A stretch of DNA of 64,000 nucleotides. Source: an uncultured Candidatus Saccharibacteria bacterium. GTDB taxonomy: Bacteria; Patescibacteriota; Minisyncoccia; Phycocordibacterales; UBA9973. Shown here one piece after another: positions 1 through 64,000 of the stretch. The position numbers and the translations under genes are program-made. How positions within the stretch are numbered: the first letter of the stretch is position 1; every line of letters begins with the position of its first letter. The notes beneath the pieces were generated by a model, which searched no databases, was not told the origin of the DNA, and saw only the letters and a list, made by a program, of their open reading frames with translations. The stretch spans positions 2,072-66,071 of the forward strand of contig CAZUZL010000005.1 in NCBI GenBank assembly GCA_964625065.1, written 5' to 3'.

Positions 1-333
1 GAAGAATGGGGTTTTGTAGGGGCAGTATTGTTGCTGTTGCTTTACGGTATTATTTTCTGGCGTATATACGACACAGCCACAAAAGGTGAAACAAATTTCG
101 AAGTACTGTTTGGTGTCGGTGTGGCCATATATTTACTGGCACACATTATAATAAACATTGGTATGAACATTGGCATAATGCCCGTAACCGGTATACCACT
201 ACCACTAATGAGCTACGGTGGGTCGCATTTAGTTACAGAAATGTTAGCGTTAGGGTTACTGTCATCTACACGCCGTTATGCACGTGCAACCCAACGCAGT
301 AGCATGACCAGTATGTTAGTTGGTAGTATTTAA
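1..333 (+). CDS. SEDS-family cell-cycle protein FtsW/RodA, C-terminal part (5' end lies outside the window)
   Basis: The translation ends ...GIPLPLMSYGGSHLVTEMLALGLL, which is the conserved C-terminal SEDS motif. The ORF is open from base 1 and stops with TAA at 331-333. Confidence 0.75.
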   Translation, partial: EEWGFVGAVLLLLLYGIIFWRIYDTATKGETNFEVLFGVGVAIYLLAHIIINIGMNIGIMPVTGIPLPLMSYGGSHLVTEMLALGLLSSTRRYARATQRSSMTSMLVGSI

Positions 334-343
334 TATATATAAA

Positions 344-961
344 ATGGACAACACACTTGATCTAAAAATTTTCAATACATTACATAGCTTGGCTTTTCAT
401 TATGCTTGGTTCGACAAACTTGTTATTTTTCTTTCAAATAATTTTGGTTATTTATTAATTTTAGTTTGTTTTGTGTATTTGCTTTTCAGACACATAGACC
501 CGTCTGACAAACACACCATCATTAATTGGCAGACACCACACCCCATACTACGTCGCCGTATTAAGGAAATTATATTTATTTTCGGTGGGGCAGGGTTTTC
601 TTGGCTGTTAGTTACTGGACTGAAGGACCTTTTTGTAAACCCACGGCCATTTATACTATACCCAAGTATTGAAACTTTGTTTCGTTTTGGTTCGTTCGAA
701 TCTTTTCCATCAGGTCACTCTGCATTTTATGCTGCATTAGCTGTATCTATATTTGCATACCACCGTCGGGCAGGTATATGGTTTGCGGTAGGGGCAGTTG
801 TTATAGGTGTGTCACGTGTTATAGCTGGGGTGCATTTTCCACTAGATGTATTGTTTGGTTTTATATTTGGGGCGTCAGTAGCCACACTGGTCTATGCCAC
901 ATTCCGGGCACTAGCTAAACGCTATAAAAAACAAGTAGATTTTGTATTTGAAAAGCTATAA
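344..961 (+). CDS. PAP2-family phosphatase (undecaprenyl-diphosphatase/PgpB-like membrane phosphatase)
   Basis: PAP2 motifs PSGHS and SRVIAGVHFPLDV are present and the protein has several transmembrane segments. The ATG at 344 (MDNTLDL) is preferred over the upstream TTG at 320, which would overlap the previous gene. Confidence 0.7.
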   Translation: MDNTLDLKIFNTLHSLAFHYAWFDKLVIFLSNNFGYLLILVCFVYLLFRHIDPSDKHTIINWQTPHPILRRRIKEIIFIFGGAGFSWLLVTGLKDLFVNPRPFILYPSIETLFRFGSFESFPSGHSAFYAALAVSIFAYHRRAGIWFAVGAVVIGVSRVIAGVHFPLDVLFGFIFGASVATLVYATFRALAKRYKKQVDFVFEKL

Positions 962-990
962 ACCCTTGTTCTACAAGGTTTTAATATCTA

Positions 991-1019
991 TTGACTTTAT
1001 ATACAAATAGGTGTATAAT
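991..1019 (+). promoter_or_regulatory. Consensus sigma-70-type promoter (TTGACT-N17-TATAAT) upstream of ORF 1064
   Basis: TTGACT at 991-996, a 17-nt spacer, then TATAAT at 1014-1019. Confidence 0.55.
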
Positions 1020-1063
1020 ACAGATATAATTTTAAGTTTTTTAACCTTTAATAATCTGTAAGC

Positions 1064-1750
1064 ATGACACAAAATGTAGGCAGTATGACTCGTGGCCAAG
1101 GCAACGAAATACTAAACCAAATCGAAAACGCCTGTAAAGAAATGGGTGTAAATCCTGAAGAAATAACAAGTGAATTTATTCGCGAAAAATATTTCTTTCA
1201 GAAAAGTATTGATTATATTTCTGCAAAGAAGGCAGAAAAAACAAAATCTTTTGTTGAAATCAAAACTTTAACTTCTGACGGCCGTACCGGCGAGCAATTC
1301 TTGTCTGATTTAGAAAAGGCAGGATTGTCGTTTAGTGGCTTCACCAAAACCATGATGAAAGGTAAAGAATTCAACGCGACAGTTACTACTGGTACGAAGT
1401 ACCGCATTGCTGTCATAAAAGGCGAGGAATTTACTGATGAAGATCGCAACATTGCAAACATCCGCAATGAAATTGCAAAGTTGGGTGGAATTATGCCACC
1501 GGCAGAACTATCTCCCTTGCTGCGTTTGAATTTTTCAGATGAAGAAATCAAAGCACTGGGTTTGTCGTGGATAATACCAGTACACGAACCTATCGATGAT
1601 TCCAGTGGCCGCCCGGAATTGCTCGGCCTCCGCGCCAGCAAACTCGACAACCAGTTGAATGCCTACTATAGCCACGGGGCGTATGGGTGGGATATCAAGA
1701 GTGGTTTTGCCTTCCTGCTTCCGCTCGGTACTGATGTTTTAGAATCTTAA
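1064..1750 (+). CDS. Hypothetical protein (228 aa, no recognisable family)
   Basis: Long ORF with a consensus promoter upstream and a hairpin plus T-run terminator at 1785-1820. No motif recognised. Confidence 0.5.
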   Translation: MTQNVGSMTRGQGNEILNQIENACKEMGVNPEEITSEFIREKYFFQKSIDYISAKKAEKTKSFVEIKTLTSDGRTGEQFLSDLEKAGLSFSGFTKTMMKGKEFNATVTTGTKYRIAVIKGEEFTDEDRNIANIRNEIAKLGGIMPPAELSPLLRLNFSDEEIKALGLSWIIPVHEPIDDSSGRPELLGLRASKLDNQLNAYYSHGAYGWDIKSGFAFLLPLGTDVLES

Positions 1751-1784
1751 TGTTTTCTGGACTAAGTTCTTTGCTCTTCCGTAT

Positions 1785-1820
1785 AATCTTCCCTTAACAA
1801 AGGGGAGATTTTTTTATTTT
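1785..1820 (+). terminator. Rho-independent terminator
   Basis: Hairpin atcttccctt-aaca-aaggggagat followed by ttttttatttt. Confidence 0.5.
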
Positions 1821-1885
1821 CCGCCATAAGTCGGGCATATGGCAAGTGTTGCAATTTTGTCAAAAGTCTATAAAATAAAGGAATT

Positions 1886-3298
1886 ATGTGGAAAACAAGA
1901 ATTACAGCGCTGATCGTCCTTATTCTGGCAGCAGGATTGGGGTATTTTGTATATACATCAGAAATGAAGGCTTCAATAGCAAATGAAGCCCCAACAGCTG
2001 ATGCCGTACAACCAAAGAAAACATTCATGAACAGTCATGGTTTTAAATTAGGTCTTGACCTTAAAGGTGGTTCACACTTGGTTTACCAGGCTGACGTAAC
2101 TACCGTTAAGGGCGACGTAGGCGAAGCCATGGCGTCACTACGTGACGTTATCGAACGCCGTGTTAACGCACTTGGCCTATCAGAACCTATGGTTACTGTA
2201 GAAAACGCAGGTTTTACTAATGGTGGCGAACATCGTTTAATAGTAGACCTACCAGGTGTAACAGATATTAACCAAGCTATAAAACAAATTGGCGAAACAC
2301 CTGTACTTGAATTTAAAACTAAAAACCCAAACCCAGCCCCACAACAAATTACTGTTGGTAAAGACGGTACTGCAAACATTGTTGTAGACCCAAACAACGA
2401 ATGGGTGCCAACTGGTCTAACGGGCGCATACCTTGACCACACAGCAGTTGAATTTGATCAAACAACAAACGAACCAAAAGTTTCGTTGGTGTTTAACAAA
2501 GAAGGTGCAGCATTGTTCGAAAAAATAACTTCTGAAAATATTGGTAAACAAGTTGCTATATTCCTAGATGGGGGCATACTTTCAGCACCAAATGTAAACG
2601 AAAAAATTACAGGTGGTTCAGCTGTTATTTCAGGTAACTTTACACCAAAGGCAGCGAAGGATTTGTCTGACCGCTTGAACTTTGGTGCATTACCTGTTTC
2701 AGTAAACCTTGTTTCTACACAAACTATCGGGGCTTCACTTGGAACTAACGCAGTACATGCTGGTGTTAAGGCTGGTATTGTTGGTTTCCTACTAGTAGCA
2801 CTATTTCTAATACTTTGGTACAGACTACCGGGTATTATTGCAGTGCTTTCACTTTCTGTTTACGTTCTGATTGTTCTAACAATATTTAAAATGATACCAG
2901 TTACATTAACTGCAGCAGGTATTGCTGGGTTTATTATATCTATCGGTACTGCCGTGGATGCAAACATACTTATATTCGAACGCATGAAAGAAGAATTGCG
3001 TCGTGGCAAAGACCTATCAGGTGCTATACGTGCAGGTTACGACCGTGCATGGACATCTATCCGTGATGCAAACATTTCTTCTATTATTACAGGTGTAATA
3101 TTGTACAGTTTTGGTACAGTGTTAATCAAAGGTTTTGCACTAACACTTATTATTGGTATGTTGGTTGCACTATTTTCAGCTATTACTGTTAGTCGGGTGT
3201 TTATATACGCACTATCTATAAAACGCCAAAACAAATTTGTTTCATTCTTGTTCGGTTCAGGTTTCCGCGTTATCAAGTCGTCGAACAATGCCAACTAA
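1886..3298 (+). CDS. secD: Protein translocase subunit SecD
   Basis: N-terminal TM segment, GLDLKGGSHLVYQAD, and a C-terminal 6-TM RND-like domain; typical SecD length and motifs. Confidence 0.9.
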   Translation: MWKTRITALIVLILAAGLGYFVYTSEMKASIANEAPTADAVQPKKTFMNSHGFKLGLDLKGGSHLVYQADVTTVKGDVGEAMASLRDVIERRVNALGLSEPMVTVENAGFTNGGEHRLIVDLPGVTDINQAIKQIGETPVLEFKTKNPNPAPQQITVGKDGTANIVVDPNNEWVPTGLTGAYLDHTAVEFDQTTNEPKVSLVFNKEGAALFEKITSENIGKQVAIFLDGGILSAPNVNEKITGGSAVISGNFTPKAAKDLSDRLNFGALPVSVNLVSTQTIGASLGTNAVHAGVKAGIVGFLLVALFLILWYRLPGIIAVLSLSVYVLIVLTIFKMIPVTLTAAGIAGFIISIGTAVDANILIFERMKEELRRGKDLSGAIRAGYDRAWTSIRDANISSIITGVILYSFGTVLIKGFALTLIIGMLVALFSAITVSRVFIYALSIKRQNKFVSFLFGSGFRVIKSSNNAN

Positions 3299-3337
3299 CC
3301 CTGTACGCTAATCACTTACCACTAATCACTAAAAAAT

Positions 3338-4234
3338 ATGTTTATCATTAAATACAAAAAATTCTTCATTTCACTTTCAGTACTACTTGTTGCTGGTTCT
3401 ATAGTTGCAATTAGTGCATTTGGTTTGCCACTAGGTATAGACTTCAAAGGTGGTGCATTAACTGAAGTTGCGTACACTACAGAACACCCAACCGTCGAAG
3501 TTCTATCTGCTGAAATAAAAACCTTAAACTTTGGCGAAGCAACATTGCAACCAACAGGCGACACTGGTTACTTTATTAAAACTCGTGCATTGTCAGAAAC
3601 AGAACGCGAACAGCTTTTAGCTACTATTAGTTCTGGTACAACAGGTACAGCGAGTTTGAAAAGTTACACATCTATTGGTCCGTCAGTAGGGCACGAACTT
3701 ACTCGTAAAATGATATTAGCAATTATATTTGTTGCACTGGCTATTATATTATTTATTGCATATGCATTCCGTAATGTTACACGTCCAGTATCTAGTTGGA
3801 AATATGGTTTTATTGCCATCGTTACACTTATACACGACATTATGATTCCGATCGGCGTGTTTGCTATCTTGGCCCGCAGTTATGGTGCCGAAGTAGACAC
3901 ACTGTTTGTGGTGGCTATATTAACTGTACTTGGTTTGTCTATATCAGACACTATTGTTGTGTTCGACCGTATCCGTGAAAACATTCGTGTTACTAAATAC
4001 GCAACATTTTCTGAAACAGTTGGCCATTCATTAAAGGAAGTTATAACACGTTCTATCAACACTTCTGCAACTGTTATTATGGTGTTGCTTGCGTTATTCT
4101 TCTTCGGTCCATCTACAACCCGCGTGTTTGCTCTTATGATGACAGCCGGTATGTTTTTCGGAGCATATTCATCTATATTCCTAGCGTCACCACTATTGGT
4201 CTATGTAGAACAATGGCAAAAAGGCAAGAAATAA
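3338..4234 (+). CDS. secF: Protein translocase subunit SecF
   Basis: GIDFKGGALTEV and the 6-TM SecF architecture. It follows secD immediately as a separate gene, not a fusion. Confidence 0.9.
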   Translation: MFIIKYKKFFISLSVLLVAGSIVAISAFGLPLGIDFKGGALTEVAYTTEHPTVEVLSAEIKTLNFGEATLQPTGDTGYFIKTRALSETEREQLLATISSGTTGTASLKSYTSIGPSVGHELTRKMILAIIFVALAIILFIAYAFRNVTRPVSSWKYGFIAIVTLIHDIMIPIGVFAILARSYGAEVDTLFVVAILTVLGLSISDTIVVFDRIRENIRVTKYATFSETVGHSLKEVITRSINTSATVIMVLLALFFFGPSTTRVFALMMTAGMFFGAYSSIFLASPLLVYVEQWQKGKK

Positions 4235-4248
4235 AATTCGTATAAAAG

Positions 4249-4282
4249 TAACCCCGTCGCTCGCGAACGACGGGGTTTTACT
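4249..4282 (+). terminator. Rho-independent terminator after secF
   Basis: ccccgtcgctcgcgaacgacgggg hairpin followed by ttttactt. Confidence 0.6.
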
Positions 4283-4334
4283 TTGGGGGGTGGGGGCGGT
4301 ATAATAGGGGGTATACAAATTAACACATAAAAAC

Positions 4335-4889
4335 ATGATACTTTACATTATTTTAGGCATTATTGCAGTTATTATTATCTGGTTCGTTGTTTCTTACAAC
4401 GGTTTTGTTGCGTTTGTTAACCGTGCAAAGGAAGCCTGGGCAGACATAGACGTACAACTAAAACGCCGTTACGACCTTATACCAAACCTAGTAAACACAG
4501 TTAAGGGTTATGCTACACATGAATCTAGCGCATTTGAAAACGTAACTAAGGCCCGTGCAGCAGCTATGGGTGCAGGTACACCAGCTGAAAAAGGCGCAGC
4601 AGAAAACATGTTGTCTGGTACATTAAAATCTTTGTTTGCTATAACAGAAGCTTACCCTGAACTTAAAGCTAACGAAAACTTTATGTCTTTACAACGCGAA
4701 CTGTCAGACACAGAAGACAAAATACAAGCATCTCGCCGGTTCTACAACGGTAACGTTCGCGACCTAAACACAAAAATAGAAATGTTCCCGGGTAACATTA
4801 TCGCTGGTATGTTCGGTTTCGCTAAAATGGAATTATTCCAATTAGAAGCTGGTAGTGAAGAAAGAAATGCAGTAGAAGTAAAATTCTAG
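4335..4889 (+). CDS. lemA: LemA family protein
   Basis: N-terminal TM segment followed by the conserved LemA region NGFVAFVNRAKEAWADIDVQLKRRYDLIPNLV. Confidence 0.85.
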   Translation: MILYIILGIIAVIIIWFVVSYNGFVAFVNRAKEAWADIDVQLKRRYDLIPNLVNTVKGYATHESSAFENVTKARAAAMGAGTPAEKGAAENMLSGTLKSLFAITEAYPELKANENFMSLQRELSDTEDKIQASRRFYNGNVRDLNTKIEMFPGNIIAGMFGFAKMELFQLEAGSEERNAVEVKF

Positions 4890-4939
4890 TAAAAAAAGTA
4901 CAAAACGAACAGTATAATTAAATAATAAAAAATTAAAAT

Positions 4940-5437
4940 ATGAACACTCAAATAAAACAACGACTACTGATAATACTAATACTTACCGTTTTGGTAATGG
5001 TTGGTTTATATGTATGGAAGAATTCTAATAAAACAGTTAAAAGCCCAAGCTTTATCGAAGAACCAGTTTCTACTGTTGTTGGCCCAGCTGTGTTAACTGG
5101 TGCTGGTACAGATACTGCGAAAGATTTATCGGCTTTTTCTATTATGCCTGGCACTAAGGTACACGGCATACTTTCGTACAGGGGTACTATATCAGGCGGG
5201 TATTTCTTTGAAGGTAATATTTTAATCAATATACTAGACGCAAATAAAAAAGTTTTAAAGAATTCTAACGCAGTAGCAAAAACAGAATGGATGACTTCCG
5301 GCCCAGTAGACTTTGAAGGTAACATAGACTTTACCAATATAGCCAAAGGCCCGGCATATCTAGAAATACATAACGACAATGCATCTGGTTTACCAGAAAA
5401 AGATAAAAGTGTGTTAATACCAATAACAATATATTAG
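4940..5437 (+). CDS. Hypothetical membrane-anchored/secreted protein, possibly with a Gmad2 Ig-like domain
   Basis: N-terminal TM anchor or signal peptide. The C-terminal beta-rich segment (GTISGGYFFEGNILINILDANKKVL...EGNIDF) resembles Gmad2-type Ig-like folds; this is a weak call. Confidence 0.45.
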   Translation: MNTQIKQRLLIILILTVLVMVGLYVWKNSNKTVKSPSFIEEPVSTVVGPAVLTGAGTDTAKDLSAFSIMPGTKVHGILSYRGTISGGYFFEGNILINILDANKKVLKNSNAVAKTEWMTSGPVDFEGNIDFTNIAKGPAYLEIHNDNASGLPEKDKSVLIPITIY

Positions 5438-5477
5438 TTTACAGTGTACAGTTAACAGTTTACAGAGTAGTAATACA

Positions 5478-5843
5478 ATGGAAAACACGAAGAAAATTAA
5501 CTCATTCAAAGATTTGATAGTTTGGCAAAAAGGTATGTTGATTCTAAAATTGACTTATACTATTACAAGCAAACTTCCACAAAGTGAAATGTTCGGCCTG
5601 GCTTCTCAGTTGCGTCGTTGTGCCTTATCAATTCCTTCAAATATATCAGAAGGACAAGGTAGGGGAACTAGAAAAGATTTCGCTAATTTTCTACATATAG
5701 CACTAGGTTCATTATCTGAATTAGAAACACAAATATTGTTTTTAGAATCAGAATATAAAAATATTTCGATTGGAAATATACTTACTGAAATAGAGGAAGA
5801 AAGAAAAATGTTATCTAGTATGATTAAAAAATTAAAACAGTAA
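5478..5843 (+). CDS. Four-helix-bundle protein (TIGR02436 / 23S rRNA intervening-sequence protein family)
   Basis: FKDLIVWQKGM...LASQLRRCALSIPSNISEGQGR...FLHIALGSLSELETQ matches the family signature. Confidence 0.8.
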   Translation: MENTKKINSFKDLIVWQKGMLILKLTYTITSKLPQSEMFGLASQLRRCALSIPSNISEGQGRGTRKDFANFLHIALGSLSELETQILFLESEYKNISIGNILTEIEEERKMLSSMIKKLKQ

Positions 5844-5895
5844 GTTTTATTTTTGTACACTGTTCACTGTCAACTATAAACTGTAAACTGGCTCT

Positions 5896-6804
5896 ATGGC
5901 AACTTTATACACACATCAAGACAGTAATACTCGCAAAACATGGCTACTTATGTCCGTGTTTTTGATCGTGGTTATTGCTATTGGTTTTGCATTTGCCCAG
6001 GTGTATAACAACCCAAACATACTATATGTATTTGTGGCTTTTAGTATATTAATGAACATTACTGGTTACTGGTTTTCAGACAAAATTGCACTTTCTATTG
6101 CTGGGGCAAAACCTGCAACCAGGGAAGAATATTTTGACTTGTATAACGTAGTTCAAAACCTTTCCATTACCGCTGGTCTACCTATGCCTAAGTTATATGT
6201 AATACCCGACAATGCACCAAACGCCTTTGCTACAGGGCGCGACAAGGACCACGCTGTGGTGGCGGTAACAACAGGTTTGCTGGCTATAATGAACAAAGTT
6301 GAACTAGAAGGTGTTATAGCCCACGAACTCTCACACATAGGTAACCGCGACATGTTGGTGTCTACAGTTGCAGTGGTATTAGTTGGCTTTATTTCTATTG
6401 TTTCTGATATGTTTATACGTACCACTATGTGGGGTGGTCGTAGTAACGACGACAGGGAAGGTAGTCCGCTAATAATGGTAGTTGGTATAGTTTTGTCTAT
6501 ACTTGCACCTATTGCTGCAACACTGTTGCAGTTTGCTATATCACGCAAACGTGAATTTTTAGCCGACGCGTCTGGTGCGTTGCTGACACGCTACCCACAG
6601 GGTTTGGCAAGTGCATTAGCTAAACTACGCGACTATAGTGTGCCTATGCAAAAACAGTCTACAGCTATAGCGCATTTGTACATTTCAAACCCATTCGGTG
6701 AAGGTAGTAGTTTCGGTAAATCCGCCAGCTGGCGGATAGGTAATTTATTTTCTACACACCCGCCACTAGAAGATAGGATAAAGGTATTAATGGAAAACAG
6801 ATAA
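5896..6804 (+). CDS. htpX: Zinc metalloprotease HtpX (M48 family)
   Basis: HELSHIGNRD HExxH motif, 4 TM segments, typical HtpX length. Confidence 0.9.
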   Translation: MATLYTHQDSNTRKTWLLMSVFLIVVIAIGFAFAQVYNNPNILYVFVAFSILMNITGYWFSDKIALSIAGAKPATREEYFDLYNVVQNLSITAGLPMPKLYVIPDNAPNAFATGRDKDHAVVAVTTGLLAIMNKVELEGVIAHELSHIGNRDMLVSTVAVVLVGFISIVSDMFIRTTMWGGRSNDDREGSPLIMVVGIVLSILAPIAATLLQFAISRKREFLADASGALLTRYPQGLASALAKLRDYSVPMQKQSTAIAHLYISNPFGEGSSFGKSASWRIGNLFSTHPPLEDRIKVLMENR

Positions 6805-6964
6805 TACATTTGGAATTTCTTTAATTAATTGGTAATATAGTGGCGAACTTGTTCATTTAATTTTTCAGCAGTTACTATTATTAAAGGTGCTGCGAAGGCC
6901 CACATGCATTTTGTATGTCCGCCTGGGTGTATTGTTCTCGCTAGGCGGGAAGGGTGCCCCCGAA

Positions 6965-7050
6965 GGAGACGTCGCATAGCGGTCTAGTGCACTACCTTGG
7001 AAAGGTGGCAGGGTGTTAAAGCCCTCGGAAGTTCAAATCTTCTCGTCTCC
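6965..7050 (+). tRNA. tRNA-Ser (anticodon GGA), class II with long variable arm
   Basis: Hand fold: acceptor GGAGACG/CGTCTCC, D-arm containing GG, anticodon stem CTACC/GGTGG with loop TTGGAAA, long variable arm with a GGG/CCC stem, T-arm GGAAG-TTCAAAT-CTTCT. CCA is not encoded. Confidence 0.8.
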
Positions 7051-7053
7051 TCA
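7035..7053 (+). repeat. 19-bp direct repeat, copy 1 (3' end of tRNA-Ser); copy 2 at 7228-7246
   Basis: aaatcttctcgtctcctca occurs at 7035-7053 and again at 7228-7246. Confidence 0.7.
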
Positions 7054-7227
7054 CACTAAAGTTAAACCTGACTTCGGTCAGGTATTTTAGTGTGAGGAGA
7101 CACAGCAAGTAAACTGCTTTACTTGCGTGAGAGATTTGAACGCCGGAAGATAAAATTTTTAGCAGAAAATTTTCTGAGGCGGTGCCCAGCCCGAGCCGAG
7201 TGGTCCGACGAGGCGAGAGGCGAGGGA

Positions 7228-7246
7228 AAATCTTCTCGTCTCCTCA
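7228..7246 (+). repeat. 19-bp direct repeat, copy 2 (duplicate of the tRNA-Ser 3' end)
   Basis: Exact match to 7035-7053, separated by a roughly 175-bp hairpin-rich segment. Confidence 0.7.
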
Positions 7247-7268
7247 ATATTTATAGTATAATTAAAAC

Positions 7269-7664
7269 ATGGAAGAATTAAAAAATTTAGCCGACAGATC
7301 AATAGAAAGCTTAAAAACTATGCAACACCCCATTGTGCGTGTTTGTGGTCCATTAACTACTGGCCCACATAGTTACGACGAAAATATTAAAAGGTTTGCA
7401 AAAGCCGAAGCTGTTCTGACTGAAAAAGGTTACAATGTTTTTTATCTAGATGACACAGAAAACGAAATACAGGGCAAAAATTATTCTTGGCCCGATATAC
7501 AACAATATTTCCATGAACCAATATTGCGCTCAGGTCTAATAGATATGGCTTTCTTTTTACCAGACTGGCAGGCATCTACAGGGGCAACTTGGGAACATAA
7601 CATAATAGAAAAAGAAACAAATATAAAAATAGAATATATAGAAGAAAGTTGGTTAAACGACTAA
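7269..7664 (+). CDS. DUF4406-like protein (nucleoside 2-deoxyribosyltransferase-like fold), tentative
   Basis: IVRVCGPLTTGPH...FAKAEAVLTEKGYNVF...IDMAFFLPDWQASTGATWEH resembles the DUF4406 pattern; the assignment is uncertain. Confidence 0.45.
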   Translation: MEELKNLADRSIESLKTMQHPIVRVCGPLTTGPHSYDENIKRFAKAEAVLTEKGYNVFYLDDTENEIQGKNYSWPDIQQYFHEPILRSGLIDMAFFLPDWQASTGATWEHNIIEKETNIKIEYIEESWLND

Positions 7665-7786
7665 AAACGACGTGTATTGCAATACTCCATATGTGTGTTA
7701 CACTACAGATGTATTTTGGTATGTTTGCCTATGTGCGTAGCATTATCAAAATAGGTCAAATTTAGCACATAAGCAAAAACATATAT

Positions 7787-8143
7787 ATGGCAGTAAAACT
7801 GTATGTGAGTTCTCTACCGTACTCTGTACGCGACGAGGCTCTAAAAGACTTCTTTGCCCCAGCTGGCGAAGTAGTTAGTGCGCAAGTCGTCATGGAACGC
7901 GAAACTAACCGCTCTCGCGGGTTCGGTTTCGTAGAAATGGCTGACGAAGCCCAAGCCAACAAAGCTATCGAAATGCTCGATGGTAAAGAAATGGACGGCC
8001 GCACAATTCATATTGCTATTGCACGCCCTAAAGAAGAAGGCGCGCCTCGTCGTTCAAACGGTGGTGGTTACCAGGGTGGTAACGGTGGTAGTTATGGTGG
8101 CAATCGCGACGGAGGTTTCCGTGGCGGTCGTGGCCGAGAATAA
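7787..8143 (+). CDS. RRM-type RNA-binding protein with glycine-rich C-terminal tail
   Basis: RNP-2 motif LYVSSLP, RNP-1 motif RGFGFVEM, and a GGYQGGNGGSYGG tail. Confidence 0.85.
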   Translation: MAVKLYVSSLPYSVRDEALKDFFAPAGEVVSAQVVMERETNRSRGFGFVEMADEAQANKAIEMLDGKEMDGRTIHIAIARPKEEGAPRRSNGGGYQGGNGGSYGGNRDGGFRGGRGRE

Positions 8144-8163
8144 TAGAAATAATATTCTTATAC

Positions 8164-8194
8164 AAAAACTCCCTGAAAGGGGAGTTTTTGTATT
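8164..8194 (+). terminator. Rho-independent terminator
   Basis: aaaaactcccctgaaaggggagtttttg. Confidence 0.6.
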
Positions 8195-8196
8195 GC

Positions 8197-8282
8197 GGAA
8201 ACGATGAGATTTGAACTCATGATACAGTTGCCTGTATGTCGGTTTTCGAAACCGGTGCCTTCAACCTCTCAGCCACGTTTCC
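8197..8282 (-). tRNA. tRNA-Ser (anticodon CGA), class II
   Basis: Reverse complement reads GGAAACGTGGCTGAGAGGTTGAAGGCACCGGTTTCGAAAACCGACATACAGGCAACTGTATCATGAGTTCAAATCTCATCGTTTCC. The acceptor, D, anticodon (loop TTCGAAA), variable and T arms all fold, and the sequence is very similar to E. coli tRNA-Ser. Confidence 0.8.
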
Positions 8283-8295
8283 ATAAACACAACTC

Positions 8296-8345
8296 TACTA
8301 CCAATTAAGGAATTTGAAAAGCCGTTACTGTTTAGTAACGGCCTT
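8296..8345. terminator. Bidirectional hairpin terminator
   Basis: gccgttactgtttagtaacggc is flanked by an A-run upstream and a T-run downstream. Confidence 0.5.
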
Positions 8346-8365
8346 CGGTTTTTGGGGTGGGGTTT

Positions 8366-8746
8366 CTAAGCAACTAGTCGCATTTCTACGATTTGTTCAT
8401 AAAATATTTCATATTTTTCAGGTACTGTACTGTAATTTTTAAAGTCGGATAGTTTAATGCCAACTTCACAGGCCTTTTTAGTTAGTCTGTTGTATACAGC
8501 AATTGCTTTTTCGGCATAAACCTTTATTGCGGGTTTATTGCCTTCACTTTTTTTAACGAAAGATATAAGATGGTCTATTTCTAGGCGCATCCAGTCTTTC
8601 ATTTCTACAGGGCAAAATTTCTTCTCCGGTCGTTCGCCGGCTTCATGTGTTCTGGCACCTGTTTCGATGTCAGATTTAGAAATTAATACATTAGTTTTTG
8701 AAGCAGTTGCTTCAGCGGATCCGGAGTGTAATTTTTCTGGAATCAT
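8366..8746 (-). CDS. Hypothetical protein (126 aa)
   Basis: ORF only; no motif recognised. Confidence 0.35.
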   Translation of the reverse strand: MIPEKLHSGSAEATASKTNVLISKSDIETGARTHEAGERPEKKFCPVEMKDWMRLEIDHLISFVKKSEGNKPAIKVYAEKAIAVYNRLTKKACEVGIKLSDFKNYSTVPEKYEIFYEQIVEMRLVA

Positions 8747-8887
8747 GTGCTAAAAATTTTGTTTAGTTGTTTTTAAGTACGAAAACTATCTCCCAATAGT
8801 ACTACTTTATCGGTAAACGTCAATAGTCAACAAATAAGAAGGTGGATAACTTCTTTAAATTTCTACGGCAAGGTATAATATACCAAT

Positions 8888-9472
8888 ATGACAAACGAAC
8901 CCTTCCAAAAGGCCTATAAAGCCCTAAATACAGCCCAGAAACAGGCTGTAGACGCCATAGACGGCCCAGTTATGGTTGTAGCAGGTCCAGGCACTGGCAA
9001 AACCCAGGTGCTGACTTTACGCATTGCTAACATACTTGAAAACACCGACACCGAGGCAAACGGTGTGTTGTGTCTAACTTTTACACGCTCAGGTGTGTCG
9101 GCTATGCAAGACCGTTTAGAGTCGTGCATTGGCCAGTTGGCACGCAGTGTTACCATAACTACTTTTCATAGTTTTGCTATTTCATTGATAGAAAAAAACT
9201 ACAGTTTGTTAGACTTCCACACCATGCCAACACTATTAGAAGACTCGCAAGCAGTGTTACTAGTAGACGAACTACTAGAAAACAATATGTGGACATACCT
9301 ACGCCCACGCACAGACCCAACAAAATATTTTAATGATTTAAAAAGTTTAATATCTGTATTAAAACGTGAAGGTATACAACCACAAAGTTTTTTAAATATT
9401 ATTGAATCTGAAATTAAACAATTAGAAACAGACCCAGACAATGTGTCTACTCGTGGTGTTACAAAAGGGTAA
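8888..9472 (+). CDS. UvrD/PcrA-family helicase, N-terminal fragment (motifs I and Ia), ends at an in-frame TAA
   Basis: GPGTGKT Walker A and TFT motif Ia. A TAA at 9470-9472 is in the same frame as the downstream ORF. TATAAT at 8874-8879 sits 8 nt before the ATG, suggesting a leaderless transcript. Confidence 0.7.
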   Translation: MTNEPFQKAYKALNTAQKQAVDAIDGPVMVVAGPGTGKTQVLTLRIANILENTDTEANGVLCLTFTRSGVSAMQDRLESCIGQLARSVTITTFHSFAISLIEKNYSLLDFHTMPTLLEDSQAVLLVDELLENNMWTYLRPRTDPTKYFNDLKSLISVLKREGIQPQSFLNIIESEIKQLETDPDNVSTRGVTKG

Positions 9473-11899
9473 TTGAAAAAGGAAATAGAAAAGAAAATAG
9501 AAAGTCTAAACCGTACACGCGAAGTAGTATTGTTCTACGAACAGTACGAAGAAATAAAACACGACCATAACCTAATGGACTACGACGACGTACTAACATA
9601 CGCAGTAGACCTAGTGGAACAGTTTGAAAATGTTCGTGCTGATGTACGCGAAAATTACCTTTATGTTTTAGTAGATGAACACCAAGATTCGTCTGGTATA
9701 CAAAACAGGTTTTTGAAGGCAGTGTGGGCTGAAGTAGAACAACCAAACATATTTGTAGTTGGCGACGACAGGCAACTAATATACGGTTTTTCAGGTGCAA
9801 ATATAGATTACTTTAACGAATTTAAAACTGCATTTGGTAAAGCACAAAAAATTGTGCTTACAGAAAACTACCGTTCTACTGCACCGATACTAAACCTGGC
9901 CGACGACCTTCTAAAAAGTTCTATAACTACAGAGGCGCTACATAGTAACAAAACAGGCACTGACAAAGTAAATTTGTCCGAATACAAATACAACCGCGAC
10001 GAAATAATAGGCGCCGGTTTATATTTTAAAAAATTAATCGAATCTGGAACAAAACCAAATGAATGTGCAATATTGTTACCTAAAAACAGACATGTCCGCC
10101 AAGCTGTAACAACACTACGTTCTATGGGTGTACCTGTTGTATCAGAACAAAGTGTGTCTTTGTTAAGTTTGCCACAAACTCAGTCACTGTTACGTGTGTT
10201 AGGTATACTAGTAAACCCATACAATGGTATTTTATTAAACGAAACGTTGCTGGACGCAACCAGTGGTATACCGGCTTTTGTTGCATATACTTTTATAAAA
10301 AATACTAAGAAGTCTGAAAACCTGACAATAGACGACATGGTAGAAAACAACAAACATACAGGTATGTTCGCTGGCGCCGACAGTGTTGCCATGTTTGGTA
10401 CTAAACTAAAAACTTGGGTAGACACAATGGCTGGCGAAAAAGTTTCGCACATAGTTAGTGTTGTTGGCAACGAACTACTTATAGACCAAGCTAAAAACCA
10501 TGAAGACCTTTTAAGTTCTATAGAAGTTGTGCGTAGTTTTATACATGCGTCATTAGCCTGGGAAGAAAAACCTGCCCGAATGACTCAGTCAGGCGGGAAT
10601 GTAACATTAGGTTTAAAAGACTTTCTAACTTATATACAAAGACTAACCACATATGGTAACCATATTGAAGTTGCTGCACTTGGTAAAGACGAAGGTGTAC
10701 ATGTAATGACACTGCATAAATCTAAGGGTTTAGAATACGACCATGTTTGGATAGGCCACATGAACGAAGAAATACTGATGGGTTCTAAACATACCGTATT
10801 TACATTACCTGAAAAAGTTAAACAAAGCATAGCTGAACGCGACACTATAACTGCAAAGCGCGAACTTTATGTTGCCATTACTCGTGCTAAACAGTATTGC
10901 ACTATTAGCTATGCCCAAATGCGCGACGACGGTGTAGAACTAAGCCAGGCAAACATAATTGCAGATTTACCCCAAGAACATTTTATACATACAAATGCAA
11001 CAGAAAACGAACAAACAATATTAGCAGAAAATGCACGTTTATATGCAGTAAAACCACAGACGCAAGAAGAAGTAGAACTGTTAGAACAAGTTAAAAACTT
11101 TGTACACGACAGGTTTGCCGAAACAAAAATATCTGTGTCTATGTTAAACAACTTTTTCGAATGCACATGGAAATGGTATTTTAGAAACTTTTTAAAACTA
11201 CCTGAAGTTAAAGGTGTTTCGTTGGCATTGGGTTCTGCTGTACACAACACCATAGAATTTATTTTAAAAGAAAAATCTTTACCTGCTGATATAGAAATTA
11301 AAAAATTCATAATGCAGTCTTTGCAAAAAGAAAATGTTACCGATGTAAAGGAAATAGCTAGACTGGGCAAAGTCGCACACAAAGCAGTAACAACTTGGGT
11401 AGAAGGCTACTACAGTACACTGTCTAAAGACCGAGAATCTGAACGTGCACTTAGTTACCGCGACAAAATGTTTCCAAACTTATCTATGTTCGGTAAAGTT
11501 GACCTTACAGAACGCACAGGTGCCGGTGTGGTTATAACAGACTTTAAAACAGGTAGTAGTAAAACATCTGGTGTAATAGAAAAATTGGATGACGAAGGTA
11601 GGCTGTCTTCATATATGCGCCAGTTGGCAATGTATGCATACCTAGTAGACAGAACAGAAGGTAACATGCCCGACCAACTAAGGTTACTGTTTCTAGAAGA
11701 AGATGCAAAAAACAAAAACAAACTTTACAGCACACACATTACCGGCGAACAAATAGATTTATTAATACGCGATATTTCCAACTACCAAACATGGCTAACA
11801 GACGGCACATGGGTAAACAGACCATGTAATGCAGTGTTATATGGTGGTGGTGTTTGCGAATACTGCGCCCGCATGGAACGCATAATGGGCAAACAGTAA
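9473..11899 (+). CDS. UvrD-family helicase remainder fused to a C-terminal PD-(D/E)XK nuclease with a Cys cluster (AddA/AddB/Cas4-like); same frame as 8888..9472
   Basis: DYDDVL, VLVDEHQD (motif II), VGDDRQLIYGF (motif III), TLHKSKGLEYDHV (motif V/VI). C-terminal VDLTERTGAGVVITDFKTG nuclease motif with C...C-x9-C-x2-C cysteines. Confidence 0.75.
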   Translation: MKKEIEKKIESLNRTREVVLFYEQYEEIKHDHNLMDYDDVLTYAVDLVEQFENVRADVRENYLYVLVDEHQDSSGIQNRFLKAVWAEVEQPNIFVVGDDRQLIYGFSGANIDYFNEFKTAFGKAQKIVLTENYRSTAPILNLADDLLKSSITTEALHSNKTGTDKVNLSEYKYNRDEIIGAGLYFKKLIESGTKPNECAILLPKNRHVRQAVTTLRSMGVPVVSEQSVSLLSLPQTQSLLRVLGILVNPYNGILLNETLLDATSGIPAFVAYTFIKNTKKSENLTIDDMVENNKHTGMFAGADSVAMFGTKLKTWVDTMAGEKVSHIVSVVGNELLIDQAKNHEDLLSSIEVVRSFIHASLAWEEKPARMTQSGGNVTLGLKDFLTYIQRLTTYGNHIEVAALGKDEGVHVMTLHKSKGLEYDHVWIGHMNEEILMGSKHTVFTLPEKVKQSIAERDTITAKRELYVAITRAKQYCTISYAQMRDDGVELSQANIIADLPQEHFIHTNATENEQTILAENARLYAVKPQTQEEVELLEQVKNFVHDRFAETKISVSMLNNFFECTWKWYFRNFLKLPEVKGVSLALGSAVHNTIEFILKEKSLPADIEIKKFIMQSLQKENVTDVKEIARLGKVAHKAVTTWVEGYYSTLSKDRESERALSYRDKMFPNLSMFGKVDLTERTGAGVVITDFKTGSSKTSGVIEKLDDEGRLSSYMRQLAMYAYLVDRTEGNMPDQLRLLFLEEDAKNKNKLYSTHITGEQIDLLIRDISNYQTWLTDGTWVNRPCNAVLYGGGVCEYCARMERIMGKQ
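10571..10597 (+). repeat. GC-rich mini-element inside the uvrD-like gene: cctgcccgaatgactcagtcaggcggg
   Basis: Same family; encodes KPARMTQSGG. Confidence 0.7.
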
Positions 11900-11971
11900 A
11901 ACCCCTTGCAAGGTGCTAAACGTGCTATACTTAAAACGGCTTTATACATACGGTCAAAGGCTCAACTATTT

Positions 11972-12238
11972 ATGGAAACTCTATTAAAGGCCGACGTATT
12001 TTTCTTCATTACCAGCATATCGGTGGTGGTGTTAACTATTATTTTATCAATATTCTTGTATTACCTTATAAGTGCTATGAGGCACTTTCGAAAACTTGCA
12101 ATCCAAGTTGAAGAAAACTTAGGCAGTGCAAGTGCACAAGTAGAAGAAATGGTAGAACGCGTTTCAGATAGTTTTGTATTCTCTTTTTTATTTCCAAAGA
12201 AAAGAAAAAAACACGCTAAAGTTGTTTTGGAAAAATAA
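11972..12238 (+). CDS. Hypothetical small membrane protein
   Basis: ORF with one TM segment; the start was taken at the first ATG (METLLK). Weak call. Confidence 0.3.
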   Translation: METLLKADVFFFITSISVVVLTIILSIFLYYLISAMRHFRKLAIQVEENLGSASAQVEEMVERVSDSFVFSFLFPKKRKKHAKVVLEK

Positions 12239-12266
12239 GTTATAAAACCTAATCAGAAAATTAAAT

Positions 12267-12692
12267 ATGAAAAACAACACTGGAAAAGTTTTGGCCGTGG
12301 GTGCAGGTGTGGCAGCGTTGGCAGCAGTAGGGTACTTCTTCTTTGGGCCAAACGGGCAAAAGAATATTAAAAAGACAAAAGGTTGGATGATAAAATTCAA
12401 AGGCGATGTAGTAGACAAACTAGAAGACGCCAAGGAAGTTACTGAAGACAAATACCATTCTATAGTAGACTCTGTAGCTAGTGTTTATACAAAAAACAAT
12501 AAAGCAACAAAAGAAGAAGTTGCAGACCTAGTTAAAGACTTGAAAAAACATTGGAAAGCAATAGCAACAAACACCAAAGGTGCAGGTAAAGAAATAAAAA
12601 GTACAGCTAAAAAAGTTGTGTCTGCAACAAAAAACAATATTAAAAAGCTTGCCCGAAATTCACAGAAAGGCGGGGCCGTAAAAAACAAATAA
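12267..12692 (+). CDS. YtxH-like (DUF948) lysine-rich membrane-anchored protein, tentative
   Basis: N-terminal GAGVAALAAVGYFFFGPNG anchor followed by a K/E-rich helical region. Confidence 0.45.
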   Translation: MKNNTGKVLAVGAGVAALAAVGYFFFGPNGQKNIKKTKGWMIKFKGDVVDKLEDAKEVTEDKYHSIVDSVASVYTKNNKATKEEVADLVKDLKKHWKAIATNTKGAGKEIKSTAKKVVSATKNNIKKLARNSQKGGAVKNK

Positions 12693-12696
12693 ATTT

Positions 12697-12849
12697 ATGA
12701 TAATAACTATTGCAATACTGCTGTTAATATTATGGTTTTTAGGTTTGGTAACTGCATATACATTAGGCGGGTTAATACATGTGTTGCTAGTGGTGGCAAT
12801 TGTGCTGTTAATAGTACGCCTTATACGTGGTGAAAAGCTTGTAGACTAA
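12697..12849 (+). CDS. lmo0937-family small membrane protein (50 aa)
   Basis: Hand-translated: MIITIAILLLILWFLGLVTAYTLGGLIHVLLVVAIVLLIVRLIRGEKLVD. This matches the short lmo0937 family pattern and is not in the ORF track because it is under 60 aa. Confidence 0.55.
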   Translation: MIITIAILLLILWFLGLVTAYTLGGLIHVLLVVAIVLLIVRLIRGEKLVD

Positions 12850-12861
12850 TAAAAAATACAG

Positions 12862-12893
12862 TTAAAAACACCATATTTTATGGTGTTTTTATA
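12862..12893 (+). terminator. Rho-independent terminator
   Basis: aaaaacaccatattttatggtgttttt. Confidence 0.6.
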
Positions 12894-12894
12894 T

Positions 12895-12922
12895 TTGAAA
12901 AATACGTAAAATGTGGTAATAT
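12895..12922 (+). promoter_or_regulatory. Candidate promoter with extended -10 (TTGAAA-N16-TGgTAATAT) upstream of the tRNA-Thr pair
   Basis: TTGAAA at 12895-12900, TGg plus TAATAT at 12914-12922. It sits about 150 nt upstream of the tRNAs, so the leader is long and the call uncertain. Confidence 0.3.
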
Positions 12923-13074
12923 AAATTCGCCGTTGTAAACGAAGTTTTCATCGACATCGCTCGAAGTACCAAAATGCAAGCATTTTCCTACTTCTCGCTT
13001 GTCGCAGTAAGCGAACCTTGCACCGGCTTCGCTCGGAAGGAATGAATAAGTAAACTTTTCATTCTTCCTCGCTC

Positions 13075-13150
13075 GCCGTTGTAGCTCAGTTGGTAGAGCA
13101 CGTCATTGGTAATGACGAGGTCACCGGTTCAATCCCGGTCAACGGCTCCA
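13075..13150 (+). tRNA. tRNA-Thr (anticodon GGT), CCA encoded
   Basis: GCCGTTG acceptor, GCTC/GAGC D-stem, CGTCA-TTGGTAA-TGACG anticodon arm, ACCGG-TTCAATC-CCGGT T-arm, CAACGGC-T-CCA. Confidence 0.9.
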
Positions 13151-13153
13151 AAA

Positions 13154-13226
13154 GCCGATATAGTTCAGTGGCAGAACATTGCTTTCGTAAAGCACAAACG
13201 TGGGTCCGATTCCCGCTCTCGGCTCA
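13154..13226 (+). tRNA. tRNA-Thr (anticodon CGT), slightly imperfect stems
   Basis: GCCGATA acceptor with one T/C mismatch, GTTC/GAAC D-stem, anticodon loop TTCGTAA, T-loop TCCGATT. It ends 7 nt before the prfB ATG. Confidence 0.6.
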
Positions 13227-13233
13227 GAAAATT

Positions 13234-14124
13234 ATGAACCCTGAAGAAATTCAAAACCGCATAGACGAAATAGAAACCCAAATGGCCGGTGGGGATTTTT
13301 GGAATGATAAAAATACAGCCCAAGGTTTGATAAAGGAACTGGGTGAACTGAAAGATAAAAAAGACGGCTTGGGTAAATACGACCGCGGTGGGGCAGTGTT
13401 AACTATACTGTCCGGCGCAGGTGGCGACGATGCAGAGGATTTTTCTGCAATGCTACTGCATATGTACCAGAAATATTGTGATAGAAAAAACCTGTCTTAC
13501 AAAGTTACCGATGCAAATGAAAACACAAATGGTGGCTACCGGCATGTAACTATGGACATAACAGGCAATCCGCCAGCTGGCGGAGCATATGGTTTATTGA
13601 AGTATGAATCTGGTGTGCACCGTTTAGTGCGTCAGTCGCCGTTTAATGCAGATGCTAAACGGCAAACGTCTTTTTCTTTGGTGGAAATAATTCCTATTAT
13701 AGAAAAAACTTCTGCTATACAAATTGCACCATCTGATTTAAAAGTAGAACTTTCTAAGTCTGGTGGGCCCGGTGGCCAAAACGTAAACAAACGCGAAACC
13801 GCTGTACGCATAGTGCACATACCAACAGGCATTGCTGTGTCTGCATCTACCGAACGCAGTCAGGAACAAAACAAAGAACATGCAATGCAGTTGCTAATGG
13901 GTAAACTAATTAAAAAATCTGAAGACGAACATAAAAGCTTAGAAGAAAGTATGCAAATATCTAAAACCACAGATATAGAGTGGGGTAGTCAGATGCGTTC
14001 GTATGTACTACACCCGTACAAGATGGTCAAAGACCACCGCACAGGCTATGAAACCAGTGACGTATCTCTGGTTCTAGAAGACGGCAACATTGATGGTTTT
14101 ATAGAAGCAGAAAAATCGGCGTAA
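13234..14124 (+). CDS. prfB: Peptide chain release factor 2 (RF2), no programmed frameshift, short N-terminal domain
   Basis: SPF tripeptide motif (RQSPFNADAKRQ), GGQ motif (SGGPGGQNVNK), C-terminal DGNIDGFIEA. The reading frame is continuous. The ORF track start at 13090 is an artefact that runs through the tRNAs. Confidence 0.85.
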   Translation: MNPEEIQNRIDEIETQMAGGDFWNDKNTAQGLIKELGELKDKKDGLGKYDRGGAVLTILSGAGGDDAEDFSAMLLHMYQKYCDRKNLSYKVTDANENTNGGYRHVTMDITGNPPAGGAYGLLKYESGVHRLVRQSPFNADAKRQTSFSLVEIIPIIEKTSAIQIAPSDLKVELSKSGGPGGQNVNKRETAVRIVHIPTGIAVSASTERSQEQNKEHAMQLLMGKLIKKSEDEHKSLEESMQISKTTDIEWGSQMRSYVLHPYKMVKDHRTGYETSDVSLVLEDGNIDGFIEAEKSA

Positions 14125-14226
14125 AATTTATGTTTCTAATTCAGCCCCTCTCCATTATTTATGGAGAGGGGTCGGGGGTGAGGTTTGTATTTTGTTATTC
14201 TCCTTCAATTTAGTATAATAGGGGGT

Positions 14227-14907
14227 ATGATTAGATTTGAAGCAGTTTCTAAAATTTATGAAAACGAAAGCCTTTCAATAGACCATGTGTCGTTTGAAAT
14301 AGCCCAAGGCGAATTCGTGGTTTTTGTCGGCCATTCGGGCGCAGGCAAAACAACATTAGCTAAACTGCTACTAGCTGAAGAACGCCCAACAGAAGGTGTT
14401 ATAACTTTCGAATCTATAGACATAAACACTTTAAAAAACCGCGACCTTACAAACTACCGCCGACGCATAGGTGTAGTTTTCCAAGACTTCCGCCTACTAC
14501 CAAACAAAACCGCATTTGAAAACATTGCCTTTGCCATGGAAGCTGTCGGTAAAAGCGACGAAGACATAACAACTGACGTACCACATGTATTAGAACTAGT
14601 AGACTTGAAGTCTAAAATGTTCCATTTTCCACACCAAATGTCTGGTGGAGAAAAACAAAGGTTAGCCATAGCCCGTGCCATTATAACCCAACCTGAAGTT
14701 GTAATAGCCGACGAACCAACAGGCAACCTAGACCCCACAAATGCCCGTGAAGTTATACAAATACTGAAGAAAATAAACGAACTAGGCACAACTGTGCTAC
14801 TAACTACCCATAACCGCGACATTGTCGACGGTCTAGGTAAACGCGTTATAACACTGGAACGTGGCGCCATAATACGCGACGAACAAAATGGCAAATATTC
14901 GCTTTAA
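14227..14907 (+). CDS. ftsE: Cell-division ABC transporter ATP-binding protein FtsE
   Basis: Walker A GHSGAGKTT, LSGGEKQR signature, Walker B VVIADEPTGNLD. TATAAT at 14214-14219 lies 7 nt before the ATG. Confidence 0.9.
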   Translation: MIRFEAVSKIYENESLSIDHVSFEIAQGEFVVFVGHSGAGKTTLAKLLLAEERPTEGVITFESIDINTLKNRDLTNYRRRIGVVFQDFRLLPNKTAFENIAFAMEAVGKSDEDITTDVPHVLELVDLKSKMFHFPHQMSGGEKQRLAIARAIITQPEVVIADEPTGNLDPTNAREVIQILKKINELGTTVLLTTHNRDIVDGLGKRVITLERGAIIRDEQNGKYSL

Positions 14908-14923
14908 TTGATATAATTACAAT

Positions 14924-15844
14924 ATGTTTTGGACTAATCTAAGAAGAATAATGCGGGCAGGGTATACCAGTTTTAAACGTGGTGGTACTGTTACATTTGC
15001 ATCTATACTAACCCTGGTTATAACACTGTCGTTGATAAACTTTATTGTACTTATGAACGTGGCTGTAAACAGCACTGTGCAAATGGTTAAAAATAAAGTC
15101 GACGTTATAGTTTACTTTGTACCAAGTGCAGACGAAAAAAAGATTCTAACTTTACAAGAAAACATAAGTAAACTTACACAAGTTAAAAACGTTACATATG
15201 TGTCACGTGCAGACGCACTGGCCGAATTTGAAAAGAAACACGTTAACGACTACGTAGAACTACAGGCCCTAAACGAAACACCCGACAACCCTTTTGGTGC
15301 AGAACTTAAAATTGTAGCTTCATCAGTTGCAGACTACGACACTATATCTAGCTACCTTAAAAACGAAGTTATGCAAAAACAAGGTTACGACAACCTAGTA
15401 GAAAAAATAAACTATGCAGAAAACAAATTAGTTATAGACAAACTAAACCGTGTTATAGAAAACGCACGTGTTATAGCCGGTATACTATTAATTTTGTTTG
15501 CACTGGTTGCTATTGTTATAACACATAACACCGTTCGACTAACCATATACACTGCCCGCGAAGAAATAGCCGTTATGCGTCTAGTTGGTGGGTCTAGGTG
15601 GTATGTACGTGGTCCGTTTATTGTACAGGCCATAATCAGCAGTACTTTGGCCGCCGTTATAACCACTGTTTTGTTTATGCCTATTTTGTATTATTCTTCA
15701 GGTGTGGCAAACTTTTTTGGTGTAGACTTTTTTGCATACTATATACGCCACCTATATGTAGTGTTACCTATACTGCTAGGTAGTGGTATAGTTCTGGGTT
15801 TTATTTCGTCGCTTATTGCAACTAGAAAATACCTATCATTATAA
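14924..15844 (+). CDS. ftsX: Cell-division permease FtsX
   Basis: N-terminal TM segment, periplasmic domain, and the C-terminal FtsX 3-TM domain (MRLVGGSRWYVRGPF). Confidence 0.85.
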   Translation: MFWTNLRRIMRAGYTSFKRGGTVTFASILTLVITLSLINFIVLMNVAVNSTVQMVKNKVDVIVYFVPSADEKKILTLQENISKLTQVKNVTYVSRADALAEFEKKHVNDYVELQALNETPDNPFGAELKIVASSVADYDTISSYLKNEVMQKQGYDNLVEKINYAENKLVIDKLNRVIENARVIAGILLILFALVAIVITHNTVRLTIYTAREEIAVMRLVGGSRWYVRGPFIVQAIISSTLAAVITTVLFMPILYYSSGVANFFGVDFFAYYIRHLYVVLPILLGSGIVLGFISSLIATRKYLSL

Positions 15845-15881
15845 TTATAAAATTTTATAAATTCGGAACATCAAATAATAT

Positions 15882-17642
15882 ATGAAAAACGAAAAGATAA
15901 AAGTTAAGAAAGATTTATCAGATTGTAAATATATTTTTGTTGTCGGCGGGGTTATATCAGGCGTGGGCAAGGGCATAGCCGCTTCGTCTATTGCTAAAAT
16001 ACTACAGGACCGTGGCCAGGTAGTTACCGCCATTAAAATAGACCCATATATAAACATAGACGCAGGTACCATGAACCCCACCGAACACGGCGAGGTTTTT
16101 GTGCTTACAGACGGCGACGAATGCGACCAGGACATGGGTAACTACGAACGTTTCCTTGGTCTAAGCTTAACCCGCACAAACTACATGACAACCGGCCGTG
16201 TATACCAGTCTGTTATAGAACGTGAACGTAACTTAGAATACGGTGGTGCATGTGTACAGGTTGTACCGCACATACCACTAGAAGTTATACGCCGTATAGA
16301 ACATGCCCGTGACGAAGCCAAGGCGAACGTAGTTGTTATAGAAATAGGCGGCACTATAGGCGAATACGAAAACATATTGTTTCTAGAAGCTGCCCGCATG
16401 TTAAAACTACGCCACCCGAAAAATGTTTTTGTGGCAGTAGTTTCGTACCTACCTATACCTAGTAAGGTTGGCGAAATGAAAACCAAACCAACCCAACACG
16501 CAGTGCGTACGCTAAACGCTTCTGGCATACAACCAGATTTAATAATTGCCCGCAGTCAAGTTCCACTAGATGCGAAACGCAAAGAAAAACTTTCTATGTT
16601 CTGTAACGTACCAGTAGACCGTGTTATATCTGCACCAGACGTAGATTCGGTTTACGACATACCAATGAACTTTGAAAAGGAAGGTCTAAGCGACATGATA
16701 TGCGACATAATGGGTATGACATGTTCCGTAGGCGAAACCCCACGTGCACGTGCATGGAAGTCTTTTGCTAAAAAAGTACACACAGTTAAAAAGGAAGTAA
16801 ACATTGCAGTTATAGGTAAATATTTTGGCACAGGCGACTTTGTTCTGTCAGACTCGTACCTGTCTGTTATAGAAGCTGTAAAATATTCTGCATATGCAAA
16901 CAATGTTAAACCAGTTTTAACTTGGATCAATTCATTAGACTTTGAAAATCCTGCCCGAATAACGAAGTCAGGCGGGAAAAAATTAAAACTAAAAGACTTA
17001 AAAAAATACGACGGTATACTAGTACCAGGTGGTTTCGGTTCACGTGGGGTAGAGGGTATTATTTCTACTATCGAATTTGCACGTACAAATAAAATTCCAT
17101 ACTTTGGTTTGTGTTATGGCATGCAACTTGCTGTTATAGAATACGCACGTAATGTATTAGGTTTGAAAGACGCGCATACTAGGGAAGTTAACCCTAAGTC
17201 TACAAATATGTTAATAGACATTATGGACAGCCAGCGCGACAATGTTGCCCACAGCAAGCTCGGCGGTAGTATGCGTCTAGGTTCGTACCCATGTGTTTTA
17301 TCTGCCGGCAGTATTGCACAAAAGGCATATTTTGGTACAACTAAAAAAGCCAAGGAAGCTAAAAACACTATTATCGAACGCCACCGCCACCGCTACGAAG
17401 TTAACCCTGCATATATAGAACGTTTACAACAAGCTGGTTTGAATTTCTCAGGTATGTCGCCAGACGGAACATTGTGTGAAATAGCCGAGTTGTCTAGAAC
17501 CAAACCTGCCCGACATGGAGGTTTTGGCGGGCACCCGTTTTTTGTTGGTGTACAATTCCACCCAGAATTTTTGGCACACCCACTGGCCCCACACCCACTA
17601 TTTTCTGAATTCATAAAATCTGTAATAAAGAATAAAAAATAG
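15882..17642 (+). CDS. pyrG: CTP synthase PyrG (contains two in-frame palindromic mini-insertions)
   Basis: GGVISGVGKG, GNYERFL, the glutaminase domain GILVPGGFG and QFHPEF. Extra peptides NPARITKSGGKK and KPARHGGFGG are inserted relative to canonical PyrG, as judged against the recalled E. coli sequence. Confidence 0.95.
   Translation: MKNEKIKVKKDLSDCKYIFVVGGVISGVGKGIAASSIAKILQDRGQVVTAIKIDPYINIDAGTMNPTEHGEVFVLTDGDECDQDMGNYERFLGLSLTRTNYMTTGRVYQSVIERERNLEYGGACVQVVPHIPLEVIRRIEHARDEAKANVVVIEIGGTIGEYENILFLEAARMLKLRHPKNVFVAVVSYLPIPSKVGEMKTKPTQHAVRTLNASGIQPDLIIARSQVPLDAKRKEKLSMFCNVPVDRVISAPDVDSVYDIPMNFEKEGLSDMICDIMGMTCSVGETPRARAWKSFAKKVHTVKKEVNIAVIGKYFGTGDFVLSDSYLSVIEAVKYSAYANNVKPVLTWINSLDFENPARITKSGGKKLKLKDLKKYDGILVPGGFGSRGVEGIISTIEFARTNKIPYFGLCYGMQLAVIEYARNVLGLKDAHTREVNPKSTNMLIDIMDSQRDNVAHSKLGGSMRLGSYPCVLSAGSIAQKAYFGTTKKAKEAKNTIIERHRHRYEVNPAYIERLQQAGLNFSGMSPDGTLCEIAELSRTKPARHGGFGGHPFFVGVQFHPEFLAHPLAPHPLFSEFIKSVIKNKK
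16950..16976 (+). repeat. GC-rich imperfect-palindrome mini-element inside pyrG (copy 1): cctgcccgaataacgaagtcaggcggg
   Basis: Motif CCTGCCCGA-N9-TCAGGCGGG, in frame, encoding PARITKSGG. Confidence 0.7.
17505..17531 (+). repeat. GC-rich mini-element inside pyrG (copy 2): cctgcccgacatggaggttttggcggg
   Basis: Same family as 16950; encodes KPARHGGFGG. Confidence 0.65.
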
Positions 17643-17660
17643 GCCAACTGCTTGTATTTG

Positions 17661-17688
17661 TTGACTTTTTTGTGTTTTATGTTAGAAT
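17661..17688 (+). promoter_or_regulatory. Sigma-70-like promoter (TTGACT-N16-TAGAAT)
   Basis: TTGACT at 17661-17666 and TAGAAT at 17683-17688, about 175 nt upstream of ORF 17862. Confidence 0.45.
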
Positions 17689-17861
17689 GCAACAAAAGCA
17701 CAAATAAATATGAGTTCAATAAAATTTAACAAAATCAACGAACCCTGAAAATATGGGAGGAATTTAACCTTTTAGCTGTCTTTTTAGAGCTTTGTCATAA
17801 AAATCTAAAAAGTAAACCTTTTAGTTCTGCGATAGGTTCGCAACTAGAAAATTCTAAATCT

Positions 17862-18944
17862 TTGCGTAGGCTGGTTAGGCCTATACCGTATTATAAAGTT
17901 TTACGTAAGATACTTGAAAATAAAGGGGTTTTTGACCCTAAAGAATACTTACCAAGTTTACCAACTTCTTTAAGAAGTAAGTTTTCTTGTGAAGCTGATA
18001 TTCTTTTTTCTGCTAATACACAAAAGCTTTTTTTGTTCCCATGGTTTTTAAGCCACTGGTTACGCCAGAAAAGAGTTTGCCATATCGACTGTTTGAACAA
18101 AATTCAACCAGTTGTGCCTACTAAAGAAAACTACTTACGTTTTCTACCATTCGACGACTTTTTACTGTCATTGCCAGAGCCGATTTGTGCTGCAAAGATT
18201 AAAGAAAATTTATTGCACCCGTTCAAGCTATTCTTTGTTCACAGAGAAGGCGATAGAATTTACTTGCTGGGCCTCAGAGAAGACATTGAATTGAATCTTA
18301 AAGAAATATCAGAATTCAATGAAGAAGATAATTCAAAAAAGATCAAAGAATTAAAGTATGGCGAAACTCGTTTTTCTAAAAAGTCTTTTGGTATTGATGA
18401 TTCAAATTTTATTTATGTAAACTGGATAGTTGACGTAACAACTGGTGAAAACATAGTTTGCAAAGATTTTGAGATGCAAAATATTTCCTGGGATGATGAA
18501 GAAAATTTTATCCGTAAAATGAAAGAAGAAAATGACGATAGTAGCTTAAATGTTGCCGGCATCGTTTTTTGGTTAAACGGTTTATGTAAACTTTTTGCCA
18601 CTTCTGCCAAGTCGGAATATGAATTTATTTCTAACCCGACCTCGTACAAACCAAAAGTTTCTAAAGGTAAACATGCTTGCCCTGTAGAACCAGAAATGGA
18701 ATGGTTTGAAGTTCCACACAGTACCACTGTTTATCTGACAATGGAGGAAAAAGAAAACGAAAGTCAGATGATTTCCAGAATCGGGTCTAGTAAAAAACCT
18801 CATCCTAGAAAAGAACACAAGCGTCGGTACCGCGATGCAAACGGTGAAATTGCCCGCATAATCGATATTGAAAAAGTTATGGTGCATAATTACAAGGAAA
18901 CCCCAGGTATGCAGTCTGAGGGGGCTGTAAGCAAGATCAAGTAA
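17862..18944 (+). CDS. Hypothetical protein (360 aa) in an AT-rich segment; start codon uncertain
   Basis: Long ORF with a promoter upstream and a terminator at 18966-18996. The first in-frame ATG is at codon 205, so a TTG or GTG start is assumed. Confidence 0.4.
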   Translation: MRRLVRPIPYYKVLRKILENKGVFDPKEYLPSLPTSLRSKFSCEADILFSANTQKLFLFPWFLSHWLRQKRVCHIDCLNKIQPVVPTKENYLRFLPFDDFLLSLPEPICAAKIKENLLHPFKLFFVHREGDRIYLLGLREDIELNLKEISEFNEEDNSKKIKELKYGETRFSKKSFGIDDSNFIYVNWIVDVTTGENIVCKDFEMQNISWDDEENFIRKMKEENDDSSLNVAGIVFWLNGLCKLFATSAKSEYEFISNPTSYKPKVSKGKHACPVEPEMEWFEVPHSTTVYLTMEEKENESQMISRIGSSKKPHPRKEHKRRYRDANGEIARIIDIEKVMVHNYKETPGMQSEGAVSKIK

Positions 18945-18965
18945 AGCAATTCTAAATAAATTCCA

Positions 18966-18996
18966 AGAGAGTCACATGACTCTCTTTTTTTTGTGC
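18966..18996 (+). terminator. Rho-independent terminator
   Basis: agagagtcacatgactctc followed by tttttttt. Confidence 0.6.
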
Positions 18997-19035
18997 CAAT
19001 TTTGAAAATGGTAAAAACAGGTCTATACTGTATAT

Positions 19036-19287
19036 ATGCAAAAACTTTGGTTTAAACGCAAAAAATATGGTTGGGGTTGGGTACCTGTAACATGGCATGG
19101 GTGGTTAGTAATTTTAATATATGTTGCCTGTATGGTTGGTGTAGCCACATTGTTAGATGGTGGTGTAGAAAAAGATTCAAACTTTTTGATACGTTTTATT
19201 GTACCTTTTGTATTTTTTACATCGATACTTATTGCCATCTGCTATAAGAAAGGTGAAAAGCCTAAGTGGACTTGGGGCGGGAAATAA
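19036..19287 (+). CDS. Hypothetical small membrane protein (83 aa, Trp-rich)
   Basis: ORF with 2 TM segments, followed by a terminator at 19291-19321 (aaaactcccgtaatgcgggagttttgttttt). Confidence 0.4.
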   Translation: MQKLWFKRKKYGWGWVPVTWHGWLVILIYVACMVGVATLLDGGVEKDSNFLIRFIVPFVFFTSILIAICYKKGEKPKWTWGGK

Positions 19288-19333
19288 AACAAAACTCCCG
19301 TAATGCGGGAGTTTTGTTTTTATAGATTCTTTG

Positions 19334-19404
19334 CTGCGAGGCTAGGACTCGAACCTAGATACACGGTTCCAGAAACCGTAGTCCTACCATTAGACGATCT
19401 CGCA
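19334..19404 (-). tRNA. tRNA-Gln (anticodon CTG)
   Basis: Reverse complement reads TGCGAGATCGTCTAATGGTAGGACTACGGTTTCTGGAACCGTGTATCTAGGTTCGAGTCCTAGCCTCGCA-G. U1-A72 and G73 are typical for Gln; anticodon loop TTCTGGA; T-arm CTAGG-TTCGAGT-CCTAG. There is one A/C mismatch in the acceptor stem. Confidence 0.75.
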
Positions 19405-19407
19405 ATA

Positions 19408-19662
19408 CTATTTTTTATTATACAATAGTTTTTGTTTTAATACCTCTCTTCCATAACCAGTCTTATAAAACCTTTCAGACTGTCTTGCTAGATCATATGT
19501 TATGTATGCTTCATAAAAAATTAAATCAAACGGGCGGTTTTTACTGGTATATATACCGCCAATTCCGTCATTATGTTCCTTAAACCTTCTTTTAAGATTA
19601 TCAGTACTACCTACATATAAACGGTTATTTTTCTTACTTTTTAAAACATACGTATAAAACAT
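19408..19662 (-). CDS. GIY-YIG nuclease family protein (YhbQ-like, 84 aa)
   Basis: YVLKS...LYVGSTDNLKRRFKEHN...YEAY...R.SERFYKTGYGRE matches the GIY-YIG fold pattern. Confidence 0.8.
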   Translation of the reverse strand: MFYTYVLKSKKNNRLYVGSTDNLKRRFKEHNDGIGGIYTSKNRPFDLIFYEAYITYDLARQSERFYKTGYGREVLKQKLLYNKK

Positions 19663-19775
19663 AAATTATGTCCCTGCCTCGTCGGCAGGTCGCCGTAGAG
19701 GCGACTACCATTAGACGATCAGGCAATAAGTCTTATTATACATAATTTATAAGGATTTTCAAGGTACTTAATTTT

Positions 19776-20993
19776 ATGCTATACTTACAATCTTCTATGA
19801 AAAAACCAACCATATCACCCAAAGCCATAATACTTTCCACCGTATTCCTAGACGTTGTAGGTATCGGTCTTATAATTCCAGTACTACCTTCGTATGTCGA
19901 ATCTTTTGGTGTGTCGCATCTTGCTGTAACCGCATTGTTTGCTGTGTTTGCATTGTGTGCGTTTTTATCCTCACCTATATTAGGTGTTATATCAGACCGT
20001 AAGGGCCGTCGGCCTGTGTTGTTAGTTAGTTTGGCGTCTAGTGCAGTAGGGTGGTTAATATTTGCATTTTCACACAGTGTAGTTGGTCTATTCATTGGCC
20101 GTATTATAGACGGGTCTGCAGCAGGTAACATATCTACAGCGCAGAACTACCTAGTGGACATATCTAAAGACGAAAAGGAACGCGGTCAAAACTTGGGGCT
20201 TATTGGGGCAGTGTTCGGTATTGCATTTATTATTGGTCCGCTAGTTGGTGGTTTGTTGTCTAGTTTTTATAAACCACTGCCGTTTATTGTTGTTGGTTTT
20301 CTAGCTGTAATAAACACAATACTGGCATACTTTTTCTTGCCCGAAACACACCACGAACGCAACCCAGAAAAAATGTCTTGGAACCCATTTGCACCCCTTG
20401 CTAAGGCAATGAAGTCTAAAACTTTAACACCGCTATATATAGCATGGTTGTTGTTCGGTATTGCTGCGTCGGCAAACCAGTCTGTGTTTGCATTATATTT
20501 ACAAGCCAAGTTTAGTTGGGGTGTAATAGCAGCGGGTACCATGATGGCAGTGGTTGGTATTGTTATTTCTATAAATCAGGCAGTTTTAATTAAAAAGTTT
20601 TGGTTAAAACGTTTTTCTCCGGCAATGTTAAACTTGTGGTTGTTAGTACCGTTTGCAATAGGGTATGTAGTTATGGCACTGCCATACAAATGGGTGTTTA
20701 TACTTGGTTTAATTGTTACTGCATTTGGACAGTCTGTTTACCGTGTTACTATGACCAGTCAAACAGTAGGTAAAGCAAGTAAAATGGAACAGGGCGAAAC
20801 CATGGGGGTATTGGCGTCACTTATGTCTTTATCTATGGTTATAGGGCCTTTATTGGGCGGTCTGGTGTATGGTTACGCACTACCGGCACCATTTTACCTT
20901 TCGGCTGTAATACTGGTTGTAGCGTTCGTTTTGTTATACCGTGCCAACATTAAAACCCCACCGATGGACATACCCGGCGTCCAGGCAATATAG
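19776..20993 (+). CDS. MFS transporter (drug:H+ antiporter-like, 12 TM)
   Basis: MFS motif A GVISDRKGRRP; 12 predicted TM segments. Confidence 0.85.
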   Translation: MLYLQSSMKKPTISPKAIILSTVFLDVVGIGLIIPVLPSYVESFGVSHLAVTALFAVFALCAFLSSPILGVISDRKGRRPVLLVSLASSAVGWLIFAFSHSVVGLFIGRIIDGSAAGNISTAQNYLVDISKDEKERGQNLGLIGAVFGIAFIIGPLVGGLLSSFYKPLPFIVVGFLAVINTILAYFFLPETHHERNPEKMSWNPFAPLAKAMKSKTLTPLYIAWLLFGIAASANQSVFALYLQAKFSWGVIAAGTMMAVVGIVISINQAVLIKKFWLKRFSPAMLNLWLLVPFAIGYVVMALPYKWVFILGLIVTAFGQSVYRVTMTSQTVGKASKMEQGETMGVLASLMSLSMVIGPLLGGLVYGYALPAPFYLSAVILVVAFVLLYRANIKTPPMDIPGVQAI

Positions 20994-21006
20994 TATAATT
21001 ATATAT

Positions 21007-21543
21007 ATGAAAATAATCGTTGCGTCATTAAATAAACAAAAAATATCTGCTGTCGAAGAAACAATAAAAGACTACCCAATGTTTTTTGAAGCAACAGTTG
21101 TTGGAATGGAAGTTTCTACTGGAGTTTCTGATCAACCGAAGTCTTTGAATGAAACAGTACAAGGTGCAATCAATAGAGCAAAATCAGCTTGGGGCAATTG
21201 TGATTATAGTATTGGTATAGAAAGTGGTGTAGTCGATGTTCCATTTACAAAAACAGGTATGATGGACACTTGTGTATGTGCAATTTATGATGGAAACGAA
21301 ATTCATCTTGGGCTTTCGTCCGCATTTGAACCACCGAAACTAGTTGCGAAATATATGCACGAAGGCATGAACATGTCTGACGCAACTTTTGCTGCGGGTT
21401 TAACTGAAAATAAAAAGATTGGTGCAAGTGAAGGTCTAGTTGGTATTTTAACCAACGGACGACTTACTAGACTAGGTTATACCAAACAAGCTCTAACAAC
21501 TGCGTTAATACATTTAGAAAACGAACATCTATACAAACAATAG
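21007..21543 (+). CDS. Inosine/xanthosine triphosphatase-like NTPase (YjjX / DUF84 family)
   Basis: MKIIVAS...NK.K...V...SGVSDQP...ETVQGAINRA...IGIESGV...GILTNGRLTR parallels the recalled E. coli YjjX sequence. Confidence 0.65.
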   Translation: MKIIVASLNKQKISAVEETIKDYPMFFEATVVGMEVSTGVSDQPKSLNETVQGAINRAKSAWGNCDYSIGIESGVVDVPFTKTGMMDTCVCAIYDGNEIHLGLSSAFEPPKLVAKYMHEGMNMSDATFAAGLTENKKIGASEGLVGILTNGRLTRLGYTKQALTTALIHLENEHLYKQ

Positions 21544-21595
21544 CTAACAATTAAGTACATGTATAACGGTATTTAAATTGTGATATAATAAAAAT

Positions 21596-22231
21596 ATGAA
21601 ACAACTACGCATGGAACAACTAGCAGACGGTATATTTGCTATCGTTATGACTTTATTAGTTTTTGAAATACATGTACCTGACTTAAACGGGGTAGTAACA
21701 GCTGGTAAACTAGCTATGGCCATGTTGTCTAACATACCCGCTGTACTATCTTTTATACTTAGTTTTATTTTACTTTTTACATACTGGCGTAGCCACCATT
21801 TTATAACATCTGTTTTTGCTAAAAACATAGACATAAATATGACAAACATAAATGCAATTTTCCTGTTGTTTGTCGCATTGGTGCCTTTTTCGTCTAGTTT
21901 GTTGGGTAGGTATTCTACAAACATATTTGCCATAATTATATTTTCTTTGCACGTTATATTTATCGGCTTGTCTTTATACAGAATGCGCCGTTATGCAGAA
22001 AAATCTGTACAAATAGAAACAGACGTAATAACTGTTTACGAACGTAACCATGCATATGTACGTATATTGTTTCCAGTATTCTGTGCAGTTGTGGCTATAG
22101 GTGTAGCGTACTACAGTACAACATTGTCACTATTTTTGTTGACTATAGGTATACTTTTCAACTTGTCTAAACACAGTACTTCTTATATATTTGCATTCTT
22201 GCGTTTGTTTAATAGAAATCTGGAAGGGTAG
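21596..22231 (+). CDS. TMEM175/DUF1211 family membrane protein (putative K+ channel-like)
   Basis: MEQLADGIFAIVMTLLVFEI signature helix and a 6-TM architecture. Confidence 0.7.
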   Translation: MKQLRMEQLADGIFAIVMTLLVFEIHVPDLNGVVTAGKLAMAMLSNIPAVLSFILSFILLFTYWRSHHFITSVFAKNIDINMTNINAIFLLFVALVPFSSSLLGRYSTNIFAIIIFSLHVIFIGLSLYRMRRYAEKSVQIETDVITVYERNHAYVRILFPVFCAVVAIGVAYYSTTLSLFLLTIGILFNLSKHSTSYIFAFLRLFNRNLEG

Positions 22232-22284
22232 TTCCTCGCCCTATGTAGGGGGAAGTGCCGAAGGCGGAGGGGGTATGTGCTGGC

Positions 22285-22318
22285 TGAAATTAAAAAACAC
22301 CAGCCAGGTGTTTTTTAT
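22285..22318. terminator. Bidirectional terminator hairpin
   Basis: aaaaacaccagccaggtgtttttt. Confidence 0.55.
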
Positions 22319-22333
22319 TTATGTAAAATCTTT

Positions 22334-23263
22334 TTAAGAATTTGCTATACCTAACAACTGTAAGAATTCTGCTAATTCTTTACCTTTTATTTCACGGTAT
22401 GAACCTAATGGTAGTTTACCCAGTTCAATGTTCATTACACGGAAACGACTTAGTTTATCTACTTCAAAACCTAAGGCTTTACACATACGTCGTATTTGGC
22501 GGTTACGGCCTTCGGTTAGAACTATTTCAAATGTATGGTTGTCTATACGTCGGATTTTAGTTGGGCGTGTAAGTTCGCGTGGGGTTATACGTACACCGTC
22601 GCGCATTTTAGCAAGAAACTGGTGTGTAATAGCACGGTTAACTACTACGCGGTATTCTTTGTCGTGTTCACGTTGTGGCGACAGTAAACGGTCTGTAACA
22701 CGTCCGTCGTTTGTCATTATTAGTAGACCACTCGAGTCTTTGTCTAGACGTCCAACAGGAAACACATTGGCATTAAATTCTGTTACCATGCGTATGTCGC
22801 GTTCGCCCTCCTGCGCACCTATGGTAACTATGCCAACTGGTTTGTTATATGCAAAATATACAGGTTGTTCACGCTTTTGTCCGACAATGTCTATCTGGTC
22901 AGTAGGTAATACTTTTTGGCCTATACTAGCAATCTGCCCGTTAACAATAACAATACCGTCGGCCAACATTGCGTCTGCCATTTTACGTGTAGCTATGCCA
23001 AGTTCAGAAAGGCGTTTGTTTATGCGTACAGCGCCGTTAGCAGACTTCTTCGGTATAGGGCTTTTACCTTTTGCTTTAACAGGTGTGCCATCTGGGTTTA
23101 CTACTGGTCTAACACCTGTGTGTGTAGTGTTTGTACCTGCAACTGCCTTTACTCTAGGCGCTGGTTTCCAACCACGAGGCACTTCAATACCTGACGCCTT
23201 CATTTTTTTGATGATGGCTTTTTTCTTATTAGCTGCGTGTTTTTTCTTACCTAGTTTTGTCAT
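22334..23263 (-). CDS. rluB: RluB/RsuA-family pseudouridine synthase with S4 domain and a basic N-terminal extension
   Basis: S4 domain (RINKRLSELGIATRKMA), the catalytic Asp motif GRLDKDSSGLLIMTNDG, and KEYRVVV...GRNRQIRRM. Confidence 0.85.
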   Translation of the reverse strand: MTKLGKKKHAANKKKAIIKKMKASGIEVPRGWKPAPRVKAVAGTNTTHTGVRPVVNPDGTPVKAKGKSPIPKKSANGAVRINKRLSELGIATRKMADAMLADGIVIVNGQIASIGQKVLPTDQIDIVGQKREQPVYFAYNKPVGIVTIGAQEGERDIRMVTEFNANVFPVGRLDKDSSGLLIMTNDGRVTDRLLSPQREHDKEYRVVVNRAITHQFLAKMRDGVRITPRELTRPTKIRRIDNHTFEIVLTEGRNRQIRRMCKALGFEVDKLSRFRVMNIELGKLPLGSYREIKGKELAEFLQLLGIANS

Positions 23264-24413
23264 ATAGTTCGTGTACGTTGTTAGTTGCGTATAATGTAAT
23301 CATAACAGTTAACCCTAATAATAGATACAGCACGTCTTTGTTAGCAAAATATATAACAAAAGACCCTATAATAGGCATAACAACATATGCAAACGGTGCC
23401 ATTGAACGGAAAACCCATAAAGTTTCTACGTCGCCTTCGGCTGTGTTTTCAAAAAAGTTGTATTCAGAAACAGCTTCTATTGTTGCTGCACCAACACGTG
23501 TTAAAAATAGTGTTAATGCTAACAATGCTATATTGCCAGTAGGTATAAATGGCAAAGACATTGTTGCCAGTGCCATTATTATAATAGCGGTGCGAAGTAG
23601 TTTTTTCTGGCTTACACCCATGTCTACTAATATACCAATAGGGTACTGAAGCAAAACAAACGCAGACAGCATAACTGTAAAAATAATACCAATGTTTGTA
23701 GACGACAAACCATGCACTGTGCGTAGGTATGAAGCTATGTATATAACCATCCATACATAGAACCACTGTAGGGTAAAGTTTATAACCATAATGCTACGTA
23801 ATGCCGGTTTTGCCCAAGTGTTTTTTATGGCTTTTAGAATAGATGTATGTGCACGTGCTTTGTGTTCAATGTTTTTTAAACTACTATGTATAACTATAAA
23901 CAGTACTAGTAAAACTACAAAACTAATTGCATACACAGACGCAATACCTATTTTGTCTGTACTGAAACCGGCAATAGATGGCGCAAAAAGCCAACCCAAG
24001 TTTACCGCTAGTAAATATAGTCCACGTATATGGCCTGTTGTAGTTGGTGTTAGGTAGTGTTCCAGTACCAAGTCGTACAAGAAAAAACCAAACGACGTTA
24101 GCACCATATAGCACAGTAAACCTGCAACTATAACTGCACCCACAGAACCGTACAATACAAAACCTAATCCTGCCAACAGTAAACCTAGTGTATATAGAAG
24201 GGTTTTTCTAATACCAAATTTATTAATTATAGAATTAGAATAAGAAACTACAATAACAGTTAGTATAGAAGCTAATGTATATAAAATTCCAACCCAAGAT
24301 TCGCTAATGTATTTTTCAAAAAAAGTAGCATTAGTGTATGTTGTTACCGCTGCCTGGAATGCAAACAGTACAGTTGCAGCTAGTATTATTTTTAGTTGCC
24401 TTGGGTACTTCAT
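23247..24413 (-). CDS. MFS transporter (12 TM)
   Basis: Hydropathy pattern with 12 TM segments; overlaps the rluB start by 17 nt. Confidence 0.65.
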   Translation of the reverse strand: MKYPRQLKIILAATVLFAFQAAVTTYTNATFFEKYISESWVGILYTLASILTVIVVSYSNSIINKFGIRKTLLYTLGLLLAGLGFVLYGSVGAVIVAGLLCYMVLTSFGFFLYDLVLEHYLTPTTTGHIRGLYLLAVNLGWLFAPSIAGFSTDKIGIASVYAISFVVLLVLFIVIHSSLKNIEHKARAHTSILKAIKNTWAKPALRSIMVINFTLQWFYVWMVIYIASYLRTVHGLSSTNIGIIFTVMLSAFVLLQYPIGILVDMGVSQKKLLRTAIIIMALATMSLPFIPTGNIALLALTLFLTRVGAATIEAVSEYNFFENTAEGDVETLWVFRSMAPFAYVVMPIIGSFVIYFANKDVLYLLLGLTVMITLYATNNVHELYDKTR

Positions 24414-24415
24414 AT

Positions 24416-26416
24416 TTAGAATGTCATTAATACTGGTATAACAACAGGGCGTTTTGCTGTTTTTTGGAATAGGAATTTAGAAACAGTTTCGCCAACAGCG
24501 TTTTTAATTGCGTCTACATTGTTTGCACTTACGCGGGCGTATTCAACTTCTACAGTCTTTTTAACCATGGTACGTACAGTGTGGAACAGTTCTTGGTTTT
24601 CCTTGATATAAACGAAACCTCTGGAAATAATGTCTACAGATTTTTTAAGTCTGCCACTACCAGCGTCTATAGCTGCAATAACTATAAATATACCGTCTTG
24701 AGAAAGCATACCGCGGTCGCGTATAACAACGTTTTGTTCGTCGCCAACACTAAACCCGTCTACCATCATGGCTGACGCTGGGGCTTTTTCTTTGCGTACA
24801 CCTATTTTAGTACCGTTGTCTGTAATTTCGATAATACTACCGTTGTCTGGCACTATTATGTTTTCTTCGGCCATACCTAGGTCCATAACTAGTTCCTTGT
24901 GTAGTTGTAGGCGGAAGTGGTTACCGTGTATAGGAATAAAGAATTTTTCTTTAACTTTTCTGTGTAGCCATTTAACGTCTTCTTTGTTTCCGTGGCCGGT
25001 TGCGTGAACATATTCTTCGCCCGGGGTACGGTAACTGATAATTTTAACGCCTTGTCTAGCTAGACCGTCTTTCATTTTTTCTACACCACGTTCGTTACCT
25101 GGAATAATAGATGCTGAAAGCACAATACGGTCGCCCTTTTTAAGCATTAGCTTTTTATTTGTTTTGTTTGCAACACGGTTTAGACCGCCAAATTCTTCAC
25201 CTTGGGCACCTGTAATTAAAACAAGTATTTTGTTAGGTGGGTAGTTGTCTATTTCGTCCAAAGGTATAATGGTTTCTTTTTTAATTTTAAGTAAACCAGC
25301 CTGTATAGCTATTTCAATGTTTGTTTTCATTGAACGGCCTTCTAGAACTATTTTTTTACCAAGTTCTTCGGCAACTTGAACAATGCGTATAAGTCTAGTT
25401 AGGTGTGAAGCAAATGCCGCAATAAATATACGGTTGTTGCTTTCACGGCGTAGAATGTTTTCTATACCTTGGTGCACCTTTATTTCAGGCAAAGCAAAAC
25501 CTTCGTTTTCAATGTTTGTTGAATCTGTCATTAACAACAATGTGTTTGCATTGTCGAAAATTTTGTATTCTTTTTCTTCGTGTTCAGTTGGTATACCGTC
25601 TAGGTGGTCAAGTTTGTAGTCGCCTGGGTTTACTATCCAGCCGTATGGTGTGTCGATAATAACACCCATAGAGTCAGGTATAGTATGTGTAACACCCCAG
25701 AATTTAACCTTCATGTTACCCATGGTTATAACTTCGTCTTTTTCAACGTTTATAGCGTTTAGTGCTGGTAGGTGAGGGAATTCACTTTGTCTTTTCTTAA
25801 GCATTAATATAGTTAATGCACGTGAATATACAGGTGGGTTGCCAATACGTGACAGTACCAAAGGCACACCACCGATGTGGTCTAAGTGGCCGTGGGTTAT
25901 TATAAGGGCGCGTATTTTGTCTTTTCTTTCTTCTAGGTAACGTGTGTTTGGTATAACATAGTCTATACCTGGTGTGTCTTCTGTAGAAAAATGCATACCT
26001 GCGTCGATAACAATAATGTCGTCGCCGATTTCGATGGCGGTCATGTTTTTACCGATTTCTTCTACGCCACCTAGGGGTATTATGCGTATTACACCTGGGG
26101 CAACAGCTGGTATGTTGTCGCTGACGCGTTTAACTTCACGTTCCATTGATACTGGTGGGGCCTTTGGTTTGCGTTGTGCACCAAATTTTGAATACTGAAA
26201 ACTACCAGAACGTTTAGCACTGCTGTTTTGGTTGTTGTTAGTAAAACGTCGTGGGCCTGCTGGTGTTGTTGCACGGGCTAGGGCGTCGCCCAACGAGTCT
26301 TTAACTGGGGCTGTGCCAGTTTGTGCTGGTCTAGCGGTACCCAGGTATGGTCGGCGGGGGTGGTTGTTTCTATTGTGTTGCGGTCTTGCTGAATTTTGTT
26401 TGTTTTGTGGTTCCAT
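24416..26416 (-). CDS. rnj: Ribonuclease J (metallo-beta-lactamase/beta-CASP) with a ~100-aa disordered basic N-terminal extension
   Basis: ITHGHLDHIGG (HxHxDH), beta-CASP motifs, and the C-terminal RNase J domain. Confidence 0.9.
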   Translation of the reverse strand: MEPQNKQNSARPQHNRNNHPRRPYLGTARPAQTGTAPVKDSLGDALARATTPAGPRRFTNNNQNSSAKRSGSFQYSKFGAQRKPKAPPVSMEREVKRVSDNIPAVAPGVIRIIPLGGVEEIGKNMTAIEIGDDIIVIDAGMHFSTEDTPGIDYVIPNTRYLEERKDKIRALIITHGHLDHIGGVPLVLSRIGNPPVYSRALTILMLKKRQSEFPHLPALNAINVEKDEVITMGNMKVKFWGVTHTIPDSMGVIIDTPYGWIVNPGDYKLDHLDGIPTEHEEKEYKIFDNANTLLLMTDSTNIENEGFALPEIKVHQGIENILRRESNNRIFIAAFASHLTRLIRIVQVAEELGKKIVLEGRSMKTNIEIAIQAGLLKIKKETIIPLDEIDNYPPNKILVLITGAQGEEFGGLNRVANKTNKKLMLKKGDRIVLSASIIPGNERGVEKMKDGLARQGVKIISYRTPGEEYVHATGHGNKEDVKWLHRKVKEKFFIPIHGNHFRLQLHKELVMDLGMAEENIIVPDNGSIIEITDNGTKIGVRKEKAPASAMMVDGFSVGDEQNVVIRDRGMLSQDGIFIVIAAIDAGSGRLKKSVDIISRGFVYIKENQELFHTVRTMVKKTVEVEYARVSANNVDAIKNAVGETVSKFLFQKTAKRPVVIPVLMTF

Positions 26417-26426
26417 AAATTTAATG

Positions 26427-28292
26427 TTAATTGTTATTTTCTATTTCTGTATTTGTTTCGGTTAATTTCTTGTCTTTGTTAAAAAATGTATAAACAGGTT
26501 GTGTAACTAAAGCCCAGTTTGAAACTGATGCAAAACGTTCTTTAGGTGAACTAATGTTTGTTGTTGCGTAGCCAGTTAGGTTTTTGTTTGTAATGTATAT
26601 GTACGAAGGGCTGTATAGGAATATGGCTGGCATGTCTTTGACTAATGTTGTAATGGTCTGGTCTACAAGTTCTGACTGTATTTCTGGATCTGTTTCTGTA
26701 AGTAATGATTCTAAGAATTTGTCGACATTTTTGTCAGCGTATTCGGTTATGTTTAGACCAGGGTCTTTGCGTTGGCTAGAATGCCAGAATGCATACATGT
26801 CAGTAGGGGTACTAACAGACTGTGCGTATAGTAGTACTTCAAAATTTCTGTTTCTGATTACGTCGTTATGTAGTGTGCTTTGGTCTATGTAGTTTATAGA
26901 AACGTTTATACCAATGTCGTGTAGTTGTGTTTGTATAAGTTCTGCAACTTGGCGTAGTTCAGGTGTGTCTAGTGTTGTAACTGTAAACGAAGCTTCTGTT
27001 GGTGTGCCTGCTACAGACACTGTTTTAGAAACTACTTTTTTAGTTGTTTTTTTACCAACTTTTACAGACACTGTTTCCTGTACTGTTTTACTAGTAACCT
27101 GTGGGTGTTCGTAAACACCTGAAACGTTTTTCTTCCAACCTGCGTTTTCTAGTATTGCCAACCCTTTTTCTATTTCAATGTTTCTGTCTATTTCTAGTGG
27201 GCTAACTATAGAAGTCGGAACTGGTAAATTTGTAGCTTGTCCGTGGCCATATAGTGCGTCTTTTACTATTTGCTCGCGGTTTATTAGTAGGTCTAATGCA
27301 CGTATAACATGTGGGTCAGAAAAAACACTAGACTTGTTTTTGTTTATAAAAAGTCCGAACACTCGTGTAAATGTATTGTCGTATATTTCGTGGCTGTTTT
27401 TACTTGCTGAAACTGCTTTTGGGTTTACACCACCGGCTTGGTCTACTACACCACCAGTTAGTGCGTTTTCTAGGCCTGTTTCGTTTTCATAGAAAGACAA
27501 AACTATCTTAGAAATGTTCGGTGTTCTGTTTGGGTTTTTTGTGTTTCTGTTTAGTACTATTTCGTTTATAGCACCGTTTGTATCCAAGGTTTTTTTAGAT
27601 ATTTTGTATGGTCCGGTTCCAACAGATGCAATAGTGTATGCATTGGGTTGTAGTTGTTCTGGTGCAGTGTTACCCCAAATGTGTTCGGGTACTATACCTG
27701 TAGTTGCAAGTTCTAAGAAACGTGAAAAAGGTCTTTTGAGTTTAAACACAACTGTGTTTCCGTCTGGGGCAGTTACTGTTATACCTTCCCATAGTATTTT
27801 CTTAGGGCTTTTTGTTGCTGGGTTTTGTATTGTTTGTATTGTGTAAACTACGTCTTTTGATGTAACAGCTGTTCCGTCTGAAAAACGCATTTTAGGCGCT
27901 ATTGTAAATGTATAGGTAAGTTCGTCGTTAGACACAGTGTAGTTCTGCGCAATGTCAGGTGTAAAACTACCATCGGCTTCCTTATGTATTAAACCTGAAT
28001 ATACCAAACTAGAAATGTCGCGGTCTGCGTCGCTAAGTGCAAACACTGGGTTTATCTGGGCAGGTTTACCTATAATACCTTCACGTAATGTGCCACCAAC
28101 GTCTGGTACAAATGTAACAAAATTGTAGTTAATGCGTAAAAGTATAGTAAAAACAGAAAGTATAAATACAGCAACTAATGCGCCGTAACCTAACCATTGT
28201 TTTAAAGAAAAGCTTTGAACTGCTACCCGAAGTTCTTCACGTGATGCAAAAATGTTGCGGGGTTTTTTTAAGAAGCGAAGTATGTTTTCCAT
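26427..28292 (-). CDS. ABC transporter substrate-binding protein, family 5 (OppA/DppA-like); no cognate permease in the window
   Basis: N-terminal TM or signal segment. The length and motifs (GTGPYKISK..., ...VLNRN...) fit SBP_bac_5. Confidence 0.75.
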   Translation of the reverse strand: MENILRFLKKPRNIFASREELRVAVQSFSLKQWLGYGALVAVFILSVFTILLRINYNFVTFVPDVGGTLREGIIGKPAQINPVFALSDADRDISSLVYSGLIHKEADGSFTPDIAQNYTVSNDELTYTFTIAPKMRFSDGTAVTSKDVVYTIQTIQNPATKSPKKILWEGITVTAPDGNTVVFKLKRPFSRFLELATTGIVPEHIWGNTAPEQLQPNAYTIASVGTGPYKISKKTLDTNGAINEIVLNRNTKNPNRTPNISKIVLSFYENETGLENALTGGVVDQAGGVNPKAVSASKNSHEIYDNTFTRVFGLFINKNKSSVFSDPHVIRALDLLINREQIVKDALYGHGQATNLPVPTSIVSPLEIDRNIEIEKGLAILENAGWKKNVSGVYEHPQVTSKTVQETVSVKVGKKTTKKVVSKTVSVAGTPTEASFTVTTLDTPELRQVAELIQTQLHDIGINVSINYIDQSTLHNDVIRNRNFEVLLYAQSVSTPTDMYAFWHSSQRKDPGLNITEYADKNVDKFLESLLTETDPEIQSELVDQTITTLVKDMPAIFLYSPSYIYITNKNLTGYATTNISSPKERFASVSNWALVTQPVYTFFNKDKKLTETNTEIENNN

Positions 28293-28403
28293 ATAATAAG
28301 AAACTAAAAGTTTATAACATAATAGTTAGAATGATTAATGTACAGGTAAAAATACCCATATATGAGAAGAGTATAAGCAATTTAACTTAAAACCAAACGT
28401 GAT

Positions 28404-28640
28404 TTATTTCGGAAATACAAGTGTAAGTATAGTACTAACAACGAAAATAATAGCAACAACCATTGTTGTTACAAATAGTACTTTTTCAAATCCGCGACGT
28501 GTGGTGTGGATTGAACTTGCTTCGCCACCACCAAAAGCACTACCAGCACTGGCGCCAGTTTGTTGGAGTAGGATAGAAAGTATAAGGATACAAGAAGTCG
28601 TTATCTGGATCCACGGTAAGAGAGATTGCATAATTCCCAT
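28404..28640 (-). CDS. secG: Preprotein translocase subunit SecG (start trimmed to an internal Met; the ORF extends to 28700)
   Basis: ILLQQTGASAGSAFGGGEASSIHTTRRGFEKVLFVTTMVVAIIFVVS matches the SecG signature of a gly-rich loop between 2 TM segments. Confidence 0.7.
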   Translation of the reverse strand: MGIMQSLLPWIQITTSCILILSILLQQTGASAGSAFGGGEASSIHTTRRGFEKVLFVTTMVVAIIFVVSTILTLVFPK

Positions 28641-28738
28641 ACCAACTATAGTAGCATATGGGGCCAATATGTGCAAACTACCATGTTGCTTTAATTCCAA
28701 AATTGCCTCATTATATATATGTGATAGAAAAATATCTT

Positions 28739-29506
28739 ATGAATTATGATGAATACAACAGTAGTCGTCATACAGCGCCGTATTCATATATTTATACTCA
28801 TAATGGGCAGTATATTTATTATATGGGGGTTAGCCATTCTGCTGATCCTAAAAATCCAATGTACGACACAATACGTGCTTTTTGGCAGGACTTTCTAAGT
28901 CATGCGGACAAAGATAAAGCGATTGTTTTTATAGAAGGTGGTGACTGGCCAATGTCAGAATCAGAAGAACAGGCAATATTAAAAGGTGGGGATAGTCAGT
29001 TTACAAAATATATAGCAACACGTGATGTCGTAGAAACATTTTCGCCAGAACCACCAGATGAGGAAAAATTTAAATACTTTTTACAGCATTTTACTAAAGA
29101 CGAAATAGTTTATTACGAATTTGCCCGCATGGCCCACCAGTGGAACAAACTTCTTGAAAAGCCTGATTTTGATGTTTATATAGAAGGTATTTTCCAGTCA
29201 GTAAAAAGGAGTACTCAGTGGACAGATTTCGATTTCTCAATAAATCACATGGCCGAAATTGAAAACCAGTTATTTGGTCGTGATTTTGACAAAAATGACA
29301 GAGATTTTTACAACCACATCATAAACCCAACTATTCCGGCAACTAGTCGTATTAACGAATTGTCACGTTTCGAAGATAGTGGCTACAGAGACAGATATAT
29401 ATTAGGCCAAATAGAAAAATACTGGCACGAAGGTAAAAACATGTTTATTGTCTATGGCTATACCCATGCTATTATGCAGGAACCCGCAATACGAAAATTG
29501 GATTAA
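28739..29506 (+). CDS. Hypothetical protein, possibly TraB/GumN-family-like
   Basis: The ATG at 28739 (MNYDEY) is preferred over the GTG at 28658. YYMGVSHS and FIVYGYTHA weakly recall the TraB/GumN signature. Confidence 0.35.
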   Translation: MNYDEYNSSRHTAPYSYIYTHNGQYIYYMGVSHSADPKNPMYDTIRAFWQDFLSHADKDKAIVFIEGGDWPMSESEEQAILKGGDSQFTKYIATRDVVETFSPEPPDEEKFKYFLQHFTKDEIVYYEFARMAHQWNKLLEKPDFDVYIEGIFQSVKRSTQWTDFDFSINHMAEIENQLFGRDFDKNDRDFYNHIINPTIPATSRINELSRFEDSGYRDRYILGQIEKYWHEGKNMFIVYGYTHAIMQEPAIRKLD

Positions 29507-29593
29507 ACACTATATAATACAAGTCCTTAAAGTGGTATTTTAGTTATACACATCTGTTTTGATTGCAGTCTAAAATGGTGTATAATAGTGGGT

Positions 29594-29926
29594 ATGAGTC
29601 GGAAGATGATAAAAAACGCCAGCTACTATTCAATAACACTGTGTTTGACAGTGATGTTGTTATGCTCGGGCGCATTTGCTGCCCAGGCGCGTGTTGTGCG
29701 TGAAGTATCTAATACCAACGAATCTACCATGGCAGTTGGTGGTACATGTTCTACCAGTACCGTTATAACCAATGCTGACCGTAACACCATTTCTGCACTA
29801 TTAGTAGGTACCACCATAACCCAACCAATACCTAGTACCGAAACCGTAATATGTTCTGGAACCACACCACTACTGTCTGTTGCATCTAGTTCCGAACGTA
29901 CGCGTGCACCCCCTGTAAATGCCTAA
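29594..29926 (+). CDS. Small secreted Thr/Ser-rich Cys-containing protein (signal peptide plus ~80-aa mature part)
   Basis: Signal peptide MIKNASYYSITLCLTVMLLCSGAFAAQA. TATAAT at 29581-29586 lies 7 nt before the ATG (leaderless pattern). Confidence 0.4.
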   Translation: MSRKMIKNASYYSITLCLTVMLLCSGAFAAQARVVREVSNTNESTMAVGGTCSTSTVITNADRNTISALLVGTTITQPIPSTETVICSGTTPLLSVASSSERTRAPPVNA

Positions 29927-30036
29927 AGGGCATACATACATAGCGTCGGCTATAATCCGACTGGTGGCGGCCTAAAGTAGTATTATGAGTGCTACTGTAG
30001 ACAAATCTACTCTTAAGAAAAATATTTTAAAAAACT

Positions 30037-30073
30037 CTTCAAGCTCCACTTGAGGAGTTTTTTGATTTATAGT
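30037..30073 (+). terminator. Rho-independent terminator
   Basis: aactcttcaagctccacttgaggagttttttg. Confidence 0.5.
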
Positions 30074-30149
30074 AAGTTTGTTCTTAGATAAATAGCATTG
30101 CTTTTTTTTGTTATCTATGGTATAAATTATATAGCAATTATTTTTGTAC

Positions 30150-30941
30150 ATGAGTTTAAATATATACATCCGTTCAGTATTATGTATCGTAATACTATTT
30201 TTGTGGCCCTTTTTTGGAAAAGGACAAACTTCTAATATTTACAGCTATAATCCAGGTGAACATGGTTTCAATGATGGTTTAATGCTGTATACATCTATTT
30301 TCCCATCGAATAGTGATACTTTGATCTTTCACAGTAATCAATTTGTTACTCCGCTTGAAGAAAATGACATTAATGGAATACCAGGATCCTCGCCTTTACG
30401 CGGGATTCGGTGGGACATAAAAGCAGTGTCTATGTATTCTGATACGCAAAAGGTAAACTTTTTGTTTAGCTTTTGGGACATGAGAACACCTTCATACAAC
30501 CCTAATCCTTCGGGCTTGTATTATTTGGTGCATAGAACTAGAGGTTCAGAAGTAGGCACAAAGTGGATATTAGAGGACTCAGTGTATGGGTACTCTGTTG
30601 ATTCAGTAGTGTTTAGAAATGTAAGTATTCCTCCAGGCGATCAGGAATGGACCATTGCTTCACCTTCAAGTGAATCCATTCTTCCTCCTCCGATGTGCCG
30701 TACTTTATCTGTATCATTAAATGAATCAAGAGATACATGTATTGTCGAGGTTATTCTTGCTACTTCAAATACTATTAAAGTAAAGATGAGTATAAACGAC
30801 GGAAGAGCTTATTCTCGCAAGTATCATTTTGAAAGAGGTATAAATTATATAAAAATACCTATACGTCGCGATGATTTTCAAAATATACATGTGGTTGTAG
30901 ATCAAAAGTTTGGTGCGCACTACGAACAGTGGATGAATTAA
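30150..30941 (+). CDS. Hypothetical secreted protein in an AT-rich singleton island
   Basis: Signal peptide MSLNIYIRSVLCIVILFLWPFFGKGQT. Local GC is about 35%, against roughly 42-45% in the housekeeping genes (estimated by eye, not computed). Confidence 0.45.
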   Translation: MSLNIYIRSVLCIVILFLWPFFGKGQTSNIYSYNPGEHGFNDGLMLYTSIFPSNSDTLIFHSNQFVTPLEENDINGIPGSSPLRGIRWDIKAVSMYSDTQKVNFLFSFWDMRTPSYNPNPSGLYYLVHRTRGSEVGTKWILEDSVYGYSVDSVVFRNVSIPPGDQEWTIASPSSESILPPPMCRTLSVSLNESRDTCIVEVILATSNTIKVKMSINDGRAYSRKYHFERGINYIKIPIRRDDFQNIHVVVDQKFGAHYEQWMN

Positions 30942-31015
30942 TTATATCTAGATGATATTTTGAAGCCCGCCATTATTAAATGGCGGGTTTTGTATTTTAT
31001 GTTATAGTTCTTTGT

Positions 31016-31771
31016 ATGAACGAAGAATACATATACGGCCAACACCCGATAGAAGAAGTGCTAACACGCGACCCTGGTCGTGTAGAAAAGGTGTATTTTA
31101 AAGACGGTATAAGTCGTGAAAAAACAAACGACCTTATAACAATGCTACAGAAAAACAAAATACCTTTTTCTTATGTGCCTGAAGCTCAGCTAAACCGTAT
31201 GGTCCGCGATGGCAACACACAGGGTATGGTAGCTACTATACGACCAGTGGCAATGTTAGACTTTGCAACTTGGGCCAAGTCTATGCACCATGCCGGTTCT
31301 TTTACAGACAAACCTGTTTGTGTTGTATTGTTCGACGAACTACAAGACCCGTTTAATGTAGGCGCTATTATACGTAGTGGTACGGCTTTTGGTGTAACTG
31401 CATTTTTGTTTCCAAAACATAACCAAGTTGGCATAACCTCAACAGTTATGAAGGCTGCTGCTGGAACTGCAGGCGTAGTGCCACTTGTTTCTATAGGTAA
31501 TGTAAACACAACAGTGCGCGCACTGAAGGAATACGGTTTCTGGGTATATGGTTTATCTGAAAAAGGCGACACATTGTTAAGTAAAGAAGACTTTCCAAGG
31601 CCAACATGTATAGTGGTAGGTAACGAAGACGTGGGTATACGTGCAAAAACTTTTGAACTTTGCGACACAACACTTTCTATACCAATGGACAACAATGTAG
31701 ATTCGTTAAACGTTTCAGTTTCAACTGCATTGGCACTATACGAATGGAAAACAAAAACTAATACACAGTAA
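31016..31771 (+). CDS. rlmB: TrmH/SpoU-family rRNA 2'-O-methyltransferase (RlmB-like)
   Basis: N-terminal YGQHPIEEVL (RlmB substrate-binding domain) and SpoU motifs VLFDELQDPFNVGAIIRSG and VVGNEDVGI. Confidence 0.85.
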   Translation: MNEEYIYGQHPIEEVLTRDPGRVEKVYFKDGISREKTNDLITMLQKNKIPFSYVPEAQLNRMVRDGNTQGMVATIRPVAMLDFATWAKSMHHAGSFTDKPVCVVLFDELQDPFNVGAIIRSGTAFGVTAFLFPKHNQVGITSTVMKAAAGTAGVVPLVSIGNVNTTVRALKEYGFWVYGLSEKGDTLLSKEDFPRPTCIVVGNEDVGIRAKTFELCDTTLSIPMDNNVDSLNVSVSTALALYEWKTKTNTQ

Positions 31772-31821
31772 TTATTTATTTTTCTTCATATTCGATTAAG
31801 TATCTGATATAATAAAATGTA

Positions 31822-34146
31822 ATGGACGACCCTATTACATATTTTGGTACAACAGACTACCGCAACAGGCAGGTGAAGTTTGGTATTAAAGCAAAAGACA
31901 GAACGAAACATTTATATGTTATCGGTAAATCTGGTATGGGTAAATCTACATTGCTGGAAAACATGGCAGTGCAAGACATTCAGAACGGCGAAGGTGTAAC
32001 CATTATAGACCCACACGGTTCGATGGTAGACAAAATGTTAGAATACATACCTGAACACCGCATAAACGATGTTATTTATTTTGCACCTTTCGACCTTGAA
32101 AACCCAATTGCATTTAACATAATGGAAAACGTTGGTGCTGACAAACGCCACCTAGTTGCCAGTGGTTTGATGTCTATATTTAAAAAAATATGGGAAGACG
32201 CATGGTCTGCCCGTATGGAATATATTTTAAACAACACCATATTGGCACTACTAGAATACCCCGGTTCAACATTGATGGGTGTTAACAAAATGCTTTCAGA
32301 CAAAGTTTACCGTAAAAAAGTTGTAGACAATGTTACAGACCCATCCGTTAAATCTTTCTGGGTAGACGAATTTGCAAAATGGACAGAACGTATGGCTGCC
32401 GAATCTGTGCCGGCTATTCAAAACAAAATTGGTCAGTTTACTGGTAACCCGATAATACGTAACATTGTTGGGCAGGCTAAATCTTCTTTTGATATTCGTG
32501 AAGTTATGGATAAGAAGAAAATACTTCTGATCAACCTTTCTAAGGGGCGCATTGGTGAACAAAACGCATCACTATTAGGTGGTATGCTTATTACCAAGGT
32601 TTACCTTGGTGCCATGTCGCGTGCAGATGTACCTGCGTCTGTTATGCACGTGCTACCTTCGCACTATTTCTATGTGGACGAATTCCAGTCTTTTGCATCA
32701 GATTCTTTTGCCGACATTTTGTCTGAAGCCCGTAAATATAAACTATGTCTAAACATAGCCCACCAGTATGTAGCACAAATGACAGAAAACGTACGTGACG
32801 CAGTTGTGGGTAACGTTGGTACCATGATTATATTCCGCATTGGTTCTGCTGATGCTGAAATGTTTGAAAAAGAATTTATGCCAGTGTTTACTGCCGAGGA
32901 TATTGTAAACTTGGATTTTGCACAGATGTATTTGCGTATGACCATAGACGGCATAGCATCAAAACCTTTTTCAGGTACAAGTTTGCCACCTATAGCGCCA
33001 CCCGTTATATCTTTCCGTGAAGAAGTAATGCGTGCTTCACGTCGTAACTTTGCTAACAATAGAACAGAAGTAGAAGCTGTAATTGCCAAAGAACTAGCAA
33101 CCGAAGAACCTGAACGTCGTCCCCGCCCGAACGACGGTTCAGTCGGGCAGGCCAAAACTGACACACCACGCCCTGATGGTACTGCACCAGCAGGTAGTTA
33201 TACAAAACCTGCATACAACAACGGTCCAGCAAAACCAACAACTGGTTACCAGGGTAATAACCCTAAACCATATAATGCTGACAAACCCGCATACCAGGGT
33301 GGTTCAAACGTGTCTGCACCGATTTCTAAAACTCAAACAACTACTACAGTTACAACAAACACAACAAGTGCTTCTGAAAAACCTGTATATAACAAACCCG
33401 CTTTTGTTAAACCAGTAAAGCCAACAATAAACCTAGGCGAGGCTATTAAAAAAAGTTTAGAAAATGTAGATGTGCCTGAAAAAGAAATTGTTGATGCATC
33501 TAAAAAACAACAACCTGCTAATGTTTCTAATACTGAAAATAAAAATGTACCTACAATAGGGCACCACAAACCACAACCATTTAAAAAACCTGATGTAACT
33601 ATTGCCGACAAACAAATTGAAAAAAACAAAACAGATGAAGTTAAACAAACAGGGCATAGTTCTATATTAAAAAACATACTTATTGAACTAGAACACAGTA
33701 TAGAAGAAAACATTGCCCCACATGTAAACCCTGAAAACGACAAAGTTGTTCTAAACCACCACAGTGCACCAACAGTGCAAAATACAGAAGCCACCACTAA
33801 AAAAGATTACGTTGAACTTAAAACCATACCTACTACCATAGCCCAACCAGCTAGTACCACAACTAAACCTGCACCAAGTAAAAACGAAGAATCGTTAGCT
33901 GCATTACGTGCCGCACTGTCCAATATACCTACACCTTCTACACCAGCAAAACCAAGTTTTGAAACTAAAAAAGTTTTTAAACCAATTTCAGGTAGTGCCC
34001 CTGCGCAACAGCCACTGCAAAATTCTAGTACTGGTACGCAAGTAAATAATGTGTCTGAGCCTAAAAACCCAGAACCAGCAACTGAACCAAAACAAGTTCA
34101 AGAAGTACCAGAAGATGTTTTGAAGAAAGTACTAGAAACTGAATAA
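31822..34146 (+). CDS. TraD/TraG/VirD4-like coupling-protein-family ATPase with a ~350-aa low-complexity Thr/Pro/Lys-rich C-terminal tail
   Basis: Walker A VIGKSGMGKST, Walker B HYFYVDEFQSF. The motif ARKYKLCLNIAHQYVAQM...VGNVGTMIIFRIG resembles the VirD4/TrwB RKYG...QS.AQL block. No other T4SS genes are nearby. Confidence 0.55.
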   Translation: MDDPITYFGTTDYRNRQVKFGIKAKDRTKHLYVIGKSGMGKSTLLENMAVQDIQNGEGVTIIDPHGSMVDKMLEYIPEHRINDVIYFAPFDLENPIAFNIMENVGADKRHLVASGLMSIFKKIWEDAWSARMEYILNNTILALLEYPGSTLMGVNKMLSDKVYRKKVVDNVTDPSVKSFWVDEFAKWTERMAAESVPAIQNKIGQFTGNPIIRNIVGQAKSSFDIREVMDKKKILLINLSKGRIGEQNASLLGGMLITKVYLGAMSRADVPASVMHVLPSHYFYVDEFQSFASDSFADILSEARKYKLCLNIAHQYVAQMTENVRDAVVGNVGTMIIFRIGSADAEMFEKEFMPVFTAEDIVNLDFAQMYLRMTIDGIASKPFSGTSLPPIAPPVISFREEVMRASRRNFANNRTEVEAVIAKELATEEPERRPRPNDGSVGQAKTDTPRPDGTAPAGSYTKPAYNNGPAKPTTGYQGNNPKPYNADKPAYQGGSNVSAPISKTQTTTTVTTNTTSASEKPVYNKPAFVKPVKPTINLGEAIKKSLENVDVPEKEIVDASKKQQPANVSNTENKNVPTIGHHKPQPFKKPDVTIADKQIEKNKTDEVKQTGHSSILKNILIELEHSIEENIAPHVNPENDKVVLNHHSAPTVQNTEATTKKDYVELKTIPTTIAQPASTTTKPAPSKNEESLAALRAALSNIPTPSTPAKPSFETKKVFKPISGSAPAQQPLQNSSTGTQVNNVSEPKNPEPATEPKQVQEVPEDVLKKVLETE

Positions 34147-34230
34147 TATAAAAAGGACAGTGTGTACTGTCCTTTTTATATATGTGTAAAAGTGCTTGAT
34201 GTGTCAAAAAACTAGTAGTAAAATAAAAGC

Positions 34231-35715
34231 ATGAAAACACACACATTCAAACGGGCGTGGTGGGTACGTGCGGTTTTTGGTTTTTGTTTAGTATTTTTAT
34301 TCTTAAATATAAATAAGGTTTATGCAGATGTTTATATAAACGAAGTTGCTTGGATGGGTACAACAGTTTCGTATCTAAACGAATGGATAGAGTTATATAA
34401 CGACGGGGTAAACGACGTAGATCTAGACGGCTGGGTTATAGTTTCCGACGACGGAAGCCCAAATATAACAATTAGCAGTGCAACAAACAGTGTTGTTGGT
34501 GCAAAAAAATACTACCTAATAGAACGCACAGACGACACAACCGTGCCTGATGTTACAGCAGACTTTGTGGCGGCGTTCGGTAGTGGTTTGTCTAACAGTG
34601 GTGAGGCTTTATTACTAAAAAAACCAGACGGTGCAATAGTTGAAACTTTAGATTTTAAATCTGGTTGGCCAGCAGGCGACAACACTACAAAACAAACAAT
34701 GCAACGTGTAGGCAGTGCCTGGGTTACGGCTACACCAACACCACGCGCGGTAAATGCTGGTGCTGTAGTTCAAACAGCTGGTGGAACCGGCGGTGGCACG
34801 GGTAGTACAGTAAATGTAACAGCAAGTTCTGACACCACTAAAAAAGAAGTAGTACCACCTAAGCCTAAGATTTCTATTATTTCTAGTAAAACAATATTAA
34901 CAAATGTGTCAGCTAGTTTCGACGCATTGTATACAAATTCTAGTAATGTAAATGTATTAAGTGGGTATTTTGTATGGAGCATGGGTGACGGTACAACATA
35001 CACATTTACCCAACAAAAAAAGTTTACACATATATACCAGTACCCAGGCGACTACACTGTTAGTGTGGCGTATTTTTATAACAGCTGGTCAGAAGACCCA
35101 ATAATAGAAACAAACACTGTTGTGCATGTTGGTAACGCAGGCGTCAGTGTTAGTGCACAGGGTACAGATGGAACAATATTGGTTAAAAACAGCACAGACC
35201 AAGACATAAACATATCTAAGTGGCAAATATACGAAGGTTCTAACGTATATAGTTTTCCATACGGTATGGTTGTGTTGGCAAATAAAAGTATTGTTATACC
35301 AGCACATGTAACTGGTTTTAATGGTTTACAAAACCCAACACTGTACTACCCAAGTGGGTTGGCATATGCAAATTCGAATGCAAATAATTTTGCAAATCAA
35401 TCTACACCTGTAATAAAAAATATTACTAAAAACAACATACCTAATACTAATGCAAACATAGTATATAAAACTTATAACCCACAAACTGCTATAGGTAGTT
35501 CTGTGCTAGAAACAACAAATACACAAATATTAAATTCAGAAAACCCTGTTCCGTTGTTTGCTAATGCACTAGGTACAGTACAAACAAAAAACACCCGTCG
35601 GTGGGTATTTGTTGTTTTCGGTATTATTGTGTGTGGGTTGGGGTATTTGGCAATGAAGCTTTATCGTTCGAAACCGGATTCTGCAACTGAGTCTTTTCAT
35701 CTGGTTGACGAGTAG
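34231..35715 (+). CDS. Lamin-tail-domain (LTD) plus PKD-domain surface protein with a C-terminal TM anchor
   Basis: Signal peptide; the LTD signature VYINEVAWMGT...EWIELYNDG..VDLDGWVI; a PKD-like segment GDGTTYTF...HIYQYPGDYTVSV; and a C-terminal TM helix. Confidence 0.7.
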   Translation: MKTHTFKRAWWVRAVFGFCLVFLFLNINKVYADVYINEVAWMGTTVSYLNEWIELYNDGVNDVDLDGWVIVSDDGSPNITISSATNSVVGAKKYYLIERTDDTTVPDVTADFVAAFGSGLSNSGEALLLKKPDGAIVETLDFKSGWPAGDNTTKQTMQRVGSAWVTATPTPRAVNAGAVVQTAGGTGGGTGSTVNVTASSDTTKKEVVPPKPKISIISSKTILTNVSASFDALYTNSSNVNVLSGYFVWSMGDGTTYTFTQQKKFTHIYQYPGDYTVSVAYFYNSWSEDPIIETNTVVHVGNAGVSVSAQGTDGTILVKNSTDQDINISKWQIYEGSNVYSFPYGMVVLANKSIVIPAHVTGFNGLQNPTLYYPSGLAYANSNANNFANQSTPVIKNITKNNIPNTNANIVYKTYNPQTAIGSSVLETTNTQILNSENPVPLFANALGTVQTKNTRRWVFVVFGIIVCGLGYLAMKLYRSKPDSATESFHLVDE

Positions 35716-36448
35716 TAATATTGATATTATTTAAATCAGCTTCTAGCGCGTCGGCTTCGTCTTTTGTAGGGGCAGCTGCTGTAGTAACAGCGTCTTTAAC
35801 TTCAGAAGTTTTTAAAGTTAGTGCAATGTTAGTGTCTTTTATTATTTGTTTAGTTTCGTCACTTTTATTGTCGGCTAGTTCTGTTATTGTGGCTTGGCGG
35901 GTAGCAATGTCGTTTGTAATTTTAGTTGCAGTGGCAATAGCGTCTGTTACATCAGATTTAGCTACAGTGTTCTGTGCTTCGGTGTTTTCTGTTGTTACTT
36001 CTTTTTCTACATCTGCAACTGCACTGGCAACTTTGTCTAGGTGTGCGGCTAGTTGTTCTGTTACAACGGCTTGTTTTTCTGCTGTCATGGCACCTGTTTT
36101 AACTAATGTTTCTATTTCGTCGAAACGTGTCATAAGGCGTGTTTGTTGTTGAAGAAGTTTTTCTTTTGGTGTTTGGTTCGTCATGCTTTTTACTTCTTCT
36201 ATATGAAGTTTAACACTGTATAGTGTGTCGCCGGGTAGGGCTTTTTGTGCGCCGTATGTTATACCACCAGCGGTAAGTAGTAACATAGACATTGCTGCAC
36301 TAGCGGTTTTAACATACCAAGACATGCCAAGTGGCGAACGAACAAATGCAGGGTTCTGCATGGTGTTCGAATGTAGGTATGCACGCATTTGGCGTATTTC
36401 GCCATCTGTCATGTTTGGTGTATTTAGTTTATTAAAAATTTGTTTCAT
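35624..36448 (-). CDS. Putative membrane-anchored anti-sigma factor (DUF5667-like, coiled-coil/Ala-Thr-rich ectodomain)
   Basis: Lies immediately downstream of, and overlapping, the ECF sigma gene. Single TM segment (MSMLLLTAGGITYG) and a long helical A/T/E-rich extracytoplasmic region. Confidence 0.45.
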   Translation of the reverse strand: MKQIFNKLNTPNMTDGEIRQMRAYLHSNTMQNPAFVRSPLGMSWYVKTASAAMSMLLLTAGGITYGAQKALPGDTLYSVKLHIEEVKSMTNQTPKEKLLQQQTRLMTRFDEIETLVKTGAMTAEKQAVVTEQLAAHLDKVASAVADVEKEVTTENTEAQNTVAKSDVTDAIATATKITNDIATRQATITELADNKSDETKQIIKDTNIALTLKTSEVKDAVTTAAAPTKDEADALEADLNNINITTRQPDEKTQLQNPVSNDKASLPNTPTHTQ

Positions 36449-36461
36449 ATATTTTGTATTT

Positions 36462-36959
36462 TTATGACGAATTCGACCCAATTAGTTTTTTTAATGCATT
36501 GTGCGCTCGGAAAAGTTTTACTGATGCAAATGCGTTTGATATTTTAAGTATGCTAGCTATCTCAGGTATGCTCATGTCGTTGTGGTACCGCAGTATCAGT
36601 ATTTCGTGGTGTTCAGGGTGCAGGTCGGGTACTAGCCTTAGCATTTCAGGAATGGTTTCGTGGTCTGGCTGAACTGTGTCTGCTAAGTCGTAACCTTCTT
36701 CTACCATTTGGTCTAACGAAACTGACTTTTTCTTACGGTAGTAGTCTATAATGGCATTTCTGGCTATGCGGTATAGAAAGGCACGCATGTTACGCAGGGT
36801 AACATCGCCGTCTTTAATATACGACCATAGTTTAACAAAGGTTTCCTGAGTCAGGTCCAGTGCTTCGTTTCTGTCCGAGACTTTAAGGTATATAAATCGG
36901 AAAAGAGCATCTTTTTCTGACTCAAATAACGCCATATATTGTGTTTCTATATTTTTCAT
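36462..36959 (-). CDS. RNA polymerase ECF-type sigma factor (sigma-70 regions 2 and 4)
   Basis: Region 2 (LTQETFVKLWSY, RIARNAIIDYYRKK) and region 4 (LILRYHNDMSIPEIASILKISNAFASVKLFRAHNALKK). Confidence 0.85.
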   Translation of the reverse strand: MKNIETQYMALFESEKDALFRFIYLKVSDRNEALDLTQETFVKLWSYIKDGDVTLRNMRAFLYRIARNAIIDYYRKKKSVSLDQMVEEGYDLADTVQPDHETIPEMLRLVPDLHPEHHEILILRYHNDMSIPEIASILKISNAFASVKLFRAHNALKKLIGSNSS

Positions 36960-37105
36960 GGCTTTTGAGCTCGTTAATGATGACGTTTAAAGGCGACTTT
37001 TATTACAGTATTATAGCAGACCACAGTTTAAATAAAAAGGTGTAAAAATAAGGCAAAAACGCCTTGTTTATAGGCCTATAATGGAATATGTGGTATAGTG
37101 TGTAA

Positions 37106-38311
37106 ATGGAAAAGAAAATACTTATTATAGGGGGTGGTTTTGCTGGTGTAACTGCAGCCAGAGAAATGGCCAAAAAGTCGCCTAAATCGAACATAACCCT
37201 TATTTCAAATAAATCTTATTTTGAATACTACCCGGCGCTATACCGTATACTTTCAGGCATGTCGCCCATAGAAGTCTGTGTTCCGTTAGAAGACGTTTTA
37301 CCTGAAAACGTAACCATAGCCAAAGACACTGTTATAAAAATAAACCCAACTGAAAAAGAAGTTGAAGGTGGTTTAGGTTCGTACCAGTACGACGACTTGG
37401 TTCTGGCATTAGGTTCAGAAGTAAACTACTTTGGTATAAAAGACGCACCAACAAACACATACAGATTTGGCACAACAAACAGTGCTATAGAAATAAAAAA
37501 CAGAATGATAACATTGTTCGAAGAATACGCCAGTGGCGGTAAACAAGAACATAAACTACATGTAGTTATAGTAGGTGGTGGGCCAGTTGGTGTAGAACTT
37601 TCAGGTTCTTTGTCTGTGTTTATGCACCGCTTAGCTAGAAAGTATAATGTAGACCGTAGTGCCATGCAGATTACATTGGTAGATTCTGGCCCACGAGTTT
37701 TAGGCCGTTTTCCGGAACAAGTTTCAAAACATGTACAAAACCGTTTAGAAAAAATTGGCGTAAAGCTTTCTCTTGGATGTGCTATATCTGACATACAACA
37801 CCAGCAAGTTTGTTTACCAGCAGAAAACCTACTAGCAGACACAATAATATGGACAGCTGGTACAAAACCAAATTCGTTATACAAAGACATACCAGGTATA
37901 GTGTTAGATGAAAAAACAAAACGCGTTGTTGTCGACGAATTCCTTGGTGCACAGGGCCTACCTAACATATATGTAGTTGGCGACGGTGCTGCTACACCAA
38001 ATTCTGGTTTAGCACAGACTGCAATGTACGACGGTAAATATGTAGCAAACGTAATACTTGCTAGGGGAAAAAACACACCTGACAGAAAAATTAAAAAATA
38101 CAAAGTTCCTGTAACAGGGTACATAGTACCTGTTGGTATGGGCTGGGCGGCATTTGTTTATAAGAAATTCCGAATGTATGGTACTGTAGCGTTTATGTTA
38201 CGTTTAGCTGTAGACTTTGAATTTTTGTTCAGACTACTACCTTTGGCCAGAGTTCTGGACTTGTACTGGGAAGGTTTTCGCTACCGTGTAATAGAAATAA
38301 TAAAAAGATAG
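37106..38311 (+). CDS. ndh: Type II NADH dehydrogenase / FAD-dependent pyridine nucleotide-disulfide oxidoreductase
   Basis: Two Rossmann motifs: ILIIGGGFAGV and VVIVGGGPVGVE. Confidence 0.85.
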   Translation: MEKKILIIGGGFAGVTAAREMAKKSPKSNITLISNKSYFEYYPALYRILSGMSPIEVCVPLEDVLPENVTIAKDTVIKINPTEKEVEGGLGSYQYDDLVLALGSEVNYFGIKDAPTNTYRFGTTNSAIEIKNRMITLFEEYASGGKQEHKLHVVIVGGGPVGVELSGSLSVFMHRLARKYNVDRSAMQITLVDSGPRVLGRFPEQVSKHVQNRLEKIGVKLSLGCAISDIQHQQVCLPAENLLADTIIWTAGTKPNSLYKDIPGIVLDEKTKRVVVDEFLGAQGLPNIYVVGDGAATPNSGLAQTAMYDGKYVANVILARGKNTPDRKIKKYKVPVTGYIVPVGMGWAAFVYKKFRMYGTVAFMLRLAVDFEFLFRLLPLARVLDLYWEGFRYRVIEIIKR

Positions 38312-38326
38312 TTCAGAATTTATAAT

Positions 38327-39187
38327 ATGAAAAACAACTACACTAATTCAAATAAAAGTATTATATCAGAAAAAGATTCTGGTGCAGTTTCAAAACAACA
38401 AGATGGTTCTGTACTACCTACTTCATGGAACCCGGTTTCTACTTGGTACGACGAATACCTACAAAAATCTAATACACTACAGAGCGAAGTTATATTACCA
38501 AACCTATTACGTATGTTAGGTATCAAAAAAGGCGACAGTATACTGGACGTAGCCTGTGGCCAGGGTTATTTTACAGAACGTTTTGCACAACTTGGCGCAA
38601 ATGTATACGGCACAGATATATCTAAGGAACTTGTTGCCATTGTAGAAAAAAATGCCAAGAAACAAAACCTAAATATAAACTACCGCATACTACCAGCACA
38701 CAAGGCACCACACCTACCAGACATGCGCGTAGAAACTATTACAGTTGTATTAGCTTTTGAAAACATAGAAAACATTGCCGACACATTAACCGAAATGAAC
38801 CGTGTGTTAGTTCCAGGTGGCCGTGTGTTGATAGTGCTTATGCACCCAGCTTTTCGTGTACCACAGGAAAGTTCTTGGGGTTATGACACTGAACGTAATG
38901 TACAGTACCGCACAGTAGAACGCTATTTGTCTGAAGCAACATATAAAATAGACATGCACCCAGGCAAAGGCGGTAAAAAACATATTTCAACAGGGGACAT
39001 AACACTTTCATTCCACCGTTCAATGCAGTGGTATATGAAGCATTTTGCCAAGGCTGGTTTTGTAATGTCACGTTTAGAAGAATGGATATCACACAAGGAA
39101 AGCAATGTTGGTCCACGCAAACTTGCCGAAGACCGCGCCCGCAAAGAAATACCAATGTTTATGTGTGTAGAACTGAAGAAGATCTAA
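38327..39187 (+). CDS. Class I SAM-dependent methyltransferase
   Basis: Motif I ILDVACGQGYF; post-I DIS; motif II VLVPGGRVLI. Confidence 0.8.
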   Translation: MKNNYTNSNKSIISEKDSGAVSKQQDGSVLPTSWNPVSTWYDEYLQKSNTLQSEVILPNLLRMLGIKKGDSILDVACGQGYFTERFAQLGANVYGTDISKELVAIVEKNAKKQNLNINYRILPAHKAPHLPDMRVETITVVLAFENIENIADTLTEMNRVLVPGGRVLIVLMHPAFRVPQESSWGYDTERNVQYRTVERYLSEATYKIDMHPGKGGKKHISTGDITLSFHRSMQWYMKHFAKAGFVMSRLEEWISHKESNVGPRKLAEDRARKEIPMFMCVELKKI

Positions 39188-39221
39188 TAACTAAAACTCC
39201 TGAGAAATCAGGGGTTTTCGT

Positions 39222-39250
39222 TTGACAAAATGTAATAATGGGTGTATAGT
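39222..39250 (+). promoter_or_regulatory. Island promoter motif TTTGACAA-N17-TATAGT (copy upstream of ORF 39274)
   Basis: TTGACA at 39222-39227, 17-nt spacer, TATAGT at 39245-39250. Related copies are at 40344-40373, 39728-39753 and 43569-43599. Confidence 0.45.
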
Positions 39251-39273
39251 AAACTTCTAAAAAAGTTCTTAAA

Positions 39274-39672
39274 ATGAAAAAGTTTACTACATTCCTATTG
39301 TCCGCAACATTATTTGCGTTAGTTTTACTTCCGGTTGTTTCGGTTCATGCCCAGAAATCTTCCAATGTATGTGTGGATTCCACATTCCAACTTGTACGTA
39401 TCGACGATCGAATTTTCGAAATTATTATAAACACTAGTGTAGCCACTAATACCATTTCTGATTACGAAAAAAAGTTTGTAGTTATCAGTGACACACTTGA
39501 TGCTGCAGAGATTCGAAAAGATTGGGGAACATACTATGATTCAAAAAAACAATTAGCACTCATGATGGATGAACTAAATGCATTATTAATCGACATGAAT
39601 AATCAAAAGAAAGAAATGTTGTCTTTGTATGATCGACGGAACTATCTAATTGCTTGGTTGCATCATAAATAA
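39274..39672 (+). CDS. Hypothetical secreted protein (132 aa)
   Basis: Signal peptide MKKFTTFLLSATLFALVLLPVVSVHA; AT-rich island. Confidence 0.4.
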   Translation: MKKFTTFLLSATLFALVLLPVVSVHAQKSSNVCVDSTFQLVRIDDRIFEIIINTSVATNTISDYEKKFVVISDTLDAAEIRKDWGTYYDSKKQLALMMDELNALLIDMNNQKKEMLSLYDRRNYLIAWLHHK

Positions 39673-39776
39673 TAAAACAATGTTGAGTTTTTTAAAGCCT
39701 TTGTATTTAATATGAAGGCTTTTTAGTTTGACAAAATCTGTAAAAAATATAGTCTGAATGTAGATTAAACTATATT

Positions 39777-40208
39777 TTGCACATGAAGAAGCATAAATAC
39801 CCTCGTGAAATGGTGGACATAATTGTGGCTGATAAAGATTATTTTTTGTTGTTTTTTGCAAGTTTGTATTTAAAAACAAACGATATATTTTATTTACCAA
39901 AACTAAGGAAAAATGGTGACTACACCATGAAGTGTCCGATACATAAGGAAAGAACCCCATCACTAAGAATAAATGCAAAAACTAATTTATTCAAATGTTT
40001 TGGTTGTGGCCGTTCAGGTAGTAACATACACCTTATTGAGGAAGTTAATAAAATTTCGTTTGTGCAGGCAATACGATATGCCATACAACTAAAAACACCA
40101 CAGCAAAAAGTAGACTTGAACCAAACTAAAATAATATTTAGTTCTGCTGAAAAAGACTACCCACAAAAAGAATCAGATCCGGATGACAATTACGATCTGC
40201 CATTTTAA
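39777..40208 (+). CDS. Stand-alone DNA-primase-type CHC2 zinc-finger protein (no TOPRIM or primase catalytic domain)
   Basis: CPIHKERTPSLRINAKTNLFKCFGCGRSGSNIHLIEEVNKISFVQAI matches the DnaG zf-CHC2 region (compare the window's own dna[31 protein letters not shown]). The true start may be the internal MKCPIH. Confidence 0.55.
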   Translation: MHMKKHKYPREMVDIIVADKDYFLLFFASLYLKTNDIFYLPKLRKNGDYTMKCPIHKERTPSLRINAKTNLFKCFGCGRSGSNIHLIEEVNKISFVQAIRYAIQLKTPQQKVDLNQTKIIFSSAEKDYPQKESDPDDNYDLPF

Positions 40209-40238
40209 AAACCCGAACACTAGTGCTCGGGTTTTACA
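40209..40238 (+). terminator. Rho-independent terminator
   Basis: aaaacccgaacactagtgctcgggtttt. Confidence 0.6.
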
Positions 40239-40343
40239 TTATTGCGAATCCTTAGTCGTGGGATTGCCGTTTATGTTCTAATGGCGACAAGGAGCAATAT
40301 CTGGATACTATCAATAATTTTAAAGTAAATCAATGTGCAGTGT

Positions 40344-40373
40344 TTGACAACTCTATGAATATTTTTGTATAGT
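40344..40373 (+). promoter_or_regulatory. Island promoter motif TTGACA-N18-TATAGT upstream of ORF 40398
   Basis: TTGACA at 40344-40349 and TATAGT at 40368-40373. Confidence 0.4.
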
Positions 40374-40397
40374 GAAATCTAACAAAAGTTCTGTGTT

Positions 40398-40925
40398 ATG
40401 AATCTAAATAGGAAAGCACCCGGCACTGAAAAGTTTACTTGTTTTGAAATAGTCGACAGGCGTTTCGACATAGTAAAAAATGAAATCACCACTTCTCTTA
40501 GTCTATACGAAGAAAGCTTTGATTTTAAGAATGACATTAGCTGTAAAAAGCCTCTAACTAAAATACTGAAAAATTTTAGTCGGCGGTTCTACCCAAATCA
40601 GGCATTAAGTATTGATACATATGAAAGTTTCAAATACTTGTTTCTGATTTCTGAAGTCAATTATTTTTACGTAACACTATGTTTAAAATTGGATTTAAAC
40701 AACAACCCAACTTTAAACATTTACCAAGCGTTCAACAGTGGTAAGCCATTTATTTTCGAGGAAGAAAAGCCGATTTTTAAGGCTTTTAACTACGAATATG
40801 GGTATTTTTTTAACCCGTATGAATTAAAATTTGAAGTCAGGGAGGCCGAAAATTTAAAGCTACCTGAAGACTTAGAAAAGTTGTGCGTACCACTGATTAC
40901 CAAGGTTAAATCTTTGGTAAATTAA
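40398..40925 (+). CDS. Hypothetical protein (175 aa)
   Basis: ORF in the AT-rich island with a promoter motif upstream; no recognisable domain. Confidence 0.35.
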   Translation: MNLNRKAPGTEKFTCFEIVDRRFDIVKNEITTSLSLYEESFDFKNDISCKKPLTKILKNFSRRFYPNQALSIDTYESFKYLFLISEVNYFYVTLCLKLDLNNNPTLNIYQAFNSGKPFIFEEEKPIFKAFNYEYGYFFNPYELKFEVREAENLKLPEDLEKLCVPLITKVKSLVN

Positions 40926-40976
40926 ATTTTTAAAATCTAGAACAAGAACGCCAGCAGTTTTAATTGCAGGTGTTTT

Positions 40977-41585
40977 TTATTTTTCAGAAAGTTTTTTCAA
41001 TATTTTTGGTATTTGTTTAAAATCTTTCAGTAGTATTGCACGCATACCACCGTTATATAGTGCAGCAGCAGGGTGGTATAGGGGTAGAAAATGTGTGGTT
41101 TTAAGTTCTGTAATTACTGAAGTATTTTCTGTGCCTTTATATTTTTCAGTATCTATTATTTTACCGTGTGCATCAGATATACTAAGTTCCGGAAAAAAGC
41201 TGTTCAATGCATGTCTACCTAAAAACACAATTACGTCTGGTTTAATGTAATTTAGTTCGGCAACTAACCATGCACGGCATTGTTGTTTTTCGGTGGGTGT
41301 TGGGTCGCGGTTCTCGGGTGGGCGGTATTTAACTGTGTTGGTTATGTATACATCGGCCCGGTCCATTTTTATAGACTGCAACATTTCTGCTAAAAACTTG
41401 CCCGCAGCACCGACAAAAGGCACACCTGTTTCGTCTTCTTTTTTACCTGGGGCTTCGCCTATAAAAACCACGCGTGCCTTTGGGTTACCGTTACCAAACA
41501 CAGCTTGTTTAGCTGTGTTTTTTAGTTCGCATTCGCAAACGCTGTCGTAATATGTGTGTAGTTTATGTAGTGTAGTAAACTGCAT
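40977..41585 (-). CDS. Uracil-DNA glycosylase, family 4
   Basis: GEAPG motif (VVFIGEAPGKKEDETGVPFVGAAGKFL) and C-terminal HPAAALYN. Confidence 0.85.
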   Translation of the reverse strand: MQFTTLHKLHTYYDSVCECELKNTAKQAVFGNGNPKARVVFIGEAPGKKEDETGVPFVGAAGKFLAEMLQSIKMDRADVYITNTVKYRPPENRDPTPTEKQQCRAWLVAELNYIKPDVIVFLGRHALNSFFPELSISDAHGKIIDTEKYKGTENTSVITELKTTHFLPLYHPAAALYNGGMRAILLKDFKQIPKILKKLSEK

Positions 41586-41679
41586 AGGGTAATTATAGCA
41601 TTATAAAACAATGGTTTTAATGTATTGACTATAAGGCATAAATATGCTATAATGGAAGGAAGTTTACAGTTATTTGAAA

Positions 41680-41760
41680 ATAGTAAATTGTTGTGATTAG
41701 TTTGTCCAAGTCTCTATATTATTGGGTATTTGGACAAACTAATCAATTAAACAACAATTT
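41680..41760. repeat. Long imperfect inverted repeat (MITE-like or operator-like) upstream of ORF 41775
   Basis: gattagtttgtccaa at 41695-41709 pairs perfectly with ttggacaaactaatc at 41730-41744. The flanks (aaattgttgtg / caattaaacaacaattt) extend the repeat imperfectly. Confidence 0.5.
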
Positions 41761-41774
41761 AAATTAACCACAAA

Positions 41775-43505
41775 ATGAAAAGTTTTACTTACCTACTTCG
41801 AGGATTTACATGTCTTTGGATTGTATTCGCTGGCAACAGTGTCTTAGCACAAGGTGCTGTAAAAGATACATTTGATTTTTATCAATATGATTCTTTTAAG
41901 CACAATGATTCTATAGATTTTATCGGTTTTCCGATACTTGAAAACAGTGATGGAAGCTATTCAAAATTAGTTTCCTATGGGATGAATAGGGATAAATACC
42001 TTTTTCGTTATGATTCAACAATGCAATTTCTTGACTCAACTGTGATAGAAAACTATGAAGCGGGATCAAATTATAGAGTTGGAGGCATAACCTATATGAA
42101 AAGAAACACCATAGGTTACTTGATCACTAACATGATAGGTATATATCAATATGATTCTTCTAATCAGATTGTTTGGAAAATATTTTTGAATTATAATCTT
42201 GAATCAGTCACAACTACACCAAATGGGTATGCTGTGATTGGAACAAAGGTTTCGTCTTGGGGAAATACGGGCTGGGGGACTAATATGGATACATTGTGTA
42301 AAATAGTTAGCCATATTAGTTTTTCCGGCAACCTACTTTGGGAGCAGAAATATAGAGTTCTGATTGATACACCAATCAATTATTACGGCTGGTATGAAGA
42401 TGGAATTATCTATAATCAAAATAAAATTTATTTTGCCTACATGGATTCAACTGAACAAAGATCAAATACATGGACCCCATCTTCAGTGGTAGTAAAAATC
42501 GATTTGTCTGGAAATACAGTTTGGCAAAAACACATAGATATTTCTGCTGGAACTTTCAAAAAAAATTCCAAAGGCATTTTCCTTTTTGGAAACGAAGAGG
42601 ACACCACAAATACGTATAGTACATACCGCATGTATAAATTAGACACCAGTAATGGCAATGTTAATTTATATTTGAGGTATCCTAATTGGGGCGGGTTATT
42701 TCATTATCATGATACTTTATGGCTACGTGTAATAAGACAAAATTACTGGGTTGCTGCCCAAAATAAAACAATCATTACAATAGAAATAATTAATATTTTG
42801 GGTGTCGATAGTGTTCAGTTGTATTATACATCAGATTATGTAAAGTTAACCGATACAACTATTAATCCTTATGGTCCGTACCCTATTTACATGGATTCAA
42901 AAGAAAACTTACTTACTAGTCTATTTGTAACAAAACACTTAAATTATTATTCGGAACTCATAGGAACTATTTTTTGTAAATTTGTTCTAAGAAAGGACAC
43001 CGTTAGTGTTCTGCCTATTAAACTTATAACATTCACTGGAATGTTACGGGGTGATGATGTTCAATTAAACTGGACTACTGCCACTGAAACAAATAACGAT
43101 TATTTTGAAGTGGAGAAGAGCCTCGATGGTAAAAGTTTTACTAAGATAGGTTTTGTAAAAGGTGCAGGCAACAGTATGAATGTTCAGAAATACAATTACA
43201 TTGATGTATCTGCAAACAATGAAGTTTTGTACTACAGACTAAAACAAGTTGACTATGATGGAAATTTTTCTTATAGCAATATTGTTGTTGTAAAACAAAA
43301 TAAAAGTTCTGTTAAACTGTACCCAAACCCATTCGAAAACCACGTTACTGTTTATGGTCATGGCGACATTGTAATTACCGACATACTTGGAAAAATTTAT
43401 TTTTCTGGCACTGTCGGCAATGTGCAAACCATAGACTGGCCTACTGGTGTGTATTTGGTTCAGTGTATGATTAACGGGGAAGTAAAAAAGATTGTTAAAA
43501 ACTAA
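41775..43505 (+). CDS. Secreted protein with a Bacteroidetes-type T9SS (Por) C-terminal sorting domain
   Basis: Signal peptide. C-terminus reads ...VKLYPNPFENHVTVYGHGDIVITDILGKIYFSGTVGNVQTIDWPTGVYLVQCMINGEVKKIVKN, the Por_Secre_tail signature. Confidence 0.75.
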   Translation: MKSFTYLLRGFTCLWIVFAGNSVLAQGAVKDTFDFYQYDSFKHNDSIDFIGFPILENSDGSYSKLVSYGMNRDKYLFRYDSTMQFLDSTVIENYEAGSNYRVGGITYMKRNTIGYLITNMIGIYQYDSSNQIVWKIFLNYNLESVTTTPNGYAVIGTKVSSWGNTGWGTNMDTLCKIVSHISFSGNLLWEQKYRVLIDTPINYYGWYEDGIIYNQNKIYFAYMDSTEQRSNTWTPSSVVVKIDLSGNTVWQKHIDISAGTFKKNSKGIFLFGNEEDTTNTYSTYRMYKLDTSNGNVNLYLRYPNWGGLFHYHDTLWLRVIRQNYWVAAQNKTIITIEIINILGVDSVQLYYTSDYVKLTDTTINPYGPYPIYMDSKENLLTSLFVTKHLNYYSELIGTIFCKFVLRKDTVSVLPIKLITFTGMLRGDDVQLNWTTATETNNDYFEVEKSLDGKSFTKIGFVKGAGNSMNVQKYNYIDVSANNEVLYYRLKQVDYDGNFSYSNIVVVKQNKSSVKLYPNPFENHVTVYGHGDIVITDILGKIYFSGTVGNVQTIDWPTGVYLVQCMINGEVKKIVKN

Positions 43506-43523
43506 ATATAAAATTTAGTAATA

Positions 43524-43556
43524 AAGCCTGATCGTAATTGACCAGGCTTTTTTTGT
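43524..43556 (+). terminator. Rho-independent terminator
   Basis: agcctgatcgtaattgaccaggct followed by ttttttg. Confidence 0.55.
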
Positions 43557-43637
43557 GTAAAATAAACTTTGACAAACATGTCTAATATATGATATAAAAT
43601 AATAAATATAAATTTTTTCACTTCTAATTTTACTACC

Positions 43638-44015
43638 ATGAAAATATTAATTTCTTTATTTTTTGTAATTATGTTGGCCATTAGTCCACTGTCTGTAAAG
43701 GCACAATGTGGGTTCCGATTTTCAGAATACATATTAAACGAAAACACTGCACCTGTTGCAGTTGATCAAGTTAGTACTACTTTCAATCCAGAAGTTTTGT
43801 ATACACAGTCAATTTCTGTGTACCCAAACCCTTTTGCGGACAAACTTTTCATTACTACTGATAAAGAGCAGTCAGTTATAATTACTGATGTAACAGGGAA
43901 ATGTGTTTTCAGTGGTACAGTCAATAATACAGCACTAAACACAAGTCTATGGACTTCGGGTCTGTATATAATCCGTAGCACAGACGGTAGAGTACAAAAG
44001 TTCTTAAAAGAATAA
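43638..44015 (+). CDS. Small secreted protein with a T9SS C-terminal sorting domain
   Basis: Signal peptide, then ISVYPNPFADKLFITTDKEQSVIITDVTGKCVFSGTV...SGLYIIRSTDGRVQKFLK. Confidence 0.7.
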   Translation: MKILISLFFVIMLAISPLSVKAQCGFRFSEYILNENTAPVAVDQVSTTFNPEVLYTQSISVYPNPFADKLFITTDKEQSVIITDVTGKCVFSGTVNNTALNTSLWTSGLYIIRSTDGRVQKFLKE

Positions 44016-44035
44016 TTCTACATTAGTGTGAATTT

Positions 44036-44068
44036 AAAAACCGCTTATATAATATAATGCGGTTTTTT
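44036..44068 (+). terminator. Rho-independent terminator
   Basis: aaaaaccgcttatataatataatgcggtttttt. Confidence 0.6.
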
Positions 44069-44204
44069 GTATACCTGTGGATAACCCAGAGGTTTAACCT
44101 CTGTGAAAAAGAGGTTGTGCCATGCCCTGTAGTGAAATTTTATTACCATTAAACTTAAAAAAGCGATACTTTCAAAAATTTCTACTACGGGGTATAATAC
44201 CCCC

Positions 44205-44435
44205 ATGTCTATGTTAAAGAATTTTTTGATGAAGAAGATGCTGAAAAGCCAGTTAAAAGGCATTCCAGAAGCGGAGCAAGACCGTATTATTACTATGGTT
44301 ACAGAAAACCCTGAATTATTCGAGAAAATAGGTAAAGAAGTCCAAGAAAAGGTAAAAGGTGGCATGAACCAAATGGAAGCCACCAAGCGTGTAATGGACA
44401 AATATAAGTCGGAAATTGAGAAAGTAATGAAATAG
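44205..44435 (+). CDS. Hypothetical small K/E-rich protein (76 aa), probably leaderless
   Basis: TATAAT at 44193-44198 lies 6 nt before the ATG. The stop codon overlaps repeat-family-2 copy A. Confidence 0.4.
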   Translation: MSMLKNFLMKKMLKSQLKGIPEAEQDRIITMVTENPELFEKIGKEVQEKVKGGMNQMEATKRVMDKYKSEIEKVMK

Positions 44436-44483
44436 TCACCACCCCGTCACCGGAGTGCCACCCCTCCTCCACAAGGAGGGGAT
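44433..44483 (+). repeat. Repeat family 2, copy A (~50 bp, contains the hairpin cccctcc-tccacaa-ggagggg)
   Basis: tagtcaccaccccgtcaccggagtgccacccctcctccacaaggagggga. A near-identical inverted copy is at 62718-62767 and a diverged direct copy at 62772-62817. Confidence 0.7.
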
Positions 44484-44709
44484 AAAAACCTTGACTTTGT
44501 TGGGGTTTTTTGCTAGGGTAATGGGGATTGAAGCGATTGAGTTACGGGTGGGCAATCAATCTTTATTAGCAATACAATATATTTATTTTGCTATCTTTCA
44601 TGTCTTTGGGGGGAATTAAATAATTTTAACGAAGGTGCTTTGTATTTATACAAGCGCCGGAATTTTTATTTTTAATTTTTTGCACAGGTTTGGTAGGTAG
44701 AATATTATT

Positions 44710-47700
44710 ATGCAAGATATCGCACAACGACCAAAGAAGTATTTTTCTAAATACAAGGCACCATTGGTACCTTTTCCTGACTTGATCGAAAACCAAGTTA
44801 ATTCATATAAATGGTTAATCGAAAAAGGTCTATCAGAAGTTTTTGCCGAGTTTTCTCCTATTAAAGATTATTCAGAGAAAAAGTTCGACCTTGAGTTTGC
44901 TTCGTTTTCAGTAGGTGAACCTAAGTACACCGAGGCACATGCCAAAGAAAACAAGTTAACATACGAAGCGTCAATAAAGGCCCGCGTTAAGCTTATCAAT
45001 AAAACAATGGGTTCTACAAAGGAACAAGAAATTTTCCTTTCTGATATCCCACTAATGACCCCACACGGTACATTCATCATCAACGGTGTTGAACGTGTTA
45101 TCGTTCCACAACTTGCACGTTCTGCAGGTGTGTTCTTCGTTGACCAAGAAATGAAGGGCAAGATAATGTTCGGCGCAAAGATAATTCCTGCCCGCGGTGT
45201 ATGGCTTGAAATAGAATCTGAAGCAGACGGTACACTAGCTGTACGTATAGACAAAAAGCGAAAGTTCTCAATCCTTTCACTGCTACGCGTTATGGGCTAC
45301 CATACCGACGAACAAATTTTGGCTTTATTTGCCGGCTCACCCCACGAAAATATCGTTAAACTTGCTATAGAAAAAGACACTACTAAAACAGTGCACGATG
45401 CATATATAGAAATATACAAACGTCTACGCGACGGCGACCTAGCTACTGCAGACAACGCCAAGGAACATGTAGATTCATTGTTTACTAAAACACGCTACGA
45501 TATATCACCAGTTGGACGTTTTCGACTTAACCAACAGTTCGGTGGTCCAGTTGATGAAAAAGCCCTACAACAACGTGTACTAACCAAGGAAGATGTAGTT
45601 GCTATAATGAAGCACACATTAGACCTAAACATCAACCCTGATGCTCGTCCAGAAGATATCGACCACCTTTCAAAGCGACGTGTTAAATTCGTAGGCGAAA
45701 TGATGCAAGCTAAAATACGTGTTGGTATGACACAGATCAAGCGTAACGTTCAAGACAGAATGTCTGTTATCGAATCTGACAACACACTACCTATGAACGT
45801 TGTTAACCAACGTCCACTACAGGCACGTATTAAAGAATTCTTTACTACAAACCAACTTTCACAGTTCATGGACCAAGAAAACGTTTTGGCTGAAACTGAA
45901 CACTTGCGTCGTTTGTCAGCGCTAGGGCCCGGCGGTCTAACACGCGAACGCGCATCACTAGAAGTTCGCGACGTGCACACTAGTCACTACGGACGTATTT
46001 GTCCTATTGAAACACCTGAAGGTGCAAACATTGGTTTGGTTGTACACTTAGCTACATATTCACGTATTAACGAGTTCGGTATTATCGAAACTCCTTACAT
46101 GAAAGTTAAAAAAGGCACACTTACAGGTGAAGTTGTTTACTTAAACGCGTTAGAAGAAGAACGTTACAACATTGCACATGCCCAGAACGACCGCAACGAA
46201 GCTGGTACATTTACCAACAAAAAAGTTGCTGGACGTTTAAAAACTATTCCAGGTCTTATGGACAAAGACGATGTAGAATTTATAGACATTGCTACAAACC
46301 AACCTTTCTCTATTGCAGCTTCTATGATTCCATTCCTAGACCACGATGATGCAAACCGTACTCTGATGGGATCAAACATGCAACGCCAAGCTGTGCCATG
46401 TCTACGCCCCGAAGCACCACTAGTTGCAACTGGTATGGAAGCACTAGCATCTAAAGACTCTGGCCGTGTTATCGTAGCTGGTACAGAAGGTACTGTGTCA
46501 TATGTAGACGGAAAGAAAATAATAATTACAGACAAAAAAGACGAAAAACATACATACACACTAACTGCGTTTTCAAGAACAAACAGTTTCTCTGTATTCC
46601 ACCAACGCCCTATAGTTTCGTTCGGTGAAAAGGTTAAAAAAGGTCAAGTTATAGCCGACACTAGTTCTACTTCAGGTGGACAAATGGCACTTGGTCAAAA
46701 CGCATTGGTAGCATTCATGGTATGGAACGGCCAGAACTACGAAGACGCGATAATTATTTCAGAACGTCTAGTTAAGAATTCTAAATTCAGTACAATACAC
46801 ATCGAAGAATACGAATGTACAGTTCGTGACACTAAACTTGGCGCTGAAGTTACTACACGCGACATTCCAAACGTTGGTGAAATCAAGTTGAAAGATCTAG
46901 ACGAAGAAGGTGTTGTACGTGTTGGTGCAGAACTTCGCGAATCAGACATACTGGTTGGTAAAATTACTCCAAAAGGCGAAACAGAACTTACTCCAGAAGA
47001 AAGACTGCTTCGTTCAATATTCGCGGAAAAAGCTCGCGATGTGAAGGACACATCTCTACGTATGGACAAAGGTACACGCGGTCGTGTTATCGGTGTTAAA
47101 ATATTCTCTCGTGAAGGAGGACATAACTTGGAATCAGGTGTTATTAAGAAAATCGTTATTGAAGTTGCACAAGTTCGTAACGTATCAGTAGGTGACAAAC
47201 TTGCTGGACGCCACGGTAACAAGGGTGTTATTTCAGTTGTACTTCCAGAAGAAGACATGCCATACATGGCAGACGGACGCCCAGTAGACGTTGTACTAAC
47301 ACCACTTGGTGTTCCATCACGTATGAACTTGGGTCAGATTTTGGAACTTCACTTAGGTATGGCTGCAGAACTAAACGGCTACCAAGCAGTGGTACCAGTG
47401 TTCGGTGGCGCAACAGTAGAAGAAATCCAAAAGGAACTAGTTACAGGTGGTTTCCCAGAATCAGGACGTATACCACTATACGACGGACGCACTGGTGAAA
47501 AATTCAACAACGACATTTCAGTAGGTTACATGTATATTCTAAAACTTCACCACATGGTTGAAGACAAACTACACATGCGTTCTATTGGTTCGTATTCACT
47601 TATTACTCAGCAACCACTAGGCGGTAAAGCACAAGGTGGTGGACAAAGATTCGGAGAAATGGAAGTCTGGGCACTAGAAGGTTACGGAGCAGCACACATG

Positions 47701-47877
47701 TTACGCGAAATGATTACAGTTAAGTCAGACGACATTGTCGGACGTTCAGAAACATTCGACGCTATTATCAAAGGCGAACCACTACGCGCACCAAACGCAC
47801 CAGCATCGTTTACAGTTATGTTGAACTACCTACGAGGTCTAGCGCTTAATGTCGATCTAAAGAAAAAGATTAAATAA
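44710..47877 (+). CDS. rpoB: DNA-directed RNA polymerase subunit beta (compact, 1055 aa)
   Basis: Conserved blocks throughout, for example GRHGNKGVIS, the rifampicin region, and the C-terminal LNVDLKK. Confidence 0.97.
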   Translation: MQDIAQRPKKYFSKYKAPLVPFPDLIENQVNSYKWLIEKGLSEVFAEFSPIKDYSEKKFDLEFASFSVGEPKYTEAHAKENKLTYEASIKARVKLINKTMGSTKEQEIFLSDIPLMTPHGTFIINGVERVIVPQLARSAGVFFVDQEMKGKIMFGAKIIPARGVWLEIESEADGTLAVRIDKKRKFSILSLLRVMGYHTDEQILALFAGSPHENIVKLAIEKDTTKTVHDAYIEIYKRLRDGDLATADNAKEHVDSLFTKTRYDISPVGRFRLNQQFGGPVDEKALQQRVLTKEDVVAIMKHTLDLNINPDARPEDIDHLSKRRVKFVGEMMQAKIRVGMTQIKRNVQDRMSVIESDNTLPMNVVNQRPLQARIKEFFTTNQLSQFMDQENVLAETEHLRRLSALGPGGLTRERASLEVRDVHTSHYGRICPIETPEGANIGLVVHLATYSRINEFGIIETPYMKVKKGTLTGEVVYLNALEEERYNIAHAQNDRNEAGTFTNKKVAGRLKTIPGLMDKDDVEFIDIATNQPFSIAASMIPFLDHDDANRTLMGSNMQRQAVPCLRPEAPLVATGMEALASKDSGRVIVAGTEGTVSYVDGKKIIITDKKDEKHTYTLTAFSRTNSFSVFHQRPIVSFGEKVKKGQVIADTSSTSGGQMALGQNALVAFMVWNGQNYEDAIIISERLVKNSKFSTIHIEEYECTVRDTKLGAEVTTRDIPNVGEIKLKDLDEEGVVRVGAELRESDILVGKITPKGETELTPEERLLRSIFAEKARDVKDTSLRMDKGTRGRVIGVKIFSREGGHNLESGVIKKIVIEVAQVRNVSVGDKLAGRHGNKGVISVVLPEEDMPYMADGRPVDVVLTPLGVPSRMNLGQILELHLGMAAELNGYQAVVPVFGGATVEEIQKELVTGGFPESGRIPLYDGRTGEKFNNDISVGYMYILKLHHMVEDKLHMRSIGSYSLITQQPLGGKAQGGGQRFGEMEVWALEGYGAAHMLREMITVKSDDIVGRSETFDAIIKGEPLRAPNAPASFTVMLNYLRGLALNVDLKKKIK

Positions 47878-47894
47878 TCTAACACGTAATAATT

Positions 47895-50800
47895 ATGAAA
47901 ACATTTGATACAACAAATTTCAATAGTATCGGCATATCGTTGGCTAGCCCAGAACAAATGCTGGAATGGTCATACGGTGAAGTTACAAAGCCTGAAACTA
48001 TAAACTACCGAACTAGTCGCGCTGAACGCGGTGGCTTGTTCGACGAACGTATATTCGGTCCAGAAAAAGACTACGAATGTTACTGTGGTAAATACAAACG
48101 CATCCGTTACGCAGGTATAATCTGTGAAAAATGTGGAGTTGAAGTTACTAAGGCCATCGTTCGTCGTGAACGCATGGGCCACATCGAACTTGCTGCACCT
48201 GTTGCGCATATATGGTTCCTAAAGGGTGTGCCTTCACGTATGGCACTTGTACTTGGTATTCAGGCACAAGACCTTGAAAAAGTGGTTTACTTTGCAGGTT
48301 ACATTGTAACTAAAATAGACCAAGCTGAAAAAGAACGCATACTGCACGACCTAGACACTGAATTTAAATCAAAAACAAAAATGTCTGCAGACGAAGACAC
48401 TCGTGGTAAACTTCGCGACTTGTTTGCACAAGCTAAAAAAGAAGTTACAGAAATAGTGCAAGGTAAAGTTCTAAACGAAATAAACTACCACCACTATTCT
48501 CTAAAATATGGTTCATGTTTCGAAGCCTCAATCGGTGCTGAATCTATATACGAAATATTTAAAAACACAGACCTAGTTAAACTTAAAGAAAAACTAGAAA
48601 CAGATCTACCAAAAACAAACAGCCTAGACCGCGAACGTACACAGAAACGTCTAGCGTTGGTACGTTCTATGGTAACTGCAAAGGTACGCCCTGAATGGAT
48701 GTTCCTAAAAGTTATACCAATTATTCCACCAAACTTGCGCCCAATGGTAGCCCTAGAAGGTGGCCGCCATGCAACATCAGACCTAAACGACCTATACCGT
48801 CGCGTTATAAACCGAAACAACCGTCTGAAAAAACTTAAAGAAATAGGTGCCCCAGACGTAATTCTACGTAACGAAAAACGTATATTGCAGGAAGCTGTAG
48901 ATGCACTAATAGACAACAACAGTGGTTCAGCTGGTGGTGCTGCAGTTAGTCAGTCACAAAAACGTGCATTGAAGTCACTGTCTGACAACCTACGTTCTAA
49001 ACAAGGTTTGTTCCGTCAAAACTTGCTTGGTAAACGTGTAGACTACTCAGCCCGTTCAGTTATTGTGGTTGGTCCACAACTTAAACTTAGTCAATGTGGT
49101 CTACCCAAGGAAATGGCATTGGAACTTTTCCGCCCATTCGTAATATCTAAAATCCTTGCTCGCGAACTAGCATTTAACATTCGTGGTGCAAACAAACTTA
49201 TCGAAGAACGCACAGCAGAAGTGTGGGCAATACTAGACGAAGTTATCGAAGGTAAATTCGTGTTAGTTAACCGTGCACCTACACTGCACCGCCTATCTAT
49301 ACAGGCTTTCAACCCAGTGTTGATCGAAGGTAAGGCTATACAACTACACCCATTAGTATGTACAGGTTTCAACGCCGACTTCGATGGCGACCAGATGGCC
49401 GTGCACCTACCACTTTCAGTTGAAGCTCAAGCTGAAGCTGGCAACCTAATGGCTGCAACTAAAAACCTACTTAAACCTGCAAACGGCGACCCTATTGCAA
49501 CAGCAAAACTACTCGACATTATTTTGGGTACATACTGGATGACAAAAAACATCGAAGGTGAAAAAGGTGAAGGTTCAGTATTTTCATCACCTAACGAAGC
49601 ATTGTTAGCGTATGACTTTGGACATATAACATTCCATTCATTGATAAAAGTTCGTGGCGACAGTCGTTCTAAATTTGCACCATTTGAAGGTACACTAATA
49701 GAAACAACTGTTGGACGAATATTGTTCAACAACATTTTCCCAGAAGACTTCCGTTACATTAACGAAGAAATGACAACTAAAAAAGTTCAGGCATTAGTAG
49801 ATGCATTTATTACTTCATATGGTTTCGATTCCGCACCTAAACTTCTAGACGCCATCAAAGATTTCGGTTACCGTTATGCAACTATATCAGGCCACAGTTG
49901 GGCAATAGATTCTGTACGTATTCCAGAAAAGAAACAAGAAGTTGTTGCGGTTTATCAAAAGAAAAACGATGAATTATTTGCTCAACATGCAGAAGGTCTA
50001 ATTTCAGAAGACGAAAAATACCAGAAATTCCAAGAAATATGGAACGAATGTAAAAAAGAAGTTGAAAAACTTCTACCAGCAACTCTTGATTTGCGCGGTT
50101 CATATAACGACATGTACAAGTCAGGCGCACGTGGATCATTAAACAACATGACGCAGATGGTAGGTATGAAGGGTCTGATTCAAAACAACCAGGGTCGCAT
50201 TATCGAATTCCCAGTTATACCGTCATATATCGAAGGTTTGTCACCTGTAGAATACTTTATTACTACACACGGTTCACGTAAGGGTCTTTCAGACACCGCA
50301 CTTAACACTGCAAAGGCAGGTTACCTAACACGTCGTTTGGTTGACGTTGCTCAAGATGTAACAATAACTACAGCAGACTGTGGCACTAAGGAAGGTAAAA
50401 CTATACGTAAACAAATAATATCAGGTTTGGAAATACCACTATCTAAAGGTCTAGCCGGACGTGTATTGTTAGAAGACATTAAAAACGCCGAAGGTGTAAC
50501 AATGTACAAAAAAGGTACATTAATAATGAAAGACGAAGCTGTTAAAATAGAAAAAGCAGGTATCGAATCTGTAAAAGTTCGCACACCACTTTCATGTAAA
50601 AATACATACGGTATTTGTCAGCTTTGTTATGGTCTAGACTTTGGACGTAACCACCTAGTAAACATCGGTGAAGCTGTTGGTATAGTTGCCGGCCAAGCTA
50701 TCGGTGAACCAGGTACACAGCTAACACTACGTACATTCCACCAAGGTGGAGTTGCGGGTCTGGACATTACAGCGGGTCTACCACGTGTCGAAGAAATCTT

Positions 50801-51545
50801 TGAAAAACGTGCACCGAAAAACCACGCTATTGTTTCTAAAACAGCAGGTGAAGTTATAGAAATAAAAGACAACGGTAAAGAAAAAATAGTTACTGTACTG
50901 TCAGATACAAAGTTCGACGGCAAGTCAAACACTATCGAATACAGTGTAACATTCCCACGCTCAGTTGTAGTTTCAAAAGGTCAACGTGTTGTAGCTGGCG
51001 GACTATTGTCAGACGGATCTGCATTGATCGACGACATTTTTGCTGCAGGTGGCAAAGAAATGGCTCAAGAATACATTATTCATGAAATTGCAAAAGTGTA
51101 CGAAGTGCAAGGTGCATCTATTGCCCCTAAGCATATCGAAATAGTTATACGTCAAATGTTCTCTCGTGTACGTATAACTGACGCCGGCGACACTGTTCTA
51201 ACACCAGGCACTGTTATTGAAAACTTTGAAATGTTAGAAGAAAACGTTCGCGCCAAAGCCCAAGGTCTACGTGAAGCAAAAGGCGACATGATAGTTCTAG
51301 GCATAACAACAACAGCACTTGAAACTAAGAGTTGGTTGTCTGCTGCGTCATTCCAACACACAAACCGTATATTGATAAACAATGCACTACGTGGTGGCGA
51401 CGACGACCTACGTGGTTTGAAAGAAAACGTTATTGTTGGTCGACTGATTCCTGCAGGTACAGGGTTCGGCAAACAAGGGCTGACACACTTAGACGAAGTT
51501 AAAGAAGACGTTGCTGAAACAGAAACTACTAACGAGGTAGAATAG
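47895..51545 (+). CDS. rpoC: DNA-directed RNA polymerase subunit beta' (1216 aa)
   Basis: Zn finger CYCGKYKRIRYAGIICEKCGVEV and the catalytic NADFDGDQMAVH. Confidence 0.97.
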   Translation: MKTFDTTNFNSIGISLASPEQMLEWSYGEVTKPETINYRTSRAERGGLFDERIFGPEKDYECYCGKYKRIRYAGIICEKCGVEVTKAIVRRERMGHIELAAPVAHIWFLKGVPSRMALVLGIQAQDLEKVVYFAGYIVTKIDQAEKERILHDLDTEFKSKTKMSADEDTRGKLRDLFAQAKKEVTEIVQGKVLNEINYHHYSLKYGSCFEASIGAESIYEIFKNTDLVKLKEKLETDLPKTNSLDRERTQKRLALVRSMVTAKVRPEWMFLKVIPIIPPNLRPMVALEGGRHATSDLNDLYRRVINRNNRLKKLKEIGAPDVILRNEKRILQEAVDALIDNNSGSAGGAAVSQSQKRALKSLSDNLRSKQGLFRQNLLGKRVDYSARSVIVVGPQLKLSQCGLPKEMALELFRPFVISKILARELAFNIRGANKLIEERTAEVWAILDEVIEGKFVLVNRAPTLHRLSIQAFNPVLIEGKAIQLHPLVCTGFNADFDGDQMAVHLPLSVEAQAEAGNLMAATKNLLKPANGDPIATAKLLDIILGTYWMTKNIEGEKGEGSVFSSPNEALLAYDFGHITFHSLIKVRGDSRSKFAPFEGTLIETTVGRILFNNIFPEDFRYINEEMTTKKVQALVDAFITSYGFDSAPKLLDAIKDFGYRYATISGHSWAIDSVRIPEKKQEVVAVYQKKNDELFAQHAEGLISEDEKYQKFQEIWNECKKEVEKLLPATLDLRGSYNDMYKSGARGSLNNMTQMVGMKGLIQNNQGRIIEFPVIPSYIEGLSPVEYFITTHGSRKGLSDTALNTAKAGYLTRRLVDVAQDVTITTADCGTKEGKTIRKQIISGLEIPLSKGLAGRVLLEDIKNAEGVTMYKKGTLIMKDEAVKIEKAGIESVKVRTPLSCKNTYGICQLCYGLDFGRNHLVNIGEAVGIVAGQAIGEPGTQLTLRTFHQGGVAGLDITAGLPRVEEIFEKRAPKNHAIVSKTAGEVIEIKDNGKEKIVTVLSDTKFDGKSNTIEYSVTFPRSVVVSKGQRVVAGGLLSDGSALIDDIFAAGGKEMAQEYIIHEIAKVYEVQGASIAPKHIEIVIRQMFSRVRITDAGDTVLTPGTVIENFEMLEENVRAKAQGLREAKGDMIVLGITTTALETKSWLSAASFQHTNRILINNALRGGDDDLRGLKENVIVGRLIPAGTGFGKQGLTHLDEVKEDVAETETTNEVE

Positions 51546-51546
51546 T

Positions 51547-53226
51547 ATGACGTCTGCAGTTACCCAGATAAAGGAACGACTTGGTATTGTCGAAGTCATT
51601 TCAACGTATATTGCGGTTAACCAGGCGGGTAGACAGTTTCGTGCAAGGTGTCCTTTCCATTCAGAAAAAACAGCCTCGTTCTACATATCACCAGAAAGAA
51701 ATTCGTACCATTGTTTCGGTTGTAGTAAAGGTGGCGACATTTTTACATTCGTCGAAGATATGGAAGGTGTAACTTTCAAAGAAGCATTAAAAATTCTTGC
51801 TGACCGTGCAGGTGTAGTACTGGACGACTATGTACACACAGTAGACGACACAGCGGTACTGTATTCTATATTAGAAAAGTCTAAACAATATTTTGTTAGC
51901 CAAAATATAGAAGCTTCAAAAAAATATGTATCAGACCGAGGTATAACACAAAAAACTACTGAACATTTTCAAATAGGGTATGCCCCTAACGAATGGCGTA
52001 GTTTAGTTGAACACCTGTGTAAAAACGGTTTCAAAGATGCAGACATTGTTAGGTCTGGCATGGCCATAGAAACAGAACGTGGTATATACGACCGTTTCCG
52101 TGGGCGTGTAATGTTTCCGATAAACGACACACAGGGCAGGGCAGTTGGTTTCTCAGGGCGTATACTACCAGTGTACGATGTGCCTGGTAAAAGCGGGGAC
52201 AAACCAGCCAAATACATAAATTCTCCGGAAACAGATTTGTACCATAAATCTACAATACTGTATGGTTATGACAAAGCCAAAAACGCATTGCGCACCAGTG
52301 GGTATGCAATTGTGGTTGAAGGTCAAATGGACTTGGTTCTGTCGCATCAGGCTGGGTTTGAACAAACTTTAGCTGTATCAGGTACCGCATTAACTAATAC
52401 CCACCTTGATCTGATAGGTAGGTTTACAAAGAAAATTTTATTTTCTTTTGACGGCGACGAAGCTGGTATAAAAGCATTAAAACGCAGTGTAGAAGAAGCA
52501 CTAGCTAAAGACTTTGACATAAGGGTTGTAAAAGTTCCAGTAGGTAAAGACCCGGCAGATATTATTTCTACAGACCCCGAAGAATGGAAAAATATAGTAA
52601 GTCAGTCTACATCTATAATAGAATACTTGTTACTACACTATGCAAAAAAACATACAGATATTCGTGAATTCAGAAACATAGTAGACAAAGAAGTCTTGCC
52701 TTATGTTAGGTCTATAAACAAATCTATAGACCGTGCGCACTTTATAAACTTAGTTTCCAGAGCTGTAGATTTGCCCGACGCTGTTATAGCAAAAGCCGTA
52801 CAGGAAATAAGTTTAGCGCCCCGTGCTGTAGAAAACGACTTACCTAAAAAAGAAAACCTTTCTGCTGAAACCATACTGTTAGGTTTAATATCTTTAGAAA
52901 AAGAATCGTACCCATTACTAAACGGCGTTTCAATAGAAAAACTGTTTAGCCAGTATATGGACCTGTCAGTAGACGAATGGAAAATAACAATGGAATCTGT
53001 CGATGCGGGTTACGCAAGTTCAGTTGCAGAATATTTGTTGCTACAAACCGAAGACCACGCAATGCAGTTTGTATCTGACAATGTAATGAAGGTTGCAGAA
53101 AAAAGGTTGTTCCAAGCCCTGTCGCACTTAAAAAAACAAGGTTTGGGTACACCAGAGGAAATGCATTTGTTTACAGACCTGACTCGACGGGTCGACAATA
53201 TTAAAAAAGATCGTCATAATGTATAA
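51547..53226 (+). CDS. dnaG: DNA primase DnaG
   Basis: CHC2 zinc finger [11 protein letters not shown]...[11 protein letters not shown], the RNA-polymerase domain, and the TOPRIM motifs EGQMD and DGDEAG. Confidence 0.9.
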
Positions 53227-54598
53227 TATGAAATCAAAATCAACAAAAAAGATCGTAAAAAAACCAGCCCGACAAAGTCATTCTGGCGGGGTTGTTAAAA
53301 AACCTGTAAAAAAGCCAGCCCGACCGAGTCATTCTGGCGGGGTTGTTAAAAAAACAGCACCTAAAAAAGTTGTTAAAAAAACAGTTGCAAAAAAACCAGC
53401 CCGACCGAGTCATTCTGGCGGGGTTGTAAAAAAACAACCAGCTAAAAAAATAGCGCCTAAAAAACCTGTCCGAACTACTGGCGGAGTTGTTTCAAAATCT
53501 AATTCTAAAAAAACAAAAGCACAACTTACAACAGAACTGTTAGAAAAACAATCAAATATTTTAGTCGAAAAGGGTAGAAAGCGAGGTTTCATAACCTTCG
53601 ACGAAATACTTAAAACTTTTCCTGATATTGAAAACAATGTTCTGTTTTTAGACGAACTTTATGAAAAGCTTTCAACTGTAGGTGTCGACGTACTAGAAGG
53701 TGGTAACTTGCTAGATGTTGACGCTGAAGTAAAAGAAATAATTACCGGCAGACACCATGACCCGTCTTACGATTCTATACAAATATACCTTAAGGAAATA
53801 GGTCAATACCCGTTGATATCTTCTGCAGAAGAACGCAACCTAGCAAAACGCATCGAAGTGGGCGACAACGAAGCTAAAAATTTGTTGGCACGCGCAAACT
53901 TGCGTTTGGTTGTGTCTATTGCTAAAAAATACCAAAACCGCAGTGCAGACCTATCTTTACTTGACCTGATACAGGAAGGTAACATAGGTTTGTTCAAAGC
54001 CGTAGAAAAGTTCGACTGGCATAAAGGTTATAAATTCAGTACATATGCAACATGGTGGATACGCCAATCTATAACTCGTGCATTAGCCGACCAGTCTAGA
54101 ACAATACGTATACCTGTGCACATGGTTGAAACTATTTCTAAATACAAACAAGTTTACCGACGCCTTTCACAGGACCTAGGCCGCGAACCACTGGCCGAAG
54201 AAATAGCTACAGAAATGGGTGTTGAAGTTGAAAAAATTCATGTTATCGAACAAATCAGTCAAGAAACAACATCACTAGAAAAACCAATAGGTGACGACGA
54301 AGACAAATCTACACTAGGCGAATTTATTCCTGATGAAAAAATTCTACGCCCAGACCAAGACGCTTCACGCCGTATACTTTCTGACCAGATACACGAAGTT
54401 TTGGCAGAACTTTCACCGAAGGAACAAAAGATTCTAGAAATGCGTTATGGTTTACACGACGGTGTACAACATACATTAGAAGAAGTAGGTAAAGAATTTG
54501 GTGTTACTCGCGAACGTATTCGTCAGATCGAAGCCAAAGTCCACGACAAACTTCGAAGTAATGAAAAAATAATGCGCTTAAAAAATTATTTTGATTAA
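53219..54598 (+). CDS. rpoD: RNA polymerase sigma factor RpoD (sigma-70) with a Lys-rich N-terminal repeat region
   Basis: Regions 1.2 to 4 are present ([53 protein letters not shown]). The N-terminus has three copies of KKPAR(Q/P)SHSGGVVKK. Confidence 0.9.
53264..53423 (+). repeat. Three tandem copies of a GC-rich mini-element inside the 5' end of rpoD (ccagcccgac[a/c][a/g]agtcattctggcgggg at 53264-53291, 53315-53342 and 53396-53423)
   Basis: Near-identical 28-mers spaced 51 and 81 bp apart, in frame, each encoding KKPARxSHSGGVV. They are related to the pyrG and uvrD elements. Confidence 0.75.
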
Positions 54599-54610
54599 AA
54601 TACATAGAAC

Positions 54611-54651
54611 AAACAAATTCCCCACCAGTCAGACTGGTGGGGAATTTGTTT
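54611..54651. repeat. REP-like perfect palindrome, copy 1 (aaacaaattccccaccagtcagactggtggggaatttgttt)
   Basis: Perfect palindrome. Near-identical 31-bp cores occur at 55361-55391 and 56144-56174. Confidence 0.85.
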
Positions 54652-54668
54652 AGTGATATAATATTAAT

Positions 54669-55361
54669 ATGGGAACAAGAAAATTTCCACTTTGCGATAA
54701 TGAATATTTTCATTTATATAATCGTGGAAATAGCAAACAAAAGATATTTTTAGACGGTCAAGATTATGAGCATTTTATAAAGTGCATATTTGTTTGCAAT
54801 TCATATAAAAAGTATAAATTTAGAGACGATATTGTTGATCTCGGCATTGATGCTTTTGAGTTCGATAGAGCAGAGACAATCGTCTCTATAGGCGCATGGG
54901 TTTTAATGCCAAATCACTTTCATATCTACATTATAACGGCACATCAGTCAGATCGGTGGAAAGATTTAGAACGTAATAGAATTTCTGAATTTATGCGTAA
55001 AGTCTTAACTGCGTATAGTTTATATTTTAATAAAAAATATGAAAGAACCGGCGGTTTATTTGAAGGTGTATTTAAATCAATACACATTGGAAATGATAAT
55101 CAAGCAAAATATCTATTTTCTTATATACACTTAAATCCAATAAAGCTTATTCAAAAAGACTGGAAGGAAGTAGGAACAATAGATGTTAAAAAAGCACTAA
55201 AATTCTTAGAAGGTTATAAATGGAGTAGTTACATGGACTATAAGGGTATTATAAGGAAAGAAAATGCTATTTTAAACACAGAGTATTTTCCAAAATATTT
55301 TTCTGATATTAAAGATTTTGATAGGGAAATATTAAATTGGTTAGAATATAAAGAATTATAA
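54669..55361 (+). CDS. REP-associated tyrosine transposase (RAYT; IS200/IS605-like Y1 HUH transposase)
   Basis: HUH motif LMPNHFHIYI; catalytic Tyr region YLFSYIHLNPIK; YNRGN...IF; C-terminal WSSY. Flanked on both sides by the REP palindrome. Confidence 0.75.
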   Translation: MGTRKFPLCDNEYFHLYNRGNSKQKIFLDGQDYEHFIKCIFVCNSYKKYKFRDDIVDLGIDAFEFDRAETIVSIGAWVLMPNHFHIYIITAHQSDRWKDLERNRISEFMRKVLTAYSLYFNKKYERTGGLFEGVFKSIHIGNDNQAKYLFSYIHLNPIKLIQKDWKEVGTIDVKKALKFLEGYKWSSYMDYKGIIRKENAILNTEYFPKYFSDIKDFDREILNWLEYKEL

Positions 55362-55391
55362 ATTTCCCACCAGTCTGACTGGTGGGAAATT
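55361..55391. repeat. REP-like palindrome, copy 2 (aatttcccaccagtctgactggtgggaaatt)
   Basis: 31-bp palindrome between the RAYT and HNH genes. Confidence 0.85.
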
Positions 55392-55441
55392 GAAAAATAA
55401 AAATTGCTGCATATTTTAAAATAATATGATATGCTGCGACT

Positions 55442-56137
55442 GTGAAGAAAATTTTAGACGATATTCTAAGTTATAGAGAAATGTGTGATTCTGAGAAAAC
55501 CCAAACTATGCAACGTGGGATGAATTTTCGCATGAAACCAACATATTCTGTTATTTTGATGTCCCAAAGATCAAACGCCCCTTACTCAGATAAGGTTTAT
55601 AAAGATGGAGTAACTATTGAATACGAAGGTCATGATGTTTCAAGAAAATACTCAGAAAATCCAAAAGAACAAGATCAGCCTGATAAATTACCAAGCGGTA
55701 CTATAACACAAAATGGTTATTTTATAAAAGCTATTAATGAATATAAAGAAAATAAAAGCAAACCAGAATTAGTAAAAGTTTATGAAAAAGTATTTTCAGG
55801 GGTGTGGTCATTAAAAGGATATTTTGATTTGATAGACTATAAAATCATTCATGATGGAAAGAGAAATGTTTTTCGTTATATTTTAAAATTGTCTGACAGA
55901 AAAGAAAATTCTAATATGGGAGATATTAACATTGGACACACTAGATTAATTCCATCAGAGGTTAAAAGAGAAGTTTGGAAAAGGGATCAAGGAAAATGTG
56001 TTTTATGTGGTGATTCTAAAAACCTCCACTTCGATCATGACTTACCTTTTTCGAAGGGTGGTACAAGTCTTTCTTCAAATAATGTTAAATTGCTTTGCAT
56101 GAAGCATAATTTACAAAAATCGGATAATATCCAATAA
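55442..56137 (+). CDS. HNH endonuclease with an unassigned ~170-aa N-terminal domain (possibly a PUA/SRA-like modified-DNA reader; candidate modification-dependent restriction enzyme)
   Basis: C-terminal HNH motif CVLCGDSKNLHFDHDLPFSKGGTSLSSNNVKLLCMKHNLQKSD. The N-terminal domain was not recognised with certainty. Confidence 0.65.
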   Translation: MKKILDDILSYREMCDSEKTQTMQRGMNFRMKPTYSVILMSQRSNAPYSDKVYKDGVTIEYEGHDVSRKYSENPKEQDQPDKLPSGTITQNGYFIKAINEYKENKSKPELVKVYEKVFSGVWSLKGYFDLIDYKIIHDGKRNVFRYILKLSDRKENSNMGDINIGHTRLIPSEVKREVWKRDQGKCVLCGDSKNLHFDHDLPFSKGGTSLSSNNVKLLCMKHNLQKSDNIQ

Positions 56138-56143
56138 ATTATT

Positions 56144-56174
56144 AAATTTCCCACCAGTCAGACTGGTGGGAAAT
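56144..56174. repeat. REP-like palindrome, copy 3 (aatttcccaccagtcagactggtgggaaatt)
   Basis: Identical core to copy 1. Confidence 0.85.
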
Positions 56175-56256
56175 TCTATGTAAGGGGAGGCCGGTAGGGG
56201 GTATTTATTTTGTTCATTTTTGTGCATTGCAATATTTGTTATGGTATAATTTAGCT

Positions 56257-58218
56257 ATGATAAAAAAGTCTAGTATAGCACTTGTGTTAATGCTTGTTGT
56301 TGGCGGTTTTTGGTTTGGCTTAAGCCATTCTAAAAAAGTTCATGCAGCAACAACTGACAAAATAACCGGTTACGCTTGGTCTACAAACGTGGGCTGGGTT
56401 CGCATGAATTGCGAAAACACAACTTCAGATAACACTTGTGCCACTGTACAGTACGGTGTAGAAGCCGACCATGACACTGGTGTTCTGTCTGGCTACGCAT
56501 GGTCTTCTATAGTGGGTTGGATTTCGTTTAACGAAACTTCTGGTTGCCCTAGTCCTGGGTATAGTCATTATAACGACAACAAAGACTGCCAACCGCGTGC
56601 ATTGTTTAGTTATGGTTCAGGTGGCGCAGACATTGTGGGTTGGGCACAGGTTGTAGGTAGTGGCGAATGGATAAGTCTAAGTTGTTTAAACACATCTACT
56701 TCGTCTAATACATCTGGTTACTGTAACTCTAGTAACCATAAAGTTACATACCCAAACGACAATGGTCCAAGTTTAAATAAAAACGGTGGCCCACTGTCAG
56801 GGTATGCATATGGTTCGGGTGGTACTAGTGTTGGCTGGTTAGATATGTCCAAAACTATTTGGAACATCGGTAGTTTGTTCTGCGACCAGTACCCAAACGA
56901 CCCAGCTTGTGTTAATGCACTTTATTTAGTTGCCACACCTTCTACTGGCGCAACGCCTGGCACAACACCTGGTATAGACCTAGAATGGGGTTCTAACAGT
57001 CACACCGCATTTACAGGTGCATGTACTGCAAGTAGTGTACCTGCTTCTTGGTCTGGAACTAAAACTAAACCGTCTAGTGCAAACAGTTGGTCTGTAACTG
57101 AAACAGCTGTAGCTGTGCCATACCCAAACTTACCTTCTACTGTTATAACTTATAAAATAACATGTCCTACTGGTAGTAGTAGTTCAGTCAGTGCAACAGC
57201 AGATGTAGACGTAAGTATACCAACATGGTCAGTTTCTTTGACAGCAAATGGTAAAACACCTACAGCAACAGTTTCATACGGTGGTAGTTTGTCATTGGTA
57301 TGGTCTACAACTAATGCACCAACAGGTACAACATGTAGTGCACCTATCTGGGCACCAGGCCAAAGTGGTACAAACATAACAACTTCTATAAGCAATGTTA
57401 CAAATTCTGCAAACTATACAGTTGTATGTACACCACCAGGCGGTTCGTCTTATGCTAAAACAGCTTCTGTGCAGGTTAACGTAGTTAAGGTTACTTCTTT
57501 CCCACAAATAGGTTGTTTCCAACCTGGTAACAACCCTGTATTAACTTGGTCTTCTGAAAACGCTGCAACATGTAGTATGTCTGCACCTGGTGGCAGTACA
57601 GTTTCTGGACTTGCCTCATATTCTGGTGGAACTGCATTTACTCAGGGGGCAGGCCAGTACACACTAACATGTAAAGACACTACAAACACATATACTTCAG
57701 GTGGTAACAATTCTATAAACGCAACACAATGTATACCAAACTTCACTATAGATAGTTCAATGTCTTGTAACGGTAACCCTAATGCAAACGGTGGCATTAT
57801 AACAGACAACGCATTTCAGAAACTTGTAGTAAAGTCTGGTGCAGTTTACGTTGCTAAAATTCCGGTAAACATAACACCACAAACAGGGTTTAATTTTGAT
57901 GTTAGTTACACGTTCTTAAAACCAGCAACATCGGCATGGATGCCAGTAACAGTAAAATGGGCAAGCGGTGGGTCTGGTAACGTAGTTGTAAAAACAAATG
58001 CAGGTGGCTATGCAGACACATTAATACTAACCGCGCCAACATTAGCCGACATGCAGGCTTTGTTTACTGGTGTTGCAAACGGTTACCAGGGTGTAACTGT
58101 ACAGGCACAGCGTGTAAACAGTACGCCGGCACAACTTAAACCAAACCCAGCTGTATATAACTTTAGTGTATGTGCACCAGGCGGCGGTGGGGTAAAGCCA
58201 GTATTTATTGAATCTTAA
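56257..58218 (+). CDS. Large secreted Ser/Thr/Gly-rich surface protein with repeated SGYAWSxxVGW motifs
   Basis: Signal peptide MIKKSSIALVLMLVVGGFWFGLSHSKKVHA and four G(Y/W)A(W/Y)S..VGW repeats. TATAAT at 56244-56249 lies 7 nt before the ATG. The ORF track extends the start to TTG at 56227. Confidence 0.5.
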   Translation: MIKKSSIALVLMLVVGGFWFGLSHSKKVHAATTDKITGYAWSTNVGWVRMNCENTTSDNTCATVQYGVEADHDTGVLSGYAWSSIVGWISFNETSGCPSPGYSHYNDNKDCQPRALFSYGSGGADIVGWAQVVGSGEWISLSCLNTSTSSNTSGYCNSSNHKVTYPNDNGPSLNKNGGPLSGYAYGSGGTSVGWLDMSKTIWNIGSLFCDQYPNDPACVNALYLVATPSTGATPGTTPGIDLEWGSNSHTAFTGACTASSVPASWSGTKTKPSSANSWSVTETAVAVPYPNLPSTVITYKITCPTGSSSSVSATADVDVSIPTWSVSLTANGKTPTATVSYGGSLSLVWSTTNAPTGTTCSAPIWAPGQSGTNITTSISNVTNSANYTVVCTPPGGSSYAKTASVQVNVVKVTSFPQIGCFQPGNNPVLTWSSENAATCSMSAPGGSTVSGLASYSGGTAFTQGAGQYTLTCKDTTNTYTSGGNNSINATQCIPNFTIDSSMSCNGNPNANGGIITDNAFQKLVVKSGAVYVAKIPVNITPQTGFNFDVSYTFLKPATSAWMPVTVKWASGGSGNVVVKTNAGGYADTLILTAPTLADMQALFTGVANGYQGVTVQAQRVNSTPAQLKPNPAVYNFSVCAPGGGGVKPVFIES

Positions 58219-58228
58219 TTAAATGTAT

Positions 58229-58258
58229 AAAACAGCATATTTCTAAATATGCTGTTTT
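58229..58258 (+). terminator. Rho-independent terminator
   Basis: aaaacagcatatttctaaatatgctgtttt. Confidence 0.6.
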
Positions 58259-58289
58259 ATTATGTTTTTCGATATGATAGAATAAAAAT

Positions 58290-58574
58290 ATGGAAACATC
58301 TGAACAATATCTAGAAAAAATAAAAAACAGTGACTTGTCTAATAAAACTAAACAAGCCATTGTTGCATTGGTGGGCGAGCAAGTTCTAACCCAGGAATTA
58401 AAAGACCAAGCCAAGGCCATAATTGCCGCTGAAATAGAGGAAGAAACCAAGGGTATGTTTGTAGAAGAAGACGACATGGACATGTCTGCCGGCGTACCAA
58501 GTGGCTTTATAGAAGAAGGTGAAACTAAGGAGACAGAAGCTGAGTCTGAAGACTCTGAACCCGAGGAAATGTAA
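58290..58574 (+). CDS. Hypothetical small acidic protein (94 aa)
   Basis: ORF followed by the bidirectional terminator 58588-58616 (aaaaagccggtggggtacaccggcttttt). Confidence 0.35.
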   Translation: METSEQYLEKIKNSDLSNKTKQAIVALVGEQVLTQELKDQAKAIIAAEIEEETKGMFVEEDDMDMSAGVPSGFIEEGETKETEAESEDSEPEEM

Positions 58575-58632
58575 TGTAGAAAATAAAAAAAAAGCCGGTG
58601 GGGTACACCGGCTTTTTGAATCAAGTAAATAG

Positions 58633-59226
58633 TTATTTATCTACTTTTTTGCGACGTTGGAAAATGAATCTGGTGTCTAAAGGAAAAATATTTTTGGTTT
58701 GCAAATCACCAGCATCAAGTGTCAGAATATTTTCATAGTTGTAGAGAGTAAAGAAGTTGTTGTCATAATTCATGGCAATTACCATCCACTCTTTTTCTTT
58801 TTGATCCAAGTAATTTATACGAAGGCAAGGTCCAATAAGCGGGTGGCAAATATCTAATCCAAATCTTTTAGCCTTAGAAATAATACTTTCGTATCTTACT
58901 TCATTCTTAAAACCAAGGTCGGCAGGTGAAATATTAACTAGCTCAATACTTTCTTCTACCATATTCTGGATGTCGGCATCACAATCGTCGATTATGTAGT
59001 TAGCTAAACCTCCCACTTCAGCAAGCGAGCAATTTCTTTTCAAAAGGTCAATCAAGCCTTCTGCATCTTTTTGAGGTCCAACGGAAATTCTTCTCCAGAT
59101 AGGGAAGGTAATCTCATTGTTTTCGATAATTGTTTTACCTGATAGAAAAAGTTTGACCCCATCCATTCCTCCGAGTTTGTTTACGATGGCCTCTGCTTGG
59201 CCAAAAGTCAGTTGTCCGTATTTCAT
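58633..59226 (-). CDS. Hypothetical protein (197 aa)
   Basis: ORF only; no motif recognised. Confidence 0.4.
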   Translation of the reverse strand: MKYGQLTFGQAEAIVNKLGGMDGVKLFLSGKTIIENNEITFPIWRRISVGPQKDAEGLIDLLKRNCSLAEVGGLANYIIDDCDADIQNMVEESIELVNISPADLGFKNEVRYESIISKAKRFGLDICHPLIGPCLRINYLDQKEKEWMVIAMNYDNNFFTLYNYENILTLDAGDLQTKNIFPLDTRFIFQRRKKVDK

Positions 59227-59464
59227 GATTAAAAATAATGATTAAAAGACTGATAGTCTTTTTGTTGCCGCTGTCCGCGGTAGGAACTAGACTTCATTAT
59301 AACAGTCATAGCCAGGAAACATCACATTGTAATGCCTTTTGGCTATGACAGTTATGTAAAATATTTAAAGAACGTACATTTTTATTATAGCATTTTTAAT
59401 ATAAAAAGTCAAATAAAAATACCCTTATTTTGTAAGGGTATTTTTATGGAACTTTTACTGTTTT

Positions 59465-60304
59465 TTATGATGCTGATGAATTGATAGTAAACATTGCATC
59501 TAAGTATTTCCAGAATGTTGCGTCGTCTGAAAGTTTTGCAACACATTCACTGGCTACTGCTTCCATGCGGGCTTTAGGGTGTAAACCATCTAGTGGGTAG
59601 TGGCGGTAAACCCATGCAACTTTGTCCCCATAGGCGTCTTTTATTTGGTGCATAGTTGTGTGGAAACGTTGGCAGTATGGGCAGTCTGAATCAGAATATT
59701 CCACTATTATTATTGGTGCGTTAGGGCTACCTACAATATGGTCGCCCGGCAGTAGTACTGTTGTTGCAGTGGGTTTCTGTTCTGCTTCTAGTGGTATGGT
59801 TTTACCTGCCAAGCCTGCGTCTATAACTGTTTTTATTGTTTCTATAGGCAAAGACCCAACGATTTGTATTTGTTGGTTAGTGCTTGCAACCATAATTATA
59901 GAAGTTGGTGTGCCTTGTATACCCAGTGGTGCTGCAAGGGCAATCTGGTCTTTTACTGTTTGTTCTGCGTCAGCAGCATCCATACATGCTTCAAATTTGT
60001 TTGCATCAATGCCCATGTTTGTAGCAAAAAGTTCTATAGCACTGTATTCTTTACCATTAGTTGGTTTGTTGTTTGTTTTATCCGGTGCAAAAACAAATAT
60101 CAAGGCAAGACCTATAATAACAGCTGCAGTAACTACAGCTTGGGGCAAACCGAAACCTGTGTTAGTTGTTTGGTTTGCTGTAGCACCCTGTACTGTTTTT
60201 TCAGTATTTTCAGGTGCTATGTTTGTGTCGTTTTGTGTGTTGTGTTCATTTTCCATGTGTGTATTATACCGCGTAGTAGAACTTTTTGGAAGCAAAAAAT
60301 TCAC
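59465..60304 (-). CDS. DsbA-family thiol:disulfide oxidoreductase (thioredoxin fold, CPYC) with an N-terminal membrane anchor and linker
   Basis: SDSDCPYCQRFH active site; a TM segment near the N-terminus; terminator at 59421-59451 (aaaaatacccttattttgtaagggtattttt). Confidence 0.75.
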   Translation of the reverse strand: MNFLLPKSSTTRYNTHMENEHNTQNDTNIAPENTEKTVQGATANQTTNTGFGLPQAVVTAAVIIGLALIFVFAPDKTNNKPTNGKEYSAIELFATNMGIDANKFEACMDAADAEQTVKDQIALAAPLGIQGTPTSIIMVASTNQQIQIVGSLPIETIKTVIDAGLAGKTIPLEAEQKPTATTVLLPGDHIVGSPNAPIIIVEYSDSDCPYCQRFHTTMHQIKDAYGDKVAWVYRHYPLDGLHPKARMEAVASECVAKLSDDATFWKYLDAMFTINSSAS

Positions 60305-60381
60305 TACCCGGCAGCCCCCTTAATTTGTTGCATTAATCTTATTTTATGCTATTATATTCCTATTGCCACTAATGGTAATAA

Positions 60382-60456
60382 GCCGCTTTAGCTCAGTTGG
60401 TAGAGCAATACTTTTGTAAAGTATGGGTCCTCGGTTCAAGTCCGAGAAGCGGCTCA
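60382..60456 (+). tRNA. tRNA-Thr (anticodon TGT)
   Basis: GCCGCTT acceptor, GCTC-AGTTGGTA-GAGC D-arm, ATACT-TTTGTAA-AGTAT anticodon arm, CTCGG-TTCAAGT-CCGAG T-arm, AAGCGGC-T. Confidence 0.9.
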
Positions 60457-60640
60457 AAATCTAGATATCTTAAATAGTTATAAATACATAACTAAAGTAT
60501 GTGGTTCCTGATCAAGTCTGAGAAGGGACTCAAATAATATATATATATTAAATAGTTATAAATACATAACTAAAGTATGTGGTTTCGGTTAAGTCCGAGA
60601 AGCGGCTCCAAGTATAAACTTCTTAAACATTTATAAATAC
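60457..60640 (+). repeat. Two tandem ~70-bp units, each containing a degenerate copy of the tRNA-Thr 3' half (pseudo-att sites)
   Basis: Unit 1 at 60472-60539 and unit 2 at 60547-60614 both begin taaatagttataaatacataactaaagtatgtgg... Their 3' parts mimic the tRNA T-arm and acceptor: ttcctgatcaagtctgagaagggactca and tttcggttaagtccgagaagcggctcca. Confidence 0.7.
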
Positions 60641-60696
60641 ATTAGAACGCGATAAATAAATAAAAGCCCCTTACGGGGCTTTTATTTATTTATCGC
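60640..60696. terminator. Long perfect palindrome / bidirectional terminator (cgcgataaataaataaaagccccttacggggcttttatttatttatcgcg)
   Basis: Roughly 52-bp perfect inverted repeat with a GC core flanked by A/T runs. Confidence 0.6.
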
Positions 60697-61099
60697 GTTC
60701 CTCTTCTTTTATTTTTGCCTTTAGTTGTTTTATTTTATATTTGTATTCTACAACACTACGCCAGAAGAATGAATTTTGGTGTTCCTCGGGGGTAATAGGT
60801 TTTTTCGAGAAGAACGCATATACTCGTGGCATGTTAGTTTCGAAAAACTTTGCTATACGTGCACTTGTGCGTATTCTAAGTTCAGAAATGGTTATAAATG
60901 CACGATGTAGTCCACGACTTATACGATATGCGATAAATTTTAATGTTTGTGTAACAACCCTTTTTTCATGTAATTGTGTTTTATGTATAGTGTCTACTGT
61001 TATAACACCAGTGCGTAGTAAATACGCGCGGTAGCAAGTTGTAACATACAACGCGACAGCAGATAGTATAAATATTACGATTAAAAAAGTTGTACCCAT
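60686..61099 (-). CDS. Hypothetical membrane protein (137 aa)
   Basis: ORF with an N-terminal TM segment, downstream of tsf. Confidence 0.35.
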   Translation of the reverse strand: MGTTFLIVIFILSAVALYVTTCYRAYLLRTGVITVDTIHKTQLHEKRVVTQTLKFIAYRISRGLHRAFITISELRIRTSARIAKFFETNMPRVYAFFSKKPITPEEHQNSFFWRSVVEYKYKIKQLKAKIKEEERDK

Positions 61100-61108
61100 A
61101 TCTATTTA

Positions 61109-61882
61109 TTATACTGTAAATTGAGTAAATGAAACAATACTTGCACCAGCTTCCTTAAGTAGTTGACCGATAGTTTTTGAAGGGTCTTTGATAAAGTTTT
61201 GTTCTACCAAAGTGTATTCCTTAAAATATGTGTCTAGTTTACCTTGAAGTATTTTTGCTTTCATTTCAGCTGGCTTGTCAGATTCGTTAACTTCAGCAGT
61301 AAATAGTTCTGTAACTTTTACTTTGTCGTCTTCACTGATGTCGGCTGTTGTTGTAAAACGTGGGTACATAGCTGTAACATGCATTGCTATGTCGCGTGCT
61401 AGGTCTTTGTTACCACCTTCTAGTACAACTACAGCGGCGTTTTTACCATTGTGGTTGTATGAACCAACTGTAGAACCTGCAAGTACCACAGTTGTACCAA
61501 GTTGGATGTTTTCGCCAATCTTTTGTACTAATGGGTCTATCATTTCTTTTGCTTTCGCTGTTACTGCATCTGTGCCTTCAGTTAACGCAAGGTCGGTTAG
61601 TGTGTTAACTAATGCTACGAAGTCGTCGTTTTTAGCAACGAAGTCTGTTTCGCATAGTAGTGTTATAACAGCTGTTTTGTCAGCGCCGTCTTTAACGTTT
61701 ATCAAACCTGCGCCTAATGTTCGGTCTGATTTTTTAGCAGCACTTGCACTTGATTGTTTGCGTAGCAATATCAAGGCAGTTTCCATGTCGCCTTCACTTT
61801 CTTCTAAAGCTTTTTTACATTGCATTACTGATACACCTGTTGTATCGCGTAATTCTTTTACCATTTCAGTTGTGATTTTCAT
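61109..61882 (-). CDS. tsf: Elongation factor Ts
   Basis: N-terminal UBA-like region (LRDTTGVSVMQCKKALEESEGDMETAL) and the EF-Ts dimerisation domain (LLCETDFVAKN). Confidence 0.9.
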   Translation of the reverse strand: MKITTEMVKELRDTTGVSVMQCKKALEESEGDMETALILLRKQSSASAAKKSDRTLGAGLINVKDGADKTAVITLLCETDFVAKNDDFVALVNTLTDLALTEGTDAVTAKAKEMIDPLVQKIGENIQLGTTVVLAGSTVGSYNHNGKNAAVVVLEGGNKDLARDIAMHVTAMYPRFTTTADISEDDKVKVTELFTAEVNESDKPAEMKAKILQGKLDTYFKEYTLVEQNFIKDPSKTIGQLLKEAGASIVSFTQFTV

Positions 61883-61911
61883 AAGAACAATTTAAATTAA
61901 TGTTTTTAAAA

Positions 61912-62583
61912 TTATTGGTTTTTGTAAGCTTTTTTAAGCTCGTCAATAAAGAATGAAATACTAGATACAGACCCATCGTTAGCAACAATAGGGAATGTAG
62001 CAACGCGGTTGTCGCAGTCTGTGTTCATAAGTGCAATAACTGGTATGTTCATTTTTTGGCATTCAGTAACTGCAATGTGTTCGCGTTTAGCGTCAACAAC
62101 TATAACCGCAGCCGGCATAGCTGTCATTGTTATAAGACCTGAAAAGTTTGTTTCCATATCAGCTATTTCACGGTCGATAAGTAAACGTTCTTTCTTAGTG
62201 TATTTTTCAAGTTCACCACTGTCGCGGTCAGCTTTTAGTTGTATTAAGCGGGCGATACGTTTTTTAATTTCAGAAAAGTTTGTTAACACACCACCTACCC
62301 AACGTTCAGTTACAGAAAGGGTACTAGTGTCGGTTGCAGCATCTAATACTGCTTTTTTGGCTTCAGGTTTTACCCCGACCCAAAGTATTTGTTTGCCTTT
62401 TGAACCAAGGTCTTTCAAAAATGTTTTTGCATTTTCTAGTTGAACTTCAGTTTGTGTAAGGTCGATAATATCAACACGGTTTTTGGTGCCGTATATAAAT
62501 TTTGATGCAGAAGGGTGGCGACGAGTTTTTGAATACCCGAAATGCGCACCTTTTTCGAACATCGTGTCAATAAGGTTAGACAT
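61912..62583 (-). CDS. rpsB: 30S ribosomal protein S2
   Basis: GAHFGYSKTRRHPS...ILWVGVK...ERWVGGVLTNF...VIVVDAKREHIAVTECQKMNIPVIAL. Confidence 0.95.
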   Translation of the reverse strand: MSNLIDTMFEKGAHFGYSKTRRHPSASKFIYGTKNRVDIIDLTQTEVQLENAKTFLKDLGSKGKQILWVGVKPEAKKAVLDAATDTSTLSVTERWVGGVLTNFSEIKKRIARLIQLKADRDSGELEKYTKKERLLIDREIADMETNFSGLITMTAMPAAVIVVDAKREHIAVTECQKMNIPVIALMNTDCDNRVATFPIVANDGSVSSISFFIDELKKAYKNQ

Positions 62584-62717
62584 AAAAAATTCTATGGTTA
62601 ATTATATAATGCTTCCGTTTTTAAGCATTCCAGCCTATTTACAAAGGGTTTTAACCTTCACGGAAGTAATGCCATAGTACCAGAAAAACGCCTATTTTGC
62701 AAGGTGGGGGATTGTTC

Positions 62718-62817
62718 ATCCCCTCCTTGTGGAGGAGGGGTGGCACTCCTGTGACGGGGTGGTGATTAAATTAGTCACCACCTCGCCCTGCGGGCACTCC
62801 TCCTCAATAAGGAGGAG
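62718..62817. repeat. Repeat family 2, inverted pair (copy B at 62718-62767 inverted, copy C at 62772-62817 direct) between divergent rpsB and proS
   Basis: The reverse complement of B is near-identical to 44433-44483 with one mismatch. C is a diverged direct copy (tagtcaccacctcgccctgcgggcactcctcctcaataaggaggag). Confidence 0.7.
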
Positions 62818-62867
62818 ATTAGTCATCGTTTGTAAAAACCCTTTTTTTAGAGTAGTATGTCTATATA

Positions 62868-64000
62868 TGAAACAGTCACATTTGTTTACCAAGACCAAAA
62901 GAGAAGCCCCTTCTGACGAAGTGGCTAAAAACGCCCAATTGCTTATAAGAGCAGGGTTTATTCACAAGGAAATGGCCGGGGTATATTCTTATTTACCTCT
63001 TGGTTTAAAAGTGATCAAAAAAATCGAAGACATAATTCGTGAAGAAATGGATGTAATTGGTGGTACTGAAATGCGTACATCTGTAATGCAAAACAAAGAA
63101 GTATGGGAAAAATCTAATAGATGGGACGATGCAATTGTAGACAACTGGTTTAAAACCACTTTAAAAAGTGGCACAGAAATAGGTTTGTCTTTTACTAATG
63201 AAGAAGCTTATGCAAATATTTTAAAACAATATGTTAGCTCATATAAAGATCTGCCACTGTACCCATACGACTTCAAGAATATTTTTAGAAATGAAACACG
63301 AAGTAAATCCGGTATCTTACGTGGCCGCGAATTTTACTGGAAGGCATTGTATTCATTTTCAAAAAACGAAACCCAGCATAATGAATTTTACGAAAAGGCT
63401 AAACAGGCGTATACAAATATTTTTGACAAAGTTGGCATCGGACATGTTACATACATGACTTTTGCCTCTGGTGGGTCGTTCTCAAAATTTTCGCACGAAT
63501 TCCAAACACTGACTGATGCAGGGGAAGATACTATTTATATTGATACAGACAAAAAGATTGCAGTTAATAAAGAAGTTTACAATGATGAAGTTTTAGAAAG
63601 TTTAAGTTTAGATAAAAATAATTTAATAGAAAAAACCGCGGTTGAAGTTGGTAATATATTCTCACTAGGAACAAAATTCTCTGAACCATTTGATTTGAAA
63701 TACAAAGACGAAAACGGAGAGGACAAACTAGTTGTAATGGGTAGTTACGGTATAGGTCTAGGTAGACTTATGGGTACTGTTGTAGAAGTTCTGTCTGATG
63801 AAAAAGGCATTGTTTGGCCTGCATCTATTGCACCATTTGCTGTGCATTTATTGGTATTAGGTAATGATGAAGTGGTTACAAATACAGCAAATGAAATTTA
63901 TAAAAAAATGACTGAACAAAATATAGAAGTATTATTTGACGACCGTACCGGTGTAACAGCAGGAGAAAAATTTGCAGATGCAGATCTAATAGGTTTACCA
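62868..64000 (+). CDS. proS: Proline--tRNA ligase (partial; continues beyond the window)
   Basis: Hand-translated from the ATG at 62868: MKQSHLFTKTKREAPSDEVAKNAQLLIRAGFIHKEMAGVYSYLPLGLKVIKKIEDIIREEM... with class II aaRS motifs (FRNETRSKSGILRGREF). The ORF is open to the window end. Confidence 0.9.

Follow-up and report, generated by a model that had tools for sequence, protein, structure and literature searches.

Three genes on a contig of an uncultured Minisyncoccia bacterium, encoding CTP synthase (pyrG), a UvrD-type helicase and sigma-70 (rpoD), contain short GC-rich palindromic blocks that are read through in frame. Are these blocks conserved parts of the proteins, hairpins that serve the host, or mobile DNA? 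We addressed this in the 64,000-nt stretch of contig CAZUZL010000005.1 that was analysed as a whole (the window) and in related loci from other genomes.

Eight copies of a short block in the window

The regular expression with which the earlier note had described the blocks has exactly six matches in the window, all on the plus strand, against an expected count of 0.00 in 100 dinucleotide-preserving shuffles. All six reported positions were recovered, except that each rpoD copy stops one base short of the noted end. The matches are exact 27-nt blocks in frame 0 of the host ORF (6/6) that read (K/N)PAR-x4-(S/F)GG. A mismatch-tolerant scan added the copies at 12648 and 33122, bringing the window total to eight (Table 1), a density of ~1 per 8 kb. 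The copy at 12648 matches at 15 of 18 arm positions; its L126 orthologue has a shorter tail without the copy, and the C-terminal tail is too variable for boundaries to be defined. The copy at 33122, a putative insertion, matches at 18/18 arm positions on the minus strand and sits in a hypervariable linker after a conserved VirD4/TraG-like ATPase domain. All seven sense copies are on the leading (+) strand, where the GC skew is positive.

Table 1. Host genes, element copies and a candidate transposase gene in the window
Feature	Position	Strand	Sequence	Encoded peptide or remark
UvrD-type helicase fused to PD-(D/E)XK nuclease	8888..11899	+		Pfam matches; 1002 codons including in-frame TAA
Element copy, central part inverted (form B)	10571..10597	+	CCTGCCCGAATGACTCAGTCAGGCGGG	PARMTQSGG; exact motif match
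Probable degenerate copy	12648..12674	+	CTTGCCCGAAATTCACAGAAAGGCGGG	LARNSQKGG; Lys-rich C-terminal tail of ORF 12267-12692
CTP synthase (pyrG), host gene	15882-17642			
pyrG site 1 copy, 27 nt	16950..16976	+	CCTGCCCGAATAACGAAGTCAGGCGGG	PARITKSGG
pyrG site 2 copy, 27 nt, right arm decayed	17505..17531	+	CCTGCCCGACATGGAGGTTTTGGCGGG	PARHGGFGG
Long-form 30-nt copy, reverse orientation	33122..33151	-	CCTGCCCGACTGAACCGTCGTTCGGGCGGG	Gene-strand reading RPNDGSVGQ; inside ORF 31822-34146
Sigma-70 (rpoD), host gene	53219-54598			
rpoD copy 1	53264..53290	+	CCAGCCCGACAAAGTCATTCTGGCGGG	PARQSHSGG
rpoD copy 2	53315..53341	+	CCAGCCCGACCGAGTCATTCTGGCGGG	PARPSHSGG
rpoD copy 3, identical to copy 2	53396..53422	+	CCAGCCCGACCGAGTCATTCTGGCGGG	PARPSHSGG
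RAYT-like Y1 HUH transposase gene, candidate mobiliser only	54669..55361	+		NHFH and YIHLNP motifs

The location of the copies in essential genes had been considered unusual. With ~84% of the window coding, the probability that all eight copies are genic is ~0.25, so an intragenic location is not remarkable in itself. Two proposed intergenic relatives also fell away: the relative L127 keeps the hairpin of 6919-6949, likewise upstream of tRNA-Ser, so this is not a mobile copy, and the sequence at 7186, with a perfect left arm and six loop bases, has no right arm and is thus a fragment at most.

Filled and empty sites in close relatives

DNA alignments of filled and empty sites from close relatives confirm that the two pyrG blocks are insertions, not conserved sequence. 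Site 1 is empty in L005 (92% nucleotide identity) and L003, and is occupied by an identical copy in L126, while the distant L004 has a 30-nt variant placed at this same codon boundary; the loop has a predicted structure with pLDDT < 50. Site 2, in a region predicted as coil, is an exact 27-nt insertion with AAA on one side and CAC on the other, and is empty in L005, L003, L004 and, judged from protein length, L126.

Clean 27-nt blocks with empty sites in relatives likewise support in-frame tolerance in the helicase gene and rpoD. The helicase block at 10571 is missing in L127 (93% nucleotide identity) and 19 other orthologues. At the identical position, L126 bears a different variant between near-identical flanks; the inserts differ at 11/27 positions, and the L126 27-mer is that of rpoD copy 1. 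Across 3 kb of helicase sequence aligned from three lineages, these elements are the only indels of at least 9 nt. The gene also has an in-frame TAA at 9470-9472, where homologues (993 aa) have GAA, so this host gene may be non-functional. The rpoD copies, described earlier as tandem, were inserted separately, each at one of three KK^VVKK sites; three lineages carry 0, 1 and 3 of them. Copies 1 and 2 have empty sites in L128 and L129, and copy 3 is present in L128, whose RpoD is 96% identical, and missing from L129 (97% identity over the 83% of the protein that aligns). The three sites have common flanks, AAAAAA^GTTGTTAAAAAA.

Overall, the relatives with empty sites (two in pyrG, one in the helicase gene, three in rpoD) are 88-97% identical, and the possibility that orthologues all carry these residues is contradicted by close orthologues without them. 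No target-site duplication was found at any site comparable with an empty allele. All sense-frame sites of this lineage with flanks read have the target AAA(A/G/T)^, a common feature of the kind that the earlier note had proposed to look for; flank profiles of the cross-phylum sample gave no target consensus. Old copies have decayed (e.g., 17505 and PVHPSKNGAAG in P0101). The copies are thus very probably recently mobile insertion elements.

A conserved hairpin shared at the nucleotide level

The codon pair GCC-CGA occurs in none of the 49 other Ala-Arg pairs in the window, and the probability of GCC, CGA, GGC and GGG given Ala-Arg-Gly-Gly is 1.9e-4 per copy. This shared rare codon choice argues for identity at the nucleotide level, far above that required by the peptide, and not for peptide convergence. 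The 27-mer is a 13+1+13 imperfect palindrome with G.T pairs in the hairpin (G.U pairs in the sense strand), conserved stems and variable loops. Its conserved part comprises an outer stem (CCTGCCC / RGGCGGG) and an inner GAC-loop-GTC hairpin. Compensatory change keeps the stems, and a 36-mer has the inner stem extended to GACCAG/CTGGTC. The folds are modest in the 27-mers, at -5 to -11 kcal/mol (z -0.5 to -2); that of the 30-mer at 33122 is strong (-18.2 kcal/mol, z -4.2). Two forms, A and B, have the 13 central bases inverted between unchanged arms, and a sister family has the arms CCCGTCCGA / TCGGACGGG. Positions 3 and 21 covary (T/A with A/T) across five or more lineages; they do not face each other in a simple hairpin.

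Spread across phyla

Beyond what the earlier note could see, the family is shared across phyla. Its consensus is CCTGCCCGA-CTNNGTCAT-TCAGGCGGG, with copies of 27-36 nt, and it also occurs in Bacteroidota (isolates included), Planctomycetota, other CPR, Marinimicrobia, and Chlorobiota. Copies from CPR, Bacteroidota, and Planctomycetota match at 24-26 of 27 positions. In all, 107 matches came from 93 low-GC genome loci, and the loop is conserved in 93 of the matches. Of the 107, 63 are intergenic and the rest are in ORFs in either orientation (24 antisense and 20 sense to the host gene), distributed over the reading frames as a1 21, s1 8, s0 6, s2 6, a2 2, and a0 1; the frames in which the consensus bears stops, a0 and a2, are nearly empty. 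Host genes elsewhere encode DnaE, LigA, ArgRS, and a GH2 enzyme and a fucosidase of cultured Terrimonas. In a Rikenellaceae locus (L007), another repeat has units with and without the insert at the same exact 27-nt boundaries, and nested composites of copies with other repeats were observed. Direct repeats of 7-8 nt border about 7-10% of copies and are parts of longer tandem heptamer arrays; heptamer direct repeats flank 5/107 genome copies (0.0 expected) and three copies in viral contigs. The element had no match in Rfam, no published description was found in the literature searched, and no cyanobacterial genomes were among the first 120 matches listed. The family is among the smallest and most widely spread families of bacterial mobile DNA seen.

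Candidate mobilising enzymes

The RAYT-like gene in the window matches the NCBIfam REP-associated tyrosine transposase model at E 3.8e-12, which falls short of the curated cut-off. The gene is part of a 1.6-kb block that L128 and L129 do not have at this position, and is 1.25 kb from the triple rpoD cluster; these relatives without the block have 0 or 1 rpoD copies. The gene is bracketed by its own, unrelated 31-35-nt palindromes, and no 27-mers were found near its homologues in 80 metagenome loci (341 kb). Across 681 kb around copies there are six RAYT/IS200-like genes, four of them within 400 nt (L007, L022, L039, and L108). These Y1 genes are of different subclasses and each is immediately flanked by its own, different hairpins, so the enrichment may simply reflect clustering of repeats. 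No REPtron flanked by the 27-mers was found among the Y1 genes near copies, and no cognate mobilising enzyme was identified.

Comparison with known small repeats

The 27-mers resemble REP elements, the substrates of RAYT, in being imperfect palindromes of 20-40 nt (REP definition ~20-65 nt) that are GC-rich, contain G.T pairs, and are dispersed in many copies, sometimes in frame in genes, above all those for UvrD-type helicases, polymerases, and ligases; both tend to be near Y1 HUH genes. REPs are normally species-specific, whereas the 27-mer is near-identical across phyla, is essentially always intragenic in this genome, and was not found as the flanking hairpins of a REPtron. Cases of REPs that sit in frame within genes for repair and replication have been published (Di Nocera et al. 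2013, PMC3733652; Quentin et al. 2018, PMC6006769). What defines RAYT substrates is a tetranucleotide, GTAG/GTGG or CGTC, at the hairpin's 5' foot (PMC3733652; PMC6006769); this foot is absent from the 27-mer, whose boundaries, taken from empty sites, start at CC and end at GGG, and the flank profiles contain no conserved tetranucleotide.

The likeness to Rickettsia palindromic elements (RPE; Ogata et al. 2000, cited in PMC3733652) that the earlier note had drawn holds in that both are selfish palindromes in frame in functional genes of a small AT-rich genome and add surface peptide segments; the 27-mer interrupts intact ORFs for PyrG, RpoD, the helicase, DnaE, LigA, ArgRS, GH2, and fucosidase. 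RPE-1 exceeds 100 nt, and RPE-4 and RPE-6 are REPs of the CGTC type that are restricted to Rickettsia (PMC3733652). The present element is 27 nt long with different arms and no CGTC tag, occurs in several phyla, and has a Minisyncoccia (CPR) host, not one from Rickettsiales; the two are set apart here by host, length and tag.

Closer in size are the small dispersed repeats SDR1-8 of Nostoc and relatives, 21-27 nt long, which Elhai and colleagues are said to have described in 2008. They reportedly fold as a compound hairpin, show precise insertion in otherwise repeated contexts, occur nested in other repeats, and accompany tandem heptamer repeats. The 27-mer resembles them in all these respects, a likeness of form and behaviour. 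To our knowledge, SDRs have been described only in cyanobacteria, mainly outside genes, and we know of no mechanism that mobilises them; the 27-mer, in contrast, is found outside cyanobacteria and also inside genes. The GC clusters of yeast mitochondrial DNA are mobile, e.g., an optional in-frame cluster in var1. They too are short GC-rich palindromes in an AT-rich compact genome, strain-polymorphic and tolerated in frame, but belong to a eukaryotic organelle, are unrelated in sequence, and spread by gene conversion at double-strand breaks, often with duplicated target bases. Unlike MITEs of DDE-type insertion sequences (IS), the 27-mers have neither a target-site duplication nor a parent IS found with the same ends. 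Set beside IS200/IS605 (PATE-like) elements, which leave no target duplication and go in 3' of a fixed tetra- or pentanucleotide, they have no target duplication, with AAA(A/G/T)^ in this lineage and no target consensus across phyla.

A proposed mechanism and its rivals

We give about an even chance to the reading that this family of 27-36-nt GC-rich hairpins is non-autonomous selfish mobile DNA of the REP/RPE/SDR kind, with an HUH enzyme as the likeliest mover; that an HUH enzyme moves it is a tentative assignment, somewhat short of even. A Y1 HUH single-strand transposase (RAYT or IS200 type) would act in trans on the folded strand, most likely recognising the outer stem and the inner GAC-loop-GTC hairpin, and would cut and rejoin it seamlessly ("peel and paste"). 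Each copy would be pasted as an exact block, with target bases neither duplicated nor lost, in this lineage at A-rich sites (AAAA^). As the genome is ~84% coding, most insertions would land in genes, and survivors would have a length that is a multiple of three, a stop-free frame, and a position in a surface loop or disordered tail. The added peptide would be small and flexible (PAR-x4-SGG in sense frame 0, R(L/P)ND-x-VGQ in the antisense frame), and the copy would then decay neutrally into ordinary loop sequence. The HUH route appears the most likely because of insertion without duplication, the hairpin fold, and the Y1 transposase genes enriched nearby. Against it count the missing foot tetranucleotide, the different subclasses and private flanking hairpins of the Y1 genes near copies, the unrelated palindromes around the RAYT-like gene of the window, the 80 empty homologue loci, the near-identity across phyla, the covarying positions that do not face each other in the simple hairpin, and the direct repeats in heptamer arrays.

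The same selfish element might spread without a dedicated DNA transposase, through an RNA/cDNA intermediate made by reverse transcriptase or by template switching or short-patch gene conversion between A-rich sites. The lack of an identified cognate enzyme favours this, as do the common rpoD flanks and the identical copies 2 and 3, which short-patch conversion would give, and the inversion between forms A and B. Template switching between short inverted repeats yields such inversions (quasi-palindrome mutagenesis). However, the same 27-mer sits in unrelated flanks in pyrG, the helicase gene, and rpoD, so flank homology cannot drive its spread, and near-identity across phyla requires a sequence-specific agent. 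The poly-A tracts and target duplications left by target-primed reverse transcription are both absent, and the intragenic orientation is balanced. We consider this route unlikely. Descent from a conventional DDE insertion sequence, with the 27-mers as footprints or minimal MITEs made of two 13-nt terminal inverted repeats, would fit the 13+1+13 palindrome and the 7-8-nt repeats beside some copies. The parent IS would have the ends CCTGCCCGAC... and ...TTCAGGCGGG, but no arms split by an IS-sized segment were found in loci with G+C up to 56%. The missing duplication wherever an empty allele is available, and direct repeats that belong to longer arrays and are not simple duplications, make this origin very improbable.

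Selfish spread followed by host use is another reading, in which the hairpin is kept as an mRNA stability or translation-pausing element or as a DNA signal (recombination, uptake, or protein binding). It draws on the conserved stems with variable loops and sense-strand G.U pairs, on the leading-strand position of all seven sense window copies, and on the documented host roles of REPs (PMC6006769). Yet presence differs between relatives that are 92-97% identical, copies decay (17505, 12648, and P0101), the 27-mer fold z-scores are unremarkable, orientation relative to the host gene is ~50:50 across genomes, and the window density is just ~1 copy per 8 kb. That the host exploits a regulatory hairpin, as suggested earlier, is therefore disfavoured, and we judge such a role improbable. 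Hardly credible at all is selection for a functional peptide module (KPAR-x-SGG) in several proteins, with no DNA element behind it, although all close-lineage copies except the reverse one at 33122 share the peptide pattern, usually after Lys. Every copy has identical rare codons, the same DNA is elsewhere non-coding or in four other frames, the reverse-oriented window copy encodes a different peptide, and close orthologues function without the insert; the codon test and the frame distribution effectively refute this module.

Implications

As selfish mobile DNA, the elements have been active within the time that strains take to diverge to 92-97% identity. They are the only sizeable indels in the compared genes, which makes them a main source of protein loop-length change in a minimal genome, and the proteins gaining loops include sigma-70, CTP synthase, DnaE, LigA, and ArgRS. 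At 27 nt, with exact boundaries and without duplicating its target, the unit comes near the smallest mobile DNA on record, and identifying its mobiliser would define a minimal transposition substrate, with seamless in-frame tagging as a practical use. Near-identity between distant phyla suggests that the element or its enzyme has passed horizontally between CPR and Bacteroidota or Planctomycetota. In metagenome-assembled genomes, the inserts can skew alignments, phylogenomic markers, and domain calls, and their presence or absence is a ready strain marker.

A bolder and doubtful extension is a "nano-transposon" across phyla, in which a single 27-nt hairpin without a guide is the whole substrate of a horizontally shared single-strand DNA enzyme. 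This enzyme might belong to one of the orphan Y1 HUH subclasses of Bacteroidota and Cyanobacteria, for which we know of no substrate. If true, the family would be a non-cyanobacterial counterpart of the unexplained SDR elements and would provide a steady supply of new surface loops in essential enzymes of Bacteroidota, Planctomycetota, and CPR.

Six exact copies lie in frame in three genes

A search of the window with the pattern CC[TA]GCCCGA-N9-12-[TC][CT][AT]GGCGGG returned the six copies of the GC-rich element that an earlier note, made from the sequence alone, had listed, all on the plus strand, and a fixed-gap version of the pattern also matches six times, against a chance expectation of 0.00 from 100 dinucleotide-preserving shuffles. 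As that note had claimed, every copy is in frame: all six are 27 nt long, are in codon phase 0 of the host ORF, and encode the peptide (K/N)PAR-x4-(S/F)GG. The host genes encode CTP synthase (PyrG), the primary sigma factor (RpoD), and a fusion of a UvrD-type helicase with a PD-(D/E)XK nuclease; the nearest PyrG, RpoD, and helicase proteins are from Patescibacteria (CPR), including Minisyncoccia, Nomurabacteria, Pacebacteria, and the "Patescibacteria group". The G+C content of the window is 33-42%, with a coding share of about 84%. A mismatch-tolerant scan of the window added two further copies, one of which (33122) is located in a hypervariable linker and is a putative insertion only.

Element copies and RAYT-associated features in the window
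Feature	Coordinates	Strand	Remarks
Element copy	10571-10597	+	27 nt, UvrD-type helicase gene
Element copy	16950-16976	+	27 nt, pyrG site 1
Element copy	17505-17531	+	27 nt, pyrG site 2
Element copy	53264-53290	+	27 nt, rpoD copy 1
Element copy	53315-53341	+	27 nt, rpoD copy 2
Element copy	53396-53422	+	27 nt, rpoD copy 3
Element copy, degenerate	12648-12674		Mismatch-tolerant scan
Element copy	33122-33151	reverse orientation	30 nt, mismatch-tolerant scan
RAYT-like gene	54669-55361		NHFH and YIHLNP motifs
Palindrome of block	54614-54648		Palindromes bracket ORFs 54669-55361 and 55442-56137
Palindrome of block	55361-55391		As above
Palindrome of block	56145-56175		As above

The copies resemble each other beyond their shared peptide, contrary to the second of the two outcomes that the earlier note had named as refuting it. 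Elsewhere in the window, GCC accounts for 18% of Ala codons and CGA for 5% of Arg codons, and Gly is encoded by GGC at 24% and by GGG at 8%; with this codon usage, a copy that encodes the peptide would have a 1.9e-4 chance of reading GCC-CGA...GGC-GGG, and GCC-CGA is used for none of the window's other 49 Ala-Arg pairs. Peptide convergence is excluded by this codon usage and by the other reading frames used elsewhere.

Several look-alikes were rejected. A fourth rpoD copy (53465-53485) was discounted: L129, a related locus otherwise empty at these sites, already has its left half, and the indel there is just 12 nt. The intergenic relatives proposed around tRNA-Ser(GGA) did not hold up either: the GC-rich hairpin at 6919-6949, upstream of the tRNA gene, is conserved in the related locus L127 and is probably part of a tRNA promoter or leader rather than a mobile repeat, and 7186 is a lone, perfect left arm in a GC-rich stretch. 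The last 18 nt of this tRNA gene (7035-7052) recur at 7230-7247, and the 195 nt between the two repeats, which hold a long hairpin (7053-7100) and the stretch with the left arm, are specific to the window and missing in L127 and L126, a further relative; the layout of 6965-7247 resembles what an integrated element leaves behind at its att site. Between ORFs 30144-30941 and 30980-31771 lies a perfect hairpin with a GC clamp, CCCGCCATTATTAAATGGCGGG (30965-30986), which is terminator-like and outside the family.

Other features of the window were also recorded. The helicase-nuclease gene (8888-11899) is broken by an in-frame TAA (9470-9472) into two ORFs, 194 and 808 codons long. The relatives all carry GAA (Glu) at this position, and the TAA is a recent nonsense mutation, which would make the gene a pseudogene, or else an error in the sequence. 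ORF 31822-34146 encodes a coupling ATPase of VirD4/TraG-like type whose long tail is of low complexity, and ORF 41775-43505 has a weak match (E 4e-5, below cut-off) to the type IX secretion C-terminal sorting domain, which is typical of Bacteroidota.

Relatives carry empty sites with exact boundaries

Comparison with related loci bore out the earlier reading of the copies as insertions and not conserved sequence. Both pyrG copies are exact 9-codon insertions, which orthologues at 90-94% protein identity lack. Codon-aware DNA alignment places the boundaries at ...AAT^[CCT...GGG]^AAA... and ...AAA^[CCT...GGG]^CAC..., with no target bases duplicated or lost at either site. The helicase copy is absent from L127 (93% nucleotide identity) and 19 other orthologues, and when the helicase gene is aligned over 3 kb in three lineages, every indel of at least 9 nt is such an element (27, 30, or 36 nt). 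For rpoD, L129 (97% RpoD identity where aligned) has no copy, L128 (96% identity) has the third copy only, and the window has all three, each an exact 27-nt block flanked by AAAAA(A/G) and GTTGT. With 0, 1, or 3 exact blocks between like flanks, the rpoD copies are three insertions at similar sites and not the tandem arrangement first proposed. In a Rikenellaceae contig, filled and empty units of a 112-nt repeat define 27-nt boundaries that are just as exact, again without duplication, and target-site duplication is absent at every filled/empty pair compared. Judged from these alignments, the copies in pyrG, the helicase gene, and rpoD are recent insertions.

Some sites appear to have been used more than once. 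At the helicase site, the window carries CCTGCCCGAATGACTCAGTCAGGCGGG and L126 carries CCAGCCCGACAAAGTCATTCTGGCGGG; the flanks are nearly the same, but 11 of the 27 insert positions differ, and the L126 variant is identical to rpoD copy 1 of the window. At pyrG site 1, an identical 27-mer is shared by the window and L126 (88% nucleotide identity) although it is absent in L005, which is nearer to the window (92%), and the distant locus L004 has a 30-nt variant at the same codon boundary. The simplest reading is that these were independent insertions into preferred sites. AAA(A/G/T) precedes every sense-frame site with flanks read in the window's lineage. Since AAA is mostly a Lys codon, we infer that this target preference would account for the single reading frame common to these copies.

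The element is a nested hairpin with covarying arms

The outer stem, CCTGCCC / RGGCGGG, contains one T.G pair, and in the common form C and A are also mismatched. Within this stem lie an inner hairpin, GAC-loop-GTC, and a bulge of four bases (ATTC). In longer members the arms are retained and compensatory pairs extend the inner hairpin (e.g., GACCAG...CTGGTC in a 36-mer). Form B (window 10571 and 16950) has the arms of form A, but its 13 central bases are inverted. The arm variant CCAG...CTGG is found in at least five lineages, and positions 3 and 21 always change jointly; they are not opposite one another in a simple hairpin, and the covariation is equivalent to a tetramer CCWG present in both arms in inverted orientation. 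Arms CCCGTCCGA...TCGGACGGG, which differ by compensatory changes from CCTGCCCGA...TCAGGCGGG, define a sister family that adjoins or nests with element copies in Bacteroidota and Scalindua (L021, L069, L084, L108, and L026). Predicted folding is strong for the 30-mer and weak to moderate for the 27-mers.

Nearly identical copies occur across phyla

A scan of one genome per GTDB species with the pattern CCTGCCCGA-N9-12-TCRGGCGGG found at least 120 loci. Among the matches listed, 27 come from loci with more than 56% G+C; 24 of the 27, whose spacers are unrelated, appear to be chance hits. At least 93 loci at or below 56% G+C (681 kb) hold at least 107 matches, and 93 of the 107 listed have a conserved interior, with the consensus CCTGCCCGA-CTNNGTCAT-TCAGGCGGG or its centrally inverted form. 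By locus, these conserved-interior matches are from Bacteroidota (at least 52, including the cultured Terrimonas pollutisoli and Pinibacter aurantiacus), Planctomycetota (at least 13; Brocadiaceae and Scalindua), CPR (at least 7), Chlorobiota/Ignavibacteriales (at least 2), Marinimicrobia (at least 1), and an archaeal MAG (at least 1). Copies from Bacteroidota or Planctomycetota show a mere 1-3 differences from window copies in 27 positions. In viral contigs, about 6 of 34 matches appear genuine, the others being chance matches in high-GC phages; blastn found no match in the plasmid database PLSDB.

Outside long ORFs lie 63 of the 107 matches listed, and the remainder are within ORFs in both orientations. 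Hosts elsewhere include DnaE, NAD-dependent DNA ligase, ArgRS, a GH2 glycosidase, an alpha-fucosidase, and an FAD oxidoreductase, with inserts inside Pfam domains. Among the matches listed, antisense frame a1 has 21 copies and the sense frames s1, s0, and s2 have 8, 6, and 6; antisense frames a0 and a2, in which the consensus contains a stop, have only 1 and 2. This is the pattern left when selection filters insertions, and the near-emptiness of the stop-bearing frames argues against a functional peptide or mRNA element. That the elements are retained for a host function is very unlikely, and nothing suggests that the hosts maintain them. Both PyrG inserts are predicted as low-confidence coil between secondary-structure elements (AlphaFold model of moderate quality, mean pLDDT 66), the rpoD copies are in an N-terminal tail rich in Lys, and those at 12648 and 33122 are in variable tails or linkers. 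Older copies have drifted, as in the right arm of 17505 and in the PVHPSKNGAAG at pyrG site 1 of P0101, the protein of a PyrG relative.

Identical direct repeats of 7-8 nt flank a minority of copies (in loci L015, L068, L116, L124, L133, L138, and L149). They occur at 5 of the 107 genome matches listed, against 0.0 expected, and at 3 matches in viral contigs. These were rejected as target-site duplications, being in fact parts of tandem heptamer arrays (e.g., TTTTCAA x3 and AATCACG).

A single-strand transposase is a candidate for the mobilising enzyme

Copies that insert exactly and duplicate nothing, the G.T pairs of the hairpin, and the likeness to REPs point to a Y1 HUH single-strand transposase, a route that we regard as quite possible, if somewhat short of probable; enzyme-independent or RNA-mediated movement is unlikely. 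The 148 ORFs located up to 1 kb from a copy include two that match Pfam Y1_Tnp and a third that is RAYT-like. A profile search of the 681 kb around the copies listed found six Y1/RAYT-like genes (L007, L022, L039, L045, L083, and L108), four of them less than 400 nt from a copy; copy numbers in PMC6006769 give an expectation well below one such gene per Mb, a rough comparison rather than a formal control. Each Y1 gene near copies has its own, mutually different flanking hairpins, and several subclasses are represented. The 27-mer lacks a GTAG or CGTC foot, and no parent IS sharing its ends was found in the loci searched. The L022 gene (3579-4112) encodes an IS200-like TnpA with a YIKNQEEHH motif; a 27-mer lies 49 nt upstream of its start codon, and GCTCC-N3-GGAGC hairpins of its own flank the gene on either side. 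This type is "subclass 1.2" of PMC6006769, reported there without known repeats.

The window itself encodes a RAYT-like protein that matches the NCBIfam REP-associated tyrosine transposase at E 3.8e-12, below the curated cut-off. Its gene, 1.25 kb downstream of the three rpoD copies, is in a 1.6-kb block that also holds a gene for an HNH endonuclease. The block (54600-56200), between rpoD and the next gene, is missing in the close relatives L128 and L129, and near-identical perfect palindromes (..TTTCCCACCAGTC[A/T]GACTGGTGGGAAA..) bracket each of its genes; it looks like a REPtron-type mobile cassette, a RAYT gene flanked by its own REPs, in a CPR genome. Homologues of this gene on 80 metagenome contigs (L164-L243), most likely from CPR bacteria, have lineage-specific perfect palindromes on both flanks and in several also within the gene (more than 550 stretches with stem 10-16 and loop 1-5; e.g., L171, L190, L199, L201, and L203). 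REPtrons thus appear common among close metagenome relatives of the window gene. The 27-mer occurs in none of these 80 loci (341 kb), which, with the gene's own palindromes, led us to reject it as the cognate enzyme. Given the differing hairpins and subclasses, the footless 27-mer, and these homologue loci, the HUH route is a candidate only.

Relation to known palindromic repeats

Searches of Rfam gave no family match, in the window at gathering thresholds or in six copy-bearing loci at E up to 1, and a known RNA family was rejected on this basis. A full-text literature search with element sequence strings and for CPR/Bacteroidetes palindromes found no description, and the strings are missing from the supplements of two REP catalogues and a stem-loop family survey. 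For size, exactness of insertion, nesting, and occurrence in heptamer arrays, the nearest parallel is the SDR elements of Nostoc, reportedly described in such terms by Elhai and colleagues (2008).

In-frame palindromic repeats as such are already known, both as the Rickettsia RPEs to which the earlier note rightly likened these elements and as GTAG-/CGTC-tagged REPs in UvrD, RecBCD, polymerase, and ligase genes (PMC3733652); REPs within tnpA-REP genes are known as well (PMC6006769). Unlike these, the 27-mer family has no foot tetranucleotide, its sequence is nearly identical across phyla, and its copies in the window genome are almost all intragenic. Given these differences and the empty Rfam, PLSDB, and literature searches, we file it as a relative of the known palindromic repeats that stands outside the REP/RAYT family.

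Follow-up and report, generated by a model that had tools for sequence, protein, structure and literature searches.

The closest known counterparts of the proteins described here are the type-A CTD cargo proteins of the Bacteroidota T9SS (TIGR04183/PF18962; RgpB, SBBP-propeller P0010, P0109). The features in common are a Sec signal peptide at the N-terminus, with Gln in the +1 position, a cargo domain that varies (degenerate SBBP-like repeats in our ctd576), a widespread pre-CTD beta-sandwich, and a seven-strand CTD with the motifs YPNPF, D..G[KR], G.Y and K..K, which scores above the curated HMM cutoff. However, the CTD genes of the present study are encoded in a CPR genome, with no T9SS gene in the window (the whole 64-kb stretch of DNA analyzed), their products are only 35-53% identical to Bacteroidota cargo, and they have sigma70-type promoters and lie in a strain-variable cassette locus. 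T9SS-dependent export, CTD cleavage and A-LPS attachment are not to be assumed for the CPR proteins.

The second known kind comprises flexible genomic islets, or replacement islands, that code for variable surface proteins, as well as polymorphic proteins in which one end is constant and the other variable. As in those, the chromosomal position is identical in all strains, the conserved flanks would be the arms for recombination, close strains differ in gene content and N-terminal domains, and dS is much above that of neighbouring core genes. In contrast, the present islets, A and B, measure 1.8 and 2.6 kb, which is very small, and contain no immunity, integrase or mobility genes, and here it is the C-terminal secretion-type CTD that is constant and the N-terminal cargo that varies.

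Organization of the locus

The backbone of the window is that of a CPR/Paceibacteria genome, in which SecD and SecF, serving Sec export, are separate genes, and a Pfam scan of about 45 window ORFs detected no T9SS or outer-membrane family; both the CPR-like, non-Bacteroidota host and the lack of T9SS machinery genes in the window had been anticipated in the original prediction. A single island of about 5 kb had also been proposed. However, blastn of the window against the congeneric genome L002 revealed the order methyltransferase-UDG-hyp76-rpoB without any of the five islet genes; thus, there are two flexible islets flanking a conserved UDG gene, not one island (Table 1). At the position of islet A, L002 has 41 bp, and at that of islet B, 148 bp; the islets are two indels (gain or loss) relative to L002. 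The UDG gene, kept in L002, belongs to the backbone and is of family 4 and host-like composition, as expected. In hyp76, identity to L002 is 95% (dN/dS 0.047), and the DnaA-box-like sequence is a conserved backbone element.

Table 1 Features of the locus (positions in the window)
Feature	Position	Strand	Evidence or remark
Islet A (hyp132, zinc-finger protein, hyp175)	39182..40973	+	blastn vs L002; GC 0.323
Sigma70-type promoter of hyp132	39222..39250	+	TTGACA-N17-TATAGT
hyp132	39274..39672	+	small secreted protein; signal peptide end ...VHA/QK; no known family
Hairpin terminator 3' of hyp132	39694..39722	+	
Promoter-like site upstream of zinc-finger gene	39728..39753	+	TTGACA-N14-TATAGT; short 14-nt spacer
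Stand-alone CHC2 zinc-ribbon protein	39783..40208	+	141 aa from ATG 39783; profile match
Palindromic terminator after zinc-finger gene	40208..40235	+	inverted-repeat search
Sigma70-type promoter of hyp175	40344..40373	+	TTGACA-N18-TATAGT
hyp175	40398..40925	+	no signal peptide; no known family
Family-4 uracil-DNA glycosylase (UDG)	40977..41585	-	177.7 bits, cutoff 125.3; GC 0.394
Islet B (ctd576, ctd125)	41603..44192	+	blastn vs L002; GC 0.322
Promoter upstream of ctd576	41625..41653	+	TTGACT-N17-(TG)cTATAAT; kept among strains
Inverted repeat in 121-nt leader of ctd576	41694..41745	+	perfect, 16 nt; 20-nt spacer
ctd576 signal peptide and strain-specific N-terminal region	41775..42989	+	degenerate SBBP-like beta-propeller repeats
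ctd576 pre-CTD beta-sandwich	42990..43310	+	LPIKL..NW.TATETNNDYFEVE.S.DG...YYRLKQVDYDG
ctd576 T9SS type-A CTD	43311..43505	+	HMM; YPNPF, D..G[KR], G.Y, K..K
Hairpin and T-run terminator 3' of ctd576	43523..43554	+	
ctd125	43638..44015	+	signal peptide ...VKA/QC, ~35-aa linker, T9SS type-A CTD; no cargo domain
DnaA-box-like TTATCCACA	44076..44084	-	right edge of islet B, upstream of rpoB
hyp76	44205..44435	+	conserved small backbone gene directly upstream of rpoB; L002 comparison
Third AT-rich strain-specific islet	54598..56216	+	GC 0.303; missing from L002

If a piece of Bacteroidota DNA had been joined to, or binned with, the CPR contig by mistake, this would account for the taxonomically unexpected domain and the local drop in GC. 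However, both islets share one contig with the backbone genes that enclose them (methyltransferase, UDG, hyp76 and rpoB), and the locus was found again, with differing gene sets, in at least five other assemblies. The adjacency of UDG and CTD genes, together with the two outer junctions, recurs in assemblies of other samples and strains, namely L083 (NCBI GCA_964368315.1), L084 and L085 (ERR14064714 and ERR14064713) and L087 (ERZ27248701), and the contigs of ERZ1426828, likewise of other origin than the window, also have UDG beside CTD genes and bridge both flanks. In addition, a distant CPR contig of 90 kb (L082) has a CTD gene within its ribosomal operon. Since several other assemblies span the junctions, a mis-join, which had been suspected previously, is excluded, and an artefact of assembly is scarcely credible and refuted for practical purposes.

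The segment had been described as richer in AT than its flanks. This holds for total GC, which amounts to 0.323 and 0.322, respectively, for the segments left and right of the UDG gene, but not for the UDG region, which has the 0.390 of the rest of the window, nor for GC3, which is equal in island (0.27-0.36) and backbone genes (0.27-0.33). The amino acids FYINK make up 36% of the island proteins versus 27% of the backbone proteins, and 22% of the island is non-coding; the AT-richness is thus due to amino-acid composition and non-coding DNA, not to foreign codon usage. As for the promoter motif reported to recur at four genes, TTTGACAA is present at all four (39221, 39727, 40343 and 43568), these being four of the seven that the window contains (binomial P about 0.001), the window-wide number being at chance level (6.4 expected). 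However, full TTGACA-N17/18-TATAGT sites are found only at 39222 and 40344 (two found, 0.1 expected), and the site at 43569 lacks TATAGT. The promoter and leader of hyp132 are repeated at 40344-40394, and L084 matches both copies.

Islet A and the stand-alone zinc ribbon

Among the strains compared, hyp132 is present only in that of the window, and homologues of hyp175 (172-177 aa) adjoin the UDG gene in sister strains, with a dN/dS of 0.10 and saturated dS. The ORF of the zinc-finger gene was listed from a TTG at 39777 (143 aa), versus the ATG of Table 1. Its product had been regarded as a truncated primase finger of phage or plasmid type. It does contain a CHC2 DnaG zinc ribbon only (PF01807, 66 bits; phrog_360, 58 bits), with no TOPRIM domain detected in the profile search; however, it is not truncated, as the members of its family are all 138-143 aa in length and retain the finger ligands and the C-terminal tip down to 45% identity. 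The layout is a conserved N-terminal 40 aa, the finger (C51/H54/C72/C75), a variable linker and a C-terminal tip with invariant acidic D[LS]PF. The full DnaG of the host is encoded at 51547-53226, and its finger is only 26% identical to that of the stand-alone protein. As the gene is lineage-conserved, syntenic and under purifying selection (dN/dS 0.085-0.20), and no close phage, plasmid or viral relative was found, it is not a phage remnant, and an origin from a plasmid is not supported. No Bacteroidota relatives at all were found for the zinc-finger and hyp175 genes.

The four-ligand CHC2 zinc ribbon is the same as in the zinc-binding domain of DnaG primase and in small phage CHC2 proteins (phrog_360, a 133-aa profile). 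Unlike DnaG, the protein has neither an RNA-polymerase (TOPRIM) domain nor a helicase-binding domain, and unlike both, it has the family-specific N-terminal 40 aa and an SSB-like tip; furthermore, its gene lies on the chromosome of a CPR genus, with conserved synteny. The C-terminal tip of SSB (DDDIPF/DDDLPF) is an interaction hub (PMC5872125, PMC3632105), and the zinc-finger protein resembles SSB in its variable polar linker followed by acidic D-[LS]-P-F at the extreme C-terminus. However, SSB binds DNA by an OB fold, where the present protein has a zinc ribbon, and partner binding of the latter is putative. A probable role of the protein is docking onto proteins of replication or repair, and it would not be a dead primase. 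The small genes of islet A are resident in the lineage, and each has a promoter, a leader and a terminator to itself.

Islet B: N-terminal exchange and probable origin of the CTD module

Both proteins of islet B end in T9SS sorting domains, as predicted: in the HMM check with TIGR04183 (cutoff 23), ctd576 (ORF 41775-43505, 576 aa) scored 33.8 bits and ctd125 (ORF 43638-44015, 125 aa) 37.8 bits. With PF18962, the scores were 42.9 bits for ctd125 and 24.2 bits for ctd576, just below the gathering score of 27. In the predicted structure of ctd576, the CTD has seven strands (pLDDT above 90; top PDB match, PorU), and the N-terminal domain has a pLDDT below 50 and gives no usable model. The pre-CTD beta-sandwich has no Pfam model and is common to all 120 of 120 T9SS-cargo matches. 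Between sister strains, ctd125 is 57-68% identical, with dN/dS of 0.32-0.45.

Homology between strains stops directly after the -10 box at 41653 and returns at 43052; the exchanged stretch extends from just 3' of the conserved promoter to the start of a constant C-terminal module, consisting of the pre-CTD beta-sandwich and the CTD. In L083, L084 and L085, the N-terminal region of ctd576 is replaced by unrelated sequence, and three distinct N-termini are joined to a module of 83-85% identity. The dS of islet genes ranges from 0.33 to above 1.6, versus 0.13-0.15 for the adjacent UDG gene in the same strain pairs, and therefore indicates allele import or old polymorphism. The conserved promoter and the C-terminal module may provide the arms of homology with which cassettes are exchanged through homologous recombination, by which the N-terminal 'business' domain would be swapped between strains while promoter and module stay. 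A different view is that all islet genes are decaying remains of old transfers that have no function, the zinc finger being a truncated primase, since they are small, AT-rich, without known families and patchily distributed among strains. This is very unlikely, as the ORFs are intact in every strain, with no in-frame stop, all islet genes are under purifying selection (dN/dS 0.085-0.45), the zinc-finger family preserves its length, ligands and tip, and every gene keeps its own promoter and terminator.

The CTD gene of L082 encodes the same module with 56-58% identity and is located between rpsN and rplE, inside the ribosomal-protein operon, with its own sigma70-type promoter and terminator; the VirD4-like protein of this genome is only 40% identical to that of the window. 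The CPR modules are reciprocal nearest neighbours, with a bootstrap value of 48% for a single-origin clade. A narrow HMM did not detect the module in a further 80 rpoB neighbourhoods from Paceibacteria (1.5 Mb). All non-CPR relatives with an organism name or informative context are from Bacteroidota or of diderm type, their genes being neighboured by those for TonB receptors, TolC, OmpA and more T9SS cargo. Because the nearest of these outside relatives are all of this kind, descent of the module from Bacteroidota T9SS cargo is the best inference, and transfers from Bacteroidota to Paceibacteria have a published precedent (PMC12455944). In this respect the proposed horizontal acquisition from Bacteroidetes stands, but it was neither recent nor that of a single island. 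A recent island from a Bacteroidota donor would explain the lower total GC, the CTD, pre-CTD domains and SBBP-like architecture typical of Bacteroidota cargo, and the absence of the genes from congeneric L002. It is nevertheless quite unlikely and largely refuted by the two separate indels around a backbone gene, the distribution of the genes over several diverged strains with saturated dS, the failure to find an integrase, tRNA or att-type repeat at the islets, and the zinc-finger and hyp175 genes, which lack Bacteroidota relatives. Furthermore, native GC3, canonical sigma70-type promoters (as in L082), dN/dS of 0.09-0.45 and a best non-CPR identity of 53% or less show that the genes are neither recent imports nor relics.

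Possible role of the CTD proteins

CPR are generally regarded as lacking an outer membrane and a T9SS, and this is assumed here for the whole genome; therefore, the CTD is most likely no T9SS export signal in its producer. The reading that we favour, with moderate confidence as a whole, is that of domesticated, Bacteroidota-derived surface or secreted CTD proteins that act independently of T9SS. Its anatomical and evolutionary parts are highly probable: two small flexible islets, separated by the UDG gene and located just upstream of rpoB, of which islet B would encode Sec-exported proteins with the constant module of beta-sandwich and CTD, apparently domesticated, as the codon composition is native, the promoters are of sigma70 type and selection is purifying. 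More tentatively, the CTD may form, independently of T9SS, the constant portion of an extracellular protein that otherwise varies, and possibly serve in retention at the surface or in adhesion upon contact with the host cell. CTD genes in CPR hint at old gene flow from Bacteroidota and at a new, T9SS-independent use of the domain.

Alternatively, the CPR bacterium may live on a Bacteroidota host whose PorV, SprA or PorU attachment complex recognizes the CTD-tagged proteins, so that the CTD works as a signal in trans for display on the host surface or docking of the epibiont. The functional CTD motifs described for T9SS (PMC11285876) are invariant in all CPR copies, including two residues important for recognition by the T9SS of P. 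gingivalis, Gly in the beta3-beta4 loop and Lys in beta7, and this would fit continued T9SS interaction equally well. The signal peptides of three proteins have Gln at +1, in accordance with the Bacteroidetes-specific Q-rule (PMC5837995); crude rates from the same home-made predictor are 51% at Bacteroidota-type loci versus 17% at Paceibacteria loci. Variable cargo on a constant CTD resembles a delivery tag, ctd125, with only a CTD, could be a decoy or competitor, and Bacteroidota have been proposed as partners of, and donors to, Patescibacteria. However, there is no known route for a protein exported by an epibiont to the host periplasm, where the CTD is recognized; CTDs are poorly interchangeable even among Bacteroidota species (PMC11285876), and the conserved residues are also structural. 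We thus regard such exploitation of a host T9SS as unlikely.

Another improbable explanation is an unrecognized CPR envelope or export system with the CTD as sorting signal, analogous to T9SS or to sortase-like attachment in a monoderm. The conserved motifs are in its favour, as is the occurrence, in two distant CPR lineages, of a constant C-terminal module under purifying selection, but no candidate machinery lies beside any of the loci, and the module is rare, as the rpoB neighbourhoods above illustrate. Elsewhere in the window, the third islet of Table 1 encodes a weak IS200-like Y1 protein and an HNH endonuclease.

Type IX sorting domains in a Paceibacteria backbone

C-terminal domains (CTDs) of the type IX secretion system (T9SS) are seen as hallmark features of Bacteroidota and of the FCB group, and as making no sense without an outer-membrane translocon. 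Such domains had been predicted on two ORFs of the locus, ctd576 and ctd125 (576 and 125 aa), and the profile-HMM check with TIGR04183 upheld both (33.8 and 37.8 bits, respectively; curated cutoff 23). With PF18962, ctd125 passed (42.9 bits) and ctd576 scored 24.2, slightly under the gathering score of 27. The domains lie at the extreme C-terminus, ending at residue 576 of 576 in ctd576 and at residue 124 of 125 in ctd125, and N-terminal Sec signal peptides were predicted in both proteins with a home-made predictor and by eye. The ctd125 protein consists of a signal peptide, a short linker and the CTD, and nothing else. Save for one 95%-identical copy, the relatives of ctd576 are confined to its C-terminal ~170 aa. 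The module joins two units, namely a beta-sandwich bearing the signature LPIKL..NW.TATETNNDYFEVE.S.DG...YYRLKQVDYDG, for which there is no Pfam model and which was found in 120/120 among the matches listed, and the CTD itself.

In the AF2 model, residues 410-576 of ctd576 form two sandwiches with pLDDT above 90. The top Foldseek match in the PDB was P. gingivalis PorU (6za2, E = 6e-5), a T9SS protein bearing a CTD, followed by generic FN3/Ig tandems; a sequence search of the PDB gave a weak CTD match only (7pzj, E = 0.065). The CTD (residues 513-576) is predicted to have seven strands (pLDDT 88-96), and the type-A CTD is a compact seven-strand Ig-like beta-sandwich (PMC11285876). In P. gingivalis, a Gly of the beta3-beta4 loop and a Lys of the last strand are important for secretion (PMC11285876). 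The CPR CTDs keep both of these residues throughout; D27, G30, K64 and K67 are invariant among them (7/7), and G539 is nearly invariant in an alignment of 121 sequences. The N-terminal 400 aa of ctd576 were modelled with pLDDT below 50, too low to claim a fold, and contain degenerate SBBP-type propeller repeats; thus, the architecture is the same as that of Bacteroidota cargo such as the homologous protein P0010. The predicted cleavage sites of hyp132 (an islet protein), ctd125 and plausibly ctd576 expose Gln, which is the Bacteroidetes 'Q-rule' (PMC5837995). By our crude predictor, and on tiny numbers, the Q rate was 51% in Bacteroidota-type loci and 17% in Paceibacteria loci, and we regard the resemblance as a hint.

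Judged from its core genes, the window backbone is that of CPR / Paceibacteria. The rpoB product is 63-98% identical to those of 80 Patescibacteria or Paceibacteria genomes, and the gene order rpoB-rpoC-dnaG-sigA is common to the window and these relatives, in agreement with the original prediction of a CPR-like host. The prediction of separate secD and secF genes was also correct. The remaining window contains ordinary CPR housekeeping genes together with those for a VirD4-like ATPase, an LTD/PKD surface protein and an ECF sigma factor with its anti-sigma. As had been claimed, there is no T9SS machinery in the window: no T9SS or outer-membrane family was found among the ~45 scanned ORFs of the 64 kb, and PorK/L/M/N, SprA, PorV, PorU and PorZ were missing from the regions adjoining the related loci examined.

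Two islets around the UDG gene

Features of the locus and of related contigs
Feature	Contig	Coordinates	Strand	Remarks
Site lacking the extra L002 segment	window	34154-34183
NDH-2 gene	window	37106
Islet A	window	39182-40973		GC 0.323; 41 bp in L002
hyp132 gene	window	39274
Zinc-finger gene	window	39783-40208	+
hyp175 gene	window	40398
Family-4 UDG gene	window	40977-41585	-
Islet B	window	41603-44192		GC 0.322; 148 bp in L002
End of inter-strain homology	window	41653
Inverted repeat	window	41694-41709 / 41730-41745		in ctd576 leader
ctd576	window	41775-43505
Restart of homology (module start)	window	43052
ctd125	window	43638-44015
TTATCCACA	window	44076-44084	-	634 bp upstream of rpoB
hyp76	window	44205-44435
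rpoB	window	44710
dnaG	window	51547-53226
Third AT-rich segment	window	54598-56216		GC 0.303; 100 bp in L002
Extra segment	L002	2570-3780		~1.2 kb
Palindrome of two TTATCCACA copies	L002	9419-9459		20-bp stem
Segment with CTD protein gene	L082	9452-11705		544 aa

The closest genome, the congeneric L002, has an rpoB product 98% identical to that of the window and DNA identity of about 80-85%. Its gene order is NDH-2, methyltransferase, UDG(-), hyp76 and rpoB, and all five genes of the supposed island are missing. By this comparison, the locus is two islets placed around a backbone UDG gene and not the single ~5-kb island originally proposed. The UDG assignment was confirmed by TIGR00758 (177.7 bits, cutoff 125.3), and the gene is kept in L002 and the sister strains with a dN/dS of 0.10-0.12. 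The ORFs exist as described, and the segments are indeed richer in AT than the flanks; the UDG region, predicted to be more host-like, has the same GC as the remainder of the window (0.390). However, the GC3 of the islet genes (0.27-0.36) matches that of the backbone (0.27-0.33). The low GC of the islets is explained by amino-acid usage (36% vs 27% for F, Y, I, N and K together) and by a coding fraction of only 0.78.

The islet genes occur in varying sets on contigs of sister strains. L083 (NCBI GCA_964368315.1) has hyp177, UDG, CTD proteins of 336, 125 and 431 aa, a 118-aa ORF and the beginning of hyp76. In both L084 and L085 (Logan ERR14064714 and ERR14064713), methyltransferase, hyp175 and UDG are followed by CTD proteins of 347 and 125 aa, and the order in L087 is zinc finger, UDG and a 430-aa CTD protein. 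Two ERZ14268xx contigs have methyltransferase, zinc finger, hyp172, UDG, hyp76, rpoB, rpoC and dnaG, without CTD genes. Since the junctions are reproduced with differing gene sets in other samples, every islet gene is patchy among related strains, and the suspicion of a mis-joined contig can be dismissed. The genes are intact in all strains compared (dN/dS 0.085-0.45). For the same strain pairs, dS was 0.33-0.43 in the C-terminal module, 0.55-1.0 in ctd125 and above 1.6 in hyp175, against 0.13-0.15 in the adjacent UDG gene. These values fit the import of diverged alleles or long-standing polymorphism, but not clock-like vertical divergence, and by these measures the islet genes are neither recent arrivals nor decaying.

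A classical genomic island, prophage or plasmid remnant was also considered and rejected. There is no tRNA near the islets and no flanking repeat besides a promoter-leader duplication, GC3 is native, and close viral, phage and plasmid relatives are missing. The PHROGs scan gave matches limited to the generic finger; PADLOC and PHROGs gave nothing specific for hyp132, hyp175 and the CTD proteins; and viral-contig scans with the zinc-finger protein and hyp175 gave no matches.

The zinc-finger ORF of islet A (143 aa) encodes a CHC2 DnaG-type zinc ribbon only (PF01807 at residues 43-104). It has no DNAG_N or Toprim match and does not classify as a DnaG-type primase; the complete host DnaG, with zinc-binding, DNAG_N and Toprim domains, is encoded elsewhere in the window. 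The original prediction was thus correct as to a stand-alone CHC2 finger but not as to its truncation, as relatives in five clusters have the same length (138-143 aa, 45-94% identity). A truncated primase is made unlikely by this kept length together with purifying dN/dS (0.085-0.20) and by the family's own N-terminus and tip. In the window protein and its relatives P0121-P0125, a family-specific N-terminus of 40 aa and all four zinc ligands are conserved, followed by a variable polar linker and an invariant acidic D[LS]PF end. This layout is similar to that of SSB, with its disordered linker and DDDIPF tip, through which DnaG and other proteins of genome maintenance are recruited (PMC5872125, PMC3632105, PMC3000357). 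Where neighbours are visible (P0121, P0124 and P0125), the gene lies after a methyltransferase gene and/or directly before UDG. The protein shares only 26% identity with the finger of the host DnaG, and it had no close phage, plasmid or viral relative in the searches made. Its synteny with UDG, its dN/dS and the lack of such relatives speak against the suggested phage or plasmid remnant. From the family conservation, the D[LS]PF end, the low identity and the missing phage or plasmid kin, we read it as a putative resident small DNA-binding adaptor. With its SSB-like tail, the zinc-ribbon protein also offers a minor lead, apart from the CTD proteins, into replication and repair in CPR.

Other strain-specific segments were observed. 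A third AT-rich one lies between sigA and the gene for a family-less 663-aa protein, and contains two ORFs, one of 230 aa that weakly matches an IS200-like Y1 transposase (18 bits) and one of 231 aa for an HNH endonuclease. In the opposite direction, L002 has another small flexible islet between the VirD4-like and LTD/PKD surface-protein genes, which is absent from the window.

Origin, exchange and possible role of the CTD module

The named relatives of the module are all Bacteroidota (Cyclobacteriaceae, Pontibacter, Crocinitomicaceae, Ferruginibacter, Ulvibacter and Bacteroidia). Genes neighbouring the closest metagenomic matches (those listed, a sample of which was classified) and the homologs P0016, P0022 and P0141 are of a diderm, metabolically rich type, with TonB-dependent receptors, TolC, OmpA, RND pumps, more T9SS cargo, molybdopterin synthesis and cytochrome oxidase. 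The metagenome scan gave nothing closer than 53% among the matches listed. A profile search with CPR CTDs only yielded 58 candidates, all short CTD-bearing proteins (possibly fragments); the sole informative name was Bacteroidia, and the longest contig had a diderm background. Bacteroidota are reported to be one of the commoner sources outside CPR of genes acquired by Patescibacteria, one recipient being a Paceibacteria MAG (PMC12455944). A Bacteroidota origin of the module is thus supported by its relatives. Of the predicted horizontal acquisition from Bacteroidetes, this part holds, whereas a recent single island does not agree with the native GC3, the two islets and the high dS.

One exception to the diderm context is P0004, the module of which is 56-58% identical and which is encoded on a 90-kb contig, L082 (JGI Ga0606628_0000067). 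Its ribosomal operon is of CPR type, with S5 followed directly by L15 without L30, and the gene for the Por_Secre_tail protein is inserted, in opposite orientation, between rpsN (S14) and rplE (L5). This gene has its own TTGACA-N17-TATAAT sigma70 promoter and a terminator, and its GC resembles that of the flanks. The organism is distant from that of the window, its VirD4-like protein being just 40% identical. CTD proteins, intact and under selection, occur in two CPR lineages that are far apart. Their modules are reciprocal nearest neighbours; as the bootstrap of the NJ clade that they form was only 48%, however, we do not claim a single acquisition. The module was found in 0/80 other Paceibacteria rpoB neighbourhoods (1.5 Mb, narrow HMM), and our literature search found no paper connecting T9SS CTDs with CPR.

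In the sister strains, the module (83-85% amino-acid and 90-95% nucleotide identity) follows N-terminal regions of two other, unrelated kinds (P0002 and P0003). In a conserved promoter, TTGACT-N17-TATAAT, the DNA homology between strains breaks off directly behind the -10 box; it restarts at the module start. The promoter and the module would then serve as homology arms for swapping the N-terminal cassette. An integron-like or site-specific cassette system was rejected, as neither an integrase nor an attC-like repeat is present and the breakpoints fall on ordinary conserved sequence.

The CTD genes are intact, under selection and each provided with its own promoter in a recombination-prone CPR locus. 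We conclude that bona fide T9SS-type CTDs were domesticated in a lineage expected to be without T9SS, inside a compact cassette-swapping locus. Since Patescibacteria are reported to have no outer membrane (PMC12102498), the CTD would not be needed for outer-membrane translocation. The CTD proteins would be exported by Sec, with SecD and SecF encoded in the window, and most plausibly the constant module would hold or present its variable N-terminal partner on the surface of the cell or where the cell meets its host. An alternative possibility, to which the CTD motifs retained in the CPR copies and the Q-type signal peptides would lend themselves, is that the CPR epibiont uses its CTD-tagged proteins, the CTD-only mini-protein included, on a Bacteroidota host, engaging the type IX secretion or attachment machinery there. 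The tagged proteins would be shown on the host surface, would tie the epibiont to it or would jam it, and the strain-swapped N-terminal cargo would track host variation. Taken as a whole, we consider this quite improbable; if true, it would identify the host of a Paceibacteria lineage as Bacteroidota. The presence of selected CTD proteins in CPR, if it holds, would be a molecular record of genes passing from Bacteroidota to Paceibacteria, and with it a testable clue to the epibiont hosts. It would also mean that a sorting domain is reused without its secretion system or, more provocatively, is turned on the host's system. Furthermore, a compact locus for swapping surface-protein cassettes in a streamlined genome would be an expected seat of host-range determinants.

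Expression signals and cis-elements

Each islet gene is its own cassette with a sigma70-type promoter, a leader (24-60 nt; 121 nt in ctd576), the ORF and a hairpin terminator. In the backbone genes NDH-2, UDG, hyp76 and rpoB, only 7-10 nt separate the -10 box and the ATG. The locus thus combines two kinds of expression signal: backbone genes with -10 boxes so near the start codon look leaderless, whereas hyp132, the zinc-finger gene, hyp175 and ctd125 have -35 and -10 boxes and leaders without an obvious Shine-Dalgarno sequence. The original prediction of a recurring motif followed by N14-18-TATAGT was correct in part. TTTGACAA was present at all four predicted positions, which are 4/7 of its window copies (P about 0.001), but the full TTGACA-N17/18-TATAGT occurs at only two of them (0.1 expected); of the other two, one has a 14-nt spacer and one lacks TATAGT. 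The promoter-leaders of hyp132 and hyp175 form a duplication that has diverged. L084 has just one copy, which links methyltransferase straight to hyp175, and therefore the repeat brackets hyp132 and the zinc-finger gene.

The long leader of ctd576 contains an inverted repeat, perfect over 16 nt and spaced by 20 nt, which may be an operator or an RNA hairpin; it is missing in the sister strains, the leaders of which are ~27 nt. The hyp76 gene encodes a lysine- and glutamate-rich protein of 76 aa without family assignment. It is always directly upstream of rpoB in this genus, and its conservation is very strong (95% identity in L002, dN/dS 0.047). The DnaA-box consensus TTATCCACA has one copy in the window. 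In a scan of 79 Paceibacteria loci there were 35 exact copies, of which 18, in 17 loci (including L006, L030, L031, L044, L047, L053, L055, L062, L064, L067, L073, L074, L076, L077 and L079), lie at most 700 bp upstream of rpoB, a zone that makes up 3.7% of the sequence scanned. In L002, two copies form a palindrome. Thus, TTATCCACA looks like a conserved cis-element upstream of rpoB.

What the first reader, a model, noticed from the sequence alone, without database searches (positions are those of the whole stretch)
54611..56174. REP - RAYT - REP - HNH endonuclease - REP mini-island downstream of rpoD
Seen in sequence: three copies of a 31-bp perfect palindrome AATTTCCCACCAGTC(A/T)GACTGGTGGGAAATT lie at 54611-54651, 55361-55391 and 56144-56174. 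They bracket two AT-rich genes. The first gene (54669..55361) has the Y1 HUH transposase hallmarks LMPNHFHIYI (HuH) and YLFSYIHLNPIK (catalytic Tyr helix). That is the architecture of REP-associated tyrosine transposases, which are flanked by their cognate REP hairpins. The second gene (55442..56137) carries a clear C-terminal HNH nuclease motif, CVLCGDSKNLHFDHDLPFSKGG...LLCMKHN, fused to an unassigned ~170-aa N-terminal domain. By analogy with SRA/EVE/YTH-HNH type IV restriction enzymes this N-terminal domain might read modified bases; that is inference. A RAYT/REP system has, to my knowledge, rarely if ever been noted in CPR-like genomes. Here the REPs also serve as hairpin terminators between the genes. 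A half-site, gactggtggcgg, occurs at 29959-29970 on the edge of another AT-rich island. This hints that the REP family is dispersed and marks island boundaries.
Basis: partly seen in the sequence, partly recalled or inferred. Interest (0 to 1): 0.75.

Follow-up and report, generated by a model that had tools for sequence, protein, structure and literature searches.

The report
Hairpin-flanked transposase-like gene in CPR bacterium
A single-strand-DNA transposase-like gene of a candidate-phyla-radiation bacterium is bracketed by copies of its own DNA hairpin. In its relatives the same hairpin also sits in-frame inside the gene, and here an unrelated methyl-DNA-sensing restriction nuclease gene has landed next to it.

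Summary
Three strong palindromes (core CCCACCAGTC[A/T]GACTGGTGGG) lie at 54611-54651, 55361-55391 and 56145-56175.

ORF 54669-55361 is a Y1 HUH enzyme. Its best structural match is the E. coli REP-associated transposase (4ER8). ORF 55442-56137 is an SRA-HNH, TagI-like modification-dependent restriction nuclease.

In 80 related CPR loci, the same lineage-specific palindrome occupies three fixed places:
- just upstream of a leaderless promoter;
- in-frame inside the gene, right after the HUH motif;
- at the stop codon.

The three copies evolve in concert while the encoded peptide changes (HQSDWW, HKSDLW, HMSDMW, PIPGIGE and others). In this window the internal copy (54938-54962, HQSDRW) has decayed and no longer folds.

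The HNH gene is not part of the module. No homologue lies within 3 kb of the RAYT-like gene in any of the 80 loci.

The same palindrome also occurs elsewhere in CPR genomes at low copy number, including in-frame inside alaS, rnhB and a helicase gene. The half-site at 29959 is chance.

In-frame REPs in tnpA(REP) are published for subclass 2.4. This family differs: it has 2.1-like motifs, no GTAG tag, and is confined to CPR. I rate it a new variant of a known kind.

The parts
54611..54651 (.). Upstream cognate hairpin (copy 1). A 41-nt perfect palindrome centred on 54631. It lies between the rpoD stop codon and the RAYT promoter, in the -35/spacer position.
   Evidence: DNA fold -21.6 kcal/mol, z -8.4. 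Relatives carry an equivalent copy 12-40 nt before the ATG.
54654..54662 (+). Extended -10 box TGATATAAT, ending 6 nt before the ATG. It implies a leaderless RAYT mRNA.
   Evidence: Read directly from the sequence. A hexamer matching TATAAT at 5 of 6 positions or better ends 6-7 nt before the ATG in 56 of 67 related loci, against 0 in the control; a Shine-Dalgarno-like motif occurs in 1 of 67.
54669..55361 (+). RAYT-like Y1 HUH transposase gene (230 aa). The HUH motif is H83-F-H85 and the catalytic Tyr lies in YLFSYIHLNP.
   Evidence: Pfam Y1_Tnp 18.3 bits; NCBIfam REP_Tyr_transpos E 3.8e-12. Foldseek best hit 4ER8, E 1e-5. Invariant residues listed.
54938..54962 (+). Decayed relic of the in-frame internal hairpin, centred on 54950 and encoding A-HQSDRW-K. 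It lies in the loop between the HUH strand and the next helix.
   Evidence: Matches the flanking copies at 18 of 25 positions (read by eye; the script gives 15-16 of 21 for the core) and does not fold (-1.3 kcal/mol, z +0.45). Relatives carry a perfect palindrome at this position. The model places it in a low-confidence loop, residues 91-103.
55361..55391 (.). Downstream cognate hairpin (copy 2). Centred on 55376; it overlaps the stop codon of the RAYT gene.
   Evidence: In relatives the equivalent copy starts a median 3.5 nt after the stop codon and often overlaps it.
55405..55441 (+). Conserved promoter region of the HNH gene (GCTGCA, then 17-18 nt, then TGATATGCTGCA). The -10 box ends 6 nt before the GTG start.
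   Evidence: The same motif is conserved upstream of HNH homologues in L090-L093.
55442..56137 (+). SRA-HNH nuclease gene (231 aa, GTG start). The SRA-like domain covers about residues 1-160 and the HNH domain about 165-231. It is a passenger gene, not part of the RAYT module.
56145..56175 (.). Extra copy of the cognate hairpin (copy 3), centred on 56160, 7 nt after the HNH stop codon.
   Evidence: HNH homologues elsewhere have no such hairpin.

Best explanation
The locus is the CPR version of a REPtron.

Shown:
- It is a transposase-derived Y1 HUH single-strand-DNA nuclease gene together with its cognate DNA hairpin, and it is mostly vertically inherited. Copy number per genome could not be measured here.
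- In the family the hairpin occupies three fixed places: over the -35/spacer region of a leaderless promoter, in-frame in the loop just after the HUH strand, and at the stop codon.
- The three copies stay identical to one another while the sequence drifts between lineages through compensatory changes.
- The hairpin is occasionally copied elsewhere, both between genes and in-frame within genes.

Inferred:
- The hairpins are the enzyme's single-strand binding and cleavage substrates, as in E. coli TnpA(REP).
- They are kept alike by selection for recognition by one enzyme, by enzyme- or recombination-mediated conversion, or by both.
- The promoter-proximal copy insulates or represses the gene.
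- The in-frame copy is a tolerated, and possibly regulatory, substrate copy.

In this window the internal copy has decayed, and a second 3' copy exists. An unrelated SRA-HNH type IV restriction gene, with its own promoter, sits between the two 3' copies.
For: Identity of the enzyme: HUH and Y...NP motifs are invariant. REP_Tyr_transpos matches all 28 homologues. The best fold match is 4ER8, followed by the IS608 and ISDra2 TnpA structures.

Three-copy architecture: internal versus same-locus flanking copies have a median identity of 20/21, against 12/21 between loci. In 49 of 65 loci both flanking copies match at 17/21 or better.

The hairpin is constrained as nucleic acid:
- 85% Watson-Crick pairing over 12 stem positions in 68 distinct sequences, with 3-4 pair types at several positions. 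Shifted registers give 24-35%; column shuffles give 52% (maximum 55%).
- Codon choice in the loop follows the pairing: CAC 16/21 and GAC 20/21, against 23% for each elsewhere in the same genes (p 3e-6 and 2e-11).
- The hairpin centre falls on codon position 3 in 56 of 70 loci.

Co-divergence and inheritance: hairpin and protein divergence correlate (Mantel r 0.49, 0 of 999 permutations reach it). Four loci that share secD downstream carry four different hairpin variants, and other conserved synteny groups exist.

Promoter: leaderless geometry in 56 of 67 loci.

Mobility: orphan copies lie in-frame in rnhB, alaS and a helicase gene, and in terminator-like intergenic sites. L083 has 7 copies in 6.7 kb.

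Published support: perfect stems are needed for TnpA(REP) cleavage (PMC8266576), and in-frame REPs occur in subclass 2.4 (PMC6006769).
Against: - No biochemistry exists for this family.
- The scores fall below the curated cut-offs of both Y1_Tnp and REP_Tyr_transpos.
- The hairpins lack the GT[AG]G guide tag.
- Copy number is low: 3 in this 64-kb window.
- Hairpin orientation, read from the centre base, is random among the three positions. That fits a symmetric double-stranded site as well as it fits a hairpin.
- The excess of G-T over A-C mismatches that sense-strand RNA folding would predict is absent.
- This window's gene has lost the internal hairpin yet remains intact, so that copy is dispensable at least here.
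- The closest relatives are not syntenic with this window, so some relocation has occurred.
Confidence: 0.7

Rival explanations
1. The unit from hairpin through tnpA to hairpin (about 780 bp) is an autonomous IS200-like insertion sequence that is still transposing. The flanking palindromes would be its left and right ends, and the island (RAYT plus HNH) a recent insertion after rpoD.
For: Hairpins abut both gene ends, as in IS200. The unit is AT-rich compared with the host. No other locus has rpoD or dnaG next to the gene, and the closest relatives sit in other contexts. The upstream hairpin could act as an IS200-style read-through terminator.
Against: Synteny is conserved across diverged members, with secD, mraZ-rsmH and lipase-like groups. 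Hairpins and protein co-diverge in place. Only one of 80 loci shows a second, divergent copy. None occurs in viral contigs. The Tyr motif is Y...NP rather than the Y...Q of IS200. A conserved internal end-like hairpin would damage an insertion sequence.
Confidence: 0.12
2. The palindromes act as double-stranded DNA: two-fold symmetric operator or terminator sites bound by a dimeric regulator, possibly the C-terminal helical tail of the RAYT protein itself. They would not be single-strand hairpin substrates. The in-frame copy would then be an intragenic operator or roadblock.
For: The palindromes are perfect, and the orientation of the centre base is random. The upstream copy covers the -35/spacer region of the promoter. 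Subclass 2.1 tails are reported to resemble helix-turn-helix domains (PMC6006769). A DnaA-box-like motif lies next to many 3' copies.
Against: Y1 HUH enzymes bind single-stranded hairpins (4ER8 is the best fold match). Stem positions 4, 6 and 7 vary freely as long as pairing is kept, which is unusual for an operator. The same element spreads into unrelated genes in-frame, which is the behaviour of a mobile element. No helix-turn-helix family matches the tail.
Confidence: 0.1
3. One reading: REP-RAYT-REP-HNH-REP is one functional mini-island, in which the RAYT mobilises the HNH gene as cargo between two REPs, or the two genes cooperate.
For: The HNH gene lies exactly between two inverted copies of the hairpin (centre T versus centre A). 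Both genes are AT-rich.
Against: No HNH homologue lies within 3 kb of 80 RAYT loci. The three distinct HNH contexts examined (four loci, L090-L093) contain no RAYT gene and no such hairpin. The HNH gene brings its own conserved promoter. Some relatives already have tandem 3' hairpins, for example L022, between which a gene could simply have inserted.
Confidence: 0.06

Closest known systems
REPtrons: TnpA(REP)/RAYT genes flanked by cognate REPs (E. coli YafM, PDB 4ER8; Nunvar 2010, Ton-Hoang 2012, Corneloup 2021)
   Same: A Y1 HUH enzyme with a Y...NP tyrosine motif. The gene is bracketed by its own palindromes, the synteny groups point to vertical inheritance, and REPs co-evolve with the enzyme. 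The best structural match is 4ER8.
   Different: There is no GT[AG]G tag at the hairpin foot. Copy number is very low. The palindromes are perfect with a 1-nt centre. The copies occupy fixed positions, including the promoter and the stop codon. Scores fall below the NCBIfam equivalog cut-off. The family occurs in CPR, where no publication describes it.
[quoted passage not shown] 2018, PMC6006769)
   Same: An in-frame REP lies in the same loop (beta3 to alphaC), in addition to the flanking REPs, and the reading frame is kept open.
   Different: The protein signature differs (YIHLNP with an SS tail, against YIxNNP). There are no GTAG or 'double-foot' REPs. Here the insertion sits at one fixed site in nearly every member of a very large family and evolves in concert with the two flanking copies. 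The host group differs (CPR, against Cyanobacteria and Bacteroidetes).
TnpA(Y1) subclass 2.1 / RAYT Group 1 / TIRYT
   Same: The motifs NH[YF]H and Y[IV]HLNP, an SS-containing tail, and a length of about 230-240 aa.
   Different: Subclass 2.1 is reported to lack REPs and to have GGGGWSAS terminal inverted repeats and a DnaA_C-like helix-turn-helix tail. A Sporomusa plasmid homologue has no loop insert and no hairpins. The CPR family has three hairpins and no detectable helix-turn-helix family.
Rickettsia palindromic elements and intragenic REPs (Ogata 2000; Di Nocera 2013, PMC3733652)
   Same: The same short palindrome is found inserted in-frame in housekeeping genes (alaS, rnhB and a helicase gene in other CPR genomes).
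   Different: Here the element is tied to a RAYT-like gene that itself carries it, and copy numbers are far lower.
TagI / ScoMcrA-type SRA-HNH type IV restriction endonucleases
   Same: An N-terminal SRA-like fold followed by a C-terminal HNH domain with zinc-binding cysteines. The gene stands alone in variable genomic contexts.
   Different: Sequence identity is only 12-21%. No Pfam SAD_SRA hit passes threshold. Specificity for modified bases is untested. The protein is unusually conserved across CPR (75-87% identity).

Membership tests
RAYT / TnpA(REP) (Y1 HUH) | HUH motif and a catalytic Tyr within Y-x-x-x-N-P | tested here: met
   NHFH at residues 82-85 and YIHLNP at 152-157; these are invariant in 28 homologues.
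RAYT / TnpA(REP) (Y1 HUH) | Score above the curated cut-off of the family models | tested here: not met
   Pfam Y1_Tnp 18.3 bits against a cut-off of 23. NCBIfam REP_Tyr_transpos 46.3 bits against 80. The match is still significant (E 3.8e-12), and all 28 homologues hit the model.
RAYT / TnpA(REP) (Y1 HUH) | TnpA(REP)-like fold | tested here: met
   Foldseek best PDB hit is 4ER8 (E 1.1e-5, probability 1.00), followed by the IS608, ISDra2 and IS200 TnpA structures. The model has pLDDT 71.
RAYT / TnpA(REP) (Y1 HUH) | Gene flanked by its cognate palindromes (REPtron arrangement) | tested here: met
   Window copies at 54611-54651 and 55361-55391. In relatives, 60 of 67 upstream and 52 of 68 downstream copies match the internal copy at 17/21 or better.
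RAYT / TnpA(REP) (Y1 HUH) | GT[AG]G tetranucleotide at the 5' foot of the REP | tested here: not met
   Found at 4 of 112 flanking hairpins, and at none of the copies in the window.
RAYT / TnpA(REP) (Y1 HUH) | REP family dispersed through the genome | tested here: inconclusive
   The window has only 3 copies in 64 kb. The source genome is not in the scanned collection. Nomurabacteria SJ250 has at least 5 copies, 2 of them away from the gene. L083 has 7 copies in 6.7 kb.
RAYT / TnpA(REP) (Y1 HUH) | Cleavage and strand transfer on the single-stranded cognate hairpin | not testable with these tools
   Requires biochemistry.
TnpA(Y1) subclass 2.4 | [quoted passage not shown] | tested here: met
   Met by the family at large. 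The window keeps only a decayed relic.
TnpA(Y1) subclass 2.4 | Y motif YIxNNP, a WQ motif, and a length of about 194 aa | tested here: not met
   The protein has YIHLNP, FE in place of WQ, and 230 aa (Table 1 of PMC6006769).
TnpA(Y1) subclass 2.1 (Group 1 / TIRYT) | NH[YF]H, Y[IV]HLNP, an SS tail motif, and a length of about 238 aa | tested here: met
   The protein has NHFH, YIHLNP, KWSSY and 230 aa.
TnpA(Y1) subclass 2.1 (Group 1 / TIRYT) | No REPs; flanking GGGGWSAS terminal inverted repeats; a DnaA_C-like helix-turn-helix tail | tested here: not met
   Hairpins are present. No helix-turn-helix family matches at E<1. A Sporomusa homologue of the 2.1 type lacks hairpins and the loop insert.
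IS200/IS605 TnpA | Y...Q tyrosine motif, multiple identical copies per genome, and frequent association with tnpB | tested here: not met
   The tyrosine motif is Y...NP. There is no second copy in the window, and a second, divergent copy appears in only 1 of 80 loci. No tnpB is present.
SRA-HNH type IV restriction endonuclease (TagI-like) | N-terminal SRA (base-flipping reader) fold | tested here: met
SRA-HNH type IV restriction endonuclease (TagI-like) | C-terminal HNH nuclease motif with zinc-binding Cys ligands | tested here: met
   C186, C189, H196, D198, N214, C219 and N223 are invariant. All 37 of 37 homologues hit the HNH model.
SRA-HNH type IV restriction endonuclease (TagI-like) | Cleavage that depends on 5mC or 5hmC | not testable with these tools
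   Requires enzyme assays.

The most novel reading that the evidence does not exclude
The in-frame hairpin is a functional cis-element rather than a tolerated passenger. A whole CPR-wide family of domesticated HUH enzymes would then carry its own DNA substrate inside its coding sequence and over its promoter. The gene would sense or limit its own product, by self-binding or by self-cleavage of the exposed non-template or lagging strand. Enzyme specificity and target would be forced to co-evolve at one locus. That would make it a self-addressed nuclease with a built-in record of its recognition code.
Probability: 0.25. Interest if true: 0.85.

Novelty: new variant of a known kind. Interest (0 to 1): 0.62.

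Why it matters
How RAYT enzymes recognise their REPs, why they persist, and how the two co-evolve are open questions in the field. This CPR family offers a natural series of well over 50 matched pairs of enzyme and hairpin. In each, three copies sit at fixed, orthologous positions and show clear compensatory changes, so specificity determinants can be read off by comparison and then tested with oligonucleotides.

The family also extends REPtron-like systems to the candidate phyla radiation. It shows that a subclass 2.1-like enzyme, from a group reported to have no REPs, can have them.

It further shows that CPR proteins (AlaRS, RNase HII, a helicase) can carry in-frame palindrome insertions. 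That matters for annotating these reduced genomes and for modelling their proteins.

The SRA-HNH gene adds a very widespread putative type IV restriction enzyme to the sparse list of known CPR defence genes.

Tried and rejected
- Source genome. The contig that encodes P0001 could not be fetched, and the genome is not among the species representatives. No genome-wide count was therefore possible for this organism.
- Chance matches. The exact-core hits in Skermanella and Alicyclobacillus (L008, L009) have no RAYT nearby. They are probably chance: a 10-bp arm can recur in 596 Gb of sequence.
- Known RNA families. Nothing reaches an Rfam gathering score.
- RNA-level function. The mismatch spectrum shows no excess of G-U on the sense strand, so I did not favour an mRNA structure.
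- Sequence searches of solved structures. These were nearly blind: 4ER8 scores only E 0.66 for the RAYT profile, and the HNH profile hits only the HNH domain.
- Defence-system models. PADLOC gave only generic HNH-region hits.
- Viral contigs. No RAYT relatives were found, and only remote HNH-domain hits.
- Half-sites. The five other single-mismatch arm matches in the window, like the one at 29959, have no partner arm.
- IscB. The IscB match of ORF2 covers the HNH domain only, and there is no RuvC domain, so I rejected an IscB or IS605 reading.
- A small error of mine. In some searches the window's internal site was centred one base off (the true centre is 54950). This affects one sequence out of about 70 and does not change the conclusions.
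Full report
**1. The observation**

The core CCCACCAGTCWGACTGGTGGG occurs exactly three times in the 64-kb window, at 54621, 55366 and 56150. No match is expected by chance.

- Copy 1 is a 41-nt perfect palindrome at 54611-54651. It differs from the other two by one compensatory pair: AATTCCCC.../...GGGGAATT against AATTTCCC.../...GGGAAATT.
- Copy 2, at 55361-55391, overlaps the stop codon of the first gene.
- Copy 3 is at 56145-56175, one base to the right of the coordinates given.

As single-stranded DNA the three copies fold at -21.6, -14.9 and -14.8 kcal/mol, with z-scores of -7 to -8. Both ORFs and every quoted peptide motif are present. The island is AT-rich: GC is 0.285 at 55001-56000, against about 0.39 elsewhere.

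**2. The first gene (54669-55361)**

This gene matches Pfam Y1_Tnp at 18.3 bits (cut-off 23) and NCBIfam REP_Tyr_transpos at E 3.8e-12, 46 bits (cut-off 80). All 28 aligned homologues hit the NCBIfam model, and 23 of 28 hit the Pfam model.

The HUH histidines and the tyrosine of YIHLNP are invariant. An AlphaFold model (pLDDT 71) finds the E. coli REP-associated transposase bound to a REP hairpin (4ER8) as its best PDB match (E 1e-5). The IS608, ISDra2 and IS200 transposases follow.

The family is very large and, among the hits listed, confined to CPR/Patescibacteria. The search returned 4,743 hits, of which the best 120 share 60-75% identity. Several are already labelled 'transposase' or 'RayT' by annotation pipelines.

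By its motifs (NHFH, YIHLNP, an SS-containing tail, 230 aa) the protein resembles TnpA(Y1) subclass 2.1, also known as RAYT Group 1. That group is reported to have no REPs (PMC6006769).

**3.

In the Nomurabacteria SJ250 homologue (L004), the perfect 21-nt palindrome lies inside the coding sequence. It sits directly after the HUH motif and encodes SHQSDWWE. Further copies lie before the ATG and after the stop codon.

I fetched 80 related loci from metagenomes. Nearly all show the same three-copy layout. The palindrome itself differs from lineage to lineage. Examples are:
- CCCACCAGTCnGACTGGTGGG
- GCCATAAGTCnGACTTATGGC
- CCCACATGTCnGACATGTGGG
- CCCCTTCACCnGGTGAAGGGG
- TGCGGAAGcaaggCTTCCGCA
- CCCCTATACCnGGTATAGGGG
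- CCAAGGGTnACCCTTGG

Three measures support the pattern.

*Concerted evolution.* Within a locus, the internal copy matches the upstream and downstream copies at a median of 20 of 21 positions. Between loci the median is 12 of 21. In 49 of 65 loci with both flanks available, both flanking copies match at 17 of 21 or better.

*Pairing.* Across 68 distinct internal sequences, 85% of cells over 12 stem positions are Watson-Crick pairs, and several positions show three or four pair types. Shifted registers give 24-35%. Column shuffles give 52%, with a maximum of 55%.

*Nucleotide-level constraint.* The encoded peptide changes with the stem: HQSDWW, HKSDLW, HMSDMW, PSPGEGE, LRKQGFRK, PIPGIGE. The constraint is therefore on the nucleic acid and not on the protein.
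- In the H-x-S-D-x-W group, His is CAC in 16 of 21 genes and Asp is GAC in 20 of 21. Each codon is used 23% of the time elsewhere in the same genes (p 3e-6 and 2e-11).
- The unpaired centre falls on codon position 3 in 56 of 70 loci, mostly in Ser TCN or Pro CCN. It can therefore flip without changing the protein.
- In the model, the peptide is a low-confidence loop (residues 91-103) between the HUH strand and the following helix.

**4. Inheritance**

Hairpin divergence tracks protein divergence even with the loop masked out (Mantel r 0.49; 0 of 999 permutations reach it).

Groups of loci keep the same neighbours:
- secD downstream (L010, L012, L014, L015);
- mraZ-rsmH downstream;
- a lipase-like gene downstream.

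The four secD loci carry four different hairpin variants. The three copies have therefore changed together in place. This fits a domesticated, vertically inherited gene better than an active insertion sequence. Some relocation has nevertheless occurred, because no other locus has rpoD or dnaG as a neighbour. No relatives occur in viral contigs.

Non-CPR relatives share only 22-30% identity. A Sporomusa plasmid homologue has no loop insert and no hairpins, only short inverted repeats of the terminal-repeat type.

**5. Promoter geometry**

A hexamer matching TATAAT at 5 of 6 positions or better ends 6-7 nt before the ATG in 56 of 67 loci, against 0 in an intragenic control. A Shine-Dalgarno-like motif is present in only 1 of 67. 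In the window this element is TGATATAAT at 54654-54662.

The mRNA is therefore probably leaderless, and the upstream hairpin lies over the -35/spacer region. The downstream copy starts a median 3.5 nt after the stop codon and often overlaps it. No GT[AG]G tag lies at the hairpin foot: it occurs at 4 of 112 hairpins.

The orientation of the three copies, read from the centre base, is random.

On the gene strand, the window's hairpins lack a T-tract. The scan calls them terminator-like only on the minus strand. A shorter version of the copy 1 stem, followed by AATTTGTTT, could still terminate rpoD transcription; that is inference.

**6. Mobility of the hairpin**

A scan of 185,579 species genomes for the window's core found it in seven CPR loci. 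Apart from the RAYT locus itself (L004), the sites are:
- after a gene and followed by a T-run (L003);
- between convergent genes (L006, L007);
- in-frame inside RNase HII (L005);
- in-frame inside alanyl-tRNA synthetase, as a tandem pair (L002);
- in-frame inside a helicase gene (L001).

One relative, L083, has 7 copies in 6.7 kb.

The element is therefore REP-like and mobile, but at low copy number. In this window no further copy exists. The 29959 half-site and five similar 10-mers have no partner arm, matching the full element at only 13-18 of 31 positions.

**7. State of this window**

The internal site, 54938-54962 (CAT CAG TCA GAT CGG TGG, HQSDRW), matches the flanking copies at 18 of 25 positions. 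It has two synonymous changes that break pairing, and it does not fold (-1.3 kcal/mol, z +0.45). It is a relic.

The gene is otherwise intact. A minority of relatives (L011, L026, L027) show the same decay.

**8. The second gene (55442-56137)**

The C-terminal domain is an HNH nuclease. All 37 homologues hit the HNH model, and the Cys, His and Asn ligands are invariant.

The family is very widespread, with more than 7,800 hits; the best 120 share 72-87% identity. It is not linked to the RAYT gene:
- no homologue lies in any of the 80 RAYT loci;
- three distinct HNH contexts contain no RAYT gene and no such hairpins.

The gene brings its own conserved promoter, GCTGCA-N17-18-TGATATGCTGCA, ending 6 nt before the GTG start. 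The simplest reading, which is inference, is that the gene lies between two tandem 3' hairpins. Such tandem pairs occur in relatives, for example L022.

**9. Mechanism**

The following are shown: the identity of the enzyme class, the three-copy architecture, constraint at the nucleotide level, concerted and co-divergent evolution, the leaderless promoter geometry, and low-copy dispersal that includes in-frame sites.

The following are inferred, by analogy with TnpA(REP) (PDB 4ER8; PMC8266576, which reports that stem mismatches abolish cleavage):
- the hairpins are the enzyme's single-strand substrates;
- the copies are kept alike by selection for recognition, by conversion, or by both;
- the promoter copy insulates or represses the gene;
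- the in-frame copy is a tolerated, and possibly regulatory, substrate copy.

A symmetric double-stranded operator remains a live alternative.

**10. Comparison with what is known, and verdict**

In-frame REPs inside tnpA(REP), in this same loop, are published for subclass 2.4 of Cyanobacteria and Bacteroidetes (PMC6006769). The phenomenon is therefore not categorically new.

This family differs in five respects:
- its protein signature is 2.1-like, and that group is reported to have no REPs;
- it has no GTAG tag;
- the three positions are fixed, and the pattern is nearly universal across the family;
- the promoter is leaderless;
- the host group is CPR.

I found no paper that links RAYTs with Patescibacteria.

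My verdict is a new variant of a known kind. It is of real interest to people who work on REP/RAYT systems. In this particular window, however, it is represented by a partly decayed example, with an ordinary restriction gene parked beside it.

Noticed in passing
L017, L029, L035, L037, L039, L043, L055, L062, L064, L070, L072, L076, L084, L088 (0-50 nt after the 3' hairpin); L044, L047, L054 (before the 5' hairpin): A DnaA-box-like motif, AGTT[A/T]T[C/G]CAC[A/T] (TTATCCACA or TTTTCCACA), lies in the plus orientation right next to the hairpins in roughly a fifth to a third of RAYT loci. The background rate is 0.3 per kb. It is absent next to the window's copies. Subclass 2.1 tails are reported to resemble the DnaA C-terminal helix-turn-helix. 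I could not tell whether the box belongs to the module or to the neighbouring genes.
   Followed up: partly
L010, L026, L037, L044, L045, L063, L064, L066, L082, L083, L084 (just 5' of the hairpins); L050 (3' side): Partial direct repeats of one hairpin arm (10-12 nt, up to three in a row in L037) sit immediately beside complete hairpins. They could be footprints of slippage, or of cleavage and rejoining at the hairpin.
   Followed up: no
L002 5513-7321 (-), L001 1-561 (-), L005 4081-4746 (+): The window's palindrome is inserted in-frame in alanyl-tRNA synthetase (tandem pair, ...GGDHQSDLVGTPTSPTGGDVS...), in a helicase gene (...ESPVGLVGNPTSPTGG...) and in RNase HII (...FPPVGLVGKK...) of other CPR genomes.
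   Followed up: partly
window 55405-55444; L090-L093 just upstream of position 4001: Upstream of the SRA-HNH gene there is a conserved pair of GCTGCA repeats. One overlaps an extended -10 box (TGATATGCT) that ends 6 nt before a conserved GTG start, which suggests a leaderless GTG-initiated mRNA or a regulator binding site.
   Followed up: no
L044 and L041: In L044 the downstream hairpin is of a different lineage type (TTGCGGAAGCAAGGCTTCCGCAA) from the upstream and internal copies (CCCTGAAGACCGTCTTCGGGG). In L041 the two flanking copies match each other but not the internal copy (13 of 21). These look like hairpin replacement events.
   Followed up: no
window 53219-53560 (N-terminus of the rpoD-like ORF 53219-54598): The sigma-70-like protein begins with three copies of a basic repeat, KKPAR(Q/P)SHSGGVVKK, ahead of the conserved sigma regions.
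   Followed up: no
L008 (Skermanella aerolata) and L009 (Alicyclobacillus pomorum): The 21-nt core matches exactly in two non-CPR genomes, with no RAYT nearby. This is probably chance, although Skermanella plasmids do encode distant RAYT-like proteins.
   Followed up: partly
L091 5174-5542: One SRA-HNH homologue lies two genes away from a Vsr (very-short-patch repair) gene. Vsr usually accompanies a Dcm-type cytosine methyltransferase, which is an odd neighbour for a putative 5mC-dependent nuclease.
   Followed up: no
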